Below, piece after piece: positions 1-64,000 of a DNA stretch of 64,000 nucleotides. Origin of the DNA: Heptranchias perlo (lineage: Eukaryota); contig NC_090325.1 of NCBI RefSeq assembly GCF_035084215.1, positions 112,778,001-112,842,000 on the forward strand. The letters run 5' to 3'. The translations under genes were made by a program, and so were the position numbers. How positions within the stretch are numbered: the first letter of the stretch is position 1; each line of letters opens with the position of its first letter. Under the pieces are notes generated by a model, which saw only the letters and a list, made by a program, of their open reading frames with translations, was not told the origin of the DNA and made no database searches.

Positions 1-60
1 CCTTGGGATATTTTATTACATTAAAGGAGTAATAAAAATGCAAGTTATTGTTATTGGTGT
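1..60 (+). mobile_element. 3' tail of an L2-type LINE or L2-tailed SINE, cut by the window edge
   Basis: ccttgggatattttattacattaaagg...aaatgcaagttattgtt resembles the L2 tail at 14608-14657 (ccttgggacgttttactacgttaaaggcgctctataaatgcaagttgttg). Confidence 0.55.
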
Positions 61-3000
61 TGCAGGTGAAATGACAGTTCAAGGTAACAAATACACGAGC
101 TCATTATAATTGGCGTTCACAAGTGGTATTTCTGTCCAACCGACATCAAAGATTCTTGATTCCAAATCTTGCCTGTCTGAGTTAGCCAACCCATGTTTGG
201 AGTTAAGGGCAACTCCATCATCATCTCTACCACAGTCCCACCAAAAATATTACAGCCACGGATAGACACTGTCTCTTTTACTACTTTCTTTGTTTAAAAT
301 TCATTTGTAGCTCTTATGTCAGTATTGCCCGAAGTTGCAACACCAGCAAGAGATGACAGGTGGGTTGAAAGTCCATTTGTAAAATGAAGTACTGTATACA
401 TTTATAATCACTATCGATTTATCAGTGGTTTTAACCACCTATCTCTGAAGCCAGATCTCAGATTTGACAGCAAAGAAATTTGGATCCCTCTCTCCTTTGT
501 GAGATTGGAATCTGAAACCGGGGACAATATTCTAGACTTAGCTGTGTATAGATTACTCCCCATCCCCATCCGCATTACCATCACTACTCCCTCAAGGGAG
601 TCTTATCCTTAGCTGACCAGGCTGTTAGAGCTGTGGCTGCTTGGTTCCAATTCATCTAGTGGGAGGTGGGACAAATAGCTTCGCTCTGTAATATGCTTAA
701 GGAGATTAACGTAGGCTGTACATTCCATCTGTTGTCAGACAGCAGGCTTGACACCTGCTGTATTTCATCCACATCAACAGAATACTGTCCAAGGATGATG
801 TGGGGGCCAATATGCCTATACCAGAGGCAGGGTATTCTATTCCCCTGTAGCGTGCAGCGAAATAAAATCCAATATTACTGCAGTTTGAGTCATGTGGTAT
901 AATAGAACTGCAGTTCAAACCAGGTGACTCCATGGCCAAAGCATGCCATCTGTCACCGCTTGCCATGACTACGCAACAGCAGCAATCAAAAACTCACTAC
1001 AAATAGAATAAAAGCAGTCCACAAGCTCTACTGGTATGTATTATAAAGAATGACAAAGGTAGAAGTCTGTTTGAAGCATGTAACTGAAGACTCAGGTGAT
1101 GTTGATGGACTGTTCTAACTTTGCTTTCAATGTTTGTCATGGCACCTGAACTCCTCTGCATGTTATTGTTTTCTAACACATCCCAAACTATGTGTTATCC
1201 TACGGGCAGTGTCATTTCTCACTGATACAATTGATTATCACCCGGTAAACTCACAGTGATCATATCACAGTTATTATTTTTTCAATGTTGACATCATCAC
1301 AGATCAACTACATAGTGCACATTAGCAGTCTACACTGTCAGAAGAACAGACCCAAAACTGAATAAACCAGCCCATAAAAGGAGCACCATATATTGTACAA
1401 AATAATGGAACTATCAAATGATTGCAAGCCAGTAATCTGAGGGTTAAGATAATGATTATAAAATGGTTGAGCTTCACTTTTGTGTTACCATTTGAACCTG
1501 TCGAGTGGATTAATATATTGAAATTACTTCTAAATATCCATTATTCTCTATTTTGTAATGAACCATTAATTATATAATTGGCAACCATGTGCTATTAAAG
1601 ATTTAAAATATTAATTCTACCACTAAGTGCAAATTCACAGATGTCAGAATAAAGGAAAAGGAACATGAGGCATTATACATGAAGAAAAATTGCTATGTTA
1701 GTTGATGACTTAATGGAATTAAAATGTTAGGAAAGCGCATGAATTAAGACTCTGTGAAAACCTTTTTCTCTGCACTGGGATGGGAATTAGTGCTGCTGAT
1801 AGAACAAATCACTCCTGTCCTATCGCTGCAATTTATGAAATAAAAGCATTCGGCCTGTGGAACAACTAAATGGTATTTAAGGAATAAAGATGAAAAGTGC
1901 GGAAGCAGTCATTGGTAGAATTAGTCCTTTCATTTGGTTTGGCTTGTAATGTGGAAATAACAATAATGAATGGCCTTGAGGAAGTTCATCTGGAGCAGTA
2001 CCAGAATGGTTCCGCACAAGAAGGATTTAACACAGGACAACTTTTAGGAACATATTGCAGCATTTACGTAGTCACCATGTGTTAATGAGTACTTTAAAGT
2101 AGTAGAGCTGACAATTTCAGCATGGACTCTCCTACATTATAATCGCAAACCCCTTACAAGAAATTCAATAGGAAAACATTTATGGCAAAAATTGTATGAG
2201 GCCTCTCATTTAAATAACACTCCATTCATGTTCTGCAGTAAGGTAACAGCTGGAAAGTATGTCACGGGTATTAATTTCCTAATGTTCGGCAATCGAAAGC
2301 CATAGTATAAAAATAGAAGGAAATCCTGAACTGCCGTTTCTTGCATATGGTTCTTGACATTTTTATTTTTTCAAAACCAACTGAGACTCCAGTGCAATCT
2401 GTACTTTTAAAAAAAAATTGATGTGCCTGTTATTAAAGTACAAAATTGGGCCACAAGCAGAAATTCAGCTGCTCCAACTGATTAATATACTCTCCCTATA
2501 TGGTGGGTAAAACATTAGCACCAGGGTGGGCTCCAGGTGCATAATACCTTCTATCCAAGGCAGGTAAACCAGTTCTAAAACAAGACAGTTACAATGGAAA
2601 ATTCACGCGCATCCATTCTGATATTCCTTGAATGATCAGAGGTGGAACTGATTAGAGCACCTCCTCAAACCAGTTTATACCACGAATGAGAATTTTTGGG
2701 CAGTTGATGGAGGGAAAAGATTGACAATGACTGTTGCACAAGAATGGCTATTAGAGTTAATCACTGGTCAACTGAGTTAGAAAAGAAGCCACTGACAATT
2801 GAAGTAATTTCTAGTAAAAGTCAACATTGTCTTTTAGGAGAAGCACGGTAGGTTTGATTTATAAATCATTCCAGTGATGCAGCGGCATTTGCTCATCACA
2901 GAATTGTCAAGGTTTGCATTTGTGCTGGATTTGTGCCATTGGTTTATTTTCAAAAATGAAAGAGCAGTATGATCAAGAGCTTGGCAGAATTGGTGGTGAG

Positions 3001-3846
3001 GGCACGCATCAGACTCCCCACTTAGAGCCTTATATCTAGTCAGAATGTTTTCTGACAAATCCCTGCCAGCTATGGAATGGAACAGTCCCTGCATGACTGT
3101 CACACTGCAGTTGCAAGTGTGATGAAATAACACAGTTGTCCTTTGAAAGACAATGCAGCTTGAGTGCGGGTTCCAATTTTGCGAGGGGGTTTTGAAAATG
3201 GAATTGTTTCAAAATCATCCAACTATTAGAAAAATCTGCCATGAGTATCAAGCATAGGAATAAACAATCCTTTTTTTGTCTCTCTCACACTGATTAATTC
3301 AATTACTAGCCATTTCACACATATTTTGATGAGCAAAATAAATCCTGTCTTTACAAATGATATTGTAAGTTATTACCGAATCTAGATTCTTAATACCCCA
3401 GAATTCCTATCTGAGGCAAAGTAGATCACAAGAGTGATTAGCCCTGTGGTAGTAGATGTGATGTATGCTAGTATTCCCTCACATTAACAGCAATTCATAA
3501 ATTACCTGCTTGCACAATAACTCAAGGTAATTGTTCTTTTTATTCAGTCTTATCCGAACAAGATTGGCCAGATTGCATCGCAAAGAAGGCCACATAAGAT
3601 TAGGAAGAAATGGGGCATCTGAAGTGCCCTGAAGCCTTTAATCTTACAGATGGAGCATTTGAAAAGGGGACTTGTTACTATTTAAGGAGTGAGAACAGCA
3701 GAAGAGCCATATATCACTGTGATGTCACATGCAATAGCATGATGAAATGACAATTTACAACATAAATTACATCATCATGTCTTTACGTTTGCCAGCAATG
3801 AAAAAGATACACCAATGATTGTTTTATAGTGACCTTGTCCCTTTCA

Positions 3847-3866
3847 TCACCGGCATCTCCACATCA
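3847..3866 (+). mobile_element. Ultra-short (20 bp) Penelope-like terminal insertion with a 12-bp target-site duplication (TSD)
   Basis: tcaccggcatctccacatca is identical to the PLE terminus at 17627-17646; flanked by direct repeat ttgtccctttca at 3835-3846 and 3867-3878. Confidence 0.8.
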
Positions 3867-4829
3867 TTGTCCCTTTCAGTACACATTCCTCTGTTCAATA
3901 AAAAGACAAACTCAGGGATGGAAGGAGTGTTGATGTTATAGAAACGTACATGCGGACATACAAACATCTGTCACAAAACTTAAAGCAAATGTTTTTTTCA
4001 TTCAAAACGCTGGCAGATAAGGGAGCTGATGCGAAAACATAATGAGATAGCACTTACCTATCCCAGTGGAATACCTTATCTGTTAAACATTTAGGGCAAG
4101 TTATCCATCATGGTGTGGAGTACTAGATTTTAATAGGATAGGACTTTCTCAGTGCTGGCAAATAAAGATGAATAAAATCTTTGAGAGTCTGCGCATTTTT
4201 TTGAAAAGACAAAAGTCTATGCTTTTGATCCAGCAGCTGTTGCTTAATTTTTGTGCAGCTGGTGGTGTTTGTACAGATTAAGAGGGTATTAAAGTAGGCG
4301 TCATTGCTGGGACAGTAGCACTGCGGTTATTTGGGTGGAGCCTGCATGGTGTTTACCATCCTCCCTGTGACACATTTCAAAGGGACACTATCAGGCTATT
4401 TACAAGAAATATATCATTGGTCAAGTACTGTTAGCCTGGAAGTTACTATGATTGATGTTTTATAGCAATGCTTAACACACTTGTATCAAATTCCTCTTTC
4501 TGCTGTGAGATGTAAATCCCGGAGCTTGCAACTACGTCTCCGTTAAAATAACGGAGAGAGAAATTTGATATAAGTGTGTTAAATCCTTGAATATCATTAA
4601 TTCGAGAAATGTTCAGGCTGTTGCATTGTTTGTTAATATGTGACTTGCGCTATAAAAAAGTCACGGGACACCCATCTCTACACATTTTCCATCACAATTA
4701 AACCAACGTATATTCAAGAGGCAGGAAAACGTGGCCTTAAATTTCTCTGGGGTTATCCTGATTGCTTCCGTAATTACAACAGGAGATCAGCGGAACCCCT
4801 GTGATTCCACGAGTAAACGCACAGCCACA

Positions 4830-5975
4830 AAATCTCCCACTGGCGATGGTGAACTGGAGGTGGTTGTTAGCAAGTTTGAAGAACTTACAATTCGCTTGCG
4901 CCTGTTTGGCGACAGACCATCATAATTCATGTTGGCAAGTTCTCGCACTCATGAAAGAATGTTTGGAATTTACTGACACTCGTGTGATATCATCTATTTA
5001 ATCAAACGACAATTGTAGCACTCTGCTTTATAGTGTCTGAAGATTTTGTGATGACTGTAACATTAAAACATGCACATCGAAGAGTTTTTGCTGTTGATGG
5101 TTTGAAATGTAAGTTAAACGCAACCTTAGAAAATGAAGAGTGATAAAGCTCTGGCAGAACTTAAAAAAATATATAGTGATTTATTTTAACATAATTAACT
5201 TTTTAACAAAATGGCTGATGATTGTTAGAAAGGGCATGATCCAAGGGGCCTATTTTCTGGTCATTGGTTTGCTCACTGCACCATTTCCAGTGGGATTTAC
5301 TGACCCTGTAGACTTTCTCTGTTCGCAGTACAAATGATTGTCTTCCACTCTTAATTTTTTGATATTATAACCAGATTAATAATGAGAGCAACTCCAGGCT
5401 TCCCAATTTGTCCCAAGCAGAGATGTATTTTTTCCAAGTCTCTATATACCTGAAGGGCTGGACATCAATGCTTCCCCATTCCACCAGTGGATTCACTTAT
5501 TTCATGTAGAAAGATGCCTGAATACCCCCAACACTCAATTTTGTATTTAACTTTAACACTTAAGCTTGAAAATAGCTGAAATGGAAATCTTGCCTTTCTC
5601 TAGTAGTCAGTAAGGTCCACATATTAGAAAACATTATGAGTGTCTTAGTCTGATAAATAGGTTCCAAATTGTATTATTAACTGATTTTCAGAAGTTCTTG
5701 TTGCCATGATTGGAAAATGATTGTGTTCAAGCCTCTATTAGAATTTTTAACGCTGTTATACAAATGATTCCAAAGTCCCATATATGGTAACATTATCACT
5801 GCGACGTAAGAGTTATATAATGATGTTACAAATATGCAAAGAAATCCAGTCCAGCCTTAGGTCAAAGGTCCCAAACACCTACTGATAGCCTGTCGCCACA
5901 CAGGCGCAAGTGAGTTAAAGGCTTTTCATACTTGAGAACAACCACCTGCAGCTCACCATCCCTAGTGGGAGATTT
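4830..5975. repeat. Dispersed 93-bp inverted repeat pair (4830-4922 and 5883-5975)
   Basis: Manual ungapped alignment of the left arm with the reverse complement of the right arm gives about 17 mismatches over 93 nt. Confidence 0.8.
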
Positions 5976-6679
5976 TATTCTGCGGCGGCACAACCACCCA
6001 TGATGATATAATATTTTGTAAAAGGTAACATTAAGGGGAAAACTTAAAAGAAAGAAAATGTACATTTTTTAAGCACACAGAATGGTAAAGTGGGCTATGT
6101 TTCAGGTTCCGACTTTAGCTCCAGAGTCCCTAATAACAACTATGTGGACAGTCAGTACTGGAACCGCCGCCGCCATGAACCCCCAAGCTGCTGTGGGATG
6201 TGTTCATCTTTTTCCGATTAGACTGTCAAGAAGTATTGACACCCCCAGTACTACTCTGCAGTGATCCAATATCCTAGGGCAGGAAGATTTTCCTCTTGCT
6301 GCACTTCGGTCTGAACGACCACCTGGGGCAGAGCGGATAGGCAGGGTGTGGAGGATCGTACATCCGTAACAGAACCGGCCCGATCAATTTAAATGGACCG
6401 AAAATCAGGCCGACTTCACTGTGCTTGTGTAATCCTCCCCACCCGTGGTGGGATTTAACAGGAGCAGATCGCGTGTGCAGAAGGCTCGCCCTGTGGTTGA
6501 ATGCCAATATTTCTTCCTAACGGAACAGGCGTATCGGAAACCAAAATTTCAAATTCGAACCAAATTCAAACATTGGGAATATGAATGCGCACTGGCTCAA
6601 TTCAGCACACTGCAGTTTAATTTCCTCTGGTAGCGAACTGGTTAATGATTTCATACAAAATTCCCTATACTCGCTCTTT

Positions 6680-7790
6680 TACCTAGCCCATGCTACCAGA
6701 AGACACTGGACCTCAAAAAGATCGATTTGAAAGGGTTCAGGGAAGAGTGACCAAGATGATTCTAGGCTTTGGGGACTAAGTTATCAAGAAAAATTCAAGA
6801 ACAAATTTCACTGAAGAAAAGTCAGAGGGGAGACATAATATAGGTCTTTAAAATAAAGATATAAATGTAGTTGAAAAAAGCAACTATTTCACTTCAAAGA
6901 ATTAAAGGACAACATTTGCAAGCCTCAAACAAGGTTAGAGATTAGAAAAAATATTGGCTTAGAATTTCTTCAGTCTTACTTCCGACAATGTTACAATTGC
7001 GGAGTGGGAGTAGTTCTGAGGAAATTCCCCAGCATTTTCTTCTCCCAGGATAGCGGATATGTAAAACCAAAGAGGTAATGCTAAACCTATACAAATCATT
7101 GAAGAGGCTCACTAAGGTAATACCATGGATGGGAGGGTTTAGTTATGAGGAGAGATTAGAGAAACTGGGCCTCTTTTCATTAGAGCAGAGAAACTTAGAA
7201 GGAGATCTGTTAGAGGTGTTCAATTTTACAAAAGATTTTGATAAAGTAAATTGAAAAAAACATTTCCTCTGGTCAGTGGCATAAATGTAAGACTATCGAC
7301 AAAAGAATAGAGAGGTTAGGTGATTTTTTTTGTAGGGGGTAACTAGGAAATGGAATGCCCTACCAGAAACAGTGGTAGAAACAGAATCCAAATTAACTTT
7401 TAAAAGGGAATTGGATAAGTATATTAAAAAGAAAAAAATGAAACATTATGGGGAAAGGGCCGGAGGCAAATGGGACTCAATAGAAAGCTGTTTCAGAGAA
7501 CTAGCATAGGTGCCATTCAGTGGGCTGAATGGGCTTCTCCTATACTGTAAAATTCTATATGGAACAGACTCCCAGAGCAATTAATTGATTCAAGGCCAAT
7601 CGATACATTTAAAAGGGAGGCAGATTAATGCCTGTTGAGTAGGTGCATTGAGGGCTTTACAACTTCATTTTCTTTTCAAGAGAAGGAGCTTAGTGTTCCT
7701 TAACATGAGGGATAAACAGATGACATCATACATGGACTCTGGATGGAGCAGGCTTGATGGGCTGAATAGTCTTCTCATTCTGGCCATTCT
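6680..7790 (+). mobile_element. Cluster of decayed CR1 LINE 3' fragments
   Basis: Degenerate CR1 ORF2 C-terminal and 3' UTR motifs: agttatgaggagagattagagaaactggg, aaaagggaattggataagta, gggctgaatgggcttctcct...ttctat. Confidence 0.65.
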
Positions 7791-8421
7791 CATCATAGAA
7801 TCAAAGAATGTTATGGCCAAGAAACAGGCCATTTGGTCCATCAAGTTCTGCCAGTGTTTTTCACTAAATCTAGCCTAATCCTACTCTCCTGCTCACATAC
7901 CATTCTCTTTAATATTCCTCTTTATCAAGTAACTAAGTCCCTTTAAAAAAAATTATGGACCCAAATTCTAATCTCTGTAAAGAAATTTTTCTAACCTTCA
8001 CTTGACTTCTTTTTGTGATTATCTTAAACTTGTGTCATTTCATTACTGTCTCACTGACCAATGTAAACAATCTATCACTATTTAGCTGATCATGACCTTT
8101 CATTAACTTGAAGACCTCTCAACTTTCTCAGCTTCAGTTTAAAAAAAAGTCTTAACTTCTGAAGTGTTTCTTCATAACTATAACCCTTGGTTATAGTGAA
8201 TCTACACTGTACCTTTTCCATTGCTTTTACATCCTTCCGAAAATGGGGTGCCCAAAATTGCACACGGTAATCCAACTGCAGCTTAACTAAGATTTTGTAC
8301 AAATTCAATATTACCTCCTTGCTTTTGTATTCTATGATGTGGAGATGCCGGTGATGGACTTGGGTTGACAGTTGTAAACAATTTTACAACACCAAGTTAT
8401 AGTCCAACAATTTTATTTGAA

Positions 8422-8462
8422 ATTCACAAGCTTTCGGAGGCTTCCTCCTTCCTCAGGTGAAT
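8422..8462 (-). ncRNA. Minimal type I hammerhead ribozyme motif (minus-strand copy)
   Basis: Exact reverse complement of 8510-8550. Confidence 0.72.
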
Positions 8463-8509
8463 GTTGTGGAAATGAAATGCGAAGGATTCGAGGATTTCAT
8501 TTCCACAAC

Positions 8510-8550
8510 ATTCACCTGAGGAAGGAGGAAGCCTCCGAAAGCTTGTGAAT
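8510..8550 (+). ncRNA. Minimal type I hammerhead ribozyme motif
   Basis: attcac-CTGAGGA-a-ggagg-aag-cctcc-GAAA-gc-TT-gtgaat: 6-bp helix I, CUGANGA box, 5-bp helix II, GAAA box, palindromic AAGCTT helix III. Confidence 0.75.
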
Positions 8551-9559
8551 TTCAAATAACTTTGTATTCTATGCCAAGGATTCTTATTTTTATCATCTAA
8601 TTTGCTTGTGCTGCCTCCTTTTAATGATTTATGCATTCCAAAATGTATCTCATCACATTTTCTGCGTTGAAATGCATCTGCCAGCTTTCTCCTATCCTAC
8701 TACCCTATCCATGTCCCCTTGCCATACCTCTGTCCAATTTGGTGTGATCAGAACATTTCAATATTGTTCCCTCAAATGTTAAGTCCAGATGACCTTGTGG
8801 AACAACACTCACCACATCTTTCCAGTCCAAGAAACTTACTTGTAGCTCCACTCTTTGCTTTCTATCCTCCAGTCATTTGTCTATCTATGTGGTCACATTC
8901 CTCTTAATTATGTGTACCATTATCTTTGCCATACGTTTCTTATGTGGCACCTTATCAAATGCTTTTTGAAAATCCATGTATCGCATCCACTGCATTTTCT
9001 TTATCTATTCCCTTTTTTTTCTAAGCTTGGTCAAACACAAACTGCCTTTTAGAAACCTCTCTTTGAACAATAACTTACACTCACTGGTCTACACATGTTT
9101 CTAATAATTCTACTGTCCCATATCCACTTCCTCTGTGAGGCAAAGTACTTATTTAGTATCACTGCAGTTCCCTCACTCTCCACTACAAGCTTGCATCTTC
9201 CTCTCTCAGCAACCCTACCGTTACCTTTACTGTTCCCTTATTGTGATGTGTCAATAGAAAGTCTTTTTATGGGCTGAATTTTCTTGCATACACCTTCCTA
9301 GCCTTTCTAATCTCCAATTTTCTAGATTTTTTATATTCTTTAAGTTAGTCCCAGCCTTCCATCCATTTCTTTTTGCCTCCCTTGGAATATTCTTGATTTT
9401 TACCCTTTCCATCTCTTGTTTAAGTATTTCCCGTTGCTGATCTAGTTCTTTTCTCCAGTTATTCCTTCCACTTAATTAAGGCAAAGGCTCTTTTTATCTT
9501 GCTTTAATCTGTTTTTTCCAGTTAGGTACTCTTGTCCTTGAATGTTCTTTTTCCTTCTC

Positions 9560-12500
9560 TTTTTTTTTTATTCGTTCATGGGATGTGGGCGTCACTGGCA
9601 AGGCCAGCATTTATTGCCCATCCCTAATTGCCCTTGAGAAGATGGTGGTGAGCCGCCTTCTTGAACCGCTGCAGTCCGTGTGGTGAAGGTTCTCCCACAG
9701 TGCTGTTAGGAAGGGAGTTCCAGGATTTTGACCCAGCGACGATGAAGGAACGGCGATATATTTCCAAGTCTGGATGGTGTATGACTTGGAGGGGAACGTG
9801 CAGGTGATGTCGTTCCCATGTGCCTGCTGCCCTTCTTCTAGGTGGTAGAGGTCATGGGTTTGGGAGGTGCTGTCGAAGTATCCTTGGTGAGATGCTGCAG
9901 TGCATCGTTTGGATGGTACATACTGCAGCCACAGTGCGCCGGTGGTGAAGGGAGTGACTGTTTAGGGTGGTGGATGGGGTGCCAATCAAGTGGACTGCTT
10001 TATCCTGGATGGTGTCAAGCTTCTTGAGTGTTGTTGGAGCTGCACTCATCCAAGCAAGTGGAGAGTATTCCATCACACTCCTGACTTGTGCCTTGTAGAT
10101 GGTGGAAAGGCTTTGGGGAGTCAGGAGGTGAGTCACTCACCGCAGAATACCCAGCGCCCGACCTGCTCTTGCAGCCACAGTATTTATGTGGCTGGTCCAG
10201 TTAAGTTTCTGGTCAATGGTGACCCCCAGGATGTTGATGGTGGGAGATTCGGCGATGGTAATGCTGTTGAATGTCATGGGGAGGTGGTTAGACTCTCTCT
10301 TGTTGGAGATGGTCATTGCCTGGCACTTGTCTGGCGCGAATGTTACTTGCCACTTATCAGCCCAAGCATGGATGTTGTCCAGGTCTTGCAGCATGCGGGC
10401 TCGGACTGCTTCATTATCTGAGGGGTTGTGAATGGAACTGAACACTGTGCAATCATCAGCGAGCATCCCCATTTCTGACCTTATGATGGAGGGAAGGTCA
10501 TTGATGAAGCAGCTGAAGATGGTTGGGCCTAGGACACTGCCCTGCGGAACTCCTGCAGCAGTGTCCTGGGGCTGAGATGATTGGCCTCAACAGCCACTAC
10601 CATCTTCCTTTGTGCTAGGTATGACTCCAACCACTGGAGACTTTTCCCCCTGATTCCCATTGACTTCAATTTTACTAGGGCTCCTTGGTGCCACACTCGG
10701 TCAAATGCTGCCTTAATTTCAAGGGCAGTCACTCTCAACTCACTTCTGGAATTCAGCTCTTTTGTCCATATTTGGTCCAAGGCTGTAATGAGGTCTGGGG
10801 CCGAGTGGTCCTGGCAGAACCCAAACTGAGCATCGGTGAGCAGGTTATTGGTGAGTAAGTGCTGCTTGATAGCACTGTCAACGACACCTTCCATCACTTT
10901 GCTGATGATCGAGAGTGGACTGATGGAACGGTAATTGGCCAGATTGGATTTGTCCTGCTTTTTGTGGACAGGACATACCTGGGCAATTTTCCACATTGTT
11001 GGGTAGATGCAAGTGTTGTAGCTGTACTGGAGCAGTTTGGCTAGAGCGCGGCTAATTCTGCTCTAAGTCTTCAGCAGTACAGCTGGGATGTTGTCGGGGC
11101 CCATAGCCGTTGCTGTATTCAGTGCACTCAGACATTTCTTGATATCACGTGGAGTGAATCGAATTGGCTGAAGACTGGCTTCTGTGATGGTGGGGATATC
11201 GGGAGGAGGCCGAAATGGATCATCCACTCGGCACGTCTGGCTGAAGATGATTGCAAACACTTCAGCCATGTCTTTTGCACTCACGTGCTGGACTCCGCCA
11301 TCATTGAGGATGGGGATGTTTACAGAGCCTCCTCCTCCCGTTAGTTGTTTAATTGTCCACCACCACTCACAACTGGATGTGGCAGGACTGCAGAGCTTCG
11401 ATCTGATCCGTTGGTTGTGGAATCGCTTAGCTCTGTCTATAGCATGTTGCTTCCGCTGTTTAGCATGCATGTAGTCCTGAGTTGTAGCTTCACCAGGTTG
11501 GCACCTCATTTTTAGGTACGCCTGGTGCTGCTCCTGGCATGCTCTTCTACACTCCTCATTGAACCAGGGTTGATCCCCTGGCTTGTTGGTAATGGTAGAG
11601 TGAGGAATATGCCGGGCCATGAGGTTACAGATTGTGCTGGAATACAATTCTGCTGCTGCTGATGGCCCACAGCGCCTCATGGATGCCCAGTTTTGAGCTG
11701 CTAGATCTGTTCTCAATTCATCCTATTTAACACGGTGATCGTGCCACACAACACGTTGGATGGTGTCCTCAGTGCGAAGACGGGACTTCATCTCCATGAG
11801 GACTGTGCGGTGGTCACTCCTACCAATACTGTAATGGACAGATGCATCTGTGACTGGTAGATTGGTGAGGACGAGGTCAAGTAGGTTTTTTCCTCGTGTT
11901 GGTTCACTCACCACCTGCCGCAGGCCCAGTCTGGCAGCTATGTCCTTCAGGACTCGGCCAGCTTTGTCAGTAGTGGTACTACCGAGCCACTCTTGGTGAT
12001 GGACATTGAAGTCCCCCACCCAGAGTACATTTTGTGCCCTTGTCACCCTCAGTGCTTCCTCCAAGTGGTGCTCAACATGGAGGAGGACTGATTCATCAGC
12101 TGAGGGAGGGTGGTAGGTGGTAATCAGCAGGAGGTTTCCTTGCCCATGTTTGACCTGATGCTATGAGATTTCATTGGGTCCGGAGTCAATGTTGAGGACT
12201 CCCAGGGCCACTCCATCCTGACTGTATATCACTGTACCACCACCTCTGGTGGGTCTGTCCTGCCGGTGGAACAGGACATACCCAGGGATGGTGATGGAAG
12301 AGTCTGGGACGTTGGCTGAAAGGTATAATTCCGTGAGTATGGCTATGTCAGGCGGTTGCTTGACTAGTCTGTGGGACAGCTCTCCCAATTTTGGCACAAA
12401 TGCCCAGATGTTGGTGAGGAGGACTTGGCAGGGTCGACTGGGCTTGGTTTGCCTTTGTCGTATCCGGTGCCTAGTGGTCCGATGCTGGGTGGTCCGTCCG

Positions 12501-12662
12501 GTTTTATTCTTATTATGACTATTTTTAGTGAGATTTTACAACTGAGTGGCTTGCTAGGCCATTTCAGAGGGTGATTAAGAATCAACCACATGGCTGTGGG
12601 TCTGGAGTCACATAAAGGCGAGACCAGCTAAGGACGGCAGGTTTCCTTCCCTAAAGGACATT
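9560..12662 (-). mobile_element. Near full-length non-LTR retrotransposon, RTE-X-like (clade tentative), APE endonuclease plus RT
   Basis: EN motifs (DIAILTE, WVGDFN, LDLVLTN, SDH) and RT motifs (NYRSISPLS, AAFDRVWH, LADD, YKAQVRSVMEY) across ORFs 9852-12397; A-rich tail at 9560-9569; 5' UTR at about 12500-12662. Confidence 0.88.
9852..12397 (-). pseudogene. Disrupted endonuclease-reverse transcriptase ORF of the RTE-X-like LINE
   Basis: Six collinear ORF pieces (12161-12397, 11723-12064, 11063-11716, 10529-10996, 10137-10472, 9852-10136) separated by stops or frameshifts. Confidence 0.85.
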
Positions 12663-13354
12663 TATTCTTACACTGACCCTAATTATTTTGTGGTCACTGC
12701 TTCCCTAATGTTCTTGTACTTTTAGGTCATCTACTTGCTTTGCATCATTATCCAGACCTAGGCCAAGGACTGCTTCCTTCCTTGTAGGAGGAGCAACATA
12801 TTGACTGAGAAAACAGCCCTGAATGCATTACAAAAAACAAACTCTACTTTCTCACCAAAAACATTCTCCTACTCTATTTATTGGGTAATTCAAATCTTGT
12901 ACAATGATAACTCTATTTTTAATACACACCTCCCTGAGTTGTCAATAAATTCCATCCACATTCAAGCAGGCACACTTTGTGTGAGAGGCAAATGAGGTGG
13001 ATCTGACTGGATTTCTGTCAGATGATGCCTCCTTTTCTTACGTCGGCACGGAGAGGGACGTGAACGCTAGAACTGCCAATCCGTAACTCTCGGAATGTTT
13101 CGGTGTGACAAAAGGAATGATACCCAGCAGAATCTGGTCCTGTTTCAAATTCCACCCCTTCCCTGCACCCCCACCATTGCCTGACTTTTGCTTCAGAAGC
13201 CCTCTCCTGGACCCAGCAATTTTGGGCCCTTTAACTTTAAAAATGTGTCAATCAGTACAATTCAGTGACACCGGCGCATTTAAACACAGTCACCACCACC
13301 AACTCCCGTTCAGGCCAAACTCATGTCCTTACTTTCTCACAGCAAAAAGTAATT

Positions 13355-13541
13355 GGGGTTATTTTGAGTTTGGGTGATAGTGTAAAACGGGTGATGTCGG
13401 ATCAGCTGATCATTGTACACCTCTCCTGGTTTTCATTTCTGTTGCTTTCAATGGTAATAAAAATCGGGACAGATGTATAACGGGCCAGCTGATCTGGTAT
13501 TGCCTGTTTAACACCATCACCCAAAGTCAAAAGTGAGCGCC
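13355..13541. mobile_element. Palindromic MITE with about 54-bp imperfect terminal inverted repeats (TIRs)
   Basis: ggggttattttgagtttgggtgatagtgtaaaacggg...cagctg (13355-13408) mirrors cagctg...cctgtttaacaccatcacccaaagtcaaaa (13486-13541). Confidence 0.7.
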
Positions 13542-13668
13542 TCATTCAGTCAATCTCTTGCAGCTCTTATCTTGTATGAAATGAAACTCCTTTAGATTTG
13601 CCATTCAGTTCAATGCTCATCCTTACTAGTGTAGATTCAACTTTATTATAATGTTTCACAACATTTTA

Positions 13669-14899
13669 GGAGTGATTTTTGTCTCAGATAAAGGGTGGTA
13701 ATGGCCTGCAAATCAAGCAACTGCTAGTCCTGACACTTTCCACTGCTTTTATGCGTGGTCCAATTTTGGAGCGGACCTGAATCCTGGCGGCCTGTGCTTC
13801 TGCCTGAAACAGGTGGGAGCCTCATGAATACATGTAAGTAAGGATCAAGAAATGCTAATTAGATCCCAATGCCATTGCCCGAGGTCACCGCTTGTTTACT
13901 GCCAGTTCCGGCTCCCGCCCACCAACCACAGACAGTACAAGTCGTCAGGCAGTCAGTTGGAACAATACCTAAAGGGATCCTTAGCTGCCCTGAAGTAAAG
14001 CTGTCTAGAGCTTTTAGAAACATTTTTCATACATAGCTTATGGATTTATTCACCTTAAAAGATTTGAAAATGCTCGTCGTTGCATCTGTAGATTCTGAGC
14101 TCTCCAGTGCTCTCCTGGCTGACCTCCCCTCTTCTACCCTCCATAAACTTAAACTCATCCAAACCTCTGCTGCCTATATCCTAACTTGCACTAAGTCCCA
14201 TTCACCCATCACCCCTGTGCTCCCTGACCTCCATGGGCTCCCGGTCCAGCAACATCTCAATTTTAAAATTCTCATTCTCATGTTAAAAACCCTCCATGGC
14301 CTCACTCCTCCTTCTCTCTGTAACCTTCTGCAGCCCTACAACCCCCTGAGAACTCAGTGTTCCTGCAAATCTGGCCTTTTGTGCATCCCCCACTTCCTTC
14401 ACCCCAGCATTGGCGGCCGTGCCTTCAGCTGCCTAGGCCCTAACCTCTGGAAATCCATCCCTAAATGTCTCCGCCTCTCCACCTCTTACTCCTCCTTTAA
14501 GACGCTCCTTAAAACCTACCCCTTTGACCAAGCTTTTGGTCACCTGATATAATATCTCCTTCTTTGGTACGGTGTCAATATTTGTCTGATTACACTTCTG
14601 TGAAGCGCCTTGGGACGTTTTACTACGTTAAAGGCGCTCTATAAATGCAAGTTGTTGAACTCATGTTGCCTGCTGTGTTGTCACACAAAAATGCCTCTGC
14701 ACTTTAAGTGGCTGCTGCCATCCCTTAAGTTACGGCCGCACTGTCTGATTTCCCACTTCCAAATTGGTGAGCCGCTGAAGGTGCGCATTTTGTGCTGGCA
14801 GCTCATTGACCGCATGTTAACGAACCCCCCGCCATCTCCTTCAGGTTGCTCCACCCATTCACCACCTGCCAGCACTGCTCATGTGTGAAAATCACCCCC
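13669..14899. mobile_element. Non-autonomous Harbinger-type element interrupted by an L2 fragment
   Basis: Termini ggagtgattttt (13669) and aaaatcaccccc (14888-14899) are inverted matches; GC-rich interior. Confidence 0.5.
14076..14657 (+). mobile_element. L2 LINE 3' fragment
   Basis: ORF 14040..14552 contains KLKLIQTSAAYILT..SHSPITPVLPDLHGLPV..GGRAFS..LW..SFKTLLKTYPF, typical of L2 ORF2 C-terminus; L2 tail follows. Confidence 0.85.
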
Positions 14900-16509
14900 A
14901 TTATGTCTGTCGATAGAAAATAACTCTGCTTACTCCCTGATTTGATTAATGCTGTTTCCACAAGATATTTTTAATGTTTAGTACTTTGAAAACTGAATTT
15001 TACAGGGAACTGTACAACTCTTCATATCAGAAAATTTAAATTATAATTTACAGATCGCAGCACTAAAAATTAAAAGAATTTGAATAGCCTTTTGTTATAT
15101 TGGAATTTTGATATTTAATACACTGGAAAATTTTTATTTCAAAATGAAAAAAGATTGAATCATGTTTTATATATTTTATAATTATCCTATAAGATGCTTT
15201 ATTTTCACAATCAAGCAATTTACTTTTTCTTTTTGTCTATACTATTTCATGCTGGCTTTCTAGGCTCTTCCTTCCTTTTTCTACTGTTTCTCTCATTTTC
15301 TGTGTGGTGCTTCCCTTGTATTTAATATCTCTATTCTAGCTCATTTGATGGAGTCATACTAGTACGACTTTTGTTTTGCTGTCACGCTAGCATTCAGTTG
15401 AAAACACAATTTTTTTCTGGTAACTCAGAAACCACCAGGGTGGTTAACAGAAGCACTTTATGTTTTATGTCTAATTTAATTTTTTTTTAAATTTCGTTTT
15501 CTGAAGTCGGCCCCATGGGAGGAAAAGCTTGCCCTAGACCAAGGGGCCAGCAAACGCTCAGACATAAGCGAGACAGCCGAACAAGCTCCTGAGCCCACTT
15601 CACACGCCTTACGCCAAGACCTGAGGTGCAAGGGGGAGGAGGGTTGAATTTATTTTGGCCCTAAACGCTGCCTTGGAACCATAACATCTGCTTCTCTGTG
15701 TGAGGAGACTGATTAGTTGCTGGCAGCAGACAGCTGTCAGCAGAGTTCAGAATGAAACCATTTAAGGAAGGATAGAAAAGCCAAGGTACCAACTCCTTAC
15801 TTGGGGCACTACTTCACCATTCAATAATGAGTCAGATGGAAATTAGGGATACTGATTCTTTGTAAATAGCAAAAAGCTATAGCATAGTAGAATCTTAAAT
15901 GCTTATGGAATTTTATTTTTGTTACTGAATTGTTGATAAATATTTGACTAATTATAAAAGCCTGACAATGGCTTTTTTGCTGTCAACGAGCTTGTTACAG
16001 CATTTGCTGTACCATCTGCGCCTGGTTACTGTTTGTTCAGCAGGGTATGGATTAACACTGGAACATTACGACCCTTTCAGTGACTCAGCACATTGGTTTA
16101 GGTTTTGGATCTATTGTAATTCAAATGGTATTTTTAATACAAAAAATGCAGTCAGTAGTTTTTTTTGTGACGCAATCTCATGCAGAAAGTGCAATAAATT
16201 TTGCAATTCACATTTTTGGATCACTCGAGTCTTTTTGGGAGAAGAACTGCCCTGGTCTTTATGTGTAGTGATATTGTAAACACAATCATGAACGTTTTCT
16301 CTGATTGGTATTTCTATTCTTAAAAAGGTGAATCAAATCCTTGTTGCATAATAGCCACATTTTCACATGGGTGATACCAGTCTGTGATTTTTTTTAAATT
16401 TCAGTTTTACAATCCTCGCTAATTAAGTTTTCTCCCATTGCTTTCTTTCCCTTCTCTTATGAAGGAATTGATTTATGCTGTGAAATGGCTCCGTGGACAG
16501 GCAGTTATC

Positions 16510-16784
16510 TTGCCTAATTTCGACAGTGAGGAGCCGATATTTGTTCGCTGCCACCCGCACAATTGTAGCAGCAGCTCGTTGGTCTGCAAAAATCGCGTTG
16601 GGGTCCCCAATTTAAATATTTTAATAAGTCTGCCGCCTGTTTCAGTCGGGACTGCTGGCTGCCCATTTTAAGGCCCGCTCGAAAATTGAGTCGTGGGGTC
16701 AGTGGGCTTTTTAAAATTTTGATTTGCCTACCACCCCATTTTCCAGCATAAACGGGGTGGGTGGCATGTACGAAAATTGGCCCC
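16510..16784. mobile_element. MITE remnant with a Harbinger-like terminus
   Basis: CpG-containing block ending aaaattggcccc, similar to other element ends in the window. Confidence 0.4.
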
Positions 16785-16789
16785 ATAGT

Positions 16790-17035
16790 GTTAGTAGGCT
16801 ATTCCACAGTGGAGGGCAGCACAATCAAGTACAGTCTTGTTCTCAGCCAAAGTCCAAACAGCATATTTTCCAGCAGGGGCCACTAGTTATCAATCAGTGG
16901 GAAGCCCTGGCTGAATTTTTCTCTTTACTTGCCCACAGGTACTGAGATTAGCAATCTCATTGCAGCAGGGATGGGACCAGGGTCTTTCATGCAATGTATT
17001 ACTATTACACCATATTAACCCGCTCAGCCTTTAGC
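16790..17035 (-). mobile_element. Decayed SINE-like interspersed repeat
   Basis: ttttccagcaggggccactag...ccctggctgaatttttc resembles, from memory, a common chondrichthyan tRNA-SINE; a weaker relative may lie at about 37340-37560. Confidence 0.3.
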
Positions 17036-17124
17036 GGAGAGTGTGAAAAAGCTCTCGCTGAAAGTTGAGTAAATGTAAGGAATCTTACAAAACCAGGTTA
17101 TAGTCCAATAGTTTTATTTGAAAA

Positions 17125-17161
17125 TCACAAGCTTTCGGAGGCTTTCTCCTTCGTCAGGTGA
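17125..17161 (-). ncRNA. Minimal hammerhead ribozyme motif (minus-strand copy, CUGACGA core)
   Basis: Reverse complement reads tcac-CTGACGA-a-ggag-aaagc-ctcc-GAAA-gc-TT-gtga. Confidence 0.68.
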
Positions 17162-17321
17162 GTGTGGGATTCCATGGAAGGTACCGCATATATAGTCAGA
17201 GAACAATGCCTGGTGATTACAGATAACAGTGTCACGCTACACGTAACCCCACCAGCGAAAAAAGAGTTCTCTGTTTTTAATGCAACTGGTCATTCTCTCT
17301 CTTTCTCTTCCTTTCGGATGT

Positions 17322-17359
<38 letters not shown>

Positions 17360-17521
17360 TTGGGTTCTGACCGTTTGTATATTCAGTAGTCCTGTATGTA
17401 ATGTCTCTCTGTCTGAACACTCCTTTGATTGCCTTGATAACGGGCAGTTGGAAAGATTATCTGTAATCACCAGGCATTGTTCTCTGACTATATATGCGGT
17501 ACCTTCCATGGAATCCCACAC

Positions 17522-17558
17522 TCACCTGATGAAGGAGAAAGCCTCCGAAAGCTTGTGA
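17522..17558 (+). ncRNA. Minimal hammerhead ribozyme motif (CUGAUGA core)
   Basis: tcac-CTGATGA-a-ggag-aaagc-ctcc-GAAA-gc-TT-gtga. Confidence 0.7.
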
Positions 17559-18230
17559 TTTCAAATAAAACTGTCGGACTATAACCTGGTGTTGTAAGAT
17601 TCCTTACATTTGTCCACCCCAGTCCATCACCGGCATCTCCACATCATGAAAGTTGAGTAACCATCTATTGAAGGATACTGTCACATTTTTTCAGAATCAA
17701 TAGATTAGTGGATACAAAATTGGACCTACATATCAGACTAATTTTCCCCTTTTGGGTGCTGAGTGTTGAGGAATTGCTTCTTAAGAGACAATCAAGCATC
17801 TGTTTGTTACCAACATTTGAAAGAATGTTTAAAGGATTTTTCTCACATATTCTTTGATAATAAAATGTACACCATCTGCTCCCTCCAGTGGATTGTGCTC
17901 TTATTTGTATATTTCTTGTGTGCATATGTGCTCATTAAAATGAGGGATTATAGTCCTGAGGAGTTTAGCATTTGTGCAATGGGAATGCTACTTACACTGA
18001 TAGTATGGCTCAAACAGCCAATTTGAGGAACACATTCTTATTATTATGCCACAATGCTTGTGGATATTAGTAAACAAGATGCACCGCTGTGGAATTTAAT
18101 CTCTGTCAAGAAAATATACACATTTGTAAAAGTAGATGGTGTTTGCAGTAGAATAATTGGTGACCTGCAAGTTTTGGATTATTTCAAACTATTTTTAGAA
18201 TTACATTTCAACTGATACAACTGATATTTT

Positions 18231-19944
18231 ATAGAATCATAGCAGTTTACAACATGGAAACAGGCCCTTCGGCCCAACATGTCCATGTTGCCCAGTTTAT
18301 ACCACTAAGCTAGTCCCAATTGCCTGCACTTGGCCCATATCCCTCTATACCCATCTTACCCATGTAACTGTCCAAATGCTTTTTAAAAGACAAAATTGTA
18401 CCCGCCTCTACTACTGCCTCTGGCAGCTCGTTCCAGACACTCACCACCATTTGAGTGAAAAAATTGCCCCTCTGGACCCTTTTGTATCTCTCCCCTCTCA
18501 TCTTAAATCTATGCCCCCTCATTATAGACTCCCCTACCTTTGGGAAAAGATTTTGACTATCTACCTTATCTATGCCCCTCATTATTTTATAGACTTCTAT
18601 AAGATCACCCCTGAACCTCCTACTCTCCAGGGAAAAAAGTCTCAGTCTATCCAACCTCTCCCTATAAGTCAAACCATCAAGTCCCGGTAGCATCCTTGTA
18701 AATCTTTTCTGCACTCTTTCTAGTTTAATAATATCCTTTCTATAATAGGGTGACCAGAACTGTACACAGTATTCCAAGTGTGGCCTCACTAATGTCTTTT
18801 ACAACTTCAACAAGACATCCCAACTCCTGTATTCAATGTTCTGACCAATGAAACCAAGCATGCCGAATGCCTTCTTCACCACCCTATCCACCTGTGACTC
18901 CACTTTCAAGGAGCTATGAACCTGTACTCCCAGATCTCTTTGTTCTATAACTCTCCCCAATGCCCTACCATTAACGGAGTAGGTCCTGGTCCGATTCGAT
19001 CTACCAAAATGCATCACCTCACATTTATCTAAATTAAACTCCATCTGCCATTCATCGGCCCACTGGCCCAATTTATCAAGATCCCGTTGCAATCCTAGAT
19101 AACCTTCTTCACTGTCCACAATGCCACCAATCTTGGTGTCATCTGCAAACTTACTAACCATGCCTCCTAAATTCTCATCCAAATCATTAATATAAATAAC
19201 AAACAACAGCGGACCCAGCACCGATCCCTGAGGCACACCGCTGGTCACAGGCCTCCAGTTTGAAAAACAACCCTCTACAACCACCCTCTGTCTTCTGTCG
19301 TCAATCCAATTTTGTATCCAATTGGCTACCTCACCTTGGATCCCGTGAGATTTAACCTTATGTAACAACCTACCATGTGGTACCTTGTCAAAGGCTTTGC
19401 TGAAGTCCATGTAGACCACGTCTACTGCACAGCCCTCATCTATCTTCTTGGTTACCCCTTCAAAAAACTCAATCAAATTCGTGAGACATGATTTTCCTCT
19501 CACAAAACCATGCTGACTGTTCCTAATCAGTCCCTGCCTCTCCAAATGCCTGTAGATCCTGTCTCTCAGAGTACCCTCTAACAACTTACCCACTACAGAT
19601 GTCAGGCTCACCGGTCTGTAGTTCCTAGGCTTTTCCCTGCCGCCCTTCTTAAACAAAGGCACAACATTTGCTACCCTCCAATCTTCAGGCACCTCACCTG
19701 TAGCTGTCGATGATTCAAATATCTCTGCTAGGGGACCCGCAATTTCCTCCCTAACCTCCCATAACGTCCTGGGATACATTTCATCAGGTCCCGGAGATTT
19801 ATCTACCTTGATGCACGTTAAGACTTCCAGCACCTCCCTCTCTAAAATGTACACTCCTCAAGACATCACTATTTATTTCCCCAAGTTCCCTAACATCCAT
19901 GCCTTTCTCAACCGTAAATACCGATGTGAAATATTCATTTAGGA
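18231..19944 (-). mobile_element. Young 5'-truncated CR1 LINE
   Basis: RT motifs [38 protein letters not shown]; 3' end atagaatcatag. Confidence 0.92.
18310..19854 (-). pseudogene. CR1 reverse transcriptase ORF2 fragment broken by one in-frame stop
   Basis: ORFs 18799..19854 (351 aa) and 18310..18789 (159 aa) share a frame, separated by TAA where [12 protein letters not shown] is expected. Confidence 0.88.
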
Positions 19945-20574
19945 TATTATTAAAACTAGATCCCTCAGCACATGATACACATTTCAGTTATGAATCTCTA
20001 ACCATGTCATGGGCACTTTCCTCTGCACTGAAAATGCCTTTGCAAGGAGTGAGCGGTAGGTAAATGCATGTTATAATTATCCTTGTCAACAGTAGCCCAG
20101 GTAAATATGAGACAGTTGCTGAGATGGTGTCTGAGGGTTACTACTCAACAGAATGCAGAGTTAGTGATATTCTCGGTGCACCTTTCCTTTGTTGTAGATT
20201 CAGATGCCGACACGTATCTCTGTGGTTTGAAGCCAACATCTGGCACTGATAATTGTTGCTCCCAATTGGCCAGGGATGGTGTTAAAATTTACAAACTGCA
20301 CTGCAGCAAGTTGTCCATTTCTGACACACTCCATCCTGAGGGCCCCTCAGAGCTTGATTGCTAAATTGGTGCTAGTTAATGCCAAATTCCATAGCAGCTT
20401 TTGCTGTGAACTCATGTCCACTGGGAATTGCAGCAAGACTGCCTGAACTTATTTCTCCTTAATATTCATCAGAGAGAATGAAGAGCATGATTTCCTTTGT
20501 CTGGAATGGATGCAAAGCCAGGTTCTGGAGGTAAAAGGGACAATATTCTTATGAACTGTGACATACATCTTTTG

Positions 20575-20738
20575 AATTGATGCTTTTAAGGGGAAACTAG
20601 ATAAGTACATGATGGAGAAAGGTATAGAGGGATATGTTGATAGAGTGAGAGGAAGTAAATAGAGTGGGAGGAGGCTCGTGTGGAGCCTAAACACCAAATG
20701 GCCTGTTTCTGTGCTGTAAATTCTATGTAATTCCATGA
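20575..20738 (+). mobile_element. CR1-type 3' tail fragment
   Basis: gcttttaaggggaaactagataagtacatg...atggcctgtttctgtgctgtaaattctatgtaattccatg. Confidence 0.7.
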
Positions 20739-21905
20739 ATTTTAAAAGCTAAACATCAAGAGAACGGTCAGCTCAAACCTTTTTTCTTCATTTCCAATAG
20801 AAGACTTTATTTTGCTTTGAATTGTAGTGAGTGTTAAAACTTGAATTAAACTGGTATCTTTTTTCTTCATCTCCCCTTTTGGAATTATTGACTGTTTCTC
20901 GTTAGCATATTTTAGTAGCTAGGTTCAAAGAGGTAGCAAAACCAGGCTCTCCCTGAAGGAATGCTAGGATATTGATATCCCAGACACAAAAGGATGAATA
21001 GAAAAGATTCAATAACTGTCTGCTTCTTCCACTCTCCAACTTGTAGCATGGTGTAGATGATTCTCCGTCTGTCTGCAATTTGCTGTATTGCACCTCTTTG
21101 CTATGTGCCCTCACCTCTTGCCTAAGTGGCCATATATGGTGTTGCTAGGTTGTGCTGCAATGATTTTATGTGTGAGGCCCTTTGAAAATGTGTGCCAAGG
21201 TTTAAAATTGTAAATTGAAGCTTGAATATATGTCCTGCTGAAGTATTGGTGCGCATGGTCAGTAATGAGAGGGTTGCAAGGTTGTGCCATAGGCCAACAG
21301 TAAATGGGTAACAGGTTGATAGGTAGCACTTTATGGTATGCATACTTGGGCATTCTACCTGACAAATGTTAGTTTTGATTAGTCTTAAGGTGTGTCATCA
21401 TCTTCCACATCTTTTCCCAGGTTAGGCGGGTAATGCACACAATGTAGACCCTAACCGCGTTCGTCTATCAATCATACTGCCTGACTGGCCTCTGGGAGAT
21501 TCTCTGGAGTTGCCAAAAAGGCAAATTTCCTCACGCCAACCTCATGCAGCAGCAGCACCACTTTGCCAGCCATCAGAAGGGTTGGGGGCTGTGTCACTCC
21601 ATTATTCTCCCAGAGATATTTCTTGCCTACACATTTATTTTTGCTGCCACTATGTTTTTGTCCAACACCTTTTTTGCCCACGTAGCCTTTTTAAGAAATC
21701 AATTTGAAATATTTACAACTTTTGCAAAAACTGCAACTATATTTCAATCCAGTTCTTATTAGGTATGGGGTCACAGCATAAAACTCAAAAAGCGATAGTG
21801 ATGACTGTTATAGAAAACATCATGAATGCAATAGTGCTCTTCTGTTGTTGGGGCAAAGTAAATGCACTACTTCTGACCCAGGAATGTTTTTGATAATGAT
21901 TCCAA

Positions 21906-22148
21906 GGGGGTCATTTTAACCCCAAAGAACGAGTGGGTTGGAGATGGGTGGGAGGTTAAAATAATTAATTTTTGAAGCGCGACTGCAACCTGGCTCCAAC
22001 GTGCCCACTTCCACAAATAGTTGAGGTACTTAATTTTTTGTTGATTCTAAGTCTGAAGCGGATTTAACCTCACCTTCACGGGTTTCCCATGCCTTCTGCA
22101 TCTCGCCATTAAGACGGAGGCATGATGCAGCCGAAGTAGATTTGGCCC
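21906..22148 (+). mobile_element. Harbinger-type MITE whose left end is related to 60080-60782
   Basis: gggggtcattttaaccccaaagaacgagtgggttgg matches gggggtaattttaaccccacaagaacgggtgggttgg at 60080; ends gatttggccc. Confidence 0.65.
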
Positions 22149-22499
22149 TTTAAACCTGTGATTGACACATATAAATCACAGCTCGGGTATTGCAGCTGGT
22201 CTCTCAGTTCTCTCCGGCAAACGTTTGGCTGAGAGTTCTTTGTGTTGAGACTCTTTTCACTCTTCCAGCCATCACTCAATTAAATTAAAGATTGAGAAAA
22301 TAATCAATTGTTAACATCCTGAATCAATCTTGAGTACATGCACAAGTTTATATTTTTAAGAATGATGACAAAATTTGAAATATTGGAATATTCTACAGTC
22401 AAGTTACTTGACAGAATCATAACATTTTATAAGAACTTGGCTATTTTGCTAATATAAATTCTAGCACTCCAAATATTTTTCTAATTCTGATCCATTTTT

Positions 22500-22800
22500 T
22501 ACCTTTGTGTGGTCCATCTCTTCCCTCTTTTTCTGGCTTTCTCTCTCTCTCCATCTTTGGTAATGAGCTTTCCAGAGATTTTTAATACAAGCTCAGACTC
22601 CCACAACTACTTGGATTGTGTTTCTTCGCTCCCCACTTCCAGTCAATACTTCATCCCTTTCTCTAGTTTTCTCCTTCTCTGTCATATTTGCTCTAATAAA
22701 TCTACTTTCCACACCAGAGTTCCTAAAGGTCTTTCTTTTTCCTCATTTGAGTCATCCCTCAGCAATTGTTGACAAGCCCTTTGATTGAATCCACCACATT
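22500..22800 (+). pseudogene. Decayed Penelope-like RT C-terminal fragment
   Basis: ORF 22509..22772 DSHNYLDCVSSLPTSSQYFIPFSSFLLLCHICSNKSTFHTR resembles the PLE motif TDSHxYLxYxSxHP..SIPFSQFLRLRRICS. Confidence 0.65.
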
Positions 22801-23399
22801 TCCCAAATGCAGCAGAAAATAATTGCCAGGGCCACCCGTTATGCTTTTCATCTTTTCTTGCTAATGCTGGTGCTGTTAGGAATTTCAAAATATGAATGTT
22901 ACTTATATTGCACTGATCATCAAATCACTTCTCTCCTGCTCTCCCTGGTATATGTTCCTTACTCCTGGCCTGAATCTGGAACCAGCTCTTCATGCCCTCC
23001 TCCCTGTGCAGCCTCAATACAGACTGGCCTGTACTGCAGTGGGTGTGAGATGCTGGTGGCTCCCATTGACTTCCTGCTCAACTTCAGTACGTTTGCTGCA
23101 GGTCTTTCCTTGTTTAATATTGGGATATGTTGTCAGCTGGCTTCTCCCCATCAATATACGGTCAGTAGTAAAAAATCTAAAGTTCTTTGTAAACATAAGG
23201 AAGTGTAGAGTACCTTAAAAATACAGCAATATGTGTAACCTGCAAAGAGTAAATGTCCATGGAAATTGAGGATAGGATAACAAACCTTCTCCTCCCCACC
23301 ACGGAACACAAATTCGGGCACAGTATCACAAACTCTCATTCACCCCCAACCACCCCCATCTCAGAAATTGCTAGTTAGGATTTAAATCAACATTCACTC

Positions 23400-23831
23400 T
23401 GAGACACCCCCACCACCGATATCTCCAACCACCCCGCCGATATCTCCGACCTCACCACGATGTCTACAACCCCTGCCTGATGTCACCGACCTCCCCCCCC
23501 CCCCCCCCCCCAGCGATGTCACCTCCCCCCCCCCCCCTGCCCCCCGCAATCTCTCCAACCCCCACCCCCGATGTCTCTGACCACCTCGCCTCCAGACCAC
23601 CCCCCCTTCATATCAGACTTACCTGGAATCCGCTCCCCGACTGCTTTCCCTCCCGACAGGCAGCCAGCCTGTCAATCTGGCTGGCTCTTGTGCAGGAAAC
23701 CTGGAAGCAAAAATAATCGCCTTCAATTGAGTTGCGATCGCAGATTCCGACGCACTCACTCGACTCCCGGGTTTCCCACCAAAAATCTACCTACCCGCTG
23801 AGTTCCCGGCTCCAAGTTAAAATTACCCCCC
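23400..23831 (+). mobile_element. Right half of the MITE family seen at 60080-60782, with C-rich short tandem units
   Basis: gacttacctg...ctgctttccc...acaggcagccagcctgtcaatc...gctccaagttaaaattaccccc aligns with 60565-60782. Confidence 0.75.
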
Positions 23832-25686
23832 AGGTGCCTGAAATGGGAAAGTGATATCCCTCACCATGATGAGCAAAAAATACACCAAAACATTGAAAGT
23901 ATTCGCTTTGCCTTGCCTCTAAACTTCCAGCCCAGACCACATTCTCTATACCATGTAAAAATGTTTACAAATTATTAGCATATAATGGCTTGTCTTCGTG
24001 CTAATGCAGTACAAATGACGGACTTTAAAAGGAAGGCAACTCACATATTAAATTTATTACTCCTTTGACTAGCAATGTTCCCAAAAATCATGAAAATGCA
24101 AATTTCTGTTAAGCAAGCAATCCACAAAAGTATGTCACAGTTTCATAACAACTAGTTCTCTGCTTCACAGGAATCGACTTTGACACTGCATTTATTAGTA
24201 ATGTAATAGTCAGAAAGCTTTCCTCCAACAATGAGTAGGCCAGTTTCTTTTCTTTCTTGCTCCACAAAAGAAGGCACTCAACACAAGCCGGCAATTAGCT
24301 TTGTAAAATAACAGAACATTTCCTTATCAGTTTACTTTAAGTCGACTTTGAATTGAACATAGCTCCATTAATGAGATGTATTTGCTTTGTAGAGAAATTC
24401 TCAATATCCATTCTCAATATCCACCATGAACTGGGTGTTCACCTTTTAAGTTACAATATCTGTCATTTTAAAACACATCCCAGCTGCATGATAGATGAGA
24501 GAAAAAGTGGGAATACTTTAATAATGATTATGCGCATTAAATATACTTAGATATATCCAAATTTTATTCTTTTAAACCACATATCCAGAGTTTGTGTGAA
24601 AATGATACTGTCATATATTTGCAGCACAATATTGTGGGAACAATTAATTGGAAATGTCTGTTAGCCTTTTCAAAAATTTTCAACATTATTTTTCACAATA
24701 TTTGAATTGTTTTCCCAGTTCTTCAATTCGGTGTCATGATAACGGCAATTATTCTTTCTGACCGATTTCTCCCTGTACATTATACTTCAAATATATCGCA
24801 AAATTTTTGAACATGTCTGTGACAAAAATGGACTTTTTGTCCATGGTTACTCTTGTTTTTGCTTACTAAGTCAGCATGTTTTGCTTGGAAACAAGGGGGT
24901 TGATTTTCCTGGCCTTAGCTGCCATGGAGCATCTATTTCCCCAGGCACAAAGTTTGTGAAAAAGGGGCAGAGTCCCTGTTTTGCTGGGTCTTTTCCACCT
25001 TTATGTTGCCCTGGGATTTCTGGGACTTTTCTGGGGGAGAGACAGTGCAGAGCCTGCGCATCCAGCAGGTCAGGCTCGTCGTAGGCAAGTAAATAAGGCC
25101 AGAAAGGGGATTCTCGGCCTCCTGCCTCATTTTCCTGGAACTCCGCTTGCTAGGTGCTCCCAGTGAAATATGGTGTTATGGCCTGCCCCCAGACCCACAT
25201 TGAGTGAAATGTCCACAGGAGTCCCAGGAGTGACCAAAGACAGGAAAGTAAGTCAAAATTTAAACTTCTCCATCCCTCAGAGAATGCTTCGAGGCAATTG
25301 GAGCCTCTCGGCTGTTGATCTTCATCAGCTGGCAGAAGGCCCAGATCTCAGAAGCCCAATACGCAGCCAAGATTCAGGCCACAGCTGACCGTCAGTGTTC
25401 AGTCTTGTGCAAGCACTCTTTCCTTACAGCAGATTATACAGCTCATCATCTGCCTCTCTGCTAACCCAGACCTGAAAAAGACAGGTCCCCATGATCATTC
25501 TCAGATGGGTTTTGCAGGGCCTGCAGAAATGGTTGGTGGTATCTTTGCAGGTACGGCCAAACAGGCAGCGCTGGCTCCCACCACCCTGGCATGGTATGGC
25601 CTCTTTCATGCAGTACTATGTAAAGCATGGCATACTGTGATGGGGTTCTGCCGGCAGAATGGTTAGTCAGGCATTGACATCTCATT

Positions 25687-25734
25687 GAAGTAACTATTCC
25701 CAAAGGTACAGCTTCCTTTGGGAATAGTTACTTC
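25687..25734. repeat. Perfect 20-bp hairpin with an 8-nt loop
   Basis: gaagtaactattcccaaagg-tacagctt-cctttgggaatagttacttc. Confidence 0.9.
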
Positions 25735-26225
25735 TTTCTGCAGATGCAGGATGCGGATGCTGGCGAAAGAGCTGAACTCAGAAATATGTCCGGGTTGAGT
25801 CAAGAACAAGTCAAACACTTGAGCAAAGCACACCGCCATATTTATGCTGGGATGAGGGGGAAAAGGAAAATTGAGGCCATTGTCTTTGTGAATGTAGTCA
25901 TTGACAATTGGCTAATGCTAAACAGAAAATGGTGTAAATGGACAAGAGATCAATCAACATTAAAAAGAGAAAATCAGATTAACACTTGAATACTTCACCA
26001 GAACACCCAAAGCATTAACATTTATATTTCTCTTTAGTTATTGATCAATTTGCTATATATTTGTAGGATTTTCTGTTTTCATTTTAGTATGACAGCATTT
26101 ATGGATTTATCTTTATCTGTCATACTTGGCATACCTCTTTTTGTCTGGGGAGAAAGAAGAGCTGTTTATCATTTCTAACATGAAGTATTGGAATATGATT
26201 GACATTATTGCACTATGTGTTTGTA

Positions 26226-27298
26226 GTGGCTGGAGTCATACCTAGCACAAAGGAAGATGGTAGTGGTTTTTGGAGGCTAATCATCTCAGCTCCAGGACAT
26301 TGCTGTAGGAGTTCCTCAGGGCAGTGTCCTGGGCCCAACCATCTTCAGCTGCTTCATCAATGACCTTCCCTCCATCGTAAGAACAGAATTGGGGATGTTT
26401 GCTGATGATTGCACAGTGTTCAGTTCCATTCGCTAACCCTCAGATAATGAAGCAGTCCATGCCCGCTTGCAGCAAGACCTGGACAACATGCAGGCTTGGA
26501 TTGATAAGTGGCAAGTAACATTCGTGCCAGACAAGTGCCAGGCAATGACCATCTCCAACAAGAGAGAATGTAACCACCTCCCCTTGACATTCAACAGCAT
26601 TACCATCGCCGAATCCCCTACCATCAATATCCTGGGGTTCACCATTGACCAGAAACTTAACTGGACCAGCCACATAAATACTGTGGCTACAAGAGCAGGT
26701 CAGAGGCTGGGTTTTCTGTGGTGAGTGACTCACCTCCTGACTCGCCAAAGCCTTTCCACCATCTACAAGGCACAAGTCAGGAGTGTGATGGAATACTCTC
26801 CACTTGCCTGGAGTGCAGCTCCAACAACACTCAAGAAGCTCAACACCATCCAGGACAAAGCAGCCCACTTGATTGGCACCCCATCCACCACCCTAAACAT
26901 TCAATCCCTTCACCACCGGCTGCAGTGTGTACCATCTACAGGATGCACTGCAGCAACTCACCAAGGCTTCTTCGACAGCACCTCCCAAACCCATGACCTC
27001 TACCACCTAGAAGAACTAGGGCAGTATGCACATGGGAACAACACCACCTGCACGTTCCCCTCCAAGTCACACACCACCCCGACTTGGAAATATATCGCCG
27101 TTCCTTCATCGTCGCTGGGTCAAAATCCTGGAACTCCCTACCTAACAGCACTGTGGGAGAATCTTCACCACACGGACTGCAGTGGTTCAAGAAGGCGGCT
27201 CACCGCCAACTTCTCAAGGGCAATTAGGGATGGGCAATAAATGCTGGCCTTGCCAGGGACGCCCACATCCCATGAACGAATAAACAAAAACGAAAAAA
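26226..27298 (+). mobile_element. 5'-truncated copy of the RTE-X-like LINE
   Basis: Highly similar to the reverse complement of about 9560-10635; A-rich tail; candidate TSD gtttgta at 26219-26225 and 27301-27307. Confidence 0.9.
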
Positions 27299-30200
27299 GG
27301 GTTTGTATGAAAACAATGCCCCTTTTAAAGGGAATGATTTAATTTTCATATAACTTGCAATGTTGATGCATAAGTACGTTGAAGCAAATGCTTAGAAAAG
27401 GCCAAATGTATTTAACGCCAAACAAATTATTTCATGACTCATACTGTCTTTTATGATACAAAATCCTGACTGGAGTGAACATTAGAATTATGATCAGCAA
27501 ATATTTACCCCTGGAGGCTTACAAACAATTCAGTGGTTATGTTATTAGATAATAGCTGTGAGCCAGCCTGTACATCTTATATAACATACCTCACAGAACT
27601 GGAATTCCTCGTGAGTGACATTGCTCTTTCAGTGTATTCCTTGTGCCTGGCTATTGCCCCCTGTGGTTTGAGTGTGTATCATCTTGCTTAATGGCCTCAG
27701 GAGAAAGGGGCGAACTGAATGTTATTTGTATGAGAGTTCATTGGTTTGATTTGTTCTGATCTCTCCTGTTTATGTAACCTCATATATCAGATGCCATGTC
27801 TCTTGCCAATACAATGAATGGACCAACAGTTGTATGACCTAATTATACTTAATTTTTTTAGATTGGCACAATAATAAAAACAATCCACTGGCAAGGTTCA
27901 GAAGCAGCTCGTAAAATCTAAAACATACTTTCTTATCGATTGCAATCAGAAAGTCTTCTGAGAGCTCTGTGATGCCAAGACGATATATATTTCTTCTAGT
28001 TTAAAAACAATAGGCTGAACGCACTTCTTACAAGGATTAAAAGGGAGTTAAAGCTGCAAATTGCCGATTTTGCAGCAAGTTTGTGAAAACAATGGAACTT
28101 GCAGTGGACAGTTGATTTTAGTAGTTTAATGCAGAGCTTATTTAATGTATAAGGGAGATTAAATAACTCATGAATCACAAAGTCATGTGCATATTCTGTC
28201 GGTTTCTCCTCACATGAGGCTTAAATAATGCATTGAACAAGTAAATAACAAAAATTCTGTTTACAATGCAATTTAGATTATAAACCATTTTAAAAGGTTT
28301 AGGCATTTAATTTTATTCAGTTTAAAGGGACCTACCGCAAGTATGAAGGGTATTCCCACAGACTGATTGCACTTCACGTTTTGTGTTGGTGCAAAGCAGT
28401 TTTGACCACACATTGATGCAAATCCCATAGTCTGACTCACGGTGAAGTTGGCCAGATTGAATTGTGACAAGTGGTGTGAGATCACCTGAAGAGGAGCAAA
28501 AAGTGAACATAAAATTACAAATGCTGGAAATTTGAAATAAAAATAGTAAGTACATAGCATGTTCATCATCATCCGAAAAGTGAGGTTCATTCACATCTTG
28601 GGGGTAGGGCCTTGAATTTCAGGGCCAGAGATTTTTTTGATAGGCAGATAGTGTTGAAACAGCTATTTTTACTAGGATTTATCTTAAAGAATAAGGTTCT
28701 TTCAAATAGCTGTCTGTAAATTATAGCATCAGCTTTTAAAACATTTTTATGAGTAAAGCAATAATGAGCATGCATTGGGGTAAGTGTCCATTTGTACATA
28801 TGCATGTGCCTTTGTGTATCATATGAATGTGTACATTTGTATCAGATGAGTATGTGTATTGTCTTGCGAAAGTAGGTTGAGCTAAAGTAAAGACCATTAC
28901 TTAAGATTGAGAGAACTCTACCATATCTTACCCTTCAGTAATGTTTTCTATAAAGAAGAGAGATGCAACCAATTTAAATTCACAGCAAGGACTACATGTA
29001 AGGAGTAATTTTACGAATTTGTGCTCCTGGTGGGGAGCTTCGCCTACTGGGGTTGCACATAGGAAATTTGGACATTTGCTGCATGCAGGTTTCTAACCAA
29101 AATGGTTGAAATGTCATGTACATTGCCTGCCTAGAGTTCCAATGTGTGTGCCCGGTGGATGATGTGTCCAGCCAGGAGTGTGAAGTCAGGAAAAGAAAAG
29201 AAAAATAACCAGCTCTTCATTCCGGTACTGGGAAGAGAGTTCAGTTGTACTCAATGTCATAGAAACTGCAGTGAGATTTTTCATTACAAAAATAGAATAT
29301 AACTATAGTCAGCTTTGCCTTAGTCTTGTATTTAAAATTGTATTGCTTGCTTCATTTTACTTGTTTGGCAAACAAGCTTCAGGGAGTGCAGTAAATGTTT
29401 ATTAGAGTACTTCTATACCTCAGTAATTATGCCTCTACAATGCTAATTGAAAAATGTCATCACAAATTGATGTTTGCATAGCAATTATTACCCCTACTTC
29501 TCTGCAATTGCTTTATGAAGGGTTTAAAAACATTTTCTAAGTGTAAGCAATCAACAACTATTGTGATGGACTTTGTAAGCACCAGATAAAAGGAGCCTGG
29601 TTATTCCTGGCACCCTGCTTTCCCAGCGTAAGTCAGCAACTGGAACAGATGTCTTATGTTTCTCTCTCTCTCTCTCTCTCTTTCTGCAAAGCCTTCTGGG
29701 TTTTGGCTTATGCACGCAACTTCCCCCTCCTCTTCTCCAGGATTGTGAGGAGCCACAACTCCACCTCCCCACAGCCCTGTCCCTCAGGATCATTATACTA
29801 TCAATGATTATCAAATAAGAGTAGCAACAGGTGATCTGTTCAGACAGGTTTTTGACTCCTTTACAAAAATTAACTCAACTCACTGTTATAGAATTCTTGT
29901 GGCAATTAAATTGTTACTATGGTAATTGCATAGCTACGGCTTGATACATTTGATATGGAATAGGTAGATTAGCAGTTTCTACTGCATGATAAACGATTAT
30001 GGTAGAGGGATTAAATATTTAGGGTTGTGTTTGTATGGGCAAGTAAGCCGAAGTGTAGATTTCATATAGGAAGGTTTCCTCTGTGTGCTATTTGCAACAA
30101 AATCATAAATCTGTTTAAAAAGAGATTTATTTAACAAAATCTGAAACCCATTCCTCCAACATCTGTGTTCCCATTTAAGTTTTCTTTTTTCAAAACCATA

Positions 30201-30329
30201 CAGAGTGGCTTTTAATCCTTTTTCTATGGGCAACAAGAGTTCTTTGTAGGAGTTTTAGTTAATTTTGAACTCATTTAAGAAAAATAATTTGAAAGTATAG
30301 TGCTATTGTCCTACCCCAAACTTTAATCT

Positions 30330-30690
30330 AACATAAGAAAGCACATGAGAGGAAAAGACTCTATAGTCCACCTGGCTGGTTCCAAAAAATACTAACCTTC
30401 AATCACCCACTCTCTGAAATATGTATTAAATTCTCCCTCAAATTTTCCACACTATCTGCCTCCAGTGCTTCTCTGGTCAGTTTGTTCCGCATGTACACTG
30501 CCCTTTTACATAAAGTAATTACATTTAAGCTGCCTGTGTGACTTCCTTCTTCAAAGCTTGAACCTATGTCCCCTAGTTCTAAAGATTGTGGCAATTTCAA
30601 ACATATTGGAGTTTAATTTATCTATTTCCTTAAAAATTTGGAATACTTGAATTATATCTTGAATAATCTTGTCTGTGTCTCGCTGAGGTA
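30330..30690 (-). mobile_element. Decayed CR1 3' fragment
   Basis: ORF 30551..30742(-) DIIQVFQIFKEIDKL..F..RTRGHRFKL; aacatagaaa end. Confidence 0.6.
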
Positions 30691-30899
30691 AGTCAATAGC
30701 ATTGGAAAAAAATGAAAATAATTTCTGGGACACCGCTAGCATTGGTGTGCTCCAAAATTAAAATTGAATCACCTTCTTCAAAGGGGAGTGATGATTGCAG
30801 TCTTCTTTTACTGACATGAAAACTAATCTTAAGATAGATGATGGCCATGTGCTAACACTGAAGTTCATTTGTGCAACTGTGCATAAACCCAACCATTTT

Positions 30900-31345
30900 T
30901 TTGTATCCTGCCTTTGCTGACCTACGTTGTCTTCCGATCCCCCAACATCTCAAATTTAAAATTCTCATTCTCATGTTTAAATCCCTTCACAGCTTTGTCC
31001 CTCTCTGTCTCTGTAACCTGCAACCTCCCTGACCTCCCCATTCCTCTGGCACTGGCCATTTGTGCATCCCCGCCCCTTCTCTCTGCCATTGGCAGCCGTG
31101 CCTTCTGCTATATCGGCCCTACATTCTGAAATCCCCTCCATAAATCCCTCCATCTCTCCACCTTCTTCTCCTCCAATAAGACCCTCCTTAAATCGCATAT
31201 CTTTAGCCAAGCTTTTGGTCACTCCCCCACCCCCTAATATCTCCTTTTAGGCTTGGGTCCATTTTTGTCTGATTATGCCTCTGTGAAGCACCTTGGCACA
31301 TTTTTCTACGTTAAAGTTGCTTATTTAAATGCAAGTTGATGTTGC
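30900..31345 (+). mobile_element. L2 LINE 3' fragment
   Basis: Collinear similarity to 14210-14657 (tttaaaattctcattctcatgttt, cattggcagccgtgccttc, ctgtgaagcaccttgg, aaatgcaagttg). Confidence 0.8.
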
Positions 31346-32502
31346 ATTGAGAATTCTGTAGATAAAATTCAATCTGCTGGTGAAAGTTCTAGCCCATATT
31401 TTGGGATAATGTGAGCTTTTTCTGGATTGGTGATAATCCCAGTGATTTTCTATAGCGACAAGTCTTTTTTGAGTTCTGTAACAAATGATTCTGTTTGGTT
31501 GGCAGTTACTTTGCAGTCTGCAATTGCTGTTTTTGGTCACGCTTAAGTCTGACACTTGCAAACAATGAATGCTGCCCTGGCAGTCTGGCTGGATTGTCAG
31601 TCACAAAAATAAAATGTGAGGAAGTAAGTGATTGAAACTGTCTGGGTTGAAAACATTGTCCTCTGATATAGAAGTACCACAGGTCAGGTACACTACGGGT
31701 GATGTAGCACTTCTTCAGTAATGCATAGTTCCTTGCTACCTTCTCTGTAAATGCAACATTATTTACACGAAGGATGACAGATTGGTCAGCATCAGAAACG
31801 TCACCACAGCACCAGCAAAATCTGTCAAAATAGTTTAATGGCTGCCACCTATATATTTAAACTCTGTCCCTTTTAGGATTCTGTAGCAGCAACATGTAAC
31901 ACCTGCCCATAACACAACGTGTTTCTTTTCTGCTGAAGTATATACTGAAGTATTAGGAGAGTAGGTTGATGTATTCCTATCCAAAACTATTGCACACTAT
32001 GGGGCGAAATTGGGCCGTGTGGCTCCCATTTTGTAGGTGCCAAGCGGACACCTGAGCCCCAAAAATGGCATCCGAGATGCACGCGCTCACGTCCAACGTG
32101 AAGTGCGCAGAACACCACCTTGGTAAAGGTGTTTGCGCGCACGTCGCCTAATGAACTGCGGCAGCATGTAGAGTAGGGAGACGATGATGTGAATCAGTGT
32201 GCAATGCTGATATGAACCAGACGGTGACATTTTTGAACTCCCCGCTCCAGCGAATGCACTGTCCTAACCTCGCACAGCTGAACAGGACTTAAAGGGCATG
32301 AAGGAACCCCATTAGTGCTACTTAAAGGAATCATGCAGGAGTTACAGGTTAGTTGCTGGATTAGTTATTCTGGCTGCTGGTACAATTGTACGTATCTTTG
32401 GAAATTTCCTATACTTGGCTAAAGTTTCAATATTCTATAGAGAGTGGTCTGGCTGGTCTTGCAGTACTGTTGGTGGCATTTAAAATAGTGTGCTGAAAAA
32501 AG

Positions 32503-33664
32503 TTGCTTCCAGACTTGGGAGGCCTGCTAGGGCTTCCTCTGGGAATTGAACATGACTGGGAGAACGAAGAGAGGCCACACGGAGCGGGACAAGCTGTGAG
32601 AAGAGGGAGGAGGAGCAGGAGCAGGAGCAGGAGCAGGGCACTCAGCAGGAGGTCATATCCGCAAATAGTCTTCAGGGACCAATTCTCTTACCTCAACTTC
32701 AGCGAGGACCAGTGCATCAGACGGGTGCAGTTCACTAAAGAGGTCATGACTGAAATTTGTCAACTGCTGCAGGCACAACTGCAGTCTCAGAGCAGGGCAA
32801 GGACAGCATTGCCTGTGGCTGTCAAGGTGACCGTGGCTCTTAATTTTTATGGCTCTGGCTCCTTTCAGGCTGTTGCTGGAGATAAGCAACATCTCGCAGT
32901 TTGCAGTGCACTGCTGTATAAGGGAGGTCACAGAGGCTCTGTACGCACTCCGAAACAGATTCATCTCATTCCCTCTTGCCAGAAACAAGCAGGAGGAGTG
33001 AGCACAAGGGTTTGCTCGCATTGCAGGCTTCCCCATAGTGCAGGGTGCCATTGACTACACGCATATTGCCATGCGTGTTCCACATTTGAACTCGGCCATA
33101 TTCATGAACAGAAAGGGATTCCGCTCCCTCAATGTGCAGCTGGTGTGCGACCACACACAGCACATCATGCAGGTCAATGCCCACTATCCTGGCAGCAGTC
33201 ATGATTCCTTCATCCTGCGGCATTCTAACATGCCACTTATACTTCAACCACACATCAAGTCAAAGGCTGACTACTGAGTGACAAGGGTTATCCCCTCATG
33301 ACATGGCTCATGACCCCAGTCCAGAACGCACGTACATGTGTACAGCAGGCCTACAATGAGAGCCATGCTGCCACACAGAACATCACGGAGCACACCATAG
33401 GTGTCCTCAAGCAACGCTTCCGCTGCCTGGACCACTCTGGAGGAGCCTTGCAGTGCACAGCTGAGCAGGTATGAAGATTTGTCGCACAACCTGGCCATAA
33501 TGAGGGAATGGCCCTTGCCACTACCTATCAGGCGAGAACCTGAGCTAGAGACAGAGGAAGAGGCGGAGGAGGAAGTGGAGAAAGAGGCAGGGAGGCTACA
33601 AGGTAGACAGGCCCTGTCTGCCAGGGCTCTGCATGATCAGATTATTAATGAACGATATCAGTAA
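32503..33664 (+). pseudogene. HARBI1-like DDE transposase (DDE_Tnp_4 type), frameshifted
   Basis: QGAIDYTHI, NRKGFRSLNVQLVCD, YPGSSHDSFIL, DKGYPL (gacaagggttatcccctc), LKQRFRCLD; acidic C-terminus. Confidence 0.9.
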
Positions 33665-33860
33665 CCTCTTCAACACCTCCCCATTCACCAACAGTCCCAC
33701 ACTCCTTACCTTTCCTCACTCACATGACATCAAATCATCCTGCTTATGATTACATGTTGCTTCCTCCCTCAGCTCACCGCAGAAATAAAAACCACCACCA
33801 AATGCAAATTCAAATCCACATTTATAAATTAACACATGAAATTACGCAAACAAAATGAGA

Positions 33861-35666
33861 CTATTCACCCTTGTCAATTGCCTTAATGCCTGTCGTTCGT
33901 GTGCCTTTACCTTTTCTAGTGCTCCTACGAGGTGCATCCCCAGTGGTTGGAGCACGGGTGGTGAAAGGCTGCTGACTTTCAATGGAGGAGATTGCAGATG
34001 GCCTTAGAGGATGACCTCGAGCAGCTCTGGGCCAAGAGGGCCCGGCTTCAGACTGCACCATCTCGGCCTGGGCTGCAGCAGTCCGGGCTGGCCGGCTGAT
34101 AGGCAACAGCAAGGGCACTGGCGGAATGTCAGGAGTGGGAGCAGGAATGCTGTCAACCTGAGAGAGGACAGCAGGTTCGTCTTCCATCGCGTCACTGCCA
34201 CTCTCCCGGGATGGTGCCTCAGCAATCCTGGTGATCTGTTGGAGAACAGATTACAATGTAGCAGTCAGACCTTGGACGGCAGATGTTTGTGCTGCAATGG
34301 AAGGTGTGACATCGGTCATCAGACGCTGCCTCGTGGTGGGTTCCACAGGTGTGCTGATGGAGGTGACCATCTCTCCCATGTGGGAAAGGATGGGCTCCAA
34401 GCTCTGCGCAAAATTCTGTGCCAAGTTGGAGCTGGACTCCTCCATGCCCCTTGACATTGTGCGCAGGCATTTGGTGGTGTACGACCATCAGCCTTCTGCT
34501 GTAGCCTGGCCCATCGAAATCATCATCTGACCCCCTCGGCAGCAGAACTAGTGTGTGACTTCACCCTCCAGCGTGCTGGCACCTGCGGTATCCTTTTCCC
34601 CCCGCCCGCCTCCTGCGTATTTGTGCCCAGTATCTCACCACGTGCAGATCCCTCCTCTATGCTAGCCTCTAAACTACGCGCAGTGTCAGTATCTGAGCTG
34701 GTGGCTGCGAGTGTATTTACGAGGCAGTGGAGGAAGTAGCGGACGAGAGTGACGGTGTGTCTTCATCATCACTGACGTCTTCCTCTGCCTTCTCTGACTG
34801 GGCAGGTTCCAGTTCTTGGGTATCTGAAATGACAAAGGGATACAGGTTGAGTTGTGGTGAGGGGAGAAGTGAAAGTAAGACGTGCGTGCTCACACCACCT
34901 GCAGCACTTGAGTCAGAAAAGATTGTGGGATGAGGGAGAAGTGGGAAGCGAGCAGAGACCCCCATAATCGATGCCGCCAGTGGCCACGGCCTCACGGATG
35001 TCCCTCATTGGGAGTTAGGAGATGTCGGCATGTCCTCCTCCAGTTCTTTCTTGCTGCTTACTGTTATGCGCTCCTTCTCCTGCAAGAAAGCAGGAAGTGA
35101 GTCAGTGAGAATCCTGCAAGATGTTTGGGTGATGTGGCTGACATGGTTGAATAGCTGCCTGTGTATATGTCCTGTGAGTTGTGGGTGTGCAGCTTGCAAC
35201 TGTGGTAATGTGTGAGGTTGAGATGAAGTATCTGATTTGAAGAGTTGAGTACTGATTGAAAGAGTTTGTTGGTATGTGGGTGATGGGGGGTGTAGTGCAT
35301 TGAGCAGTGGACGAGGCTCGTGGTGCATTTAATAGGAGATGTCACTTGACAGTTGAACTCACTTACCCTGATGACTCGTGTCAAATCATTGAAGTTCCTA
35401 CTGCACTACATCCATGTTCTTGGTGCTAAGCTTCTGGCATTGAATTCGTCCCCTACTTCCTGCCACTGCCTTGTGAGCATATGTCTGGAGGGCCTGCTGT
35501 ACCCCTGCGTACACAGGATGCCCCTCCTTCTGTCCACCTCTTCCACCAAGGCCTCTAGTACATCATCAGAGAACCTTGTTGTCGCTCTCTCGCAGCCGCA
35601 GCCATTCTTCAATTTATTGCAGCACAGATTCACTTCACAATTGACTTCCACCACTTCATGCACCAA
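33861..35666 (-). pseudogene. Harbinger Myb/SANT-like DNA-binding protein gene, multi-exon, decayed
   Basis: RFSDDVLEALVEEVDRRRGIL..WQEVGDEFNA..RTW; donor GTAAGT at 35366; acceptor ttgcag ending at 35080; later exons acidic or Pro/Ser-rich. Confidence 0.8.
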
Positions 35667-38394
35667 TAGTGCACCTCCCCTTTAAGAGGTGCAGGCTGCC
35701 TTTAAGTAGTGATAGCCACTCACGATATCGGGGCCCCCTGCTAATGTGTGCAGCCAATCAACAGTGCAGCTAGCACTGGCTGCACGCAGCAATCATGTAG
35801 ATCATCAGGCAGCACGAATGTTACAGGGGTTATCTAATATAACACCCGCCCCCCCCCCCCCCCCCCCATTTCTTGAAAGCACATGGCTGATACTGTGTTG
35901 TATATTTCAGCAGGTGAAACATCGATAGACAATATCAGGCAAGATTTTGCTGGGACCAGCACCACCAGCAGGACTGTGCGTGCCGTCAGCAAATCGCACA
36001 TGCACTGCCCACGATTTGCTGGCAACCTGCCCACTGCATCTGAGGCCCTGCCGATGGCCCGGGGTATCAGAACATTTTATCCGGCATCTCATAGGAATGA
36101 ATTTGACAAGTTTCAATATTGCAAACCAGGTCAAACCATAAAACCTAATGAAGTTTAGAGCACTAACAGAACTACTGTCATTTTTTTTTGGACTGCATTA
36201 ATGACGTGCTTTGTGTACATCATGAGACAAGCAAACATTTGAATAAAACTTTGTAAGGGAGAGTGTTTGAAAAATTTAATGCAGTTTTTCATATGTGAGC
36301 CAGTGTTTCAGCTGCTGAAATATACATTGCAGTGTGCAGCATTTGGGCAACTGTTGAAAGGAAAACTTATGTGTAATGTCATTATCTGAGTGGTTAATTT
36401 AGCAGATGCGTTAGGTTGCCAATGGAACAACTTAGTATGTCTACTGGTAAAGGATTACACAGGATTATATCACTGGAATGACTAGTGAAAATCATTTAAG
36501 ACCAATAAGAGTAGACAACAAAAGAAGGAGACTGACAGTAAGTTGCCATTTTATAGTAGGTAATCTAACACTAATCTATCCACGTTACATCAGAACCTGT
36601 TCAGTGAAGTCAATCCCATCTCTATATTCGTACTGTCCTTGCAGTAGCTAAAGCTGATTTATGTTTTATGTTATCAATCTGGTCCTTCTGGCAGCGTGAA
36701 GCAATAAAAGTAAATTATTTGCTAGCTTGAACTAGCTTGTGGGATCAATTTGGAAAAATGCACTGTCCATTAAAGCAGTGAAGCACATATAATTGTACCT
36801 TATTAGGTTGAACCGAAGATCCCTTGGTCTGAGTCCAGTACATGCAGCAACTGAGTACAATACATCAATCTGATTGAGCCTACAACTTGCCTCAGGGAAC
36901 GCATAGCTGACTTATATATTCATATAATGGAGAATTAGCACAATATGATATATGTATATATTTGGCAGGCAAAACATGGGTTGGTAACAGGGAAGGGAAC
37001 AGAAATGTAATTAATGATATTCTTGGCACAAGTGATGGAGGATGCTGTGACTGAAATGGTTGTTTATCATGTGAAACCAAATGTCATTGTTTTTTTTTTA
37101 GCACAAGTAACTAACCATCCATTCTATTGATGGGCGTTTCATCTTGCCTTGTCCCCATTTTGTTGACTGGGGTCATTAGTCCAGATAGACCAAAATAGAA
37201 GATCTACTATCCCTCTCTGACTGTTTATCAATTATATCTTTTCATGTTATAAATTATTTATATATATTCTCTAGCCCACTAAGAGTGCTGTTATTATGAA
37301 TGGTTTATATCATAAGCACGGATTGCACCTTGGAGCGCCACTGCATTGCATCCAACCGCTCCCCCCCCCACCTCAGCTGAGTTGCTGATCTCAGTCATGC
37401 TGCTACAGTGAGGCACAAGCAGGGGCCAGGGGCCTTCATGCAGAGGGAATTGAAAATGAGATGAGGGATCGTCACAGGACCAATGCAATGTGCCTTATGA
37501 CAGACAACAAAGAGTGGGATTAGCAGTCATCAAATAGCAGGCTAGCCTCTCAGACAAAGGACGCACAGAGCTGGGAAGGAGCAGCAAGGTAAGGTAGAAA
37601 AAGGTGTGGGACCTCATAGGGCAGCAACATATCTGAAAATAAACATTTTATATCATGGACCAATATTCTTTTTTATTTTTGCATTTGTGTGCTTTCTGAT
37701 GTGGCCTGTGCCAGATTTTGCAACTTCTTCCTTTTTCTTTTTCTTCTTTTTTGTTAGTTTGCTACAGTTGTTAAATAGTGGCAAGCTGTTAATGAGTAAT
37801 TGTTGTTTCTTAATTTGTCCCATTATCACCCTTCTTGCCTTGCACCATCATCCCTTTTGTCATTTGGGACCGATTTTCAGATAGCTGAGCGGGTGCGTTG
37901 GGGGTGGGAGGGCTCCTAAAATGGCGGAATCCTGGAGCGGGTTCGGAGCCCGCCTCCAACCTGCTGACTTCTCCAGTGAAGCGTTCAGGTGCGCGCGCAG
38001 CTCCCGAATGCGGGACTCCCACCGGCAATTAAAGCCGGCAGGATGATCATTTACATAGTAGGTTGATAGTTGAGGTACTTGAGAGACCTCATTAAGTGGA
38101 GATTTTGGCAGGGGTGCAATTTTGAAGGATCCTCAGCGTGTTTCCCGTGCTGGGGGAAACACTCCCTGTTGGAGCAGACGTGTTTCAGCCAGCAGCCAGT
38201 GGGAGATACAAAGGATTATTTGACAGTTGGGGAGAAAACCTCATTTATTCCAGCAGGGCACTCTGTCACTTCAGACAGAGTTTTGGCTGCACCACTTTAG
38301 TCTTTCCACTCAAAATTCTTAATTTATATCCAAAACTCTGCTGTGCAAACACATTTACCTACTTTGCGGACCCCCTCAAACTCACACAGTCAGG

Positions 38395-39600
38395 ATGGGG
38401 GGCACCATGGCTCATTCATCACTGCATCCGAGGACGAGCAACATCACCAGCCTCGCCAGGCACGCCGTCCACCACCGCCACGTGGAGCTCCACAACACAG
38501 TGCAGCGCCACAGGCACCTGCACAACGGCACGGAGGGAAACAAGAGAGAGAGCGGCGTCACAGGAGGCACTACCCTCGCAACAGGGTCGACAGACCGAGG
38601 CTCAGCTTCCTGGACCTCTCTAAGGAGCAGTGCATATGGAGGCTCAGAGTCAGTCGTCAGGTAGTCGCAGACATCTGCAGCTTCCTTCATGCCAAGCTGC
38701 TCCCGGCTGGGCCGAGCAGCATCTCCTTGCCTGTGGCTATCAAAGTCACCACTGCCCTCAACTTCTTCACCTCCGGATCATTCCAGGATGCCACAGGAAC
38801 ATCGCCGGGGTCTGTCAGTCGTCTGCACACAAGTGCATAAGGTAGGCCACCGACGGCTTGTTCTGCAGGGCCTCGCACTACGTCAACTTCCCCATAGACG
38901 ACCTCAGCCAGACGGTGAGGGCAGTGGGATTCCACGCTGTGGCTGGCTACCCACGGGTGCAGGGTGTAATCGGTTGCACCCATATAGCAATACGAGCACC
39001 TCCACATGAGCCGGGACTGTTCATCAACAGGAAGGGCTATCACTCCATCAACACTCAGCTCATCTGTGACCACCGCAAGAGATTCCTTCACGTGTGCGCC
39101 AGATACCCTGGCAGCTGCCATGATTCCTTCATCCTCTGGGAATCCAACATCCCGTCCCTCTTCCACACACTGGAACACCCACAAGGGCTGGCTTCTCGGG
39201 GACAAGGGGTACCCCCTGCACGCGTGGCTCATGACACCTCTGAGGAACCCCACCACCGAACAACAGCCTTGATATAATGACAGCCACATCGCCACAAGGT
39301 CTACAATTGAGCTATAGGGCTGCTCAAGATGCGCTTCAGGTGCCTTGATTGTTCTGGGGGAGCGCTTCAATATGCACCAGACAGAATGGAACGCATAATA
39401 GTCGTGTGTTGTGCCCTGCACAACACGGCACAACAAAGAGGGGTGCTGCTGGAGGAGGCCCCATCCACTTCTGCCACCCACATTGAGGAGGAGGATGATG
39501 AGGACGAGGCAGAGGAAGAGGAGCAACCATGAGCAGAACAGCGGCTCACCTGGCTGCTCGTGACGCCAGGGAGTCACTGATATGTAAACGGTTCTCCTAA
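38395..39600 (+). pseudogene. HARBI1-like DDE transposase, frameshifted
   Basis: [66 protein letters not shown] spread over several frames. Confidence 0.92.
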
Positions 39601-39920
39601 CATAAGACAGTGTGAAGAGTCCAATCCTCACCATCTGGACAGAGCAGTGGCCACACCAGCCCCCCAACTCCCCCAGCCCCTGCACAAAACAGTCCTGCAA
39701 CTACACATCCACCCACTGTAGAGTGACCCAATGAATGGCATCAAGTGTGGGCGTTCATGGTGAACCTCATGAAAGGGACTTATTACACAAGCCAGTCAGG
39801 AATGGCCAAGAGGTGGCAGTAGTGGTGACAATAATAATATTTAATGTGCCATTAACAAAAATCAAATATAAATTAAAAACATGACAAACCATCAAACATC
39901 CTTGTACATCCCCTTTGTGC

Positions 39921-41766
39921 TTACAAAACCTTTGCCTTATGCTTCCGACTACTTCTACGTGGTGCATCCCCTGTGGCTGCAGCAGAGGTAGTGGCAGGTT
40001 GCTCTTGTTCATGCCCTGACCGATTAGATGCTTTGGGCCGACGCCCTCTGGGTTTGGGTGCCCATGAGGGCCCCTCCAAAGACTGCTCCACTGCACCTGT
40101 GCAGGGGCAGACTCGGCCACCTGGAGAGGAGGCAGCATTGCGGGTACTGGTTGAGAGGGGGGCAACCGGTGAGACATCGGGGCGCTTTGAGTGGCATCCC
40201 CACTTCCATGTACCCTTTCGCCATCTTCCCTCCCCTGTGCCAGGCCCACATCACTCCTTCCACCCTGCTGGACAACAGTTTGGAGGACATGTGTGAAGCC
40301 TTGAAAGGCCAGTGCCAGAGTATCTGCCTGCCTGTTTAAGGCGGCAGAATGTTGTTCACCCTGAGTCCGAAGGGCTGTTGTCAGGGCTTCAATGGACTCA
40401 TTAGTGAGCTGTGGCTTGAAGCTCGATGGAGGCTAGCCTTCCCTCCATCGCAGACATTCCCGCACTTACCCGCGACACTATCTCAGAGATGCCCTCACGT
40501 CCTTGTGACAGTATTCCACTCATGCAGGAGTTGGACTCCTCCATCCTCTGCGCGATTGTGGAGAGTGCGCGTGGCACCTGTTCCAGCACCTCGCAAATGT
40601 GTTGCTGCCCCTCGATCATTCTCCTTTTCATGGATGACCCCCAGGGTTCAGCATCTGTGTCCAGCTGAGCAGAGCCTGGAGAAGAGTGCTCCCACCGACG
40701 CGGACTCTCTGCAGCTGCTCCTGCCACCAGTGTCTGCTTGTGCTCACATGTGTGGTGACTCATCATGTGCGACCCCAACTAACTGAGGACGGGGACCCAC
40801 CGAGGTGTGTGTATCTGTGCTGGTGGATGACTCGCTCAGGTGTGACGGTGCCCCCTCAGAGGCCGGCAGGTCCTCTAAGGAATCGCCCTCCACCGTCACA
40901 GCGGTCGCTGAAGACCCTTTAAGAGAACAGAAGGCAATATTAAGCATGATGACAGATGTTGAGGTGCTGAAGATGGCAAGGCATGTTAACGTCAATTGAT
41001 TTTATGTGTGCTGAAAGTTAAAGTTCTATTACCAGCCATTTGTTGGGTGGCAGTCTCGGTGTCCCCGACGGACAGCCACTCGAGGGTGTGGCTCAGTTCA
41101 AGAGCCTCCTGCTCAGCATCTGTGAGGACGACCTGATGTTGCAGCCCCCCTCCGGTCTTTGCCCGCTCCCATGCATTCTGGGCTCTCTTCTCCTATAAGG
41201 AGAGAAAGTAGAGAGGCGTGAGTGAGGGATGGTGATGTGGCCAACCGCTCAATGCATTGGTTTGGGTGAGGCTGACCGTGAAAGAGGTGCATCAGAGGGT
41301 GAGTATGAGACAGACCCATGACATTGTATGAGGATTGGGTTGAGTGGTAGTGGTGGGATGAGTACTGGGAAGGTGAGGAAGTGCAGGTAAGTTGAGGATG
41401 AGCTTTGAGTGGGTGTGAGGAGTGATGTGATAGAGTGGTGTTGGCAGTGCAGAATGAGTTGGGGGGGGGGTGGGGGCGGTGATGTGGAAGACGGAGTGTA
41501 GGAGAATGAGTAAGTGTACTCACTTAGGATGACCTAGTTAGGTAATTGAAGCGCTTCCTGCACTGGATCCAGGTGCGGGACATGATGTTGCTGCTGCTGC
41601 TGACCTCCTCTGCCACCTCGAGCCAGGCCTTCTTGTTGGCAGAGGCAGGCCACGTCCTCCCATCCGCCGGGTAGAAGACATCCCTCCTCCTCCTCACCCC
41701 ATCCAGTAGGACCTGGAGTGCAGCATCAGTAAATCTGGGAGCAGCCTTTCCCCTTGGTTGCTCCAT
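39921..41766 (-). pseudogene. Harbinger Myb/SANT-like protein gene, multi-exon
   Basis: Exon 1 MEQPRGKAAPRFTDAALQVLLDGV..AWLEVAEEV..RTWIQCRKRFNYLT with a stop at its last codon; donor GTGAGT at 41523; exon 2 from 41192 reads EKRAQNAWERAKTGGG. Confidence 0.85.
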
Positions 41767-42165
41767 TCTATAATTTTGTTTTTTTGCTCTAGGAGCAGCA
41801 TTGGAGGACTGCCCCTTTAAATAGGGCTGCTACAGCTGACAGCCTGTGATGCGGGTGCGCAGTCCGCTCGCTGCGCAGGTTGACGACGGGAATCCAGGAA
41901 TCCACGTTAAGTGGTTTTAATTTACCCGCGATCACTTGAGGAACAGACAGATTTTACTGGGCGGGTTACCCACGTGCCCAATCGCCCGCCCCCCCCCCCC
42001 CCCCCCCCGCTGCCAACCCGCCTCCCTGGTAATATCGGGGCCTTAATCTCTCTTGCCCTCTACCCTATCACAGACCTTCCCTTTTGTTCTTACCTCCCCT
42101 CTCCCTTCCCCCCACTTTCTCTGGCTCTGTACTTGCTTAAAAACTTTAACTCTTTAACATCTTCC

Positions 42166-42202
42166 AGTTCTGACGAAAGGTCTTCGACCTGAAACGTTAA
42201 CT
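42166..42202 (+). ncRNA. Minimal hammerhead ribozyme motif of a different PLE family
   Basis: agtt-CTGACGA-a-aggtc-ttc-gacct-GAAA-cg-TT-aact: helix I, 5-bp helix II, palindromic AACGTT helix III. Confidence 0.78.
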
Positions 42203-44193
42203 CTGTTTCTTTCTCCACAGATGCTGCCTGACTTGCTGAGGTTCACCAGCATTTTCTGTTTTTATTATTAATGAGTAATAGTTGCTCTTGGACCCAGACA
42301 TAAACATCCTCGTTTCATTCATATTTTTAGAATTATGAATTACCTCCTTCCTCCCATGATTGATTTCATGTAGGATTACGTAGCCTGAAAACTAAATGCT
42401 ATAAGCTGTGGAATTTTAATGTAAAGAAGCCCATGGGAGATGACCCAGATCTTGCAGCATTTAGAGAAAGAAGTCATGTCCCAACATCAATAGATTGCCT
42501 CTAAGAAAATGCATCTGAAGATGACCGGTTATGAATGGACTAGAAGGTTTATAATGACCGAGTTATAATGCTATCTCCATACCTGAGTCTGGATGCATTC
42601 TGCAGATGTATTTACAATATCTCTGCATCATCAATGCAACACATCACTGTGCTGAATAAGTCTGCCTTTCAGGGTAAATTCTGAGAGGTGAGGCTCCCTA
42701 TACAGAGCCTCATTTGATTGGAATGTGGTTTTGAGAATTGAGCACAGAGTTCAGCATACCTAACTCATGGTGCTTCTGATTTTCCAGTGAGCAAATTTAG
42801 TCAACGGAAAATCAGGTGCTTATCACTCCTTTCTCTGTCCTACATAATGCTTTGGGATCAGGATCAGGCTCCAAATAAGCAACTGTCTAGTGAAATCTAC
42901 TCAACCTAACTACATTCAAAATGATGACCCTGGACTATCAGAAGTGCTTTTATACTTGTCGATTTGCAATAGTACCTTTCTAACAATGCCAAATAAAAGA
43001 ATGCATCCCCTTTAACTGCTGGTTGTATGCATGCCTGAGAATGGGAGGTGACATTTGTAGCTGGTGGCTACCAGCTTTCTACCAGTAATACTCATTGAGA
43101 AGGCCCCCTAAGGGATGGCAGGTGGGTGGCAGTGCCCAAAAGGTACTCTGCGCCCACTTACAAGTACCCTCACACCCGTTTCTATATACAGTGATGCCTA
43201 GGCTTTGCTTTGGCAGTTGATTAGTGCAGACAGAGCCTCCAAGTCTCTAGGTAGGTTATGACAACAGGGCCAATGGCACAGATATGTGTGAAGGCCAAGT
43301 TAATCGTTATGCTGGATGATTCTTTAGAAGCACTTCAATGAGAGCATGTCCTGCTTTACGTTGTACTACATGGCATGCTGAGGTGATCATCAACCAGCAA
43401 AGCCTGATTGAGCACATCCACCAAAATGGCACCAGCCATATTTGCAGGCACTGTTGCACCCACCTGGAGATTGCTGTGGCAAATTGCCTTCACAGAATCT
43501 AGGTCAGCAGAGCCAGATACAGAGTTCTTTTGCAAGGTGGGCTCTCTCTTGGTGTTGGCGAGCCCTCCGGGAGCCTGCTCTCCCTATGAGATGACCCCTG
43601 ACCCAAGAAACTGGGTTATGGTGGGATGATCGCGGTGGGCAGTAATCCTTCCCTGTTGAAACACTGCCACAGGGAGGAGAATCCAGGCCTATAACTCAGG
43701 CACATTTAGCATCAGTTCTTATACCTTCAGAGACAACTCGCACTTGAAGAGGGAAATTGACCTCCATTGACTTATGTCTGTAACAACTGCATCGTACATT
43801 TGTAATTTCACTCTGGAAAGCTCTTCTCGCTGTTGCCTGAGAAAAAGTTTTCTCCTGAACATCATGTTCTTATGTTATCTTTGTCACTTTAAGAGGGAAG
43901 CTGATATGTGAAACGGCCAGGCCTTCTTTATCCACACCTGTCTTTCCACTGCATTGCTCGTATATCCCAACAGATGCCAAAAATAGTGCAAAGAATCAAA
44001 GACAGCTGAGGAGCAATTCTGCAAATAAGTCCAAGCTTTACTTCCTGATGCTATGATAGCCTGACATACAAATATTTACTTAACGATGAAAAATCAGGGC
44101 TATATGACTGGCATCTGATCCTCCCTGCCCACCTTCTATGTGCCGCACCCAGGCGATCCTTTGCATCCAAGTACAGTAAAAGTTTAACTGAAT

Positions 44194-44620
44194 GGGGCCA
44201 ATTTTAACTGCCTCCACTCGGCATAAATGGGGCAGTTGTGGCATGGAACTGATGTTGGGTCACTTACCGTTCCATTTACACTGGTGCTCCAGCCGTAGCC
44301 ATCCTCAGTAGGATCCTGAAAAGGGTGGTCGAAGTGATTGTCGGTTTCAGGCAGGAGGCCACTTTAATTTGCAAATCGGAGTCCTATGACTTACAACGGA
44401 CCCCAATTGCAATTTTGAGGTTAAAAATGGGCGGAGCATGCGTGACATATGCTCCACCCATTTGTAGAAGCGCTGAGTGGTCTAACCAACAGTCCTTAAA
44501 GGGATCGCTGGAGGCTGTTCAAAAACAGTCCAATGAAATTTTCAACTTTTGTTTTTGTGGGACCAGGAGGAGCAGGATTGCCTTACAAAAATACTCCAGC
44601 CTGCTGCCGGCCCATGTGTG
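44194..44620 (+). mobile_element. Harbinger-type MITE remnant
   Basis: Left end ggggccaattttaac; internal tgtgggaccaggaggagcagga motif shared with other MITEs. Confidence 0.55.
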
Positions 44621-44624
44621 GCAC

Positions 44625-44930
44625 TCTTGGGTTAAGTGTCTTCAAGATGCATCCTATTCCAGTAATTTAGGTGTATAGTAAAGATTCCATGGCACTATTC
44701 AAAGAAGAGCAGAGTTATCCCTGTGTCCTGACCAACATTCGTCCCTCAACCAACACCACCACAAATAATCAGCTTGGAAGGTCATTCATTTCATTGCTGT
44801 ATTTTTGAATGTTGTTGATGTAGAATGTCTTACTTACATTTGCCTCTGTAATAGTATCTGCACTTCAAACGTTATTCATTGTGTGAAGCACTTTAAGTCA
44901 TTTCACATAAGGTGCAATATGCAAGCATTA
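44625..44930 (+). mobile_element. DeuSINE-like copy (SacSINE1/AmnSINE1 type), Deu core plus tail
   Basis: taaagattccatggcactattcaaagaagagcag...tgtcctgaccaacatt..tccctcaaccaacaccac...tcattgctg...gcacttcaaa matches the Deu-domain consensus as I recall it. Confidence 0.7.
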
Positions 44931-45515
44931 TTATCCTGACATACAATAAGCTTGGTTGACAACAGCTTCATATGCTTTCCAAAAGAATCCACTAGATAAT
45001 TCTGTTTCCAGCAGACTCAAATATGGAAAACAATGCTGCGTGATTTAACACTGAGTTACATTGTTTTAACTTTTTAGTGAATAATTCAACTTCTACATAT
45101 TCAGAAAAATTTAACATGTGTTGTATACATGGCAAATTCACAAATCCATTGACAAGCCTATAGACAGCTGCCTTAATCGGATGCTGCTCCCTCACATTTT
45201 GCAGTGTCTTTTGAACATTCCTGAGAGTTAACATGCCATAGTATCATACACAATGGTTGCATAGTTCATCATCTTACCGATCAAACATATATAGTATTAT
45301 GCTAGTCACGTATACATCACATTATATGACTCACATGCACAATGTATTATGCCCTTTACATATATACTGTGCTATACCACTGAAACAACAATGTGTTGTA
45401 TCACTCAGATATTATCTCACACAGATATACCTCACATACAGTGTGCTATATCACTCATGATACCATGTTATATCACTCAAAAAATCAGTACACTGTAAGA
45501 CTCACATATTTAGTT

Positions 45516-46460
45516 TGTTATTTCCACAGGTTGGGGAGTCTAGGACTCGAGGACATAGCCTAAAGATAGGCAGCATTGTAAGCAGTGTAGATGGAAGCAT
45601 AAAATTACAGTGAGATATTAATAGATTAAGTGAATGGGTAAAACTGTGGCAAATGGATTTCAATGTAGGCAAATGGATTTCAATGTAGGCAAGTGTGAGG
45701 ACATCCACTTTGGACCTAAAAAGGATAGATCAGAGTATTTTCTAAATGGTGAAAAGCTCAAAATAGTGGAGGTCCAAAGAGACTTCGGGGTCCGTGTAAA
45801 TGTCATGGACAGGTACAGAAAATAATCAAAAAGGCTAATGGAATGCTGGCCTTTATATCTAGAGAACTAGAATACAAGGGGGTTGAAGTTATGCTACAGC
45901 TATAGAAAGCCCTGGTTAGACCACACCTGGAGTACTGTGTTCAGTTCTGGGCACCACACCTTAGGAAGGATATATTGGCCTTGGAGGGAATGCAGCGTAG
46001 ATTTACTAGAATGATACCTGGACTCTAAGGATTAAATTATGAGGAGAGATTACACAAACTAAGGTTGTATTCCCTGGAATTTAGAAGATTAAGGGGTGAT
46101 TTGATTGAAGTTTTCAAGATATTAAGGGGAACTAATAGAGTAGATAGAGAGAAACTATTTTTGCTGGTTGGAGAGTCTGGCCTAAAAATTAGAGCCAGGA
46201 CTTTCAGGGGTGAAGTTAGGAAACACTTCTACATGCAAAGGGTGGTAGAAGTTTGGAACTCTCTTCCGCAAATGGCAGCTGACGCTAGCTCAGTTGTTCA
46301 TTTAAAACTGAGATTGGTAGATTTTTGTTAACCAAAGATATTAAGGGATATGGGGCTAAGGAGGGTAAATGGAGTTAGGTCACAGATCAGCCAAAATCTC
46401 ATTGAACGGCGGAACAGGCTCGAGGGGCGAAACGGCCTACTCCTGTTCCTATGTTCCTAT
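45516..46460 (+). mobile_element. 5'-truncated CR1 LINE inserted into an AC/AT-rich degenerate simple repeat
   Basis: ctggttagaccacacctggagtactgtgttcagttctggg ([13 protein letters not shown]); ORF 46065..46331 SLEFRRLRGDLIEVFKI; tail tgttcctatgttcctat; internal 20-bp tandem duplication at 45648-45687. Confidence 0.88.
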
Positions 46461-47129
46461 ACCAAATACCCCAAATTCTAACACTCACACATACACTGTG
46501 TTATACCACATCTACCTCACATCTAGCACTCACATATATACTGTGCTGTACTATAGATACCCAACATTATTACACTTACGTGTGCACATGTTATACCACT
46601 TACATATGCACCATGTTGTACACTCATGTATCCATAGCATTATGCCATTCGCTCATATCTTGGTTACAATGCATGCCTGATTTAGCTCTCCAGTTTGCCC
46701 AATATTCACACTGAAATCCCAGTATTCACATAATTTCCAGGTTCAGTGGTATAAATAGAGCAAAAAGCGAACAATGGGGCGGATGAGAAGGGAAAAGGTC
46801 AGGAGCTGGGGTGACCTGCTGCTGTCACTTCAGCATGGTCAAGTAACTGAAATCTGAGTGCTCACAATGAAGTCCCTATTCAGATCCTCACTTTCCTCAC
46901 TTCCTGCCAATTCTGACTCATTTTCAAAAACTGCAAAGAGCCTTGAGGGAAACACATGTATGCAGTTGACCTAATGTCTCTCTTCAAGAGATAGAAGCCA
47001 CCTTTGTGGTGATACTGCATGAGAATGTGACTTTGTCATTCATACTGGGAGAATAGCCAGACTTTATCTGCATGGAGTTAAATCGAACTGCATCATTCTT
47101 CTGTACCCCAGCCTTGAAGCAGCAATAAG

Positions 47130-47227
47130 TAGGCCTACCACCACCTTCTCAAGGGCAACTAGGGATGGGCAATAACTGCTGGCCTTGCCAGGGATGCCCA
47201 CATCCCGAGAATGAGTTTTTAAAAAAA
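47130..47227 (+). mobile_element. Isolated 3' tail of the RTE-X-like LINE or its SINE
   Basis: ccaccaccttctcaagggcaactagggatgggcaataa..gctggccttgccag..gcccacatccc. Confidence 0.85.
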
Positions 47228-48390
47228 TTGGTGCCTCAGAGGTGTAGGACATGGGTTTATGCTCTCATTACCTCATGTATTGAGTTTCCAATCTCACACA
47301 TATCATTAAGGGGCACTGAGTAGAAGTCAGGCATTTCCTCACAGGGAGAGAGAGATAGTCAGAGGGAAATTTATCCCCATGCTCCTCTTGTGGACTTCTA
47401 ATGGCTCGTTTCAGAGCCGCACTGACAGTGGCTTGGGATTGGGGTCACTTGCTCTCTCTTGTATGAACGGAACAAACTTTGTTGGGGAAAGTGGAGATAA
47501 TAACTTAAAAGGAGGGAGTGTCACTTCTCCCCCTGCCCTACACACTCCTGTTAAAAAAAAATAAAGTATGAAAAGCATTCCAAAATATTTTTTACTTTGG
47601 GAAACACTCCAAGTGCAGCATGTTAGAGAGGATGATGTGAGATATGGGTGAGCACCCCCACTGCTTTCATTCATTTCAGTCATTCCTTTCTTCCTTGTAT
47701 TTTTTTGAAGTTCTGTCTCTGAACTACAATTAGCTTTTAATTGATTTGTTCAAAAAGGGCCCACAGGATTTTGTCTTCAAGTGAAGTTACAGTGCTGACA
47801 CCATTACAATGGCCTACTTATTGGAACAGTGTAAACTGTTGTTTTTCTCCTTTATTTGAGTTGTTTCAGTCTTCAGACACAGAAGGTATTATTTTCCTTC
47901 AAAGCAGTAAGGTTAAAGGCTGAAGTCTTATTTGAGGGCTCTTTCAACACCAACTGTGTTTCTCAGCTCTTTGCAGACACAAATGTCAGCACCGAGTTTG
48001 TATGCACCAGACCTCCACACATCCTTGTACTTTGTAAGCCGATATACACACATTTATTTTCTTGTAAAACGTGAGGAAAGATGGAAGCATAATTTAGAGA
48101 AAGAAAACAAGTAACAGTTTCCAACTGCTGAATACGTAAATCCTTTGAGTAATGAAAAGGTATTTCTGTCCCAGAAAGATTGCACTGGGCAAGGTTACAC
48201 TTGTTAGTGAAAAATGACCAATTAAACATGTTTGACTGAGATTTAAATGATGATGCTCCATCAAGCTTGTCCTTTCTTCTTACCTAATTATTATCCCAGT
48301 GGAAGCTGCTGTAAAGTCTCCTTTCAGCAGTTAAACAATTGGGTTCATCCAAATGACCTGCTTCACTTTCATCGTTACTCTCTCCATAAG

Positions 48391-49578
48391 TGTACTGATT
48401 ATGTTACTGGACTAGTAATCCAGAGAACGTGAGTTCAAATCCCATCATGGCAATTTGATAATTTGAATTTAGTTTTAAAAGTCCGAAAATAAAAAAAAGG
48501 CTAGTGTCAGTAAAAGTGACCATGAAGTTGTTGGATTGTTGTAAAAACCCCAACTGGTTCACTAATGTCCTTTAAGGAAGGAAACCTGCCATCTTAACTG
48601 GGCTGGCCTATATGGCCACTTGACATTCAGTGGCATTACCATCACTGAAGCCCCCACCCCATCAACATCCTGGGGGTCACCATTGACCAGAAACTTAACT
48701 GGACCAGCCACATAAATACTGTGGCTACAAGAGCAGGACAGGGGCTGGGTATTCTGTTGCGAGTGACTCACCTCCTGGCTCCCCAAAGCCTTTCCACCAT
48801 CTACAAGGCACAAGTCAGGAATGTGATGGAATTCTTTCCACTTGCCTGGATGAGTGCAGCTCCAACAATACTCAAGAAGCTTGACACCATCCAGGACAAA
48901 GCAACCTGCTTGGTTGGCACCCCATCCACCACCCTAATCATTCATTCCCTCCACCATCGACGCACTGTGGCTGCAGTGTGTACCATCTACAAGATGCACT
49001 GCAGCAACTCGCCAAGGCTTCTTTGACAGCACCTCCCAAACCCACGACCTCTACCACCTAGAAGGACAAGGGCAGCAGGCACATGGGAACAACACCACCT
49101 GCACGATCCCCTTCAAGTCACACACCATCCTGGCCTTGAAATATATCGCCGTTCCTTCATCATCTCTGGGTCAAAATCCTGGAACTCCCTTCCTAACAGC
49201 ACTGTGGGAGAACCTTCACCACACAGACTGCAGCGGTTCAAGAAGGCGGCTCACCACCACCTTCTCAAGGGCAATTAGGGATGGGCAATAAATGCTGGCC
49301 TTGCCAGCGACGCCCACATCCCATGAATGAATAAAAAAAATATATGACTCCAGTCCCACACCAACCTGGTTGACTCTTAACTGCCCTTTGTAGTGGCCTA
49401 GCAAGCTATTTAGTTGTATCAGACTGTTACAGAGTATCATTGTGGAAGTACCTTCATCACACAGACTGCAATGGTTCAAGAAGAAGGCCCACCACCACCT
49501 TCTCAGGGCAACTAGGGGTGGGCAATAAATGCCCGCTTTTCTAGCGATGCCCACATCCTGAGAATGAATTAAAAATAA
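48391..49578 (+). mobile_element. tRNA-headed SINE (48391-48614 plus 49341-49578) with LINE-related body and tail, split by a LINE insertion
   Basis: B box GTTCAAATCC at 48433-48442; body matches the LINE 5' region 12535-12662(-); tail 49440-49578 matches the LINE 3' end. Confidence 0.8.
48615..49340 (+). mobile_element. 5'-truncated RTE-X-like LINE copy nested in the SINE
   Basis: ORF 48721..49026 IYKAQVRNVMEF..SLHHRRTVAAVCTIYKMHC; A tail; direct repeat tatatg at 48609-48614 and 49341-49346. Confidence 0.88.
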
Positions 49579-50447
49579 GAGAGCCAAAAGCTATCTTTGT
49601 CATTTCAATCTTAAGGGTCTCAGCCTCATCTCCCTCTACTTATGAGACAGCCAGACAAGCAAGTGGGAGCATGAGTAGGCAGTCGGCCAGTCAGTGCAAA
49701 CCTGGGTCTTCATTCTCCTGAATCAGATTTGTACCTTCAGAACAAGTTTTCTTTTTGGCTGATCACTTAGTATACTGATTCAAACAACAGTTGTCTAAGG
49801 CTGCATTCACACACCCTGTTTAGCATCGCCGCCAAGAAACCGCTTCCCAGTCTATGGTGAGCGATTCAATCTCCATCCTGACTGTCTAACCCAAGCACCT
49901 GGTGCTTCTAGAACTAAACTGCAGAATCTAGAACTGCAGTTTGGGTCCCAAGTGCAAAGTTCAGCATGGCTAGAGGGGGAAGGATTTTAAATGTACCTGA
50001 TATCATTCCTCAATGAAGGATCCCCCTCGGATTATGTTTAAAATAATCATCATGCCTCCAAATTATACATGCGTTAAAGGAATGGTTGGTATGTTTACGT
50101 TGTGACATTGTGTCTACGTTACATCTTCATCAGAGAAACTCTCACAAAATCTGACTGGGTTTCAGAGGTGCAGGTGTCAATGGCATCTCCAAAGCTGAAG
50201 CAAACTTGGGAGAAAATCCATCCACGTTCCATTGTTGGTGTGAAAATGCATCCTGAATCACTTGCTTGGTCAGATATTCCAGTTAAGGTCATAAATAAAT
50301 TCAGTTGCAGAAAAATGGAGACTGTTCTGGTTAGTCTCTATAATAGTGATTACTGATATGTGTAACTAAAAGATAGCCCACTGGTGAAAGGAAATATTCC
50401 TCAGTTTATTAGCATGCTTGTAAAGTGGGACTTTAGGTCAGTTACTT

Positions 50448-53400
50448 CATAGAATCATAGAAAGGTTACAGTACGGAAGGAGGCTATTCGGCCCATCGAG
50501 TCCATGCGGGCTCTATGCAAGAGCAATCCAACAAGTCCCACACCCCCGCCCTATCCCCGTAGCCCTGCAAATTTTTTCCTTTCAAGTACTTATCTAGTTC
50601 TCTTTTGAAGGCCATGATTGAATCTGCCTCCATCACCCCCTCGAGCAGTGCATTCCAGATCCTAACCATTCGCTGTGTAGAAAAGCTTTTCCTCATGTCA
50701 CCGTTGGTTCTTTTGCCAATCACCTTAAATCTGTGTCCTCTGGTTCTTGACCCTTCCGCCAATGGGAACAGTTTCTCTCTATCCACTCTGTCTAGACCCT
50801 TCATGATTTTGAATACCTCTATCAAATCTCCTCACAACCTTCTCTGTTCCAAGGAGAACAACCCCAGCTTCTCCAGTCTAACTAAAGTCCCTCATCCTTG
50901 GAATCATTCTAGTAAATCTCTTCTGCACCCTCTCTAAGGCCTTCATATCTTTCCAAAAGTGTGGTGCCCAGAACTGGACACAATACTCCAGTTGTGGCCG
51001 AACCAGAGTTCTATAAAGGTTCATCATGACTTCCATACTTTTGTACTCTATGCCTCTATTTATAAAGCCCAGGAACACATATGCTTTTTTAACCGCTTTC
51101 TCAACCTGCCCTGCCACCTTCAATGATTTGTGCACATATATCCCCAGATCTCTGTTCCTGTACCCTTTTTAGGGTTGTGCCCTCTAGTTTATATTGCCTC
51201 TCCTCGTTCTTCCTACCAAAATGTATCACTTCGCATTTTTCTGCATTAAATTTCATCTGCCACCAGCCTGTCGATATCCTCTTGAAGTCTATCACTATCC
51301 TCCTCACTGTTCACTACCCTTCCAAGTTTTGTGTCATCTGCAAATTTTGAAATTGTGCCCTGTACACCCAAGTCCAAGTCATTAATATATATCAAAAAAA
51401 GCAGTGGTTCCAGCACCGACCCCTGGGGAACACCATTCCCTCCAGACTGAAAAACAACCGTTCACCACTACTTTCTGTTTCAAAAACCCAACGGCCAAAC
51501 TGTCACCTTTCAAAAAAATATCCAGGAGAGATTTTTCTCATTTAAAAAAGAAACATAAAGCATGAAAATAAATCTGTTTATCCCTCCAGAGCCACCAACC
51601 AACCCTCTATTTCTCTCTTTTCCTTTCTTCTTCACAGCCTCAGCTTTCAACTGTCTGACTTCTTCACTGCTATCCAGCTCATAAAGCCAATTCTTTATGG
51701 CTAATACTTAGCCAATTCTGTATCCATGTTGCTGCTGCCCTCTTTATTCCATGGGCCGCAATCTTGATGATAAGCCAACCGTGTGGCATGATATCAAACG
51801 CATTTTGAAAGTCCATATACACCACATACACTGCAATGCCTTCATCTACCCTCTCTGTTACCTCATCAAAAAGCTCTGTCAGGATAGATAAACATGATTT
51901 GCCTTTAACAAATCCGTGCTGGCTTTCCCTAAATAATCTACCCTCGTCCAAGTGATTGTTAATTCTGTCCCGGATTATAGTTTCTAAAAGTTTGCTCACC
52001 ACTAAGGTTAAACTGACTGGCCTATAGTTGCTGGGTTTATCCTTACACCCTTTTTTGAACAAGGGTGTAACATTTGCAATTCTCCAGTCCCCTGGCACCA
52101 CCCCCGTATTTACGGATGTTTGGAAGATTATGGCCAGTACCTCCGCAATTTCCACCCTTACTTTCCTCAGCAACCTAGGATGCATCCCATCCGGACCGGG
52201 TGATTTATCAATTTTAAGTACAGCTAGCCTTTCTAGTACCTCTTTATCAATTTTTAGCCCATCCAGTATCTCAACCATATCTTCCTTTACTGAGTCTCTG
52301 GCAGCATCTTCTTCCTTGGTAAAGATAGGTGCAAAGTACTCGTTTAGTACCTCAGCCATCCCCTCTGCCTCCATGAGTAGATCTCCTTTATGGTCCCTCA
52401 TCGGCCCACCCATCCTCTTACCACCTGTTTACCGTTTACATGCCTGTAGAAGACTTTTGGATTCCCTTTTATGTTGGCCGCCAGTCTATTCTTCTCTTTG
52501 CCCCTCTTATTTCCTTTTCCACTTCCCCTCTGAACTTTCAATATTCTGCCTTGTTCTCATTTGTGTTATCAACCTGACATCTGTCATACGCCCTTTTTTC
52601 CGCTTCGTCTTACTATCTCTTTTGTCATCCAGGGAGCTCTGGCTTTAGTTGCCCTACCTTTCTGCCATGTGGGAATGTGCCTAGACTGTACCCGAACCAT
52701 CTCCTCTTTAAAGGCCACCCGCTGTTCAATTACAGTTTTGCCTGCCAATCTTTAATTCCAATTTACCCGGGTCAGATCTGTTCTCATCCCATTGAAATCG
52801 GCCCTCCTCTAATTGAGTATTTTAATTAAGAGTGGTCTGTGTCCTTTTCCATTGCTATCCTAAACCTTATGATACTATGATCGCTGCTCCCTAAATGCTC
52901 CCCCACTGACACTTGCTCCACTTGGCACACCTCATTCCCTAGAACCAAGTCCAGTAAAGCCTCCTTCCTCGTTGGGCCGGAAACGTACTGGTCAAGAAAG
53001 TTATCCTGAACACATTTTAAAAATTCCTCTCTGCCCCTTATTATTATTGTTATCCCAGTCTATATTGGAATAGTTATCCAGTTATCACTATTCTATAGCT
53101 TTTGCACCTTTCTGTAATTACCCTGCAAATTTGCTCCTCTATCTCCTTCCCACTAGTTGGTGGCGTATAGAATACACCCAGCAGTGTAATGGCACCTCTT
53201 TTATTTCTTAACTCTAACCTTATAGATTCTGTGCTTGACCCCTCCAGGACATCCTCTCTCTCCAGTACTGCAATATTCTCCTTAATCAATACTGCCACTC
53301 CCCCCCCCCACTTTCTTCCCTTCCCTATCTTTCCTGAACACCTTGTATCCTGGAATATTTAGTACCCAATCCTGCCCTTTTTTGAGCCAGGTCTCTGTTA

Positions 53401-53525
53401 TCGTCACTACATCATATTCCCATGTGGCTATTTGCACCTGCAGCTCATCAACCTTGTTTACCATGCTTTGTGCGTTTACGCACATGCACTGCAAACCAGT
53501 CTTAGACTTTCTTGTACTCCCTCTT
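50448..53525 (-). mobile_element. CR1 LINE covering nearly all of ORF2 (EN plus RT), disrupted
   Basis: EN start CVNAQSMVNKVDEL..DVVTITETWL; RT motifs [31 protein letters not shown]; catagaatcatag 3' end; non-CR1 block at about 51481-51704. Confidence 0.92.
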
Positions 53526-55679
53526 ACATCGATGTAAAGCAGTTTAAGTATTACAGCGTCTGGTGAGTGTGCAGTTTAAAAAGATTTTAACCTACCTTTG
53601 TAATCTAAATGTTTAATGTTAACACAGAATCACTAGGACAGCTTCTGATAGCATTAAAATTTAACTAGCATTTGGATACAAATGTGCATATACAATGTAC
53701 TGCTTCCCCTGATCAGCGAATAACATGCAACCAGCAGTATAACTCAGTTCTGGCAGTCGCATGTCAGTCTCAGCAGATACTAGAACCCGGTACTTGTAAT
53801 ATGACAATAGCCTTAGTTTATGTGAGAACTAAAGATTTCTCATGATAAGTCTGTTCAGTTAATGGTGCTCACTTGTAATTGAGAAGTAACACAACGGGAA
53901 AAATTGAGATTTTCCTGACCCAGTCGCACATTTAGTGTTCCTACTTTTGGTACCAACCCAGGGGGTCTGGCAGAAAACTCCTTTAGTTGGAGTGTTTATT
54001 GGGCTGGGAACAATTGATCCACTCCCCACAGTCCCTGGGGTTTGGCTTTCTGCCATTTGAAATATCATTTGTGTCCCAGGGAAAGAAGATTTGATTACAT
54101 TAAATTGGTGAACACAGTTTTCCAAAATGTAATCGCATATTATCGTTTGTGCTTTTCTCCTATTTGCATTATTAACATTTTTGAGAATAACAGCTCTAAA
54201 AGAGTTGTAAAGAATCCAAAATAATGTAGAACAATGCAATGTGTAACTGCAGTTTGTTTATTTAACTTAGTTGTTGAACTACTATATTTTCCATGGAAAC
54301 ATTTCAGAATAATAATCCTTCCCGTGTTGATTGTTACAATTCTGCGGGCCGTGTATTTTTGAAAAGAATAAACCATAGAAACAACATCAGCTTTCATCCC
54401 TCTCTATTTAAAAAGGTTTTCAAAATTGCATTCCAAGGTTCTGGAAAAGCTGCCACAACAATTCCATTAATGCCTGTACCTTATAAATTATTCAGATTGT
54501 TCAGAATTTAATGGCTATTACAACGATTGACTGAATGGTAGGCTTTCTGTTAACACTGAAAAGTACTCAGGCTCACATCTCCCAGTTTATCTATTCTCAC
54601 AGATTAGTCCATGCAGATTTTATTGGTTCACTTGAACGAATGTATATTTTAATAGTGTATACACCAAATGATTAATGTGCATGTCAGACCTTTGCAACAA
54701 AGACTGACAGCAAGTGCATCAAGGCTATTATTTAAGGTGAAACTAGAAGTAATGTTAATCACAGAAGAAAGAAGTACAACTCGAGTACAAGGAAACTGAT
54801 TTGAAATAGGCTAATACTTCTCAAGGGGATAGTTAACTAGTTTATGCTAATGAGGATCCAAAATATTAATCTGCAGTCAATGACTGATTGAGTAGCTTTA
54901 TGTCTAGATTGGAAAAGGAAACCATTAAGTAGACAAAAAAAGTGAGTCGTCCTGTGCTTTTCAGAACCATTTCATCCGATATTTGAATATATTTGCAATT
55001 TTATTTTTTTTAAGTTCCATTTATGAATGAGCTTCTTTGTTACCTATTCATTGTGATCAGCAAAACAGATAAAAAGAAAAGCGTGAAAACGGGAAATCTG
55101 AAATACTAAACAGGAAATACTGGACATGTTAAGTTAGCATCTCAAGGCGAAAAGCAGGTTAATTTTTTGGATGGGGCATCTCATAATCTGTCCTCTTCCA
55201 GATGCCCATTGACCTGCTGTGCATTTCAGCATTTTGGCTTTTATTGAAACCAATAACATCAAGTGTCCCAAATGCAAATGAATATAAACAAATCCACTTT
55301 AGCAACAGCTCCAAGATGACAGTCTTTATCCTGCTGTATTCCTCAGACTCTGCTCTTGACACCTCATTTTTTTCCCTCTTAAATCTTAAACTAAAAAAAA
55401 AGGTTTTCAGGACATGCTAATCCAAGCCTGTGTCTTATTAGCCAAGGGTGTGTAAAATGAATCGTAAGTATCAGAAGCCTCTTATACCATTTTTTGATCG
55501 TATCAGTATCTACAAACCTAAGCAAGATATGAACCAGAAGCATTCGCTCATCATAATATCCTCCAGGCATTCCAGACAAGAATGCTACTTTGTCTTCGAC
55601 ATGCTTGGTTGTCGTACATACCTCAAACCAATTAAATGGCCACAAGTAAATGTAATTTGATCTGTACAAGCCCATAAAA

Positions 55680-55869
55680 GGGTGAATTTTGCAAGGTGAG
55701 GCTCTGGAGAACCTTGTGGGGAGGTCAGCATGCCGGATTTGGAGCCCTCCCAATTGTGCAGTGAATTATCAACAGAAAATCGGGAATGCCACAAATCAGG
55801 CAATTCTCCAATCCACACTACTATCAGGTGAGGGTCTGCGCCTAGAATGAATCCTCCCAAAATTTATCC
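55680..55869. mobile_element. Small decayed MITE
   Basis: Termini gggtgaattttg / caaaatttatcc. Confidence 0.45.
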
Positions 55870-56020
55870 TATTGTATAAATATTTGTACCCTATACCCAT
55901 TAAATAACTGGAATTAATATAAGCTGCAGGGTATTTTAGAATTTTAATTGTCTCCTCATATGACTGCACAGCAACGGTGCCACTCTATTGCTCAAACTTC
56001 GACTCCATTTGAAAACCTTT

Positions 56021-57674
56021 GGGCCCGATATTAGGAGGGAGGCGGGTTGGCAGCGGGGTAACGCTCCCAGTAAAATCAGTCTGTTCCCCACGCGATCGTA
56101 AGTAAATTGAAGGCACTTACCTTGGCTTCCAGGTTTCGCGCTGGAAAGCTGCGCAGCGGGCGGACTGCACACCCACATCACAGGCTGTCAGCTGGAGGAG
56201 CCCTGTTTAAAGGGGCAGTCCTCCACTGACTGATGCTGCATGGAGCAGCCCAGGGGGAAGGCTGCTCCCAGGTTTAATGATGCCTCACTCCAAGTCTTAC
56301 TGGATGGGATGAGGAGGAGGGAGATCTTCCACCCGGCGGACAGGAGGAAGTGGCCTGCCTCTGCCACCACGAAGGTCTGGCTCGAGGTGGCAGAGGAGGT
56401 CACCAGCACCACCAACATATCACGCACCTGCATACAATGCAGGAGGTGCTTCAATGACCTAACCAGGTCAGCCGAAGTGAGTACTCTTACTCATTCCCCT
56501 ACACTCCGTCTGCCACATCACCGCCCCCACCCCACATCTCCTTCTGCACTGCCAACACTACTCTGTCACATCACTCCTCACACCCATTCAAACCTCATCC
56601 TCATTTTACCTGCACTTACTCACCTCCCCAGTACTCATCCCACCACTACTACTCAACCCAATCCTCATACAATCTCATGGCTCTGTCTCAGCCTCACCCA
56701 ACCCGCCACTACCTGTGCTGCAGCCACAGGGCATGCATCACGTATGTGTAGTAGGAAGCGTAAGGCAAACGTGTCGTGAGCATGAAGGGAATGCACAAGG
56801 GTGTTTGAGGGTTTGTCATGGTTTTTACTTATATTTGATGTCTGATCAACTCACATTACATATTATATTGTCACCACTACTGCCACGTCTTGGCCATTCT
56901 TGACTGGCTTGTGCAATAAGGCACTTTCATGAGGTTCTCCATGAACACCCTTGATGCCACCCATTGGATCACCCTACAGTGGGTGTATGTGTAGTTGCAC
57001 GACTACTTTGTGCAGGTGCCTGTTGCGCAGCACTGTGTTGTGTAGCTCCACGTGGCGGAGGTGAACGGCGTGCCTGGTGAGGCTGGTGATGTTCCTCGTC
57101 CTCCAATGGAGTGATGAATGCAGCTATGGAACGCCCCCCAAACATCCTGACAGTGTGAGTGTGAGGGGGTCCGCAAAGTAGGTAAATGTGTTTGGACAGC
57201 AGAGTTTAGGGTATGATGTAATAATTTTGAGTGTGGAGACAACGGTGTGGCAGGCAAAACTTTGTCTGAGGTGACAGTGCCCTGCTACAATGAATGAAGT
57301 ATTCCCCCCAACTGTCAAGGAATCCTCTGCATCTCCCAATGGCTGCTGACTGAAACACGTCGGCAACAACAGGGAGTGTTTCCCACAGCATGGGAAACTC
57401 GCTGAGGAGAGTCCAAAATCACATCCCTGCTAAAGTCTCTTCCCAATGAGGTCTGTCAACGACCTCAAGTACCTCCCTAATTATTTAAACTGTCATCCCA
57501 CCGACTTTAATTGCCGGTGGGAGTCCCGCATGCGGGAGCTGCGCGCGCACCGATTCGCGTCATTGGGGAACCCGGAAGTGGGCGGGTTGGAGCCGGGCTC
57601 CGGACCCGTTCCGGGATTCCCCAATTTTAGGAACCTCCCCGCACACCCACTCGGCCATCCTAAAATTGACCTCC
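56021..57674 (-). mobile_element. Internally deleted (about 1.65 kb) derivative of Harbinger family B in opposite orientation
   Basis: Both ends align to the reverse complement of 37866-42042; ttt on both flanks; lacks about 40000-41260 and 38526-39687 of element B. Confidence 0.9.
56240..56779 (+). CDS. Open 179-aa frame: Harbinger Myb/SANT exon 1 read through retained intron sequence (expression unknown)
   Basis: MEQPRGKAAPRFNDASLQVLLDGM..VWLEVAEEV..RTCIQCRRCFNDLTRS; donor GTGAGT at 56477 with the downstream acceptor deleted. Confidence 0.35.
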   Translation: MEQPRGKAAPRFNDASLQVLLDGMRRREIFHPADRRKWPASATTKVWLEVAEEVTSTTNISRTCIQCRRCFNDLTRSAEVSTLTHSPTLRLPHHRPHPTSPSALPTLLCHITPHTHSNLILILPALTHLPSTHPTTTTQPNPHTISWLCLSLTQPATTCAAATGHASRMCSRKRKANVS

Positions 57675-59443
57675 TTTATCTCTGTGAAAGAGGCATAGCT
57701 AGATTTTTTAAGGGGGAGGAGGGAAATGGATTGTTCACACTGTTATTTAAGTCCCGACACCCGGATTCAAAGCCAGTCTATAGTAATGGGATGGAATAGT
57801 TCTCTGTTGACTGTATGAGTTCTACATGAAAGTGTTAAGGTGGTCTCAATCTTGCTCCTAATCACACAGCACAGCACAAAACTGTTTAAAATTGCTACTA
57901 ATTTGGAACTGTGTCTCAGAGACTCATTAATATGGAGACTGGAAACATTTGGCTCTGTTATGTTTTCATGCCTCCATGCCAAATGCAGTTTTGACAATGA
58001 CCAAGTATAATGGTGGTCATTCACACAGTGATGAGGCAGTGGAGTCTGTTAAGTATTGGTATTGCTTTGTTCTGGTGGCATTGCACAGAGGTTGAAGGAA
58101 TGGTCAGTTGTGCAAGGCAAATTAGTCATGTGGCTCCTTTAACAGTCATGATGCAGCTTGCATTATCTTTATATGCATGTTTTATATTTTTTAGCTTCAT
58201 TACCATGAAGCAGCAGTAGAAGGGATTCCAAAAATTGCATTAATATTATTTTTCAAAATTTGTAACAAAGTGCAGCTATTCCTGGAAGTCAAAACTACAA
58301 CTCACAGGCCATGGGTGGCCCACAGAGGCCTGGCTAACCGGCCAATGAAACAGTTTGGCTTTGCCACACTTACACATTTAAGTGCCAGTTAGTGTTTTTA
58401 ATTACGCAAAATTAATCTAAGCCAGGTGATGTTTTTCATTATGCAAAATTCATTTTTCATTTAACTCAGTAACTTAATTAGTAACAAATGATTTTATGTG
58501 AACTTAATTAGACAAAATTAGCTTTTAATTTGGCCGTGGTGGTTGGTGGGTCGTTTCGTGTCGTAATTCTAATTGATCATATGTGGCCCACAGGGCTCCA
58601 TGTTTCGCAAGCGGCACACAAAGGCCATATATGTAAAATGGATACACTGCAGCTTAAAGGTTAAGGTTGTCACTGCAGGGCTGACTATCGTAGCCTCACA
58701 TCAATGCTGCACTTAATAGTGTAAAAGCAACCTGAACCTGGTGTCAGGGCCTGCCAGAACAACGCATAGTGAAAATCCCCAGAGAAAAGAGTCGGGTGGA
58801 AAACAGGACCACCTCCTACCCCGTGAATGTACCATAAAAAGCTTATAAATAATCCGTTGTATTTAGCACATTCCATACATTAACTTACATACAACCACAT
58901 TGGTGTACTGGAGTCACACGGTTTTGATGTTTTGGAACTTTATATCACTCTGATTAACAGTAAAGGTTAGAAATTGCTGTTTGCTTTATCAGCTGTGTTT
59001 TATAACAGAGTCAGAACACTTCCATTCGAGTAGCAGACAGAGGAATGGCACGTGAATGCATTCGGTGTTCTAGGTTTATATGCCCATAGATTATCAATGG
59101 AAGATGAGTAGCAGAAATGTATTATGGTGGGAAGATTCCCTCAGAGTGCTATGTGTAATAAAATCTTAGATCCATTCTTTATAAACATGATTCCAATTTT
59201 GGTAACACAGCACACAAAGGAAATCATCTCCTCTGGTTAATTTGAAATAGAAATTCAACGTTCGTAAAGTTGTTTTTACAACCATAAACTTTATGCTTTC
59301 CCAATGTACATTTCCCAAAGTGGATTTTCCACTTTGCCTGTTTTGTTCTTGTGTGCAGGCTTACCTCTAACAAGAGCTGCCCCCTCCTTGCGTGTACTGT
59401 AATCAATGTTGTTGTAGCCATACACCAAATGTGTGATGGAATC

Positions 59444-60000
59444 GGGGCATAAAAATTGGTTATGGCCTGTTTTTGGGTGCATAACCAACGGTGTGCAGAC
59501 AGCGTGCATCCCAACTGGGAGGCCCAAAGCTCACCCGAAATTGGGCCTTGGACCTCATTTCAATAATTTGGGTGAACTGCTTGCACCTATTGTGCCTCCA
59601 GAGGCAGCTCGTCCATCTCCAATGGATGAATTTCAGGCTGCTTGCTTCAGCAGCAGTGGTCCTCTGGTAAGTCCAAGAGGGAGAGTTCCAGGAAGGACAA
59701 CAGAGGGGCCGAATGTGGGCCAGCAGCAGCAGCTCCGGGAGAGCTGTGGAGCCAGAAGGAGTATTCCTGCTCTTCCTGGCTCCACATCAAACTTAGAAAC
59801 AATCTACCTACCCCTTTGGTGGTGGCTGCTTGCTAGGCCACATCTACATCAGAAAAACTTGAGCGGAGGAGTTCTAAAAGAGATTTTAGGCCCCTTATTA
59901 GCATATGCAAGGGACCTAACACCTGTTTTAGGTGGCCTTCCCAGACGCCTGAAAAATTGCCCAACCGAAATAGCAGGACGGTGGTCCCCAAAATTGACCC
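59444..60000. mobile_element. Harbinger-type MITE with a central hairpin
   Basis: Ends ggggcataaaaattgg / ccaaaattgaccc; hairpin at 59745-59786. Confidence 0.55.
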
Positions 60001-60079
60001 GTTCCGTCCGTTTTACCCCAGGATGTGTTTGTGCATGTCTGTGGGTGTGTGTACATGTGTCAATATCAACAAACACATG

Positions 60080-60782
60080 GGGGGTAATTTTAACCCCACA
60101 AGAACGGGTGGGTTGGGGGCGGGTGGGAAGGTAAAAATTGTATAAATGTAAAATCCGACCCCAACCCGCCCGATTCCGGTTTTAATGGAGACGGTGATGA
60201 ACCTGCTCTCAGGAGGCAGGTCGGTCAGTGAAACCTTTTAAGGAGGCTGCGGTCCTCCATTTTGACAGTTTTTTTTATTTTTAACTCCTGAGGGCTGGGA
60301 TTCCTGGGCCTGCTGCTTCACGCCATGGTAAGAGGAGGCGAGAAGGCCCGGCTCAGCAAGTAAGTGCCTTTATTGCACTGCTTGTGAGCCAGGAGGAACA
60401 GGAGTGCTTCCTCCAGGCCCAACAAGCCTACCTGCCATGATCGAACACATACAATCGGCCAACCCCTCCCCCCCCATGATCTCCGACCCCACCTCATGAT
60501 CTCCAATATCGCACCCCCCCCCCCCCCCACCCTCCCAGATGACCACCTTCCCCCCCTTGATGTCTGACTTACCTGCCATCCGCTTCCCGGCTGCTTTCCC
60601 ATCCACACAGGCAGCCAGCCTATCAATCATGCTGCCTGTCAAGCGGGAAACCTGCTGAAAAAATTGAAATGATGTCCTGACAGCAAAATCATCAGGATGC
60701 CCGGGAAACCCATACTTCCAGGTTTCCCGTCCGGAAATCCTCCCCCTCAGTCTTTTCGCGGCTCCAAGTAAATATCGGGGCC
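60080..60782 (+). mobile_element. Complete Harbinger-type MITE (about 700 bp)
   Basis: Left gggggtaattttaac; right aatatcggggcc identical to the last 12 bp of Harbinger B. Confidence 0.82.
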
Positions 60783-62140
60783 AAGGCTACACTGTATGCA
60801 AATACATAGCAAGTTTAAAACATTAGCAACTCAAGATAAAATTCATTTGGCAGCCTACAGGCACTTGCCATGTCCATTGATACCATGTCAGTAGAGTAAG
60901 TGTGTAAATTCACATCATGTAGAGTAGCAAGTTTTTCATCCTCATAAAAAAGTGTTTTGTTTTTTTACAAATAAACCATGCAACATGGTGAATTGCATCA
61001 AAGTGCGGCATTGTGTCACTTACACATGACACTATGATGAAAATTACCCGTGACTCATCGTTAGTTCCTTACTATAAATAAAAACGGGTTAGCAAACACA
61101 TTATTAGTACTCCTTTAAGCAGGGTTTGATAATTGGCATTTGTGAGATTACAGGAGGATCAGAAACATATACAGTCACAGTGTAAAAAGTAAATGTAATA
61201 TTTATTACGACAGTACCATGCCTACATGTACGCATTTCCAGGGTGAAAGGATAATTGGGTAAAATTGATGAGAAAAAAGGAAATAACTGTAACTCACTGG
61301 GAAATATTTTTTGATTCTACAGTATTGTAAGTAACTTCTGTGCAAATGGAAAGGCAGATCATTTATTGTAAACGTAAATCCCAGCATAATTTGAGCTCTT
61401 ATTGTTGAACACAATGCTTTACAAATGCAGGAGCTCTGAAGTAGAGGTCAGTGATTACTTCCTTTACTCAGTGAACTGTTACAGTGGTGCGTCCAAGTTA
61501 ATTTACTGAAGTTAATGTGATACTCCATATAAACACAGCGCCCACAGTTACTGTGCTAACTTTTCTGCTGTGTTCAGACCATCCACCCGGAGTCATTATG
61601 GGTTGGGGAGAATCAGGCCAGGGCCAGCTCAGCTGAAAACTGCTAACTCCCTTCGGGTGAGAGTTGTTTGAACGCAGGCTGAGTGGCAGTAACAGCTCGG
61701 CAGTATCAATAATGATAATGCTGAATGTTAATTGGAATATTTACTGTTAGGTTTGTTGTGCCAGTACCAGGCCATGGCAGTGATGACTGTAAAGTAGTGA
61801 CATCACTGCTATGCTGACATTGTAAGGACTACCAATGAGATTCATTTTAATTTTGTATGTAGAAAAATTATGATTATTATAGTACTATTCTTATTGTTAC
61901 ATTTCTATGCGAACTCTTGGATTCTGTAACAATAATCTACACAGCCCTCAAAGTGTCTACAAATCCACAGAATATTCACTCTTCAAAGATGTGCCATCAT
62001 CCTCTGAAGAACCAGTACTTGTTCTGGGATTGAGTCGCTGCAAGATAATGAGGTTTACTGTTAGTTAATATCCAGGAGCAGAAAATTAATTGTTTCCACA
62101 TGTCAGCAGTGGACTGCCCCCATATCAATGACATCACATT

Positions 62141-63958
62141 TGCTCCGATATTAACTTGAGAGAGTGGGAGGGGTTTGCGGACGGGAAACTTGGAAGTAAG
62201 AGCTTCCCGCAGGTCCAACGCAATTTAACAGTAGGACCTGTTCTAAAATTTTTCAAAAGGCTTCGCGCCCGGTAACCAGCTTGATTGACAGGCTGGCTGC
62301 CTCTGAGGGTGTGGAGGATAGGGGGAGCAGTCGGAGATTGCGCGGGGGGGCGGGGGGAGTCGGAGAACGTGGGGAATGGTGGATGGGGAGCAGTCAGAGA
62401 TCGCGTGGGGGGGGGATGTCAGTGAACGTGGGGAATGGGGGATGAGGGAGCAGTCGGAGATCGCGTGGGGGTGTGGGGGAAGTCGGTGAACGTGGGGAAT
62501 GGGGGATGGTGGAGCAGTCGGAGATCGCGTGGGGGGTGGGGGAGTCGGTGAACGTGGGGAATGGGGGATGAGGGAGCAGTCGGAGATCGCGTGGGGGGTG
62601 GGGGAGTCGGAGAACGTGGGGAATGGGGGATGAGGGAGCAGTCAGAGATCGCGTGGGGGGGTGGGGGAGTCGGAGAACGTGGGGAATGGGGGATGAGGGA
62701 GCAGTCAGAGATCGCGTGGGGGGGTGGGGGAGTCGGAGAACGTGGGGAATGGGGGATGGGGAGCAGTCAGAGATCGCGTGGGGGTGTGGGGGAAGTCGGT
62801 GAACGTGGGGAATGGGGGATGGGGGAGCAGTCGGAGATCGCGTGGGGGGGGGGAAGTCGGAGAACGTGGGGAATGGGGGATGGGGGAGCAGTCGGAGATC
62901 GCGTGGGGGGGTGGGGGAGTCGGAGAACGTGGGGAATGGGGGATGAGGGAGCAGTCAGAGATCGCGTGGGGGGTGGGGGAAGTCGGAGAACGTGGGGTGT
63001 GGAGGATGGGGGAGCACTCGGAGATCGTGTGGTGGGTGGGGGGAGTCGGAGAACGTGGGGTGTGAGGGAAGGGGGGGGCAGTTGGAGATCGCGCGGGGGG
63101 TGGGGGAAGTCGGAGAACGTGGGGTGTGGAGGATGGGGGAGCACTCGGAGATCGTGTGGTGGGTGGGGGGAGTCGGAGAACGTGGGGTGTGAGGGAAGGG
63201 GGGGGCAGTTGGAGATCGCGCGGGGGGTGGGGGAAGTCGGAGAACATGGGGGATGGGGAGCAGTCGGAGATCGCGTGGGGGGGGCGGGGGAAGTCGGAGA
63301 ACGTGGGGTGTGAGGGATGGGGGAGCAGTCGGAGATCGCGTGGGGGGTGGGGGAAGTCGGAGAACGTGGGGTGTGGAGGATGGGGGAGCACTCGGAGATC
63401 GTGTGGTGGGTGGGGGGAGTCGGAGAACGTGGGGTGTGAGGGAAGGGGGGGGCAGTTGGAGATCGCGCGGGGGGTGGGGGAAGTCGGAGAACGTGGGGTG
63501 TGGAGGATGGGGGAGCAGTCGGAGATCGTGTGGGGGGTGGGGGGAGTTGGAGAACGTGGAGGGTGAGCAATCGGAGATCACGGGGTCTTATCGCGGAGTG
63601 TGCAAAGTGGTTAGCTTGGAGGGGGTGGCGGGGGAAGCACTCCTGCTCCTCCTGGCCCGCAAGCCATGATGTAAATCCACTTACCTCATGGAGCTGGCCC
63701 TTCTCACCTCCTTTTACCTGTCAGGATTGTCTTAGCCTGGGAAACCTGGCCTCCATGGGTTAAAAATAAAAATTTAGGTAAAATGGAGGTATGCAGCCTC
63801 TTTCAAAGATTTCACTGACTGACCCGCCTCCTGAGAGCGGGTTGGTCTCCCACCTCCCGACCCACCTCCATTAAACTGCGGTCATGCTGCAAATTTCAAT
63901 TATTTTAACTTGCCACCCGCCTCCAACCAACCCGTTCTTGGGGGTTAAAATTTCCTTC
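62141..63958 (-). mobile_element. Same MITE family, inverted, enlarged by an internal minisatellite
   Basis: 62141-62305 and 63590-63958 align to the reverse complement of the two halves of 60080-60782. Confidence 0.8.
62321..63580 (+). repeat. G-rich minisatellite, about 20 units of about 63 bp
   Basis: Unit ggggagcagtcggagatcgcgtggggggtgggggagtcggagaacgtggggaatgggggat with variants; alternating two-unit pattern after about 62990. Confidence 0.95.
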
Positions 63959-64000
63959 ATTGTCTCTGGATTGAGATCTTGTAATGTCATTACCTTTACC

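Follow-up and report, generated by a model that had tools for sequence, protein, structure and literature searches.

The five minimal hammerhead ribozymes found in the window (the whole 64,000-nt stretch of shark DNA analyzed) are, with high probability, inert passengers of truncated Penelope-like element (PLE) copies, stubs that arose from mostly uncut RNA. The motif class is already described, as the minimal hammerheads of PLEs (Cervera and De la Pena 2014, PMC4209133), and the five motifs are therefore ordinary. The purpose of PLE hammerheads has been called unclear (Craig et al. 2021, PMC8557442). The more than 40,000 young copies in this genome are a record of where the template RNA starts; the data favor an uncut template and speak against a 5' end role like that in R2, in agreement with one in vitro study, and intact tandem units offer a ready substrate for tests of the role of PLE hammerheads. 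Our literature search for shark Penelope-like hammerheads returned nothing beyond review level; work on dimer cleavage may include such variants.

Three insertions of two Penelope-like families

A minimal hammerhead descriptor run over both strands found exactly five matches, at the positions proposed in the initial annotation (Table 1); Markov shuffles of the window (n=100) gave a mean of 0.04 matches and a maximum of 1. None of the Rfam hammerhead families matched the window at E<=5, and Rfam microRNA-hairpin matches at 8430-8541, which were sub-threshold and correspond to the fold-back of insertion E1, were rejected.

Table 1. Insertions, target-site duplications (TSDs) and hammerheads in the window
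Feature	Position	Strand	Remarks
Left TSD of E1, 13 bp	8324..8336		13-mer repeated at 8561
E1, fold-back insertion, PLE family A, subfamily A1	8337..8560	-	93% match to natural full-length unit
Minimal hammerhead	8422..8462	-	Helix I 6 bp, helix II 5 bp, helix III AGCU, U17 at 8428
Minimal hammerhead	8510..8550	+	Identical to 8422..8462 motif; U17 at 8544
Right TSD of E1	8561..8573		13-mer as at 8324
Left TSD of E2, 13 bp	17060..17072		13-mer repeated at 17648
E2 inverted arm	17073..17229	-	Includes TATA-like box
Minimal hammerhead	17125..17161	-	Helix I 4 bp, helix II 4 bp, AGCU, U17 at 17129
E2 direct arm, family A, subfamily A2	17230..17647	+	Last ORF codons, then complete pseudo-LTR to ORF start codon
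TATA-like box	17489..17494	+	37 nt upstream of hammerhead C3; putative promoter
Minimal hammerhead	17522..17558	+	AGCU, U17 at 17554; ~92 nt upstream of ORF start
Right TSD of E2	17648..17660		13-mer as at 17060
Left TSD of E3, 12 bp	37789..37800		12-mer repeated at 42268
E3 5' piece, PLE family B pseudo-LTR	37803..37865	+	90% match to family B copy L263
PIF/Harbinger-like DNA transposon	37866..42042		Later insertion splitting E3; short terminal inverted repeats
E3 3' piece, family B	42043..42266	+	93% match to L263; lacks optional tail
Minimal hammerhead, family B	42166..42202	+	Helix I 4 bp, helix II 5 bp, ACGU, U17 at 42198
Right TSD of E3	42268..42279		12-mer as at 37789

All five motifs lie in three truncated insertions, each flanked by a target duplication, and four of them form the arms of two family A insertions that are inverted head to head. 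In E1 (inverted repeat of 72 nt, 97%; arms 8407-8478 and 8494-8565), the minus-strand arm extends to the element end at the start codon of the ORF, the copy on the plus strand is inverted and shorter, and neither arm reaches the TATA box. In E2 (114 nt, 96%), the inverted arm stops ~38 nt before the end of the direct arm, which is the offset of the PLE 'tail'. Copies of the E2 direct arm are ~98% identical across the genome, and an RT/GIY-YIG ORF lies upstream in three of them (L004, L007 and L012); an apparent fixed family A 5' end at 17230 was rejected as a query artefact. The two pieces of E3 are contiguous in L263, and the transposon that separates them contains a DDE_Tnp_4 match (38846-39277, E 1e-12).

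The motifs had been ascribed to three lineages. However, queries taken from the ORF of a 17522-type copy hit long 8510-type copies, the C-terminal query at ~90-94% identity and the N-terminal one at 86%, and the first four motifs thus represent one family; the 42166 motif belongs to a second family, B, which is ~28% identical. The window therefore holds three insertions of two families.

In family A, a TATA-like box is followed by the hammerhead, which spans ~120-92 nt upstream of the start of the ORF; intact units occur as tandems whose hammerheads have the same sense and a spacing of 3.07-3.09 kb. A 902-aa ORF with RT and GIY-YIG is present in L258-L261. The PLE ORFs show the DKG motif, a CX4CxxC linker and GIY-YIG/CCHH-type motifs, with an RVT_1 match above the cut-off; the GIY-YIG of family A was read by eye, as the Pfam GIY-YIG model had no match in this family. 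The RT-EN linker C-x4-C-x2-C is found in both families, and the hallmarks of EN+ PLEs (partial tandems, inverted 5' copy, 30-40 bp tail and TSD) are all present; no family B ORF start was found among six extended loci. Judged by linker and ORF motifs, families A and B are PLEs of the Neptune/Nematis type. The Neptune and Nematis elements described by Craig et al. (2021, PMC8557442) likewise have a single ORF with RT and C-terminal GIY-YIG, a DKG motif with a CX2-5CxxC linker, partial tandems, an inverted 5'-truncated copy and a 30-40 bp tail. In contrast to those elements, the three window insertions have clear 12-13-mer TSDs in A/T-rich DNA, with no microsatellite targeting seen. The placement of minimal type I hammerheads in PLE pseudo-LTRs, as first proposed, is upheld by related copies, which have RT and GIY-YIG ORFs upstream. 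The layout also agrees with that reported for minimal hammerheads, mostly solo or in opposite-strand pairs 100-700 bp apart, with rare tandem pairs ~3 kb apart (PMC4209133).

Core, helices and probable selection on the fold

All five motifs contain the CUGANGA box, the GAAA box, U16.1 and H17, and all have an extra A between A9 and position 10.1, an insertion shared by 74/75 family A copies. Helix I, helix II and the U at N17 are as originally described. In the standard hammerhead numbering, helix III is A15.1-N-N-U16.1. The self-complementary hexamer first taken for helix III overcounts, since it includes A14 and U17, both unpaired in the active fold; the real helix III is minimal and palindromic in every window motif, a 4-mer of AGCU or ACGU. 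U17 cleaves more slowly than C17. It is compatible with the NUH rule, GUC being the best cleavage triplet; our literature search for measured rates of GCU-U or CGU-U triplets found none. Nor is U17 the oddity it was thought to be: by our own count from the published alignment, it occurs in 24/56 PLE minimal hammerheads (PMC4209133).

The minimal hammerheads of metazoan PLE pseudo-LTRs share with the present motifs the CUGANGA core, the one extra nucleotide after A9, the short helix I and the palindromic 15.2/16.2 pair, and the Chrysemys entry has the same GC-U-U arrangement of helix III and N17 (PMC4209133). The 56 hammerheads listed there include no cartilaginous fish, whereas the present source is a shark. 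The closing pair is G10.1-C11.1 in the four family A motifs, and A10.1-U11.1 in the family B motif, in contrast to the usual G-C, a pair that is highly conserved in this class but not universal.

Among 75 copies, recurrent variants were found at 0/11 core positions, but were present at N7, and recurrent stem changes mostly kept the pairing, a pattern that speaks for selection on the fold. In a cross-family alignment, 97.7% of cells were paired and 9/11 pairs had two-sided changes (0/500 shuffles, a count that is not a probability because the aligned sequences are related); these changes came mostly from a single family B row. The covariation of the stems is thus real among subfamilies, while among the five window copies it is mostly the contrast between families A and B. 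Within family A, variable columns amounted to 0/11 in the core and 11/57 in the downstream flank (Fisher p 0.19). Core conservation in this family is therefore not significantly above that of the flank.

Where the copies begin

To locate the 5' ends, we used 100 copies lying within the initial 7 Mb of a single contig, leaving out three segmental duplicates (L202, L204 and L205; 97 copies remaining) and, for the 5' end counts, L139, whose end was mis-called owing to subfamily divergence (n=96). In family A, 39/96 ends fall at -143..-119 and 0/96 at the scissile bond (-93..-91), whereas the best 25-nt window in uniform simulations (n=20,000) holds at most 26/65 ends. The ends follow the position of the TATA box (rho 0.41, p 0.01, n=40; mode TATA+29), and family B behaves likewise, with 8/19 ends at most 30 nt upstream of C3. 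Only 7/97 sampled copies run into the ORF. Genome-wide, there are 44,247 exact element ends versus 398 exact end-to-ORF junctions with two start variants searched, the latter count being incomplete as a third variant was missed. The copies begin just upstream of the ribozyme and hardly ever at its cut site, and their templates were therefore likely uncut for the most part, as far as copy ends can tell. A reverse-transcriptase stop at an upstream hairpin is an alternative for the 5' pile-up. The D. virilis Penelope promoter, which is internal and TATA-less, stands against a start set by an upstream TATA box.

Cleavage by the ribozyme might instead set the template's 5' end, as HDV-like ribozymes do in R2 elements. 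Genome-wide, 64 arms begin at the scissile bond, against 28 at -2 (p 1e-4) and 45 at +2 (p 0.16, no clear difference), and the excess over -2 means that a small cleaved fraction is possible. However, 47,322 arms extend across the cut site, and those starting there make up ~0.4% after chance correction, near the sample background. The sampled copies show no peak at the bond, and any genome-wide excess is small at most; several of 30 inspected cases proved to be internal deletions or A/T-rich filler junctions, and 0/19 ORF-junction copies analyzed, of 30 junction loci, begin at the cut site. For family A this explanation is already largely refuted, and we regard it as most improbable. Assembled contigs from four sets of one sample of uncertain type cover the repeat, and are uninformative on start, strand and cleavage. 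Acceptor-like tracts lie downstream of 17554 and 42198; a GT..AG joint, sought as a sign of an intron by the ribozyme, was absent among the joints shown by contigs aligned to 17000-17720.

An inverted arm is present in 51/97 family A insertions, and 44 of these 51 end at -42..-28, resembling the two initiation sites and tail of Poseidon from Anolis (Frangieh et al. 2024, PMC11167929), in which two internal RT start sites likewise define the tail. Poseidon and the present elements also share AT-rich targets and, as we infer here, unprocessed RNA as the main substrate. They differ in that the Poseidon hammerhead overlaps the start codon and its RT starts 111-118 nt into the ORF, whereas in the present elements the 5' UTR contains the entire hammerhead and the start codon is where copies end.

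The short fold-backs could alternatively be a self-propagating non-autonomous element, similar to a retrozyme or SINE, rather than one-off by-products, as their high copy number, the proposed origin of retrozymes from PLE pseudo-LTRs and the internal promoter known in D. virilis Penelope might suggest. We consider this very improbable, because junctions, arm lengths and fillers vary between copies, short copies lack the TATA box, and no tandem arrays are seen. Non-LTR retrozymes, one of them chondrichthyan, also carry type I hammerheads and have been proposed to derive from PLEs (Li et al. 2026, bioRxiv 10.64898/2026.07.22.740005). However, they are tandem repeats with a ribozyme per unit, while the window copies are dispersed, TSD-flanked stubs; as single or head-to-head insertions, and not tandem non-coding repeats, the latter were rejected as retrozymes.

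The account we prefer, of stubs copied from mostly uncut RNA, would proceed as follows. Transcription would start ~30 nt behind the TATA box, and the ribozyme would therefore come first among the structures of the mRNA. The protein of the element would nick AT-rich DNA and prime reverse transcription from two sites, at the start codon and ~36 nt before it. Use of the copy of these sites near the RNA 5' end would give cDNAs of ~120-140 nt running off the RNA start, often one per target strand and joined head to head, resulting in hammerhead-only stubs and fold-backs by the tens of thousands. In master elements, the ribozyme would be kept by selection, probably for a slow cutting activity that depends on a dimer or on protein and would strip the cap and a short leader from the element RNA, a processing or off-switch step not needed for insertion. 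A more specific version is possible, and we offer it tentatively: ~100,000 intact hammerheads would stem from one family whose copying is confined to the initial ~130 nt of its mRNA, the stubs being a fossil record that is >99% uncut, and the ribozyme would be a cap-proximal off-switch removing RNA from the transposition pool, damped by U17, which would extend helix III to a 6-bp palindrome and so lock both A14 and the base at the scissile bond.

Abundance, pairing and masking of dispersed copies

The very large genome-wide pool that had been predicted does exist. Exact patterns matched 33,550 and 2,268 times, and 540 kb of unselected DNA contained 21 intact motifs, which extrapolates to ~1.3 × 10⁵ genome-wide; the window's own density would give ~2.5 × 10⁵. 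These numbers (at least 35,800 exact, ~1.3 × 10⁵ estimated) exceed those reported for Xenopus, ~9,000, and coelacanth, 4,000, obtained with different descriptors (PMC4209133). Partner choice by a shared palindrome, also proposed, would sort little, since all 21 intact motifs of the unselected DNA have AGCU; for mixed AGCU/ACGU pairs, folding prediction gives no pairing.

Such a pool might be active, with dispersed copies pairing in trans through the palindrome and cutting host pre-mRNA. The abundance of intact motifs, the AGCU shared throughout the unselected sample, the agreement of U17 with the NUH rule, and the lack of a head-to-head partner within the same 10-kb tile for 11/21 motifs are in its favor. 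Nevertheless, this appears quite improbable. In ViennaRNA, the 4-bp dimer of E1 brings no gain (-22.9 versus 2 x -11.9 kcal/mol for two monomers), and a 6-bp pairing is favored (-25.5 kcal/mol), in which A14 and U17 are locked. Published minimal hammerheads are inactive as monomers and weakly active as dimers, and the Poseidon ribozyme needs the element's protein (PMC11167929). Among ORFs of >=120 aa, the window showed no host exon. Moreover, four of the five window motifs are predicted to be fully masked in read-through RNA, and an antisense arm predicted to mask the ribozyme in such RNA is present in about half of the family A insertions. The window motifs are likely passengers, inert in these copies. 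The TATA box is kept on both arms of E2, and RNA from its own start would therefore miss the antisense arm and could fold; for the E2 minus arm with 150-nt flanks, the predicted probability of helix I is ~0.8.

Hammerheads of the window and their insertions

A descriptor scan of both strands recovered exactly the five hammerhead motifs of the initial annotation and no others, and chance matches averaged 0.04 per window (maximum 1) in 100 shuffles searched with the same descriptor. The motifs are real, and their recognition as minimal hammerheads of Penelope-like elements (PLEs) was correct; an Rfam scan of the window (E<=5) matched no hammerhead model. Helix III, described as a self-complementary hexamer, is instead the 4-mer AGCU or ACGU, as the hexamer also counts A14 and U17, which are unpaired in the active hammerhead fold. 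Nor is U at the cleavage position (U17) the oddity it had seemed: by our count, it occurs in 24 of the 56 entries of a published PLE minimal hammerhead alignment, with consensus H.

Three insertions, E1 to E3, hold all five motifs, each with a target-site duplication (TSD) on both sides. The inverted partial copy of E2 ends ~38 nt short of the element end, and a 4.2-kb Harbinger-like DNA transposon interrupts E3. Directly after its cut site, family B has a segment that resembles a splice acceptor. In D. virilis Penelope, according to excerpts of Cervera and De la Pena 2014 (PMC4209133), an intron is known to overlap the ribozyme. The PLE ORF gave no tblastn match to the RVT_1-positive fragments in the window.

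Features of the window (E1 to minisatellite) and of the family C array on contig C1 of the same genome (G000)
Feature	Position	Strand	Description	Remarks
E1	8337-8560		fold-back, two identical hammerheads head to head	13 bp TSD; arms 97% complementary
E2	17073-17647		complete pseudo-LTR, inverted partial copy before it	13 bp TSD
E3	37803-37865 + 42043-42266		two pieces	12 bp TSD
PIF/Harbinger-like DNA transposon	37866-42042		within E3	related copies or pieces at about 32800-34000, 56000-57600
Ultra-short PLE insertion	3845-3867		23 nt matching extreme end of family A	apparent 11-12 bp duplication around it
Further family B matches	22583-22745, 28521-28549		short or diverged	without intact hammerhead
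Segment resembling splice acceptor (family B)	42195-42224		branch-point-like TTAAC, pyrimidine tract, CAG	directly after cut site
RVT_1-positive fragments	10529-11062, 18799-19857, 51679-52428	-	other, non-PLE retrotransposons	
Minisatellite	62300-63700		G-rich	unit 63-64 nt
Family C array loci L095-L102, L184-L187	within G000:C1:917000-1027000			
Family C ORF1	L184 7138-9399	-	754 aa between stops	weak GDSL-lipase match, E 0.011
Family C ORF2	L184 4937-7168	-	744 aa	RVT_1 + GIY-YIG above cut-off

Families A and B and conservation of the motif

The three lineages initially proposed reduce to two families. Copies of the E2 end are ~98% identical genome-wide; in the longer copies, an ORF encoding RT and GIY-YIG lies upstream. 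Since E1-type copies share this ORF at 86-94% amino-acid identity, E1 and E2 represent subfamilies of one family, A, while the PLE ORF of E3-type copies is distant, with ~28% identity to that of family A (family B). Each of the four loci examined for tandem structure holds 902-aa family A ORFs without interruption (RVT_1 above the cut-off), and these lie between same-sense hammerheads spaced 3,069-3,086 bp apart. The PLE ORFs share features listed for Neptune/Nematis PLEs in excerpts of Craig et al. 2021 (PMC8557442): DKG, a C-x4-C-x2-C linker and CCHH-type residues. Several near-identical uninterrupted 902-aa ORFs, in tandem or partial-tandem units, occur at loci L258-L261 (C1, 3.12-6.10 Mb) and are a sign of very recent activity.

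Conservation was assessed in 75 of 127 family A copies, selected on sequence outside the ribozyme (a 3' or a junction pattern); the others were either truncated or exceeded the four mismatches that the filter tolerated. At the 11 core positions, no variant occurred at least three times, and N7 is variable (G in 46, C in 29). Where stem changes recur, pairing is mostly preserved, as at pairs 10.5-11.5 (G-C 37, A-U 17, G-U 11, A-C 8, G-G 2) and 2.3-1.3 (C-G 45, U-G 24, U-A 4, A-G 2). In 16 hand-picked distinct haplotypes, 15 from family A and one from family B, 97.7% of the alignment cells in the stems were paired, against 31-52% in slid controls, and two-sided changes affected 9 of 11 stem pairs (0 of 500 shuffles), most arising from the single family B row. 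Excess conservation or covariation of the motif over its flank thus holds across families, but within family A it is only suggestive, because the core shows no significant excess of conservation over the flank downstream of it (0/11 vs 11/57, p 0.19).

Template RNA and predicted folding

The 5' ends were mapped against long natural copies in a sample of 100, the first listed of the 44,247 exact matches to the final 27 nt of family A, all in the first 7 Mb of C1; once three copies had been dropped as segmental duplicates and another for a mis-called end, 96 remained. Counting upstream along the element, 39 of the 96 end at -143 to -119, the 25 nt immediately upstream of and at C3 of the hammerhead; 31 end farther than -200, and none of those sampled at the scissile bond (-93 to -91). 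Family B is alike, with 8 of 19 ends within 30 nt of C3. Genome-wide, 47,322 arms cross the cut site, 64 begin there, 28 at -2 and 45 at +2; as each count of starts captures about 0.3 of true junctions, about 0.4% of arms begin at the cut site. The excess of cut-site starts is significant over starts at -2 and not over those at +2, and several of 30 inspected cut-site starts were deletions or fillers. Copies beginning at the cut site exist but are rare.

Most long family A copies have a TATA-like box at -157 to -168, and 5' ends correlate with where this box lies (rho 0.41, p 0.01, n 40; mode +29), with a partly circular reference assignment. An inverted arm adjoins 51 of 97 family A copies, and 44 of these stop 28-42 nt short. 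The 5'-end and inverted-arm data agree with Frangieh et al. 2024 (PMC11167929), excerpts of which describe RT initiation at two sites, a main substrate of uncut RNA and a ribozyme that needs the protein of the element for activity. What is observed directly is the ribozyme's place in the 5' leader, the tandem master units and the end distributions. We propose that transcription would start near -135, that short cDNAs would run off the RNA start, that twin priming would produce the fold-backs, and that, in tandem transcripts, a slow ribozyme would remove the cap from the RNA of the element itself.

U17 has one predicted consequence: ViennaRNA places the 6-bp helix III dimer 2.4-2.6 kcal/mol below the 4-bp form, with A14 and U17 trapped; the 4-bp dimer is predicted to be no better than two monomers, and no duplex is predicted for mixed AGCU/ACGU pairs. 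In read-through RNA, the four fold-back motifs (E1, E2) are predicted to be fully paired with the antisense arm (helix I probability <1e-40, 450-nt flanks). Transcripts that begin at E2's own start would avoid this masking, because each E2 arm keeps a TATA box. E3 helix I is predicted to be weak (0.01-0.08).

The motif, opposite-strand pairs and low activity were already reported in the excerpted text of Cervera and De la Pena 2014 (PMC4209133), and the inverted copy, tail, TSD and TATA box in the pseudo-LTR are known from other PLEs (including excerpts of Craig et al. 2021, PMC8557442). Relative to these excerpts, what is new is limited to the host group, the scale and a quantified state of the template; the supplements of bioRxiv 10.64898/2026.07.22.740005 may list chondrichthyan families.

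Genome-wide abundance and family C

The genome is 3.25 Gb in size and, judging by these repeats, probably that of a cartilaginous fish. Exact patterns matched 33,550 hammerheads of family A and 2,268 of family B, with none for the reversed controls, and a generic ACGU pattern gave 9,516 matches vs 473 for its control. A descriptor scan of 54 unselected tiles of 10 kb yielded 21 intact motifs (0-1 in 20 shuffled sets). This density, 39 per Mb, extrapolates to about 1.3e5 motifs (Poisson range 0.8-1.9e5, wider with clustering), bearing out the very large pool initially envisaged. All 21 are family A motifs with AGCU and U17, and 10 belong to head-to-head pairs; 24 such pairs within 2.2 kb were counted by eye among the first 100 family A exact matches.

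Near the start of C1 lies a head-to-tail array of no fewer than eight hammerhead-bearing units from a third PLE family, C, possibly of greater interest than the five window motifs. A literature search gave no direct match to this type of element. The units, 98.6-99.5% identical over 3 kb, measure ~8.8 kb and contain two open overlapping ORFs; the hammerhead has C17. About 70-110 CCCTAA repeats lie within or between units, and one truncated unit directly abuts a CCCTAA tract. Family C appears to be an intact two-ORF EN+ PLE of a vertebrate, associated with telomeric repeats.
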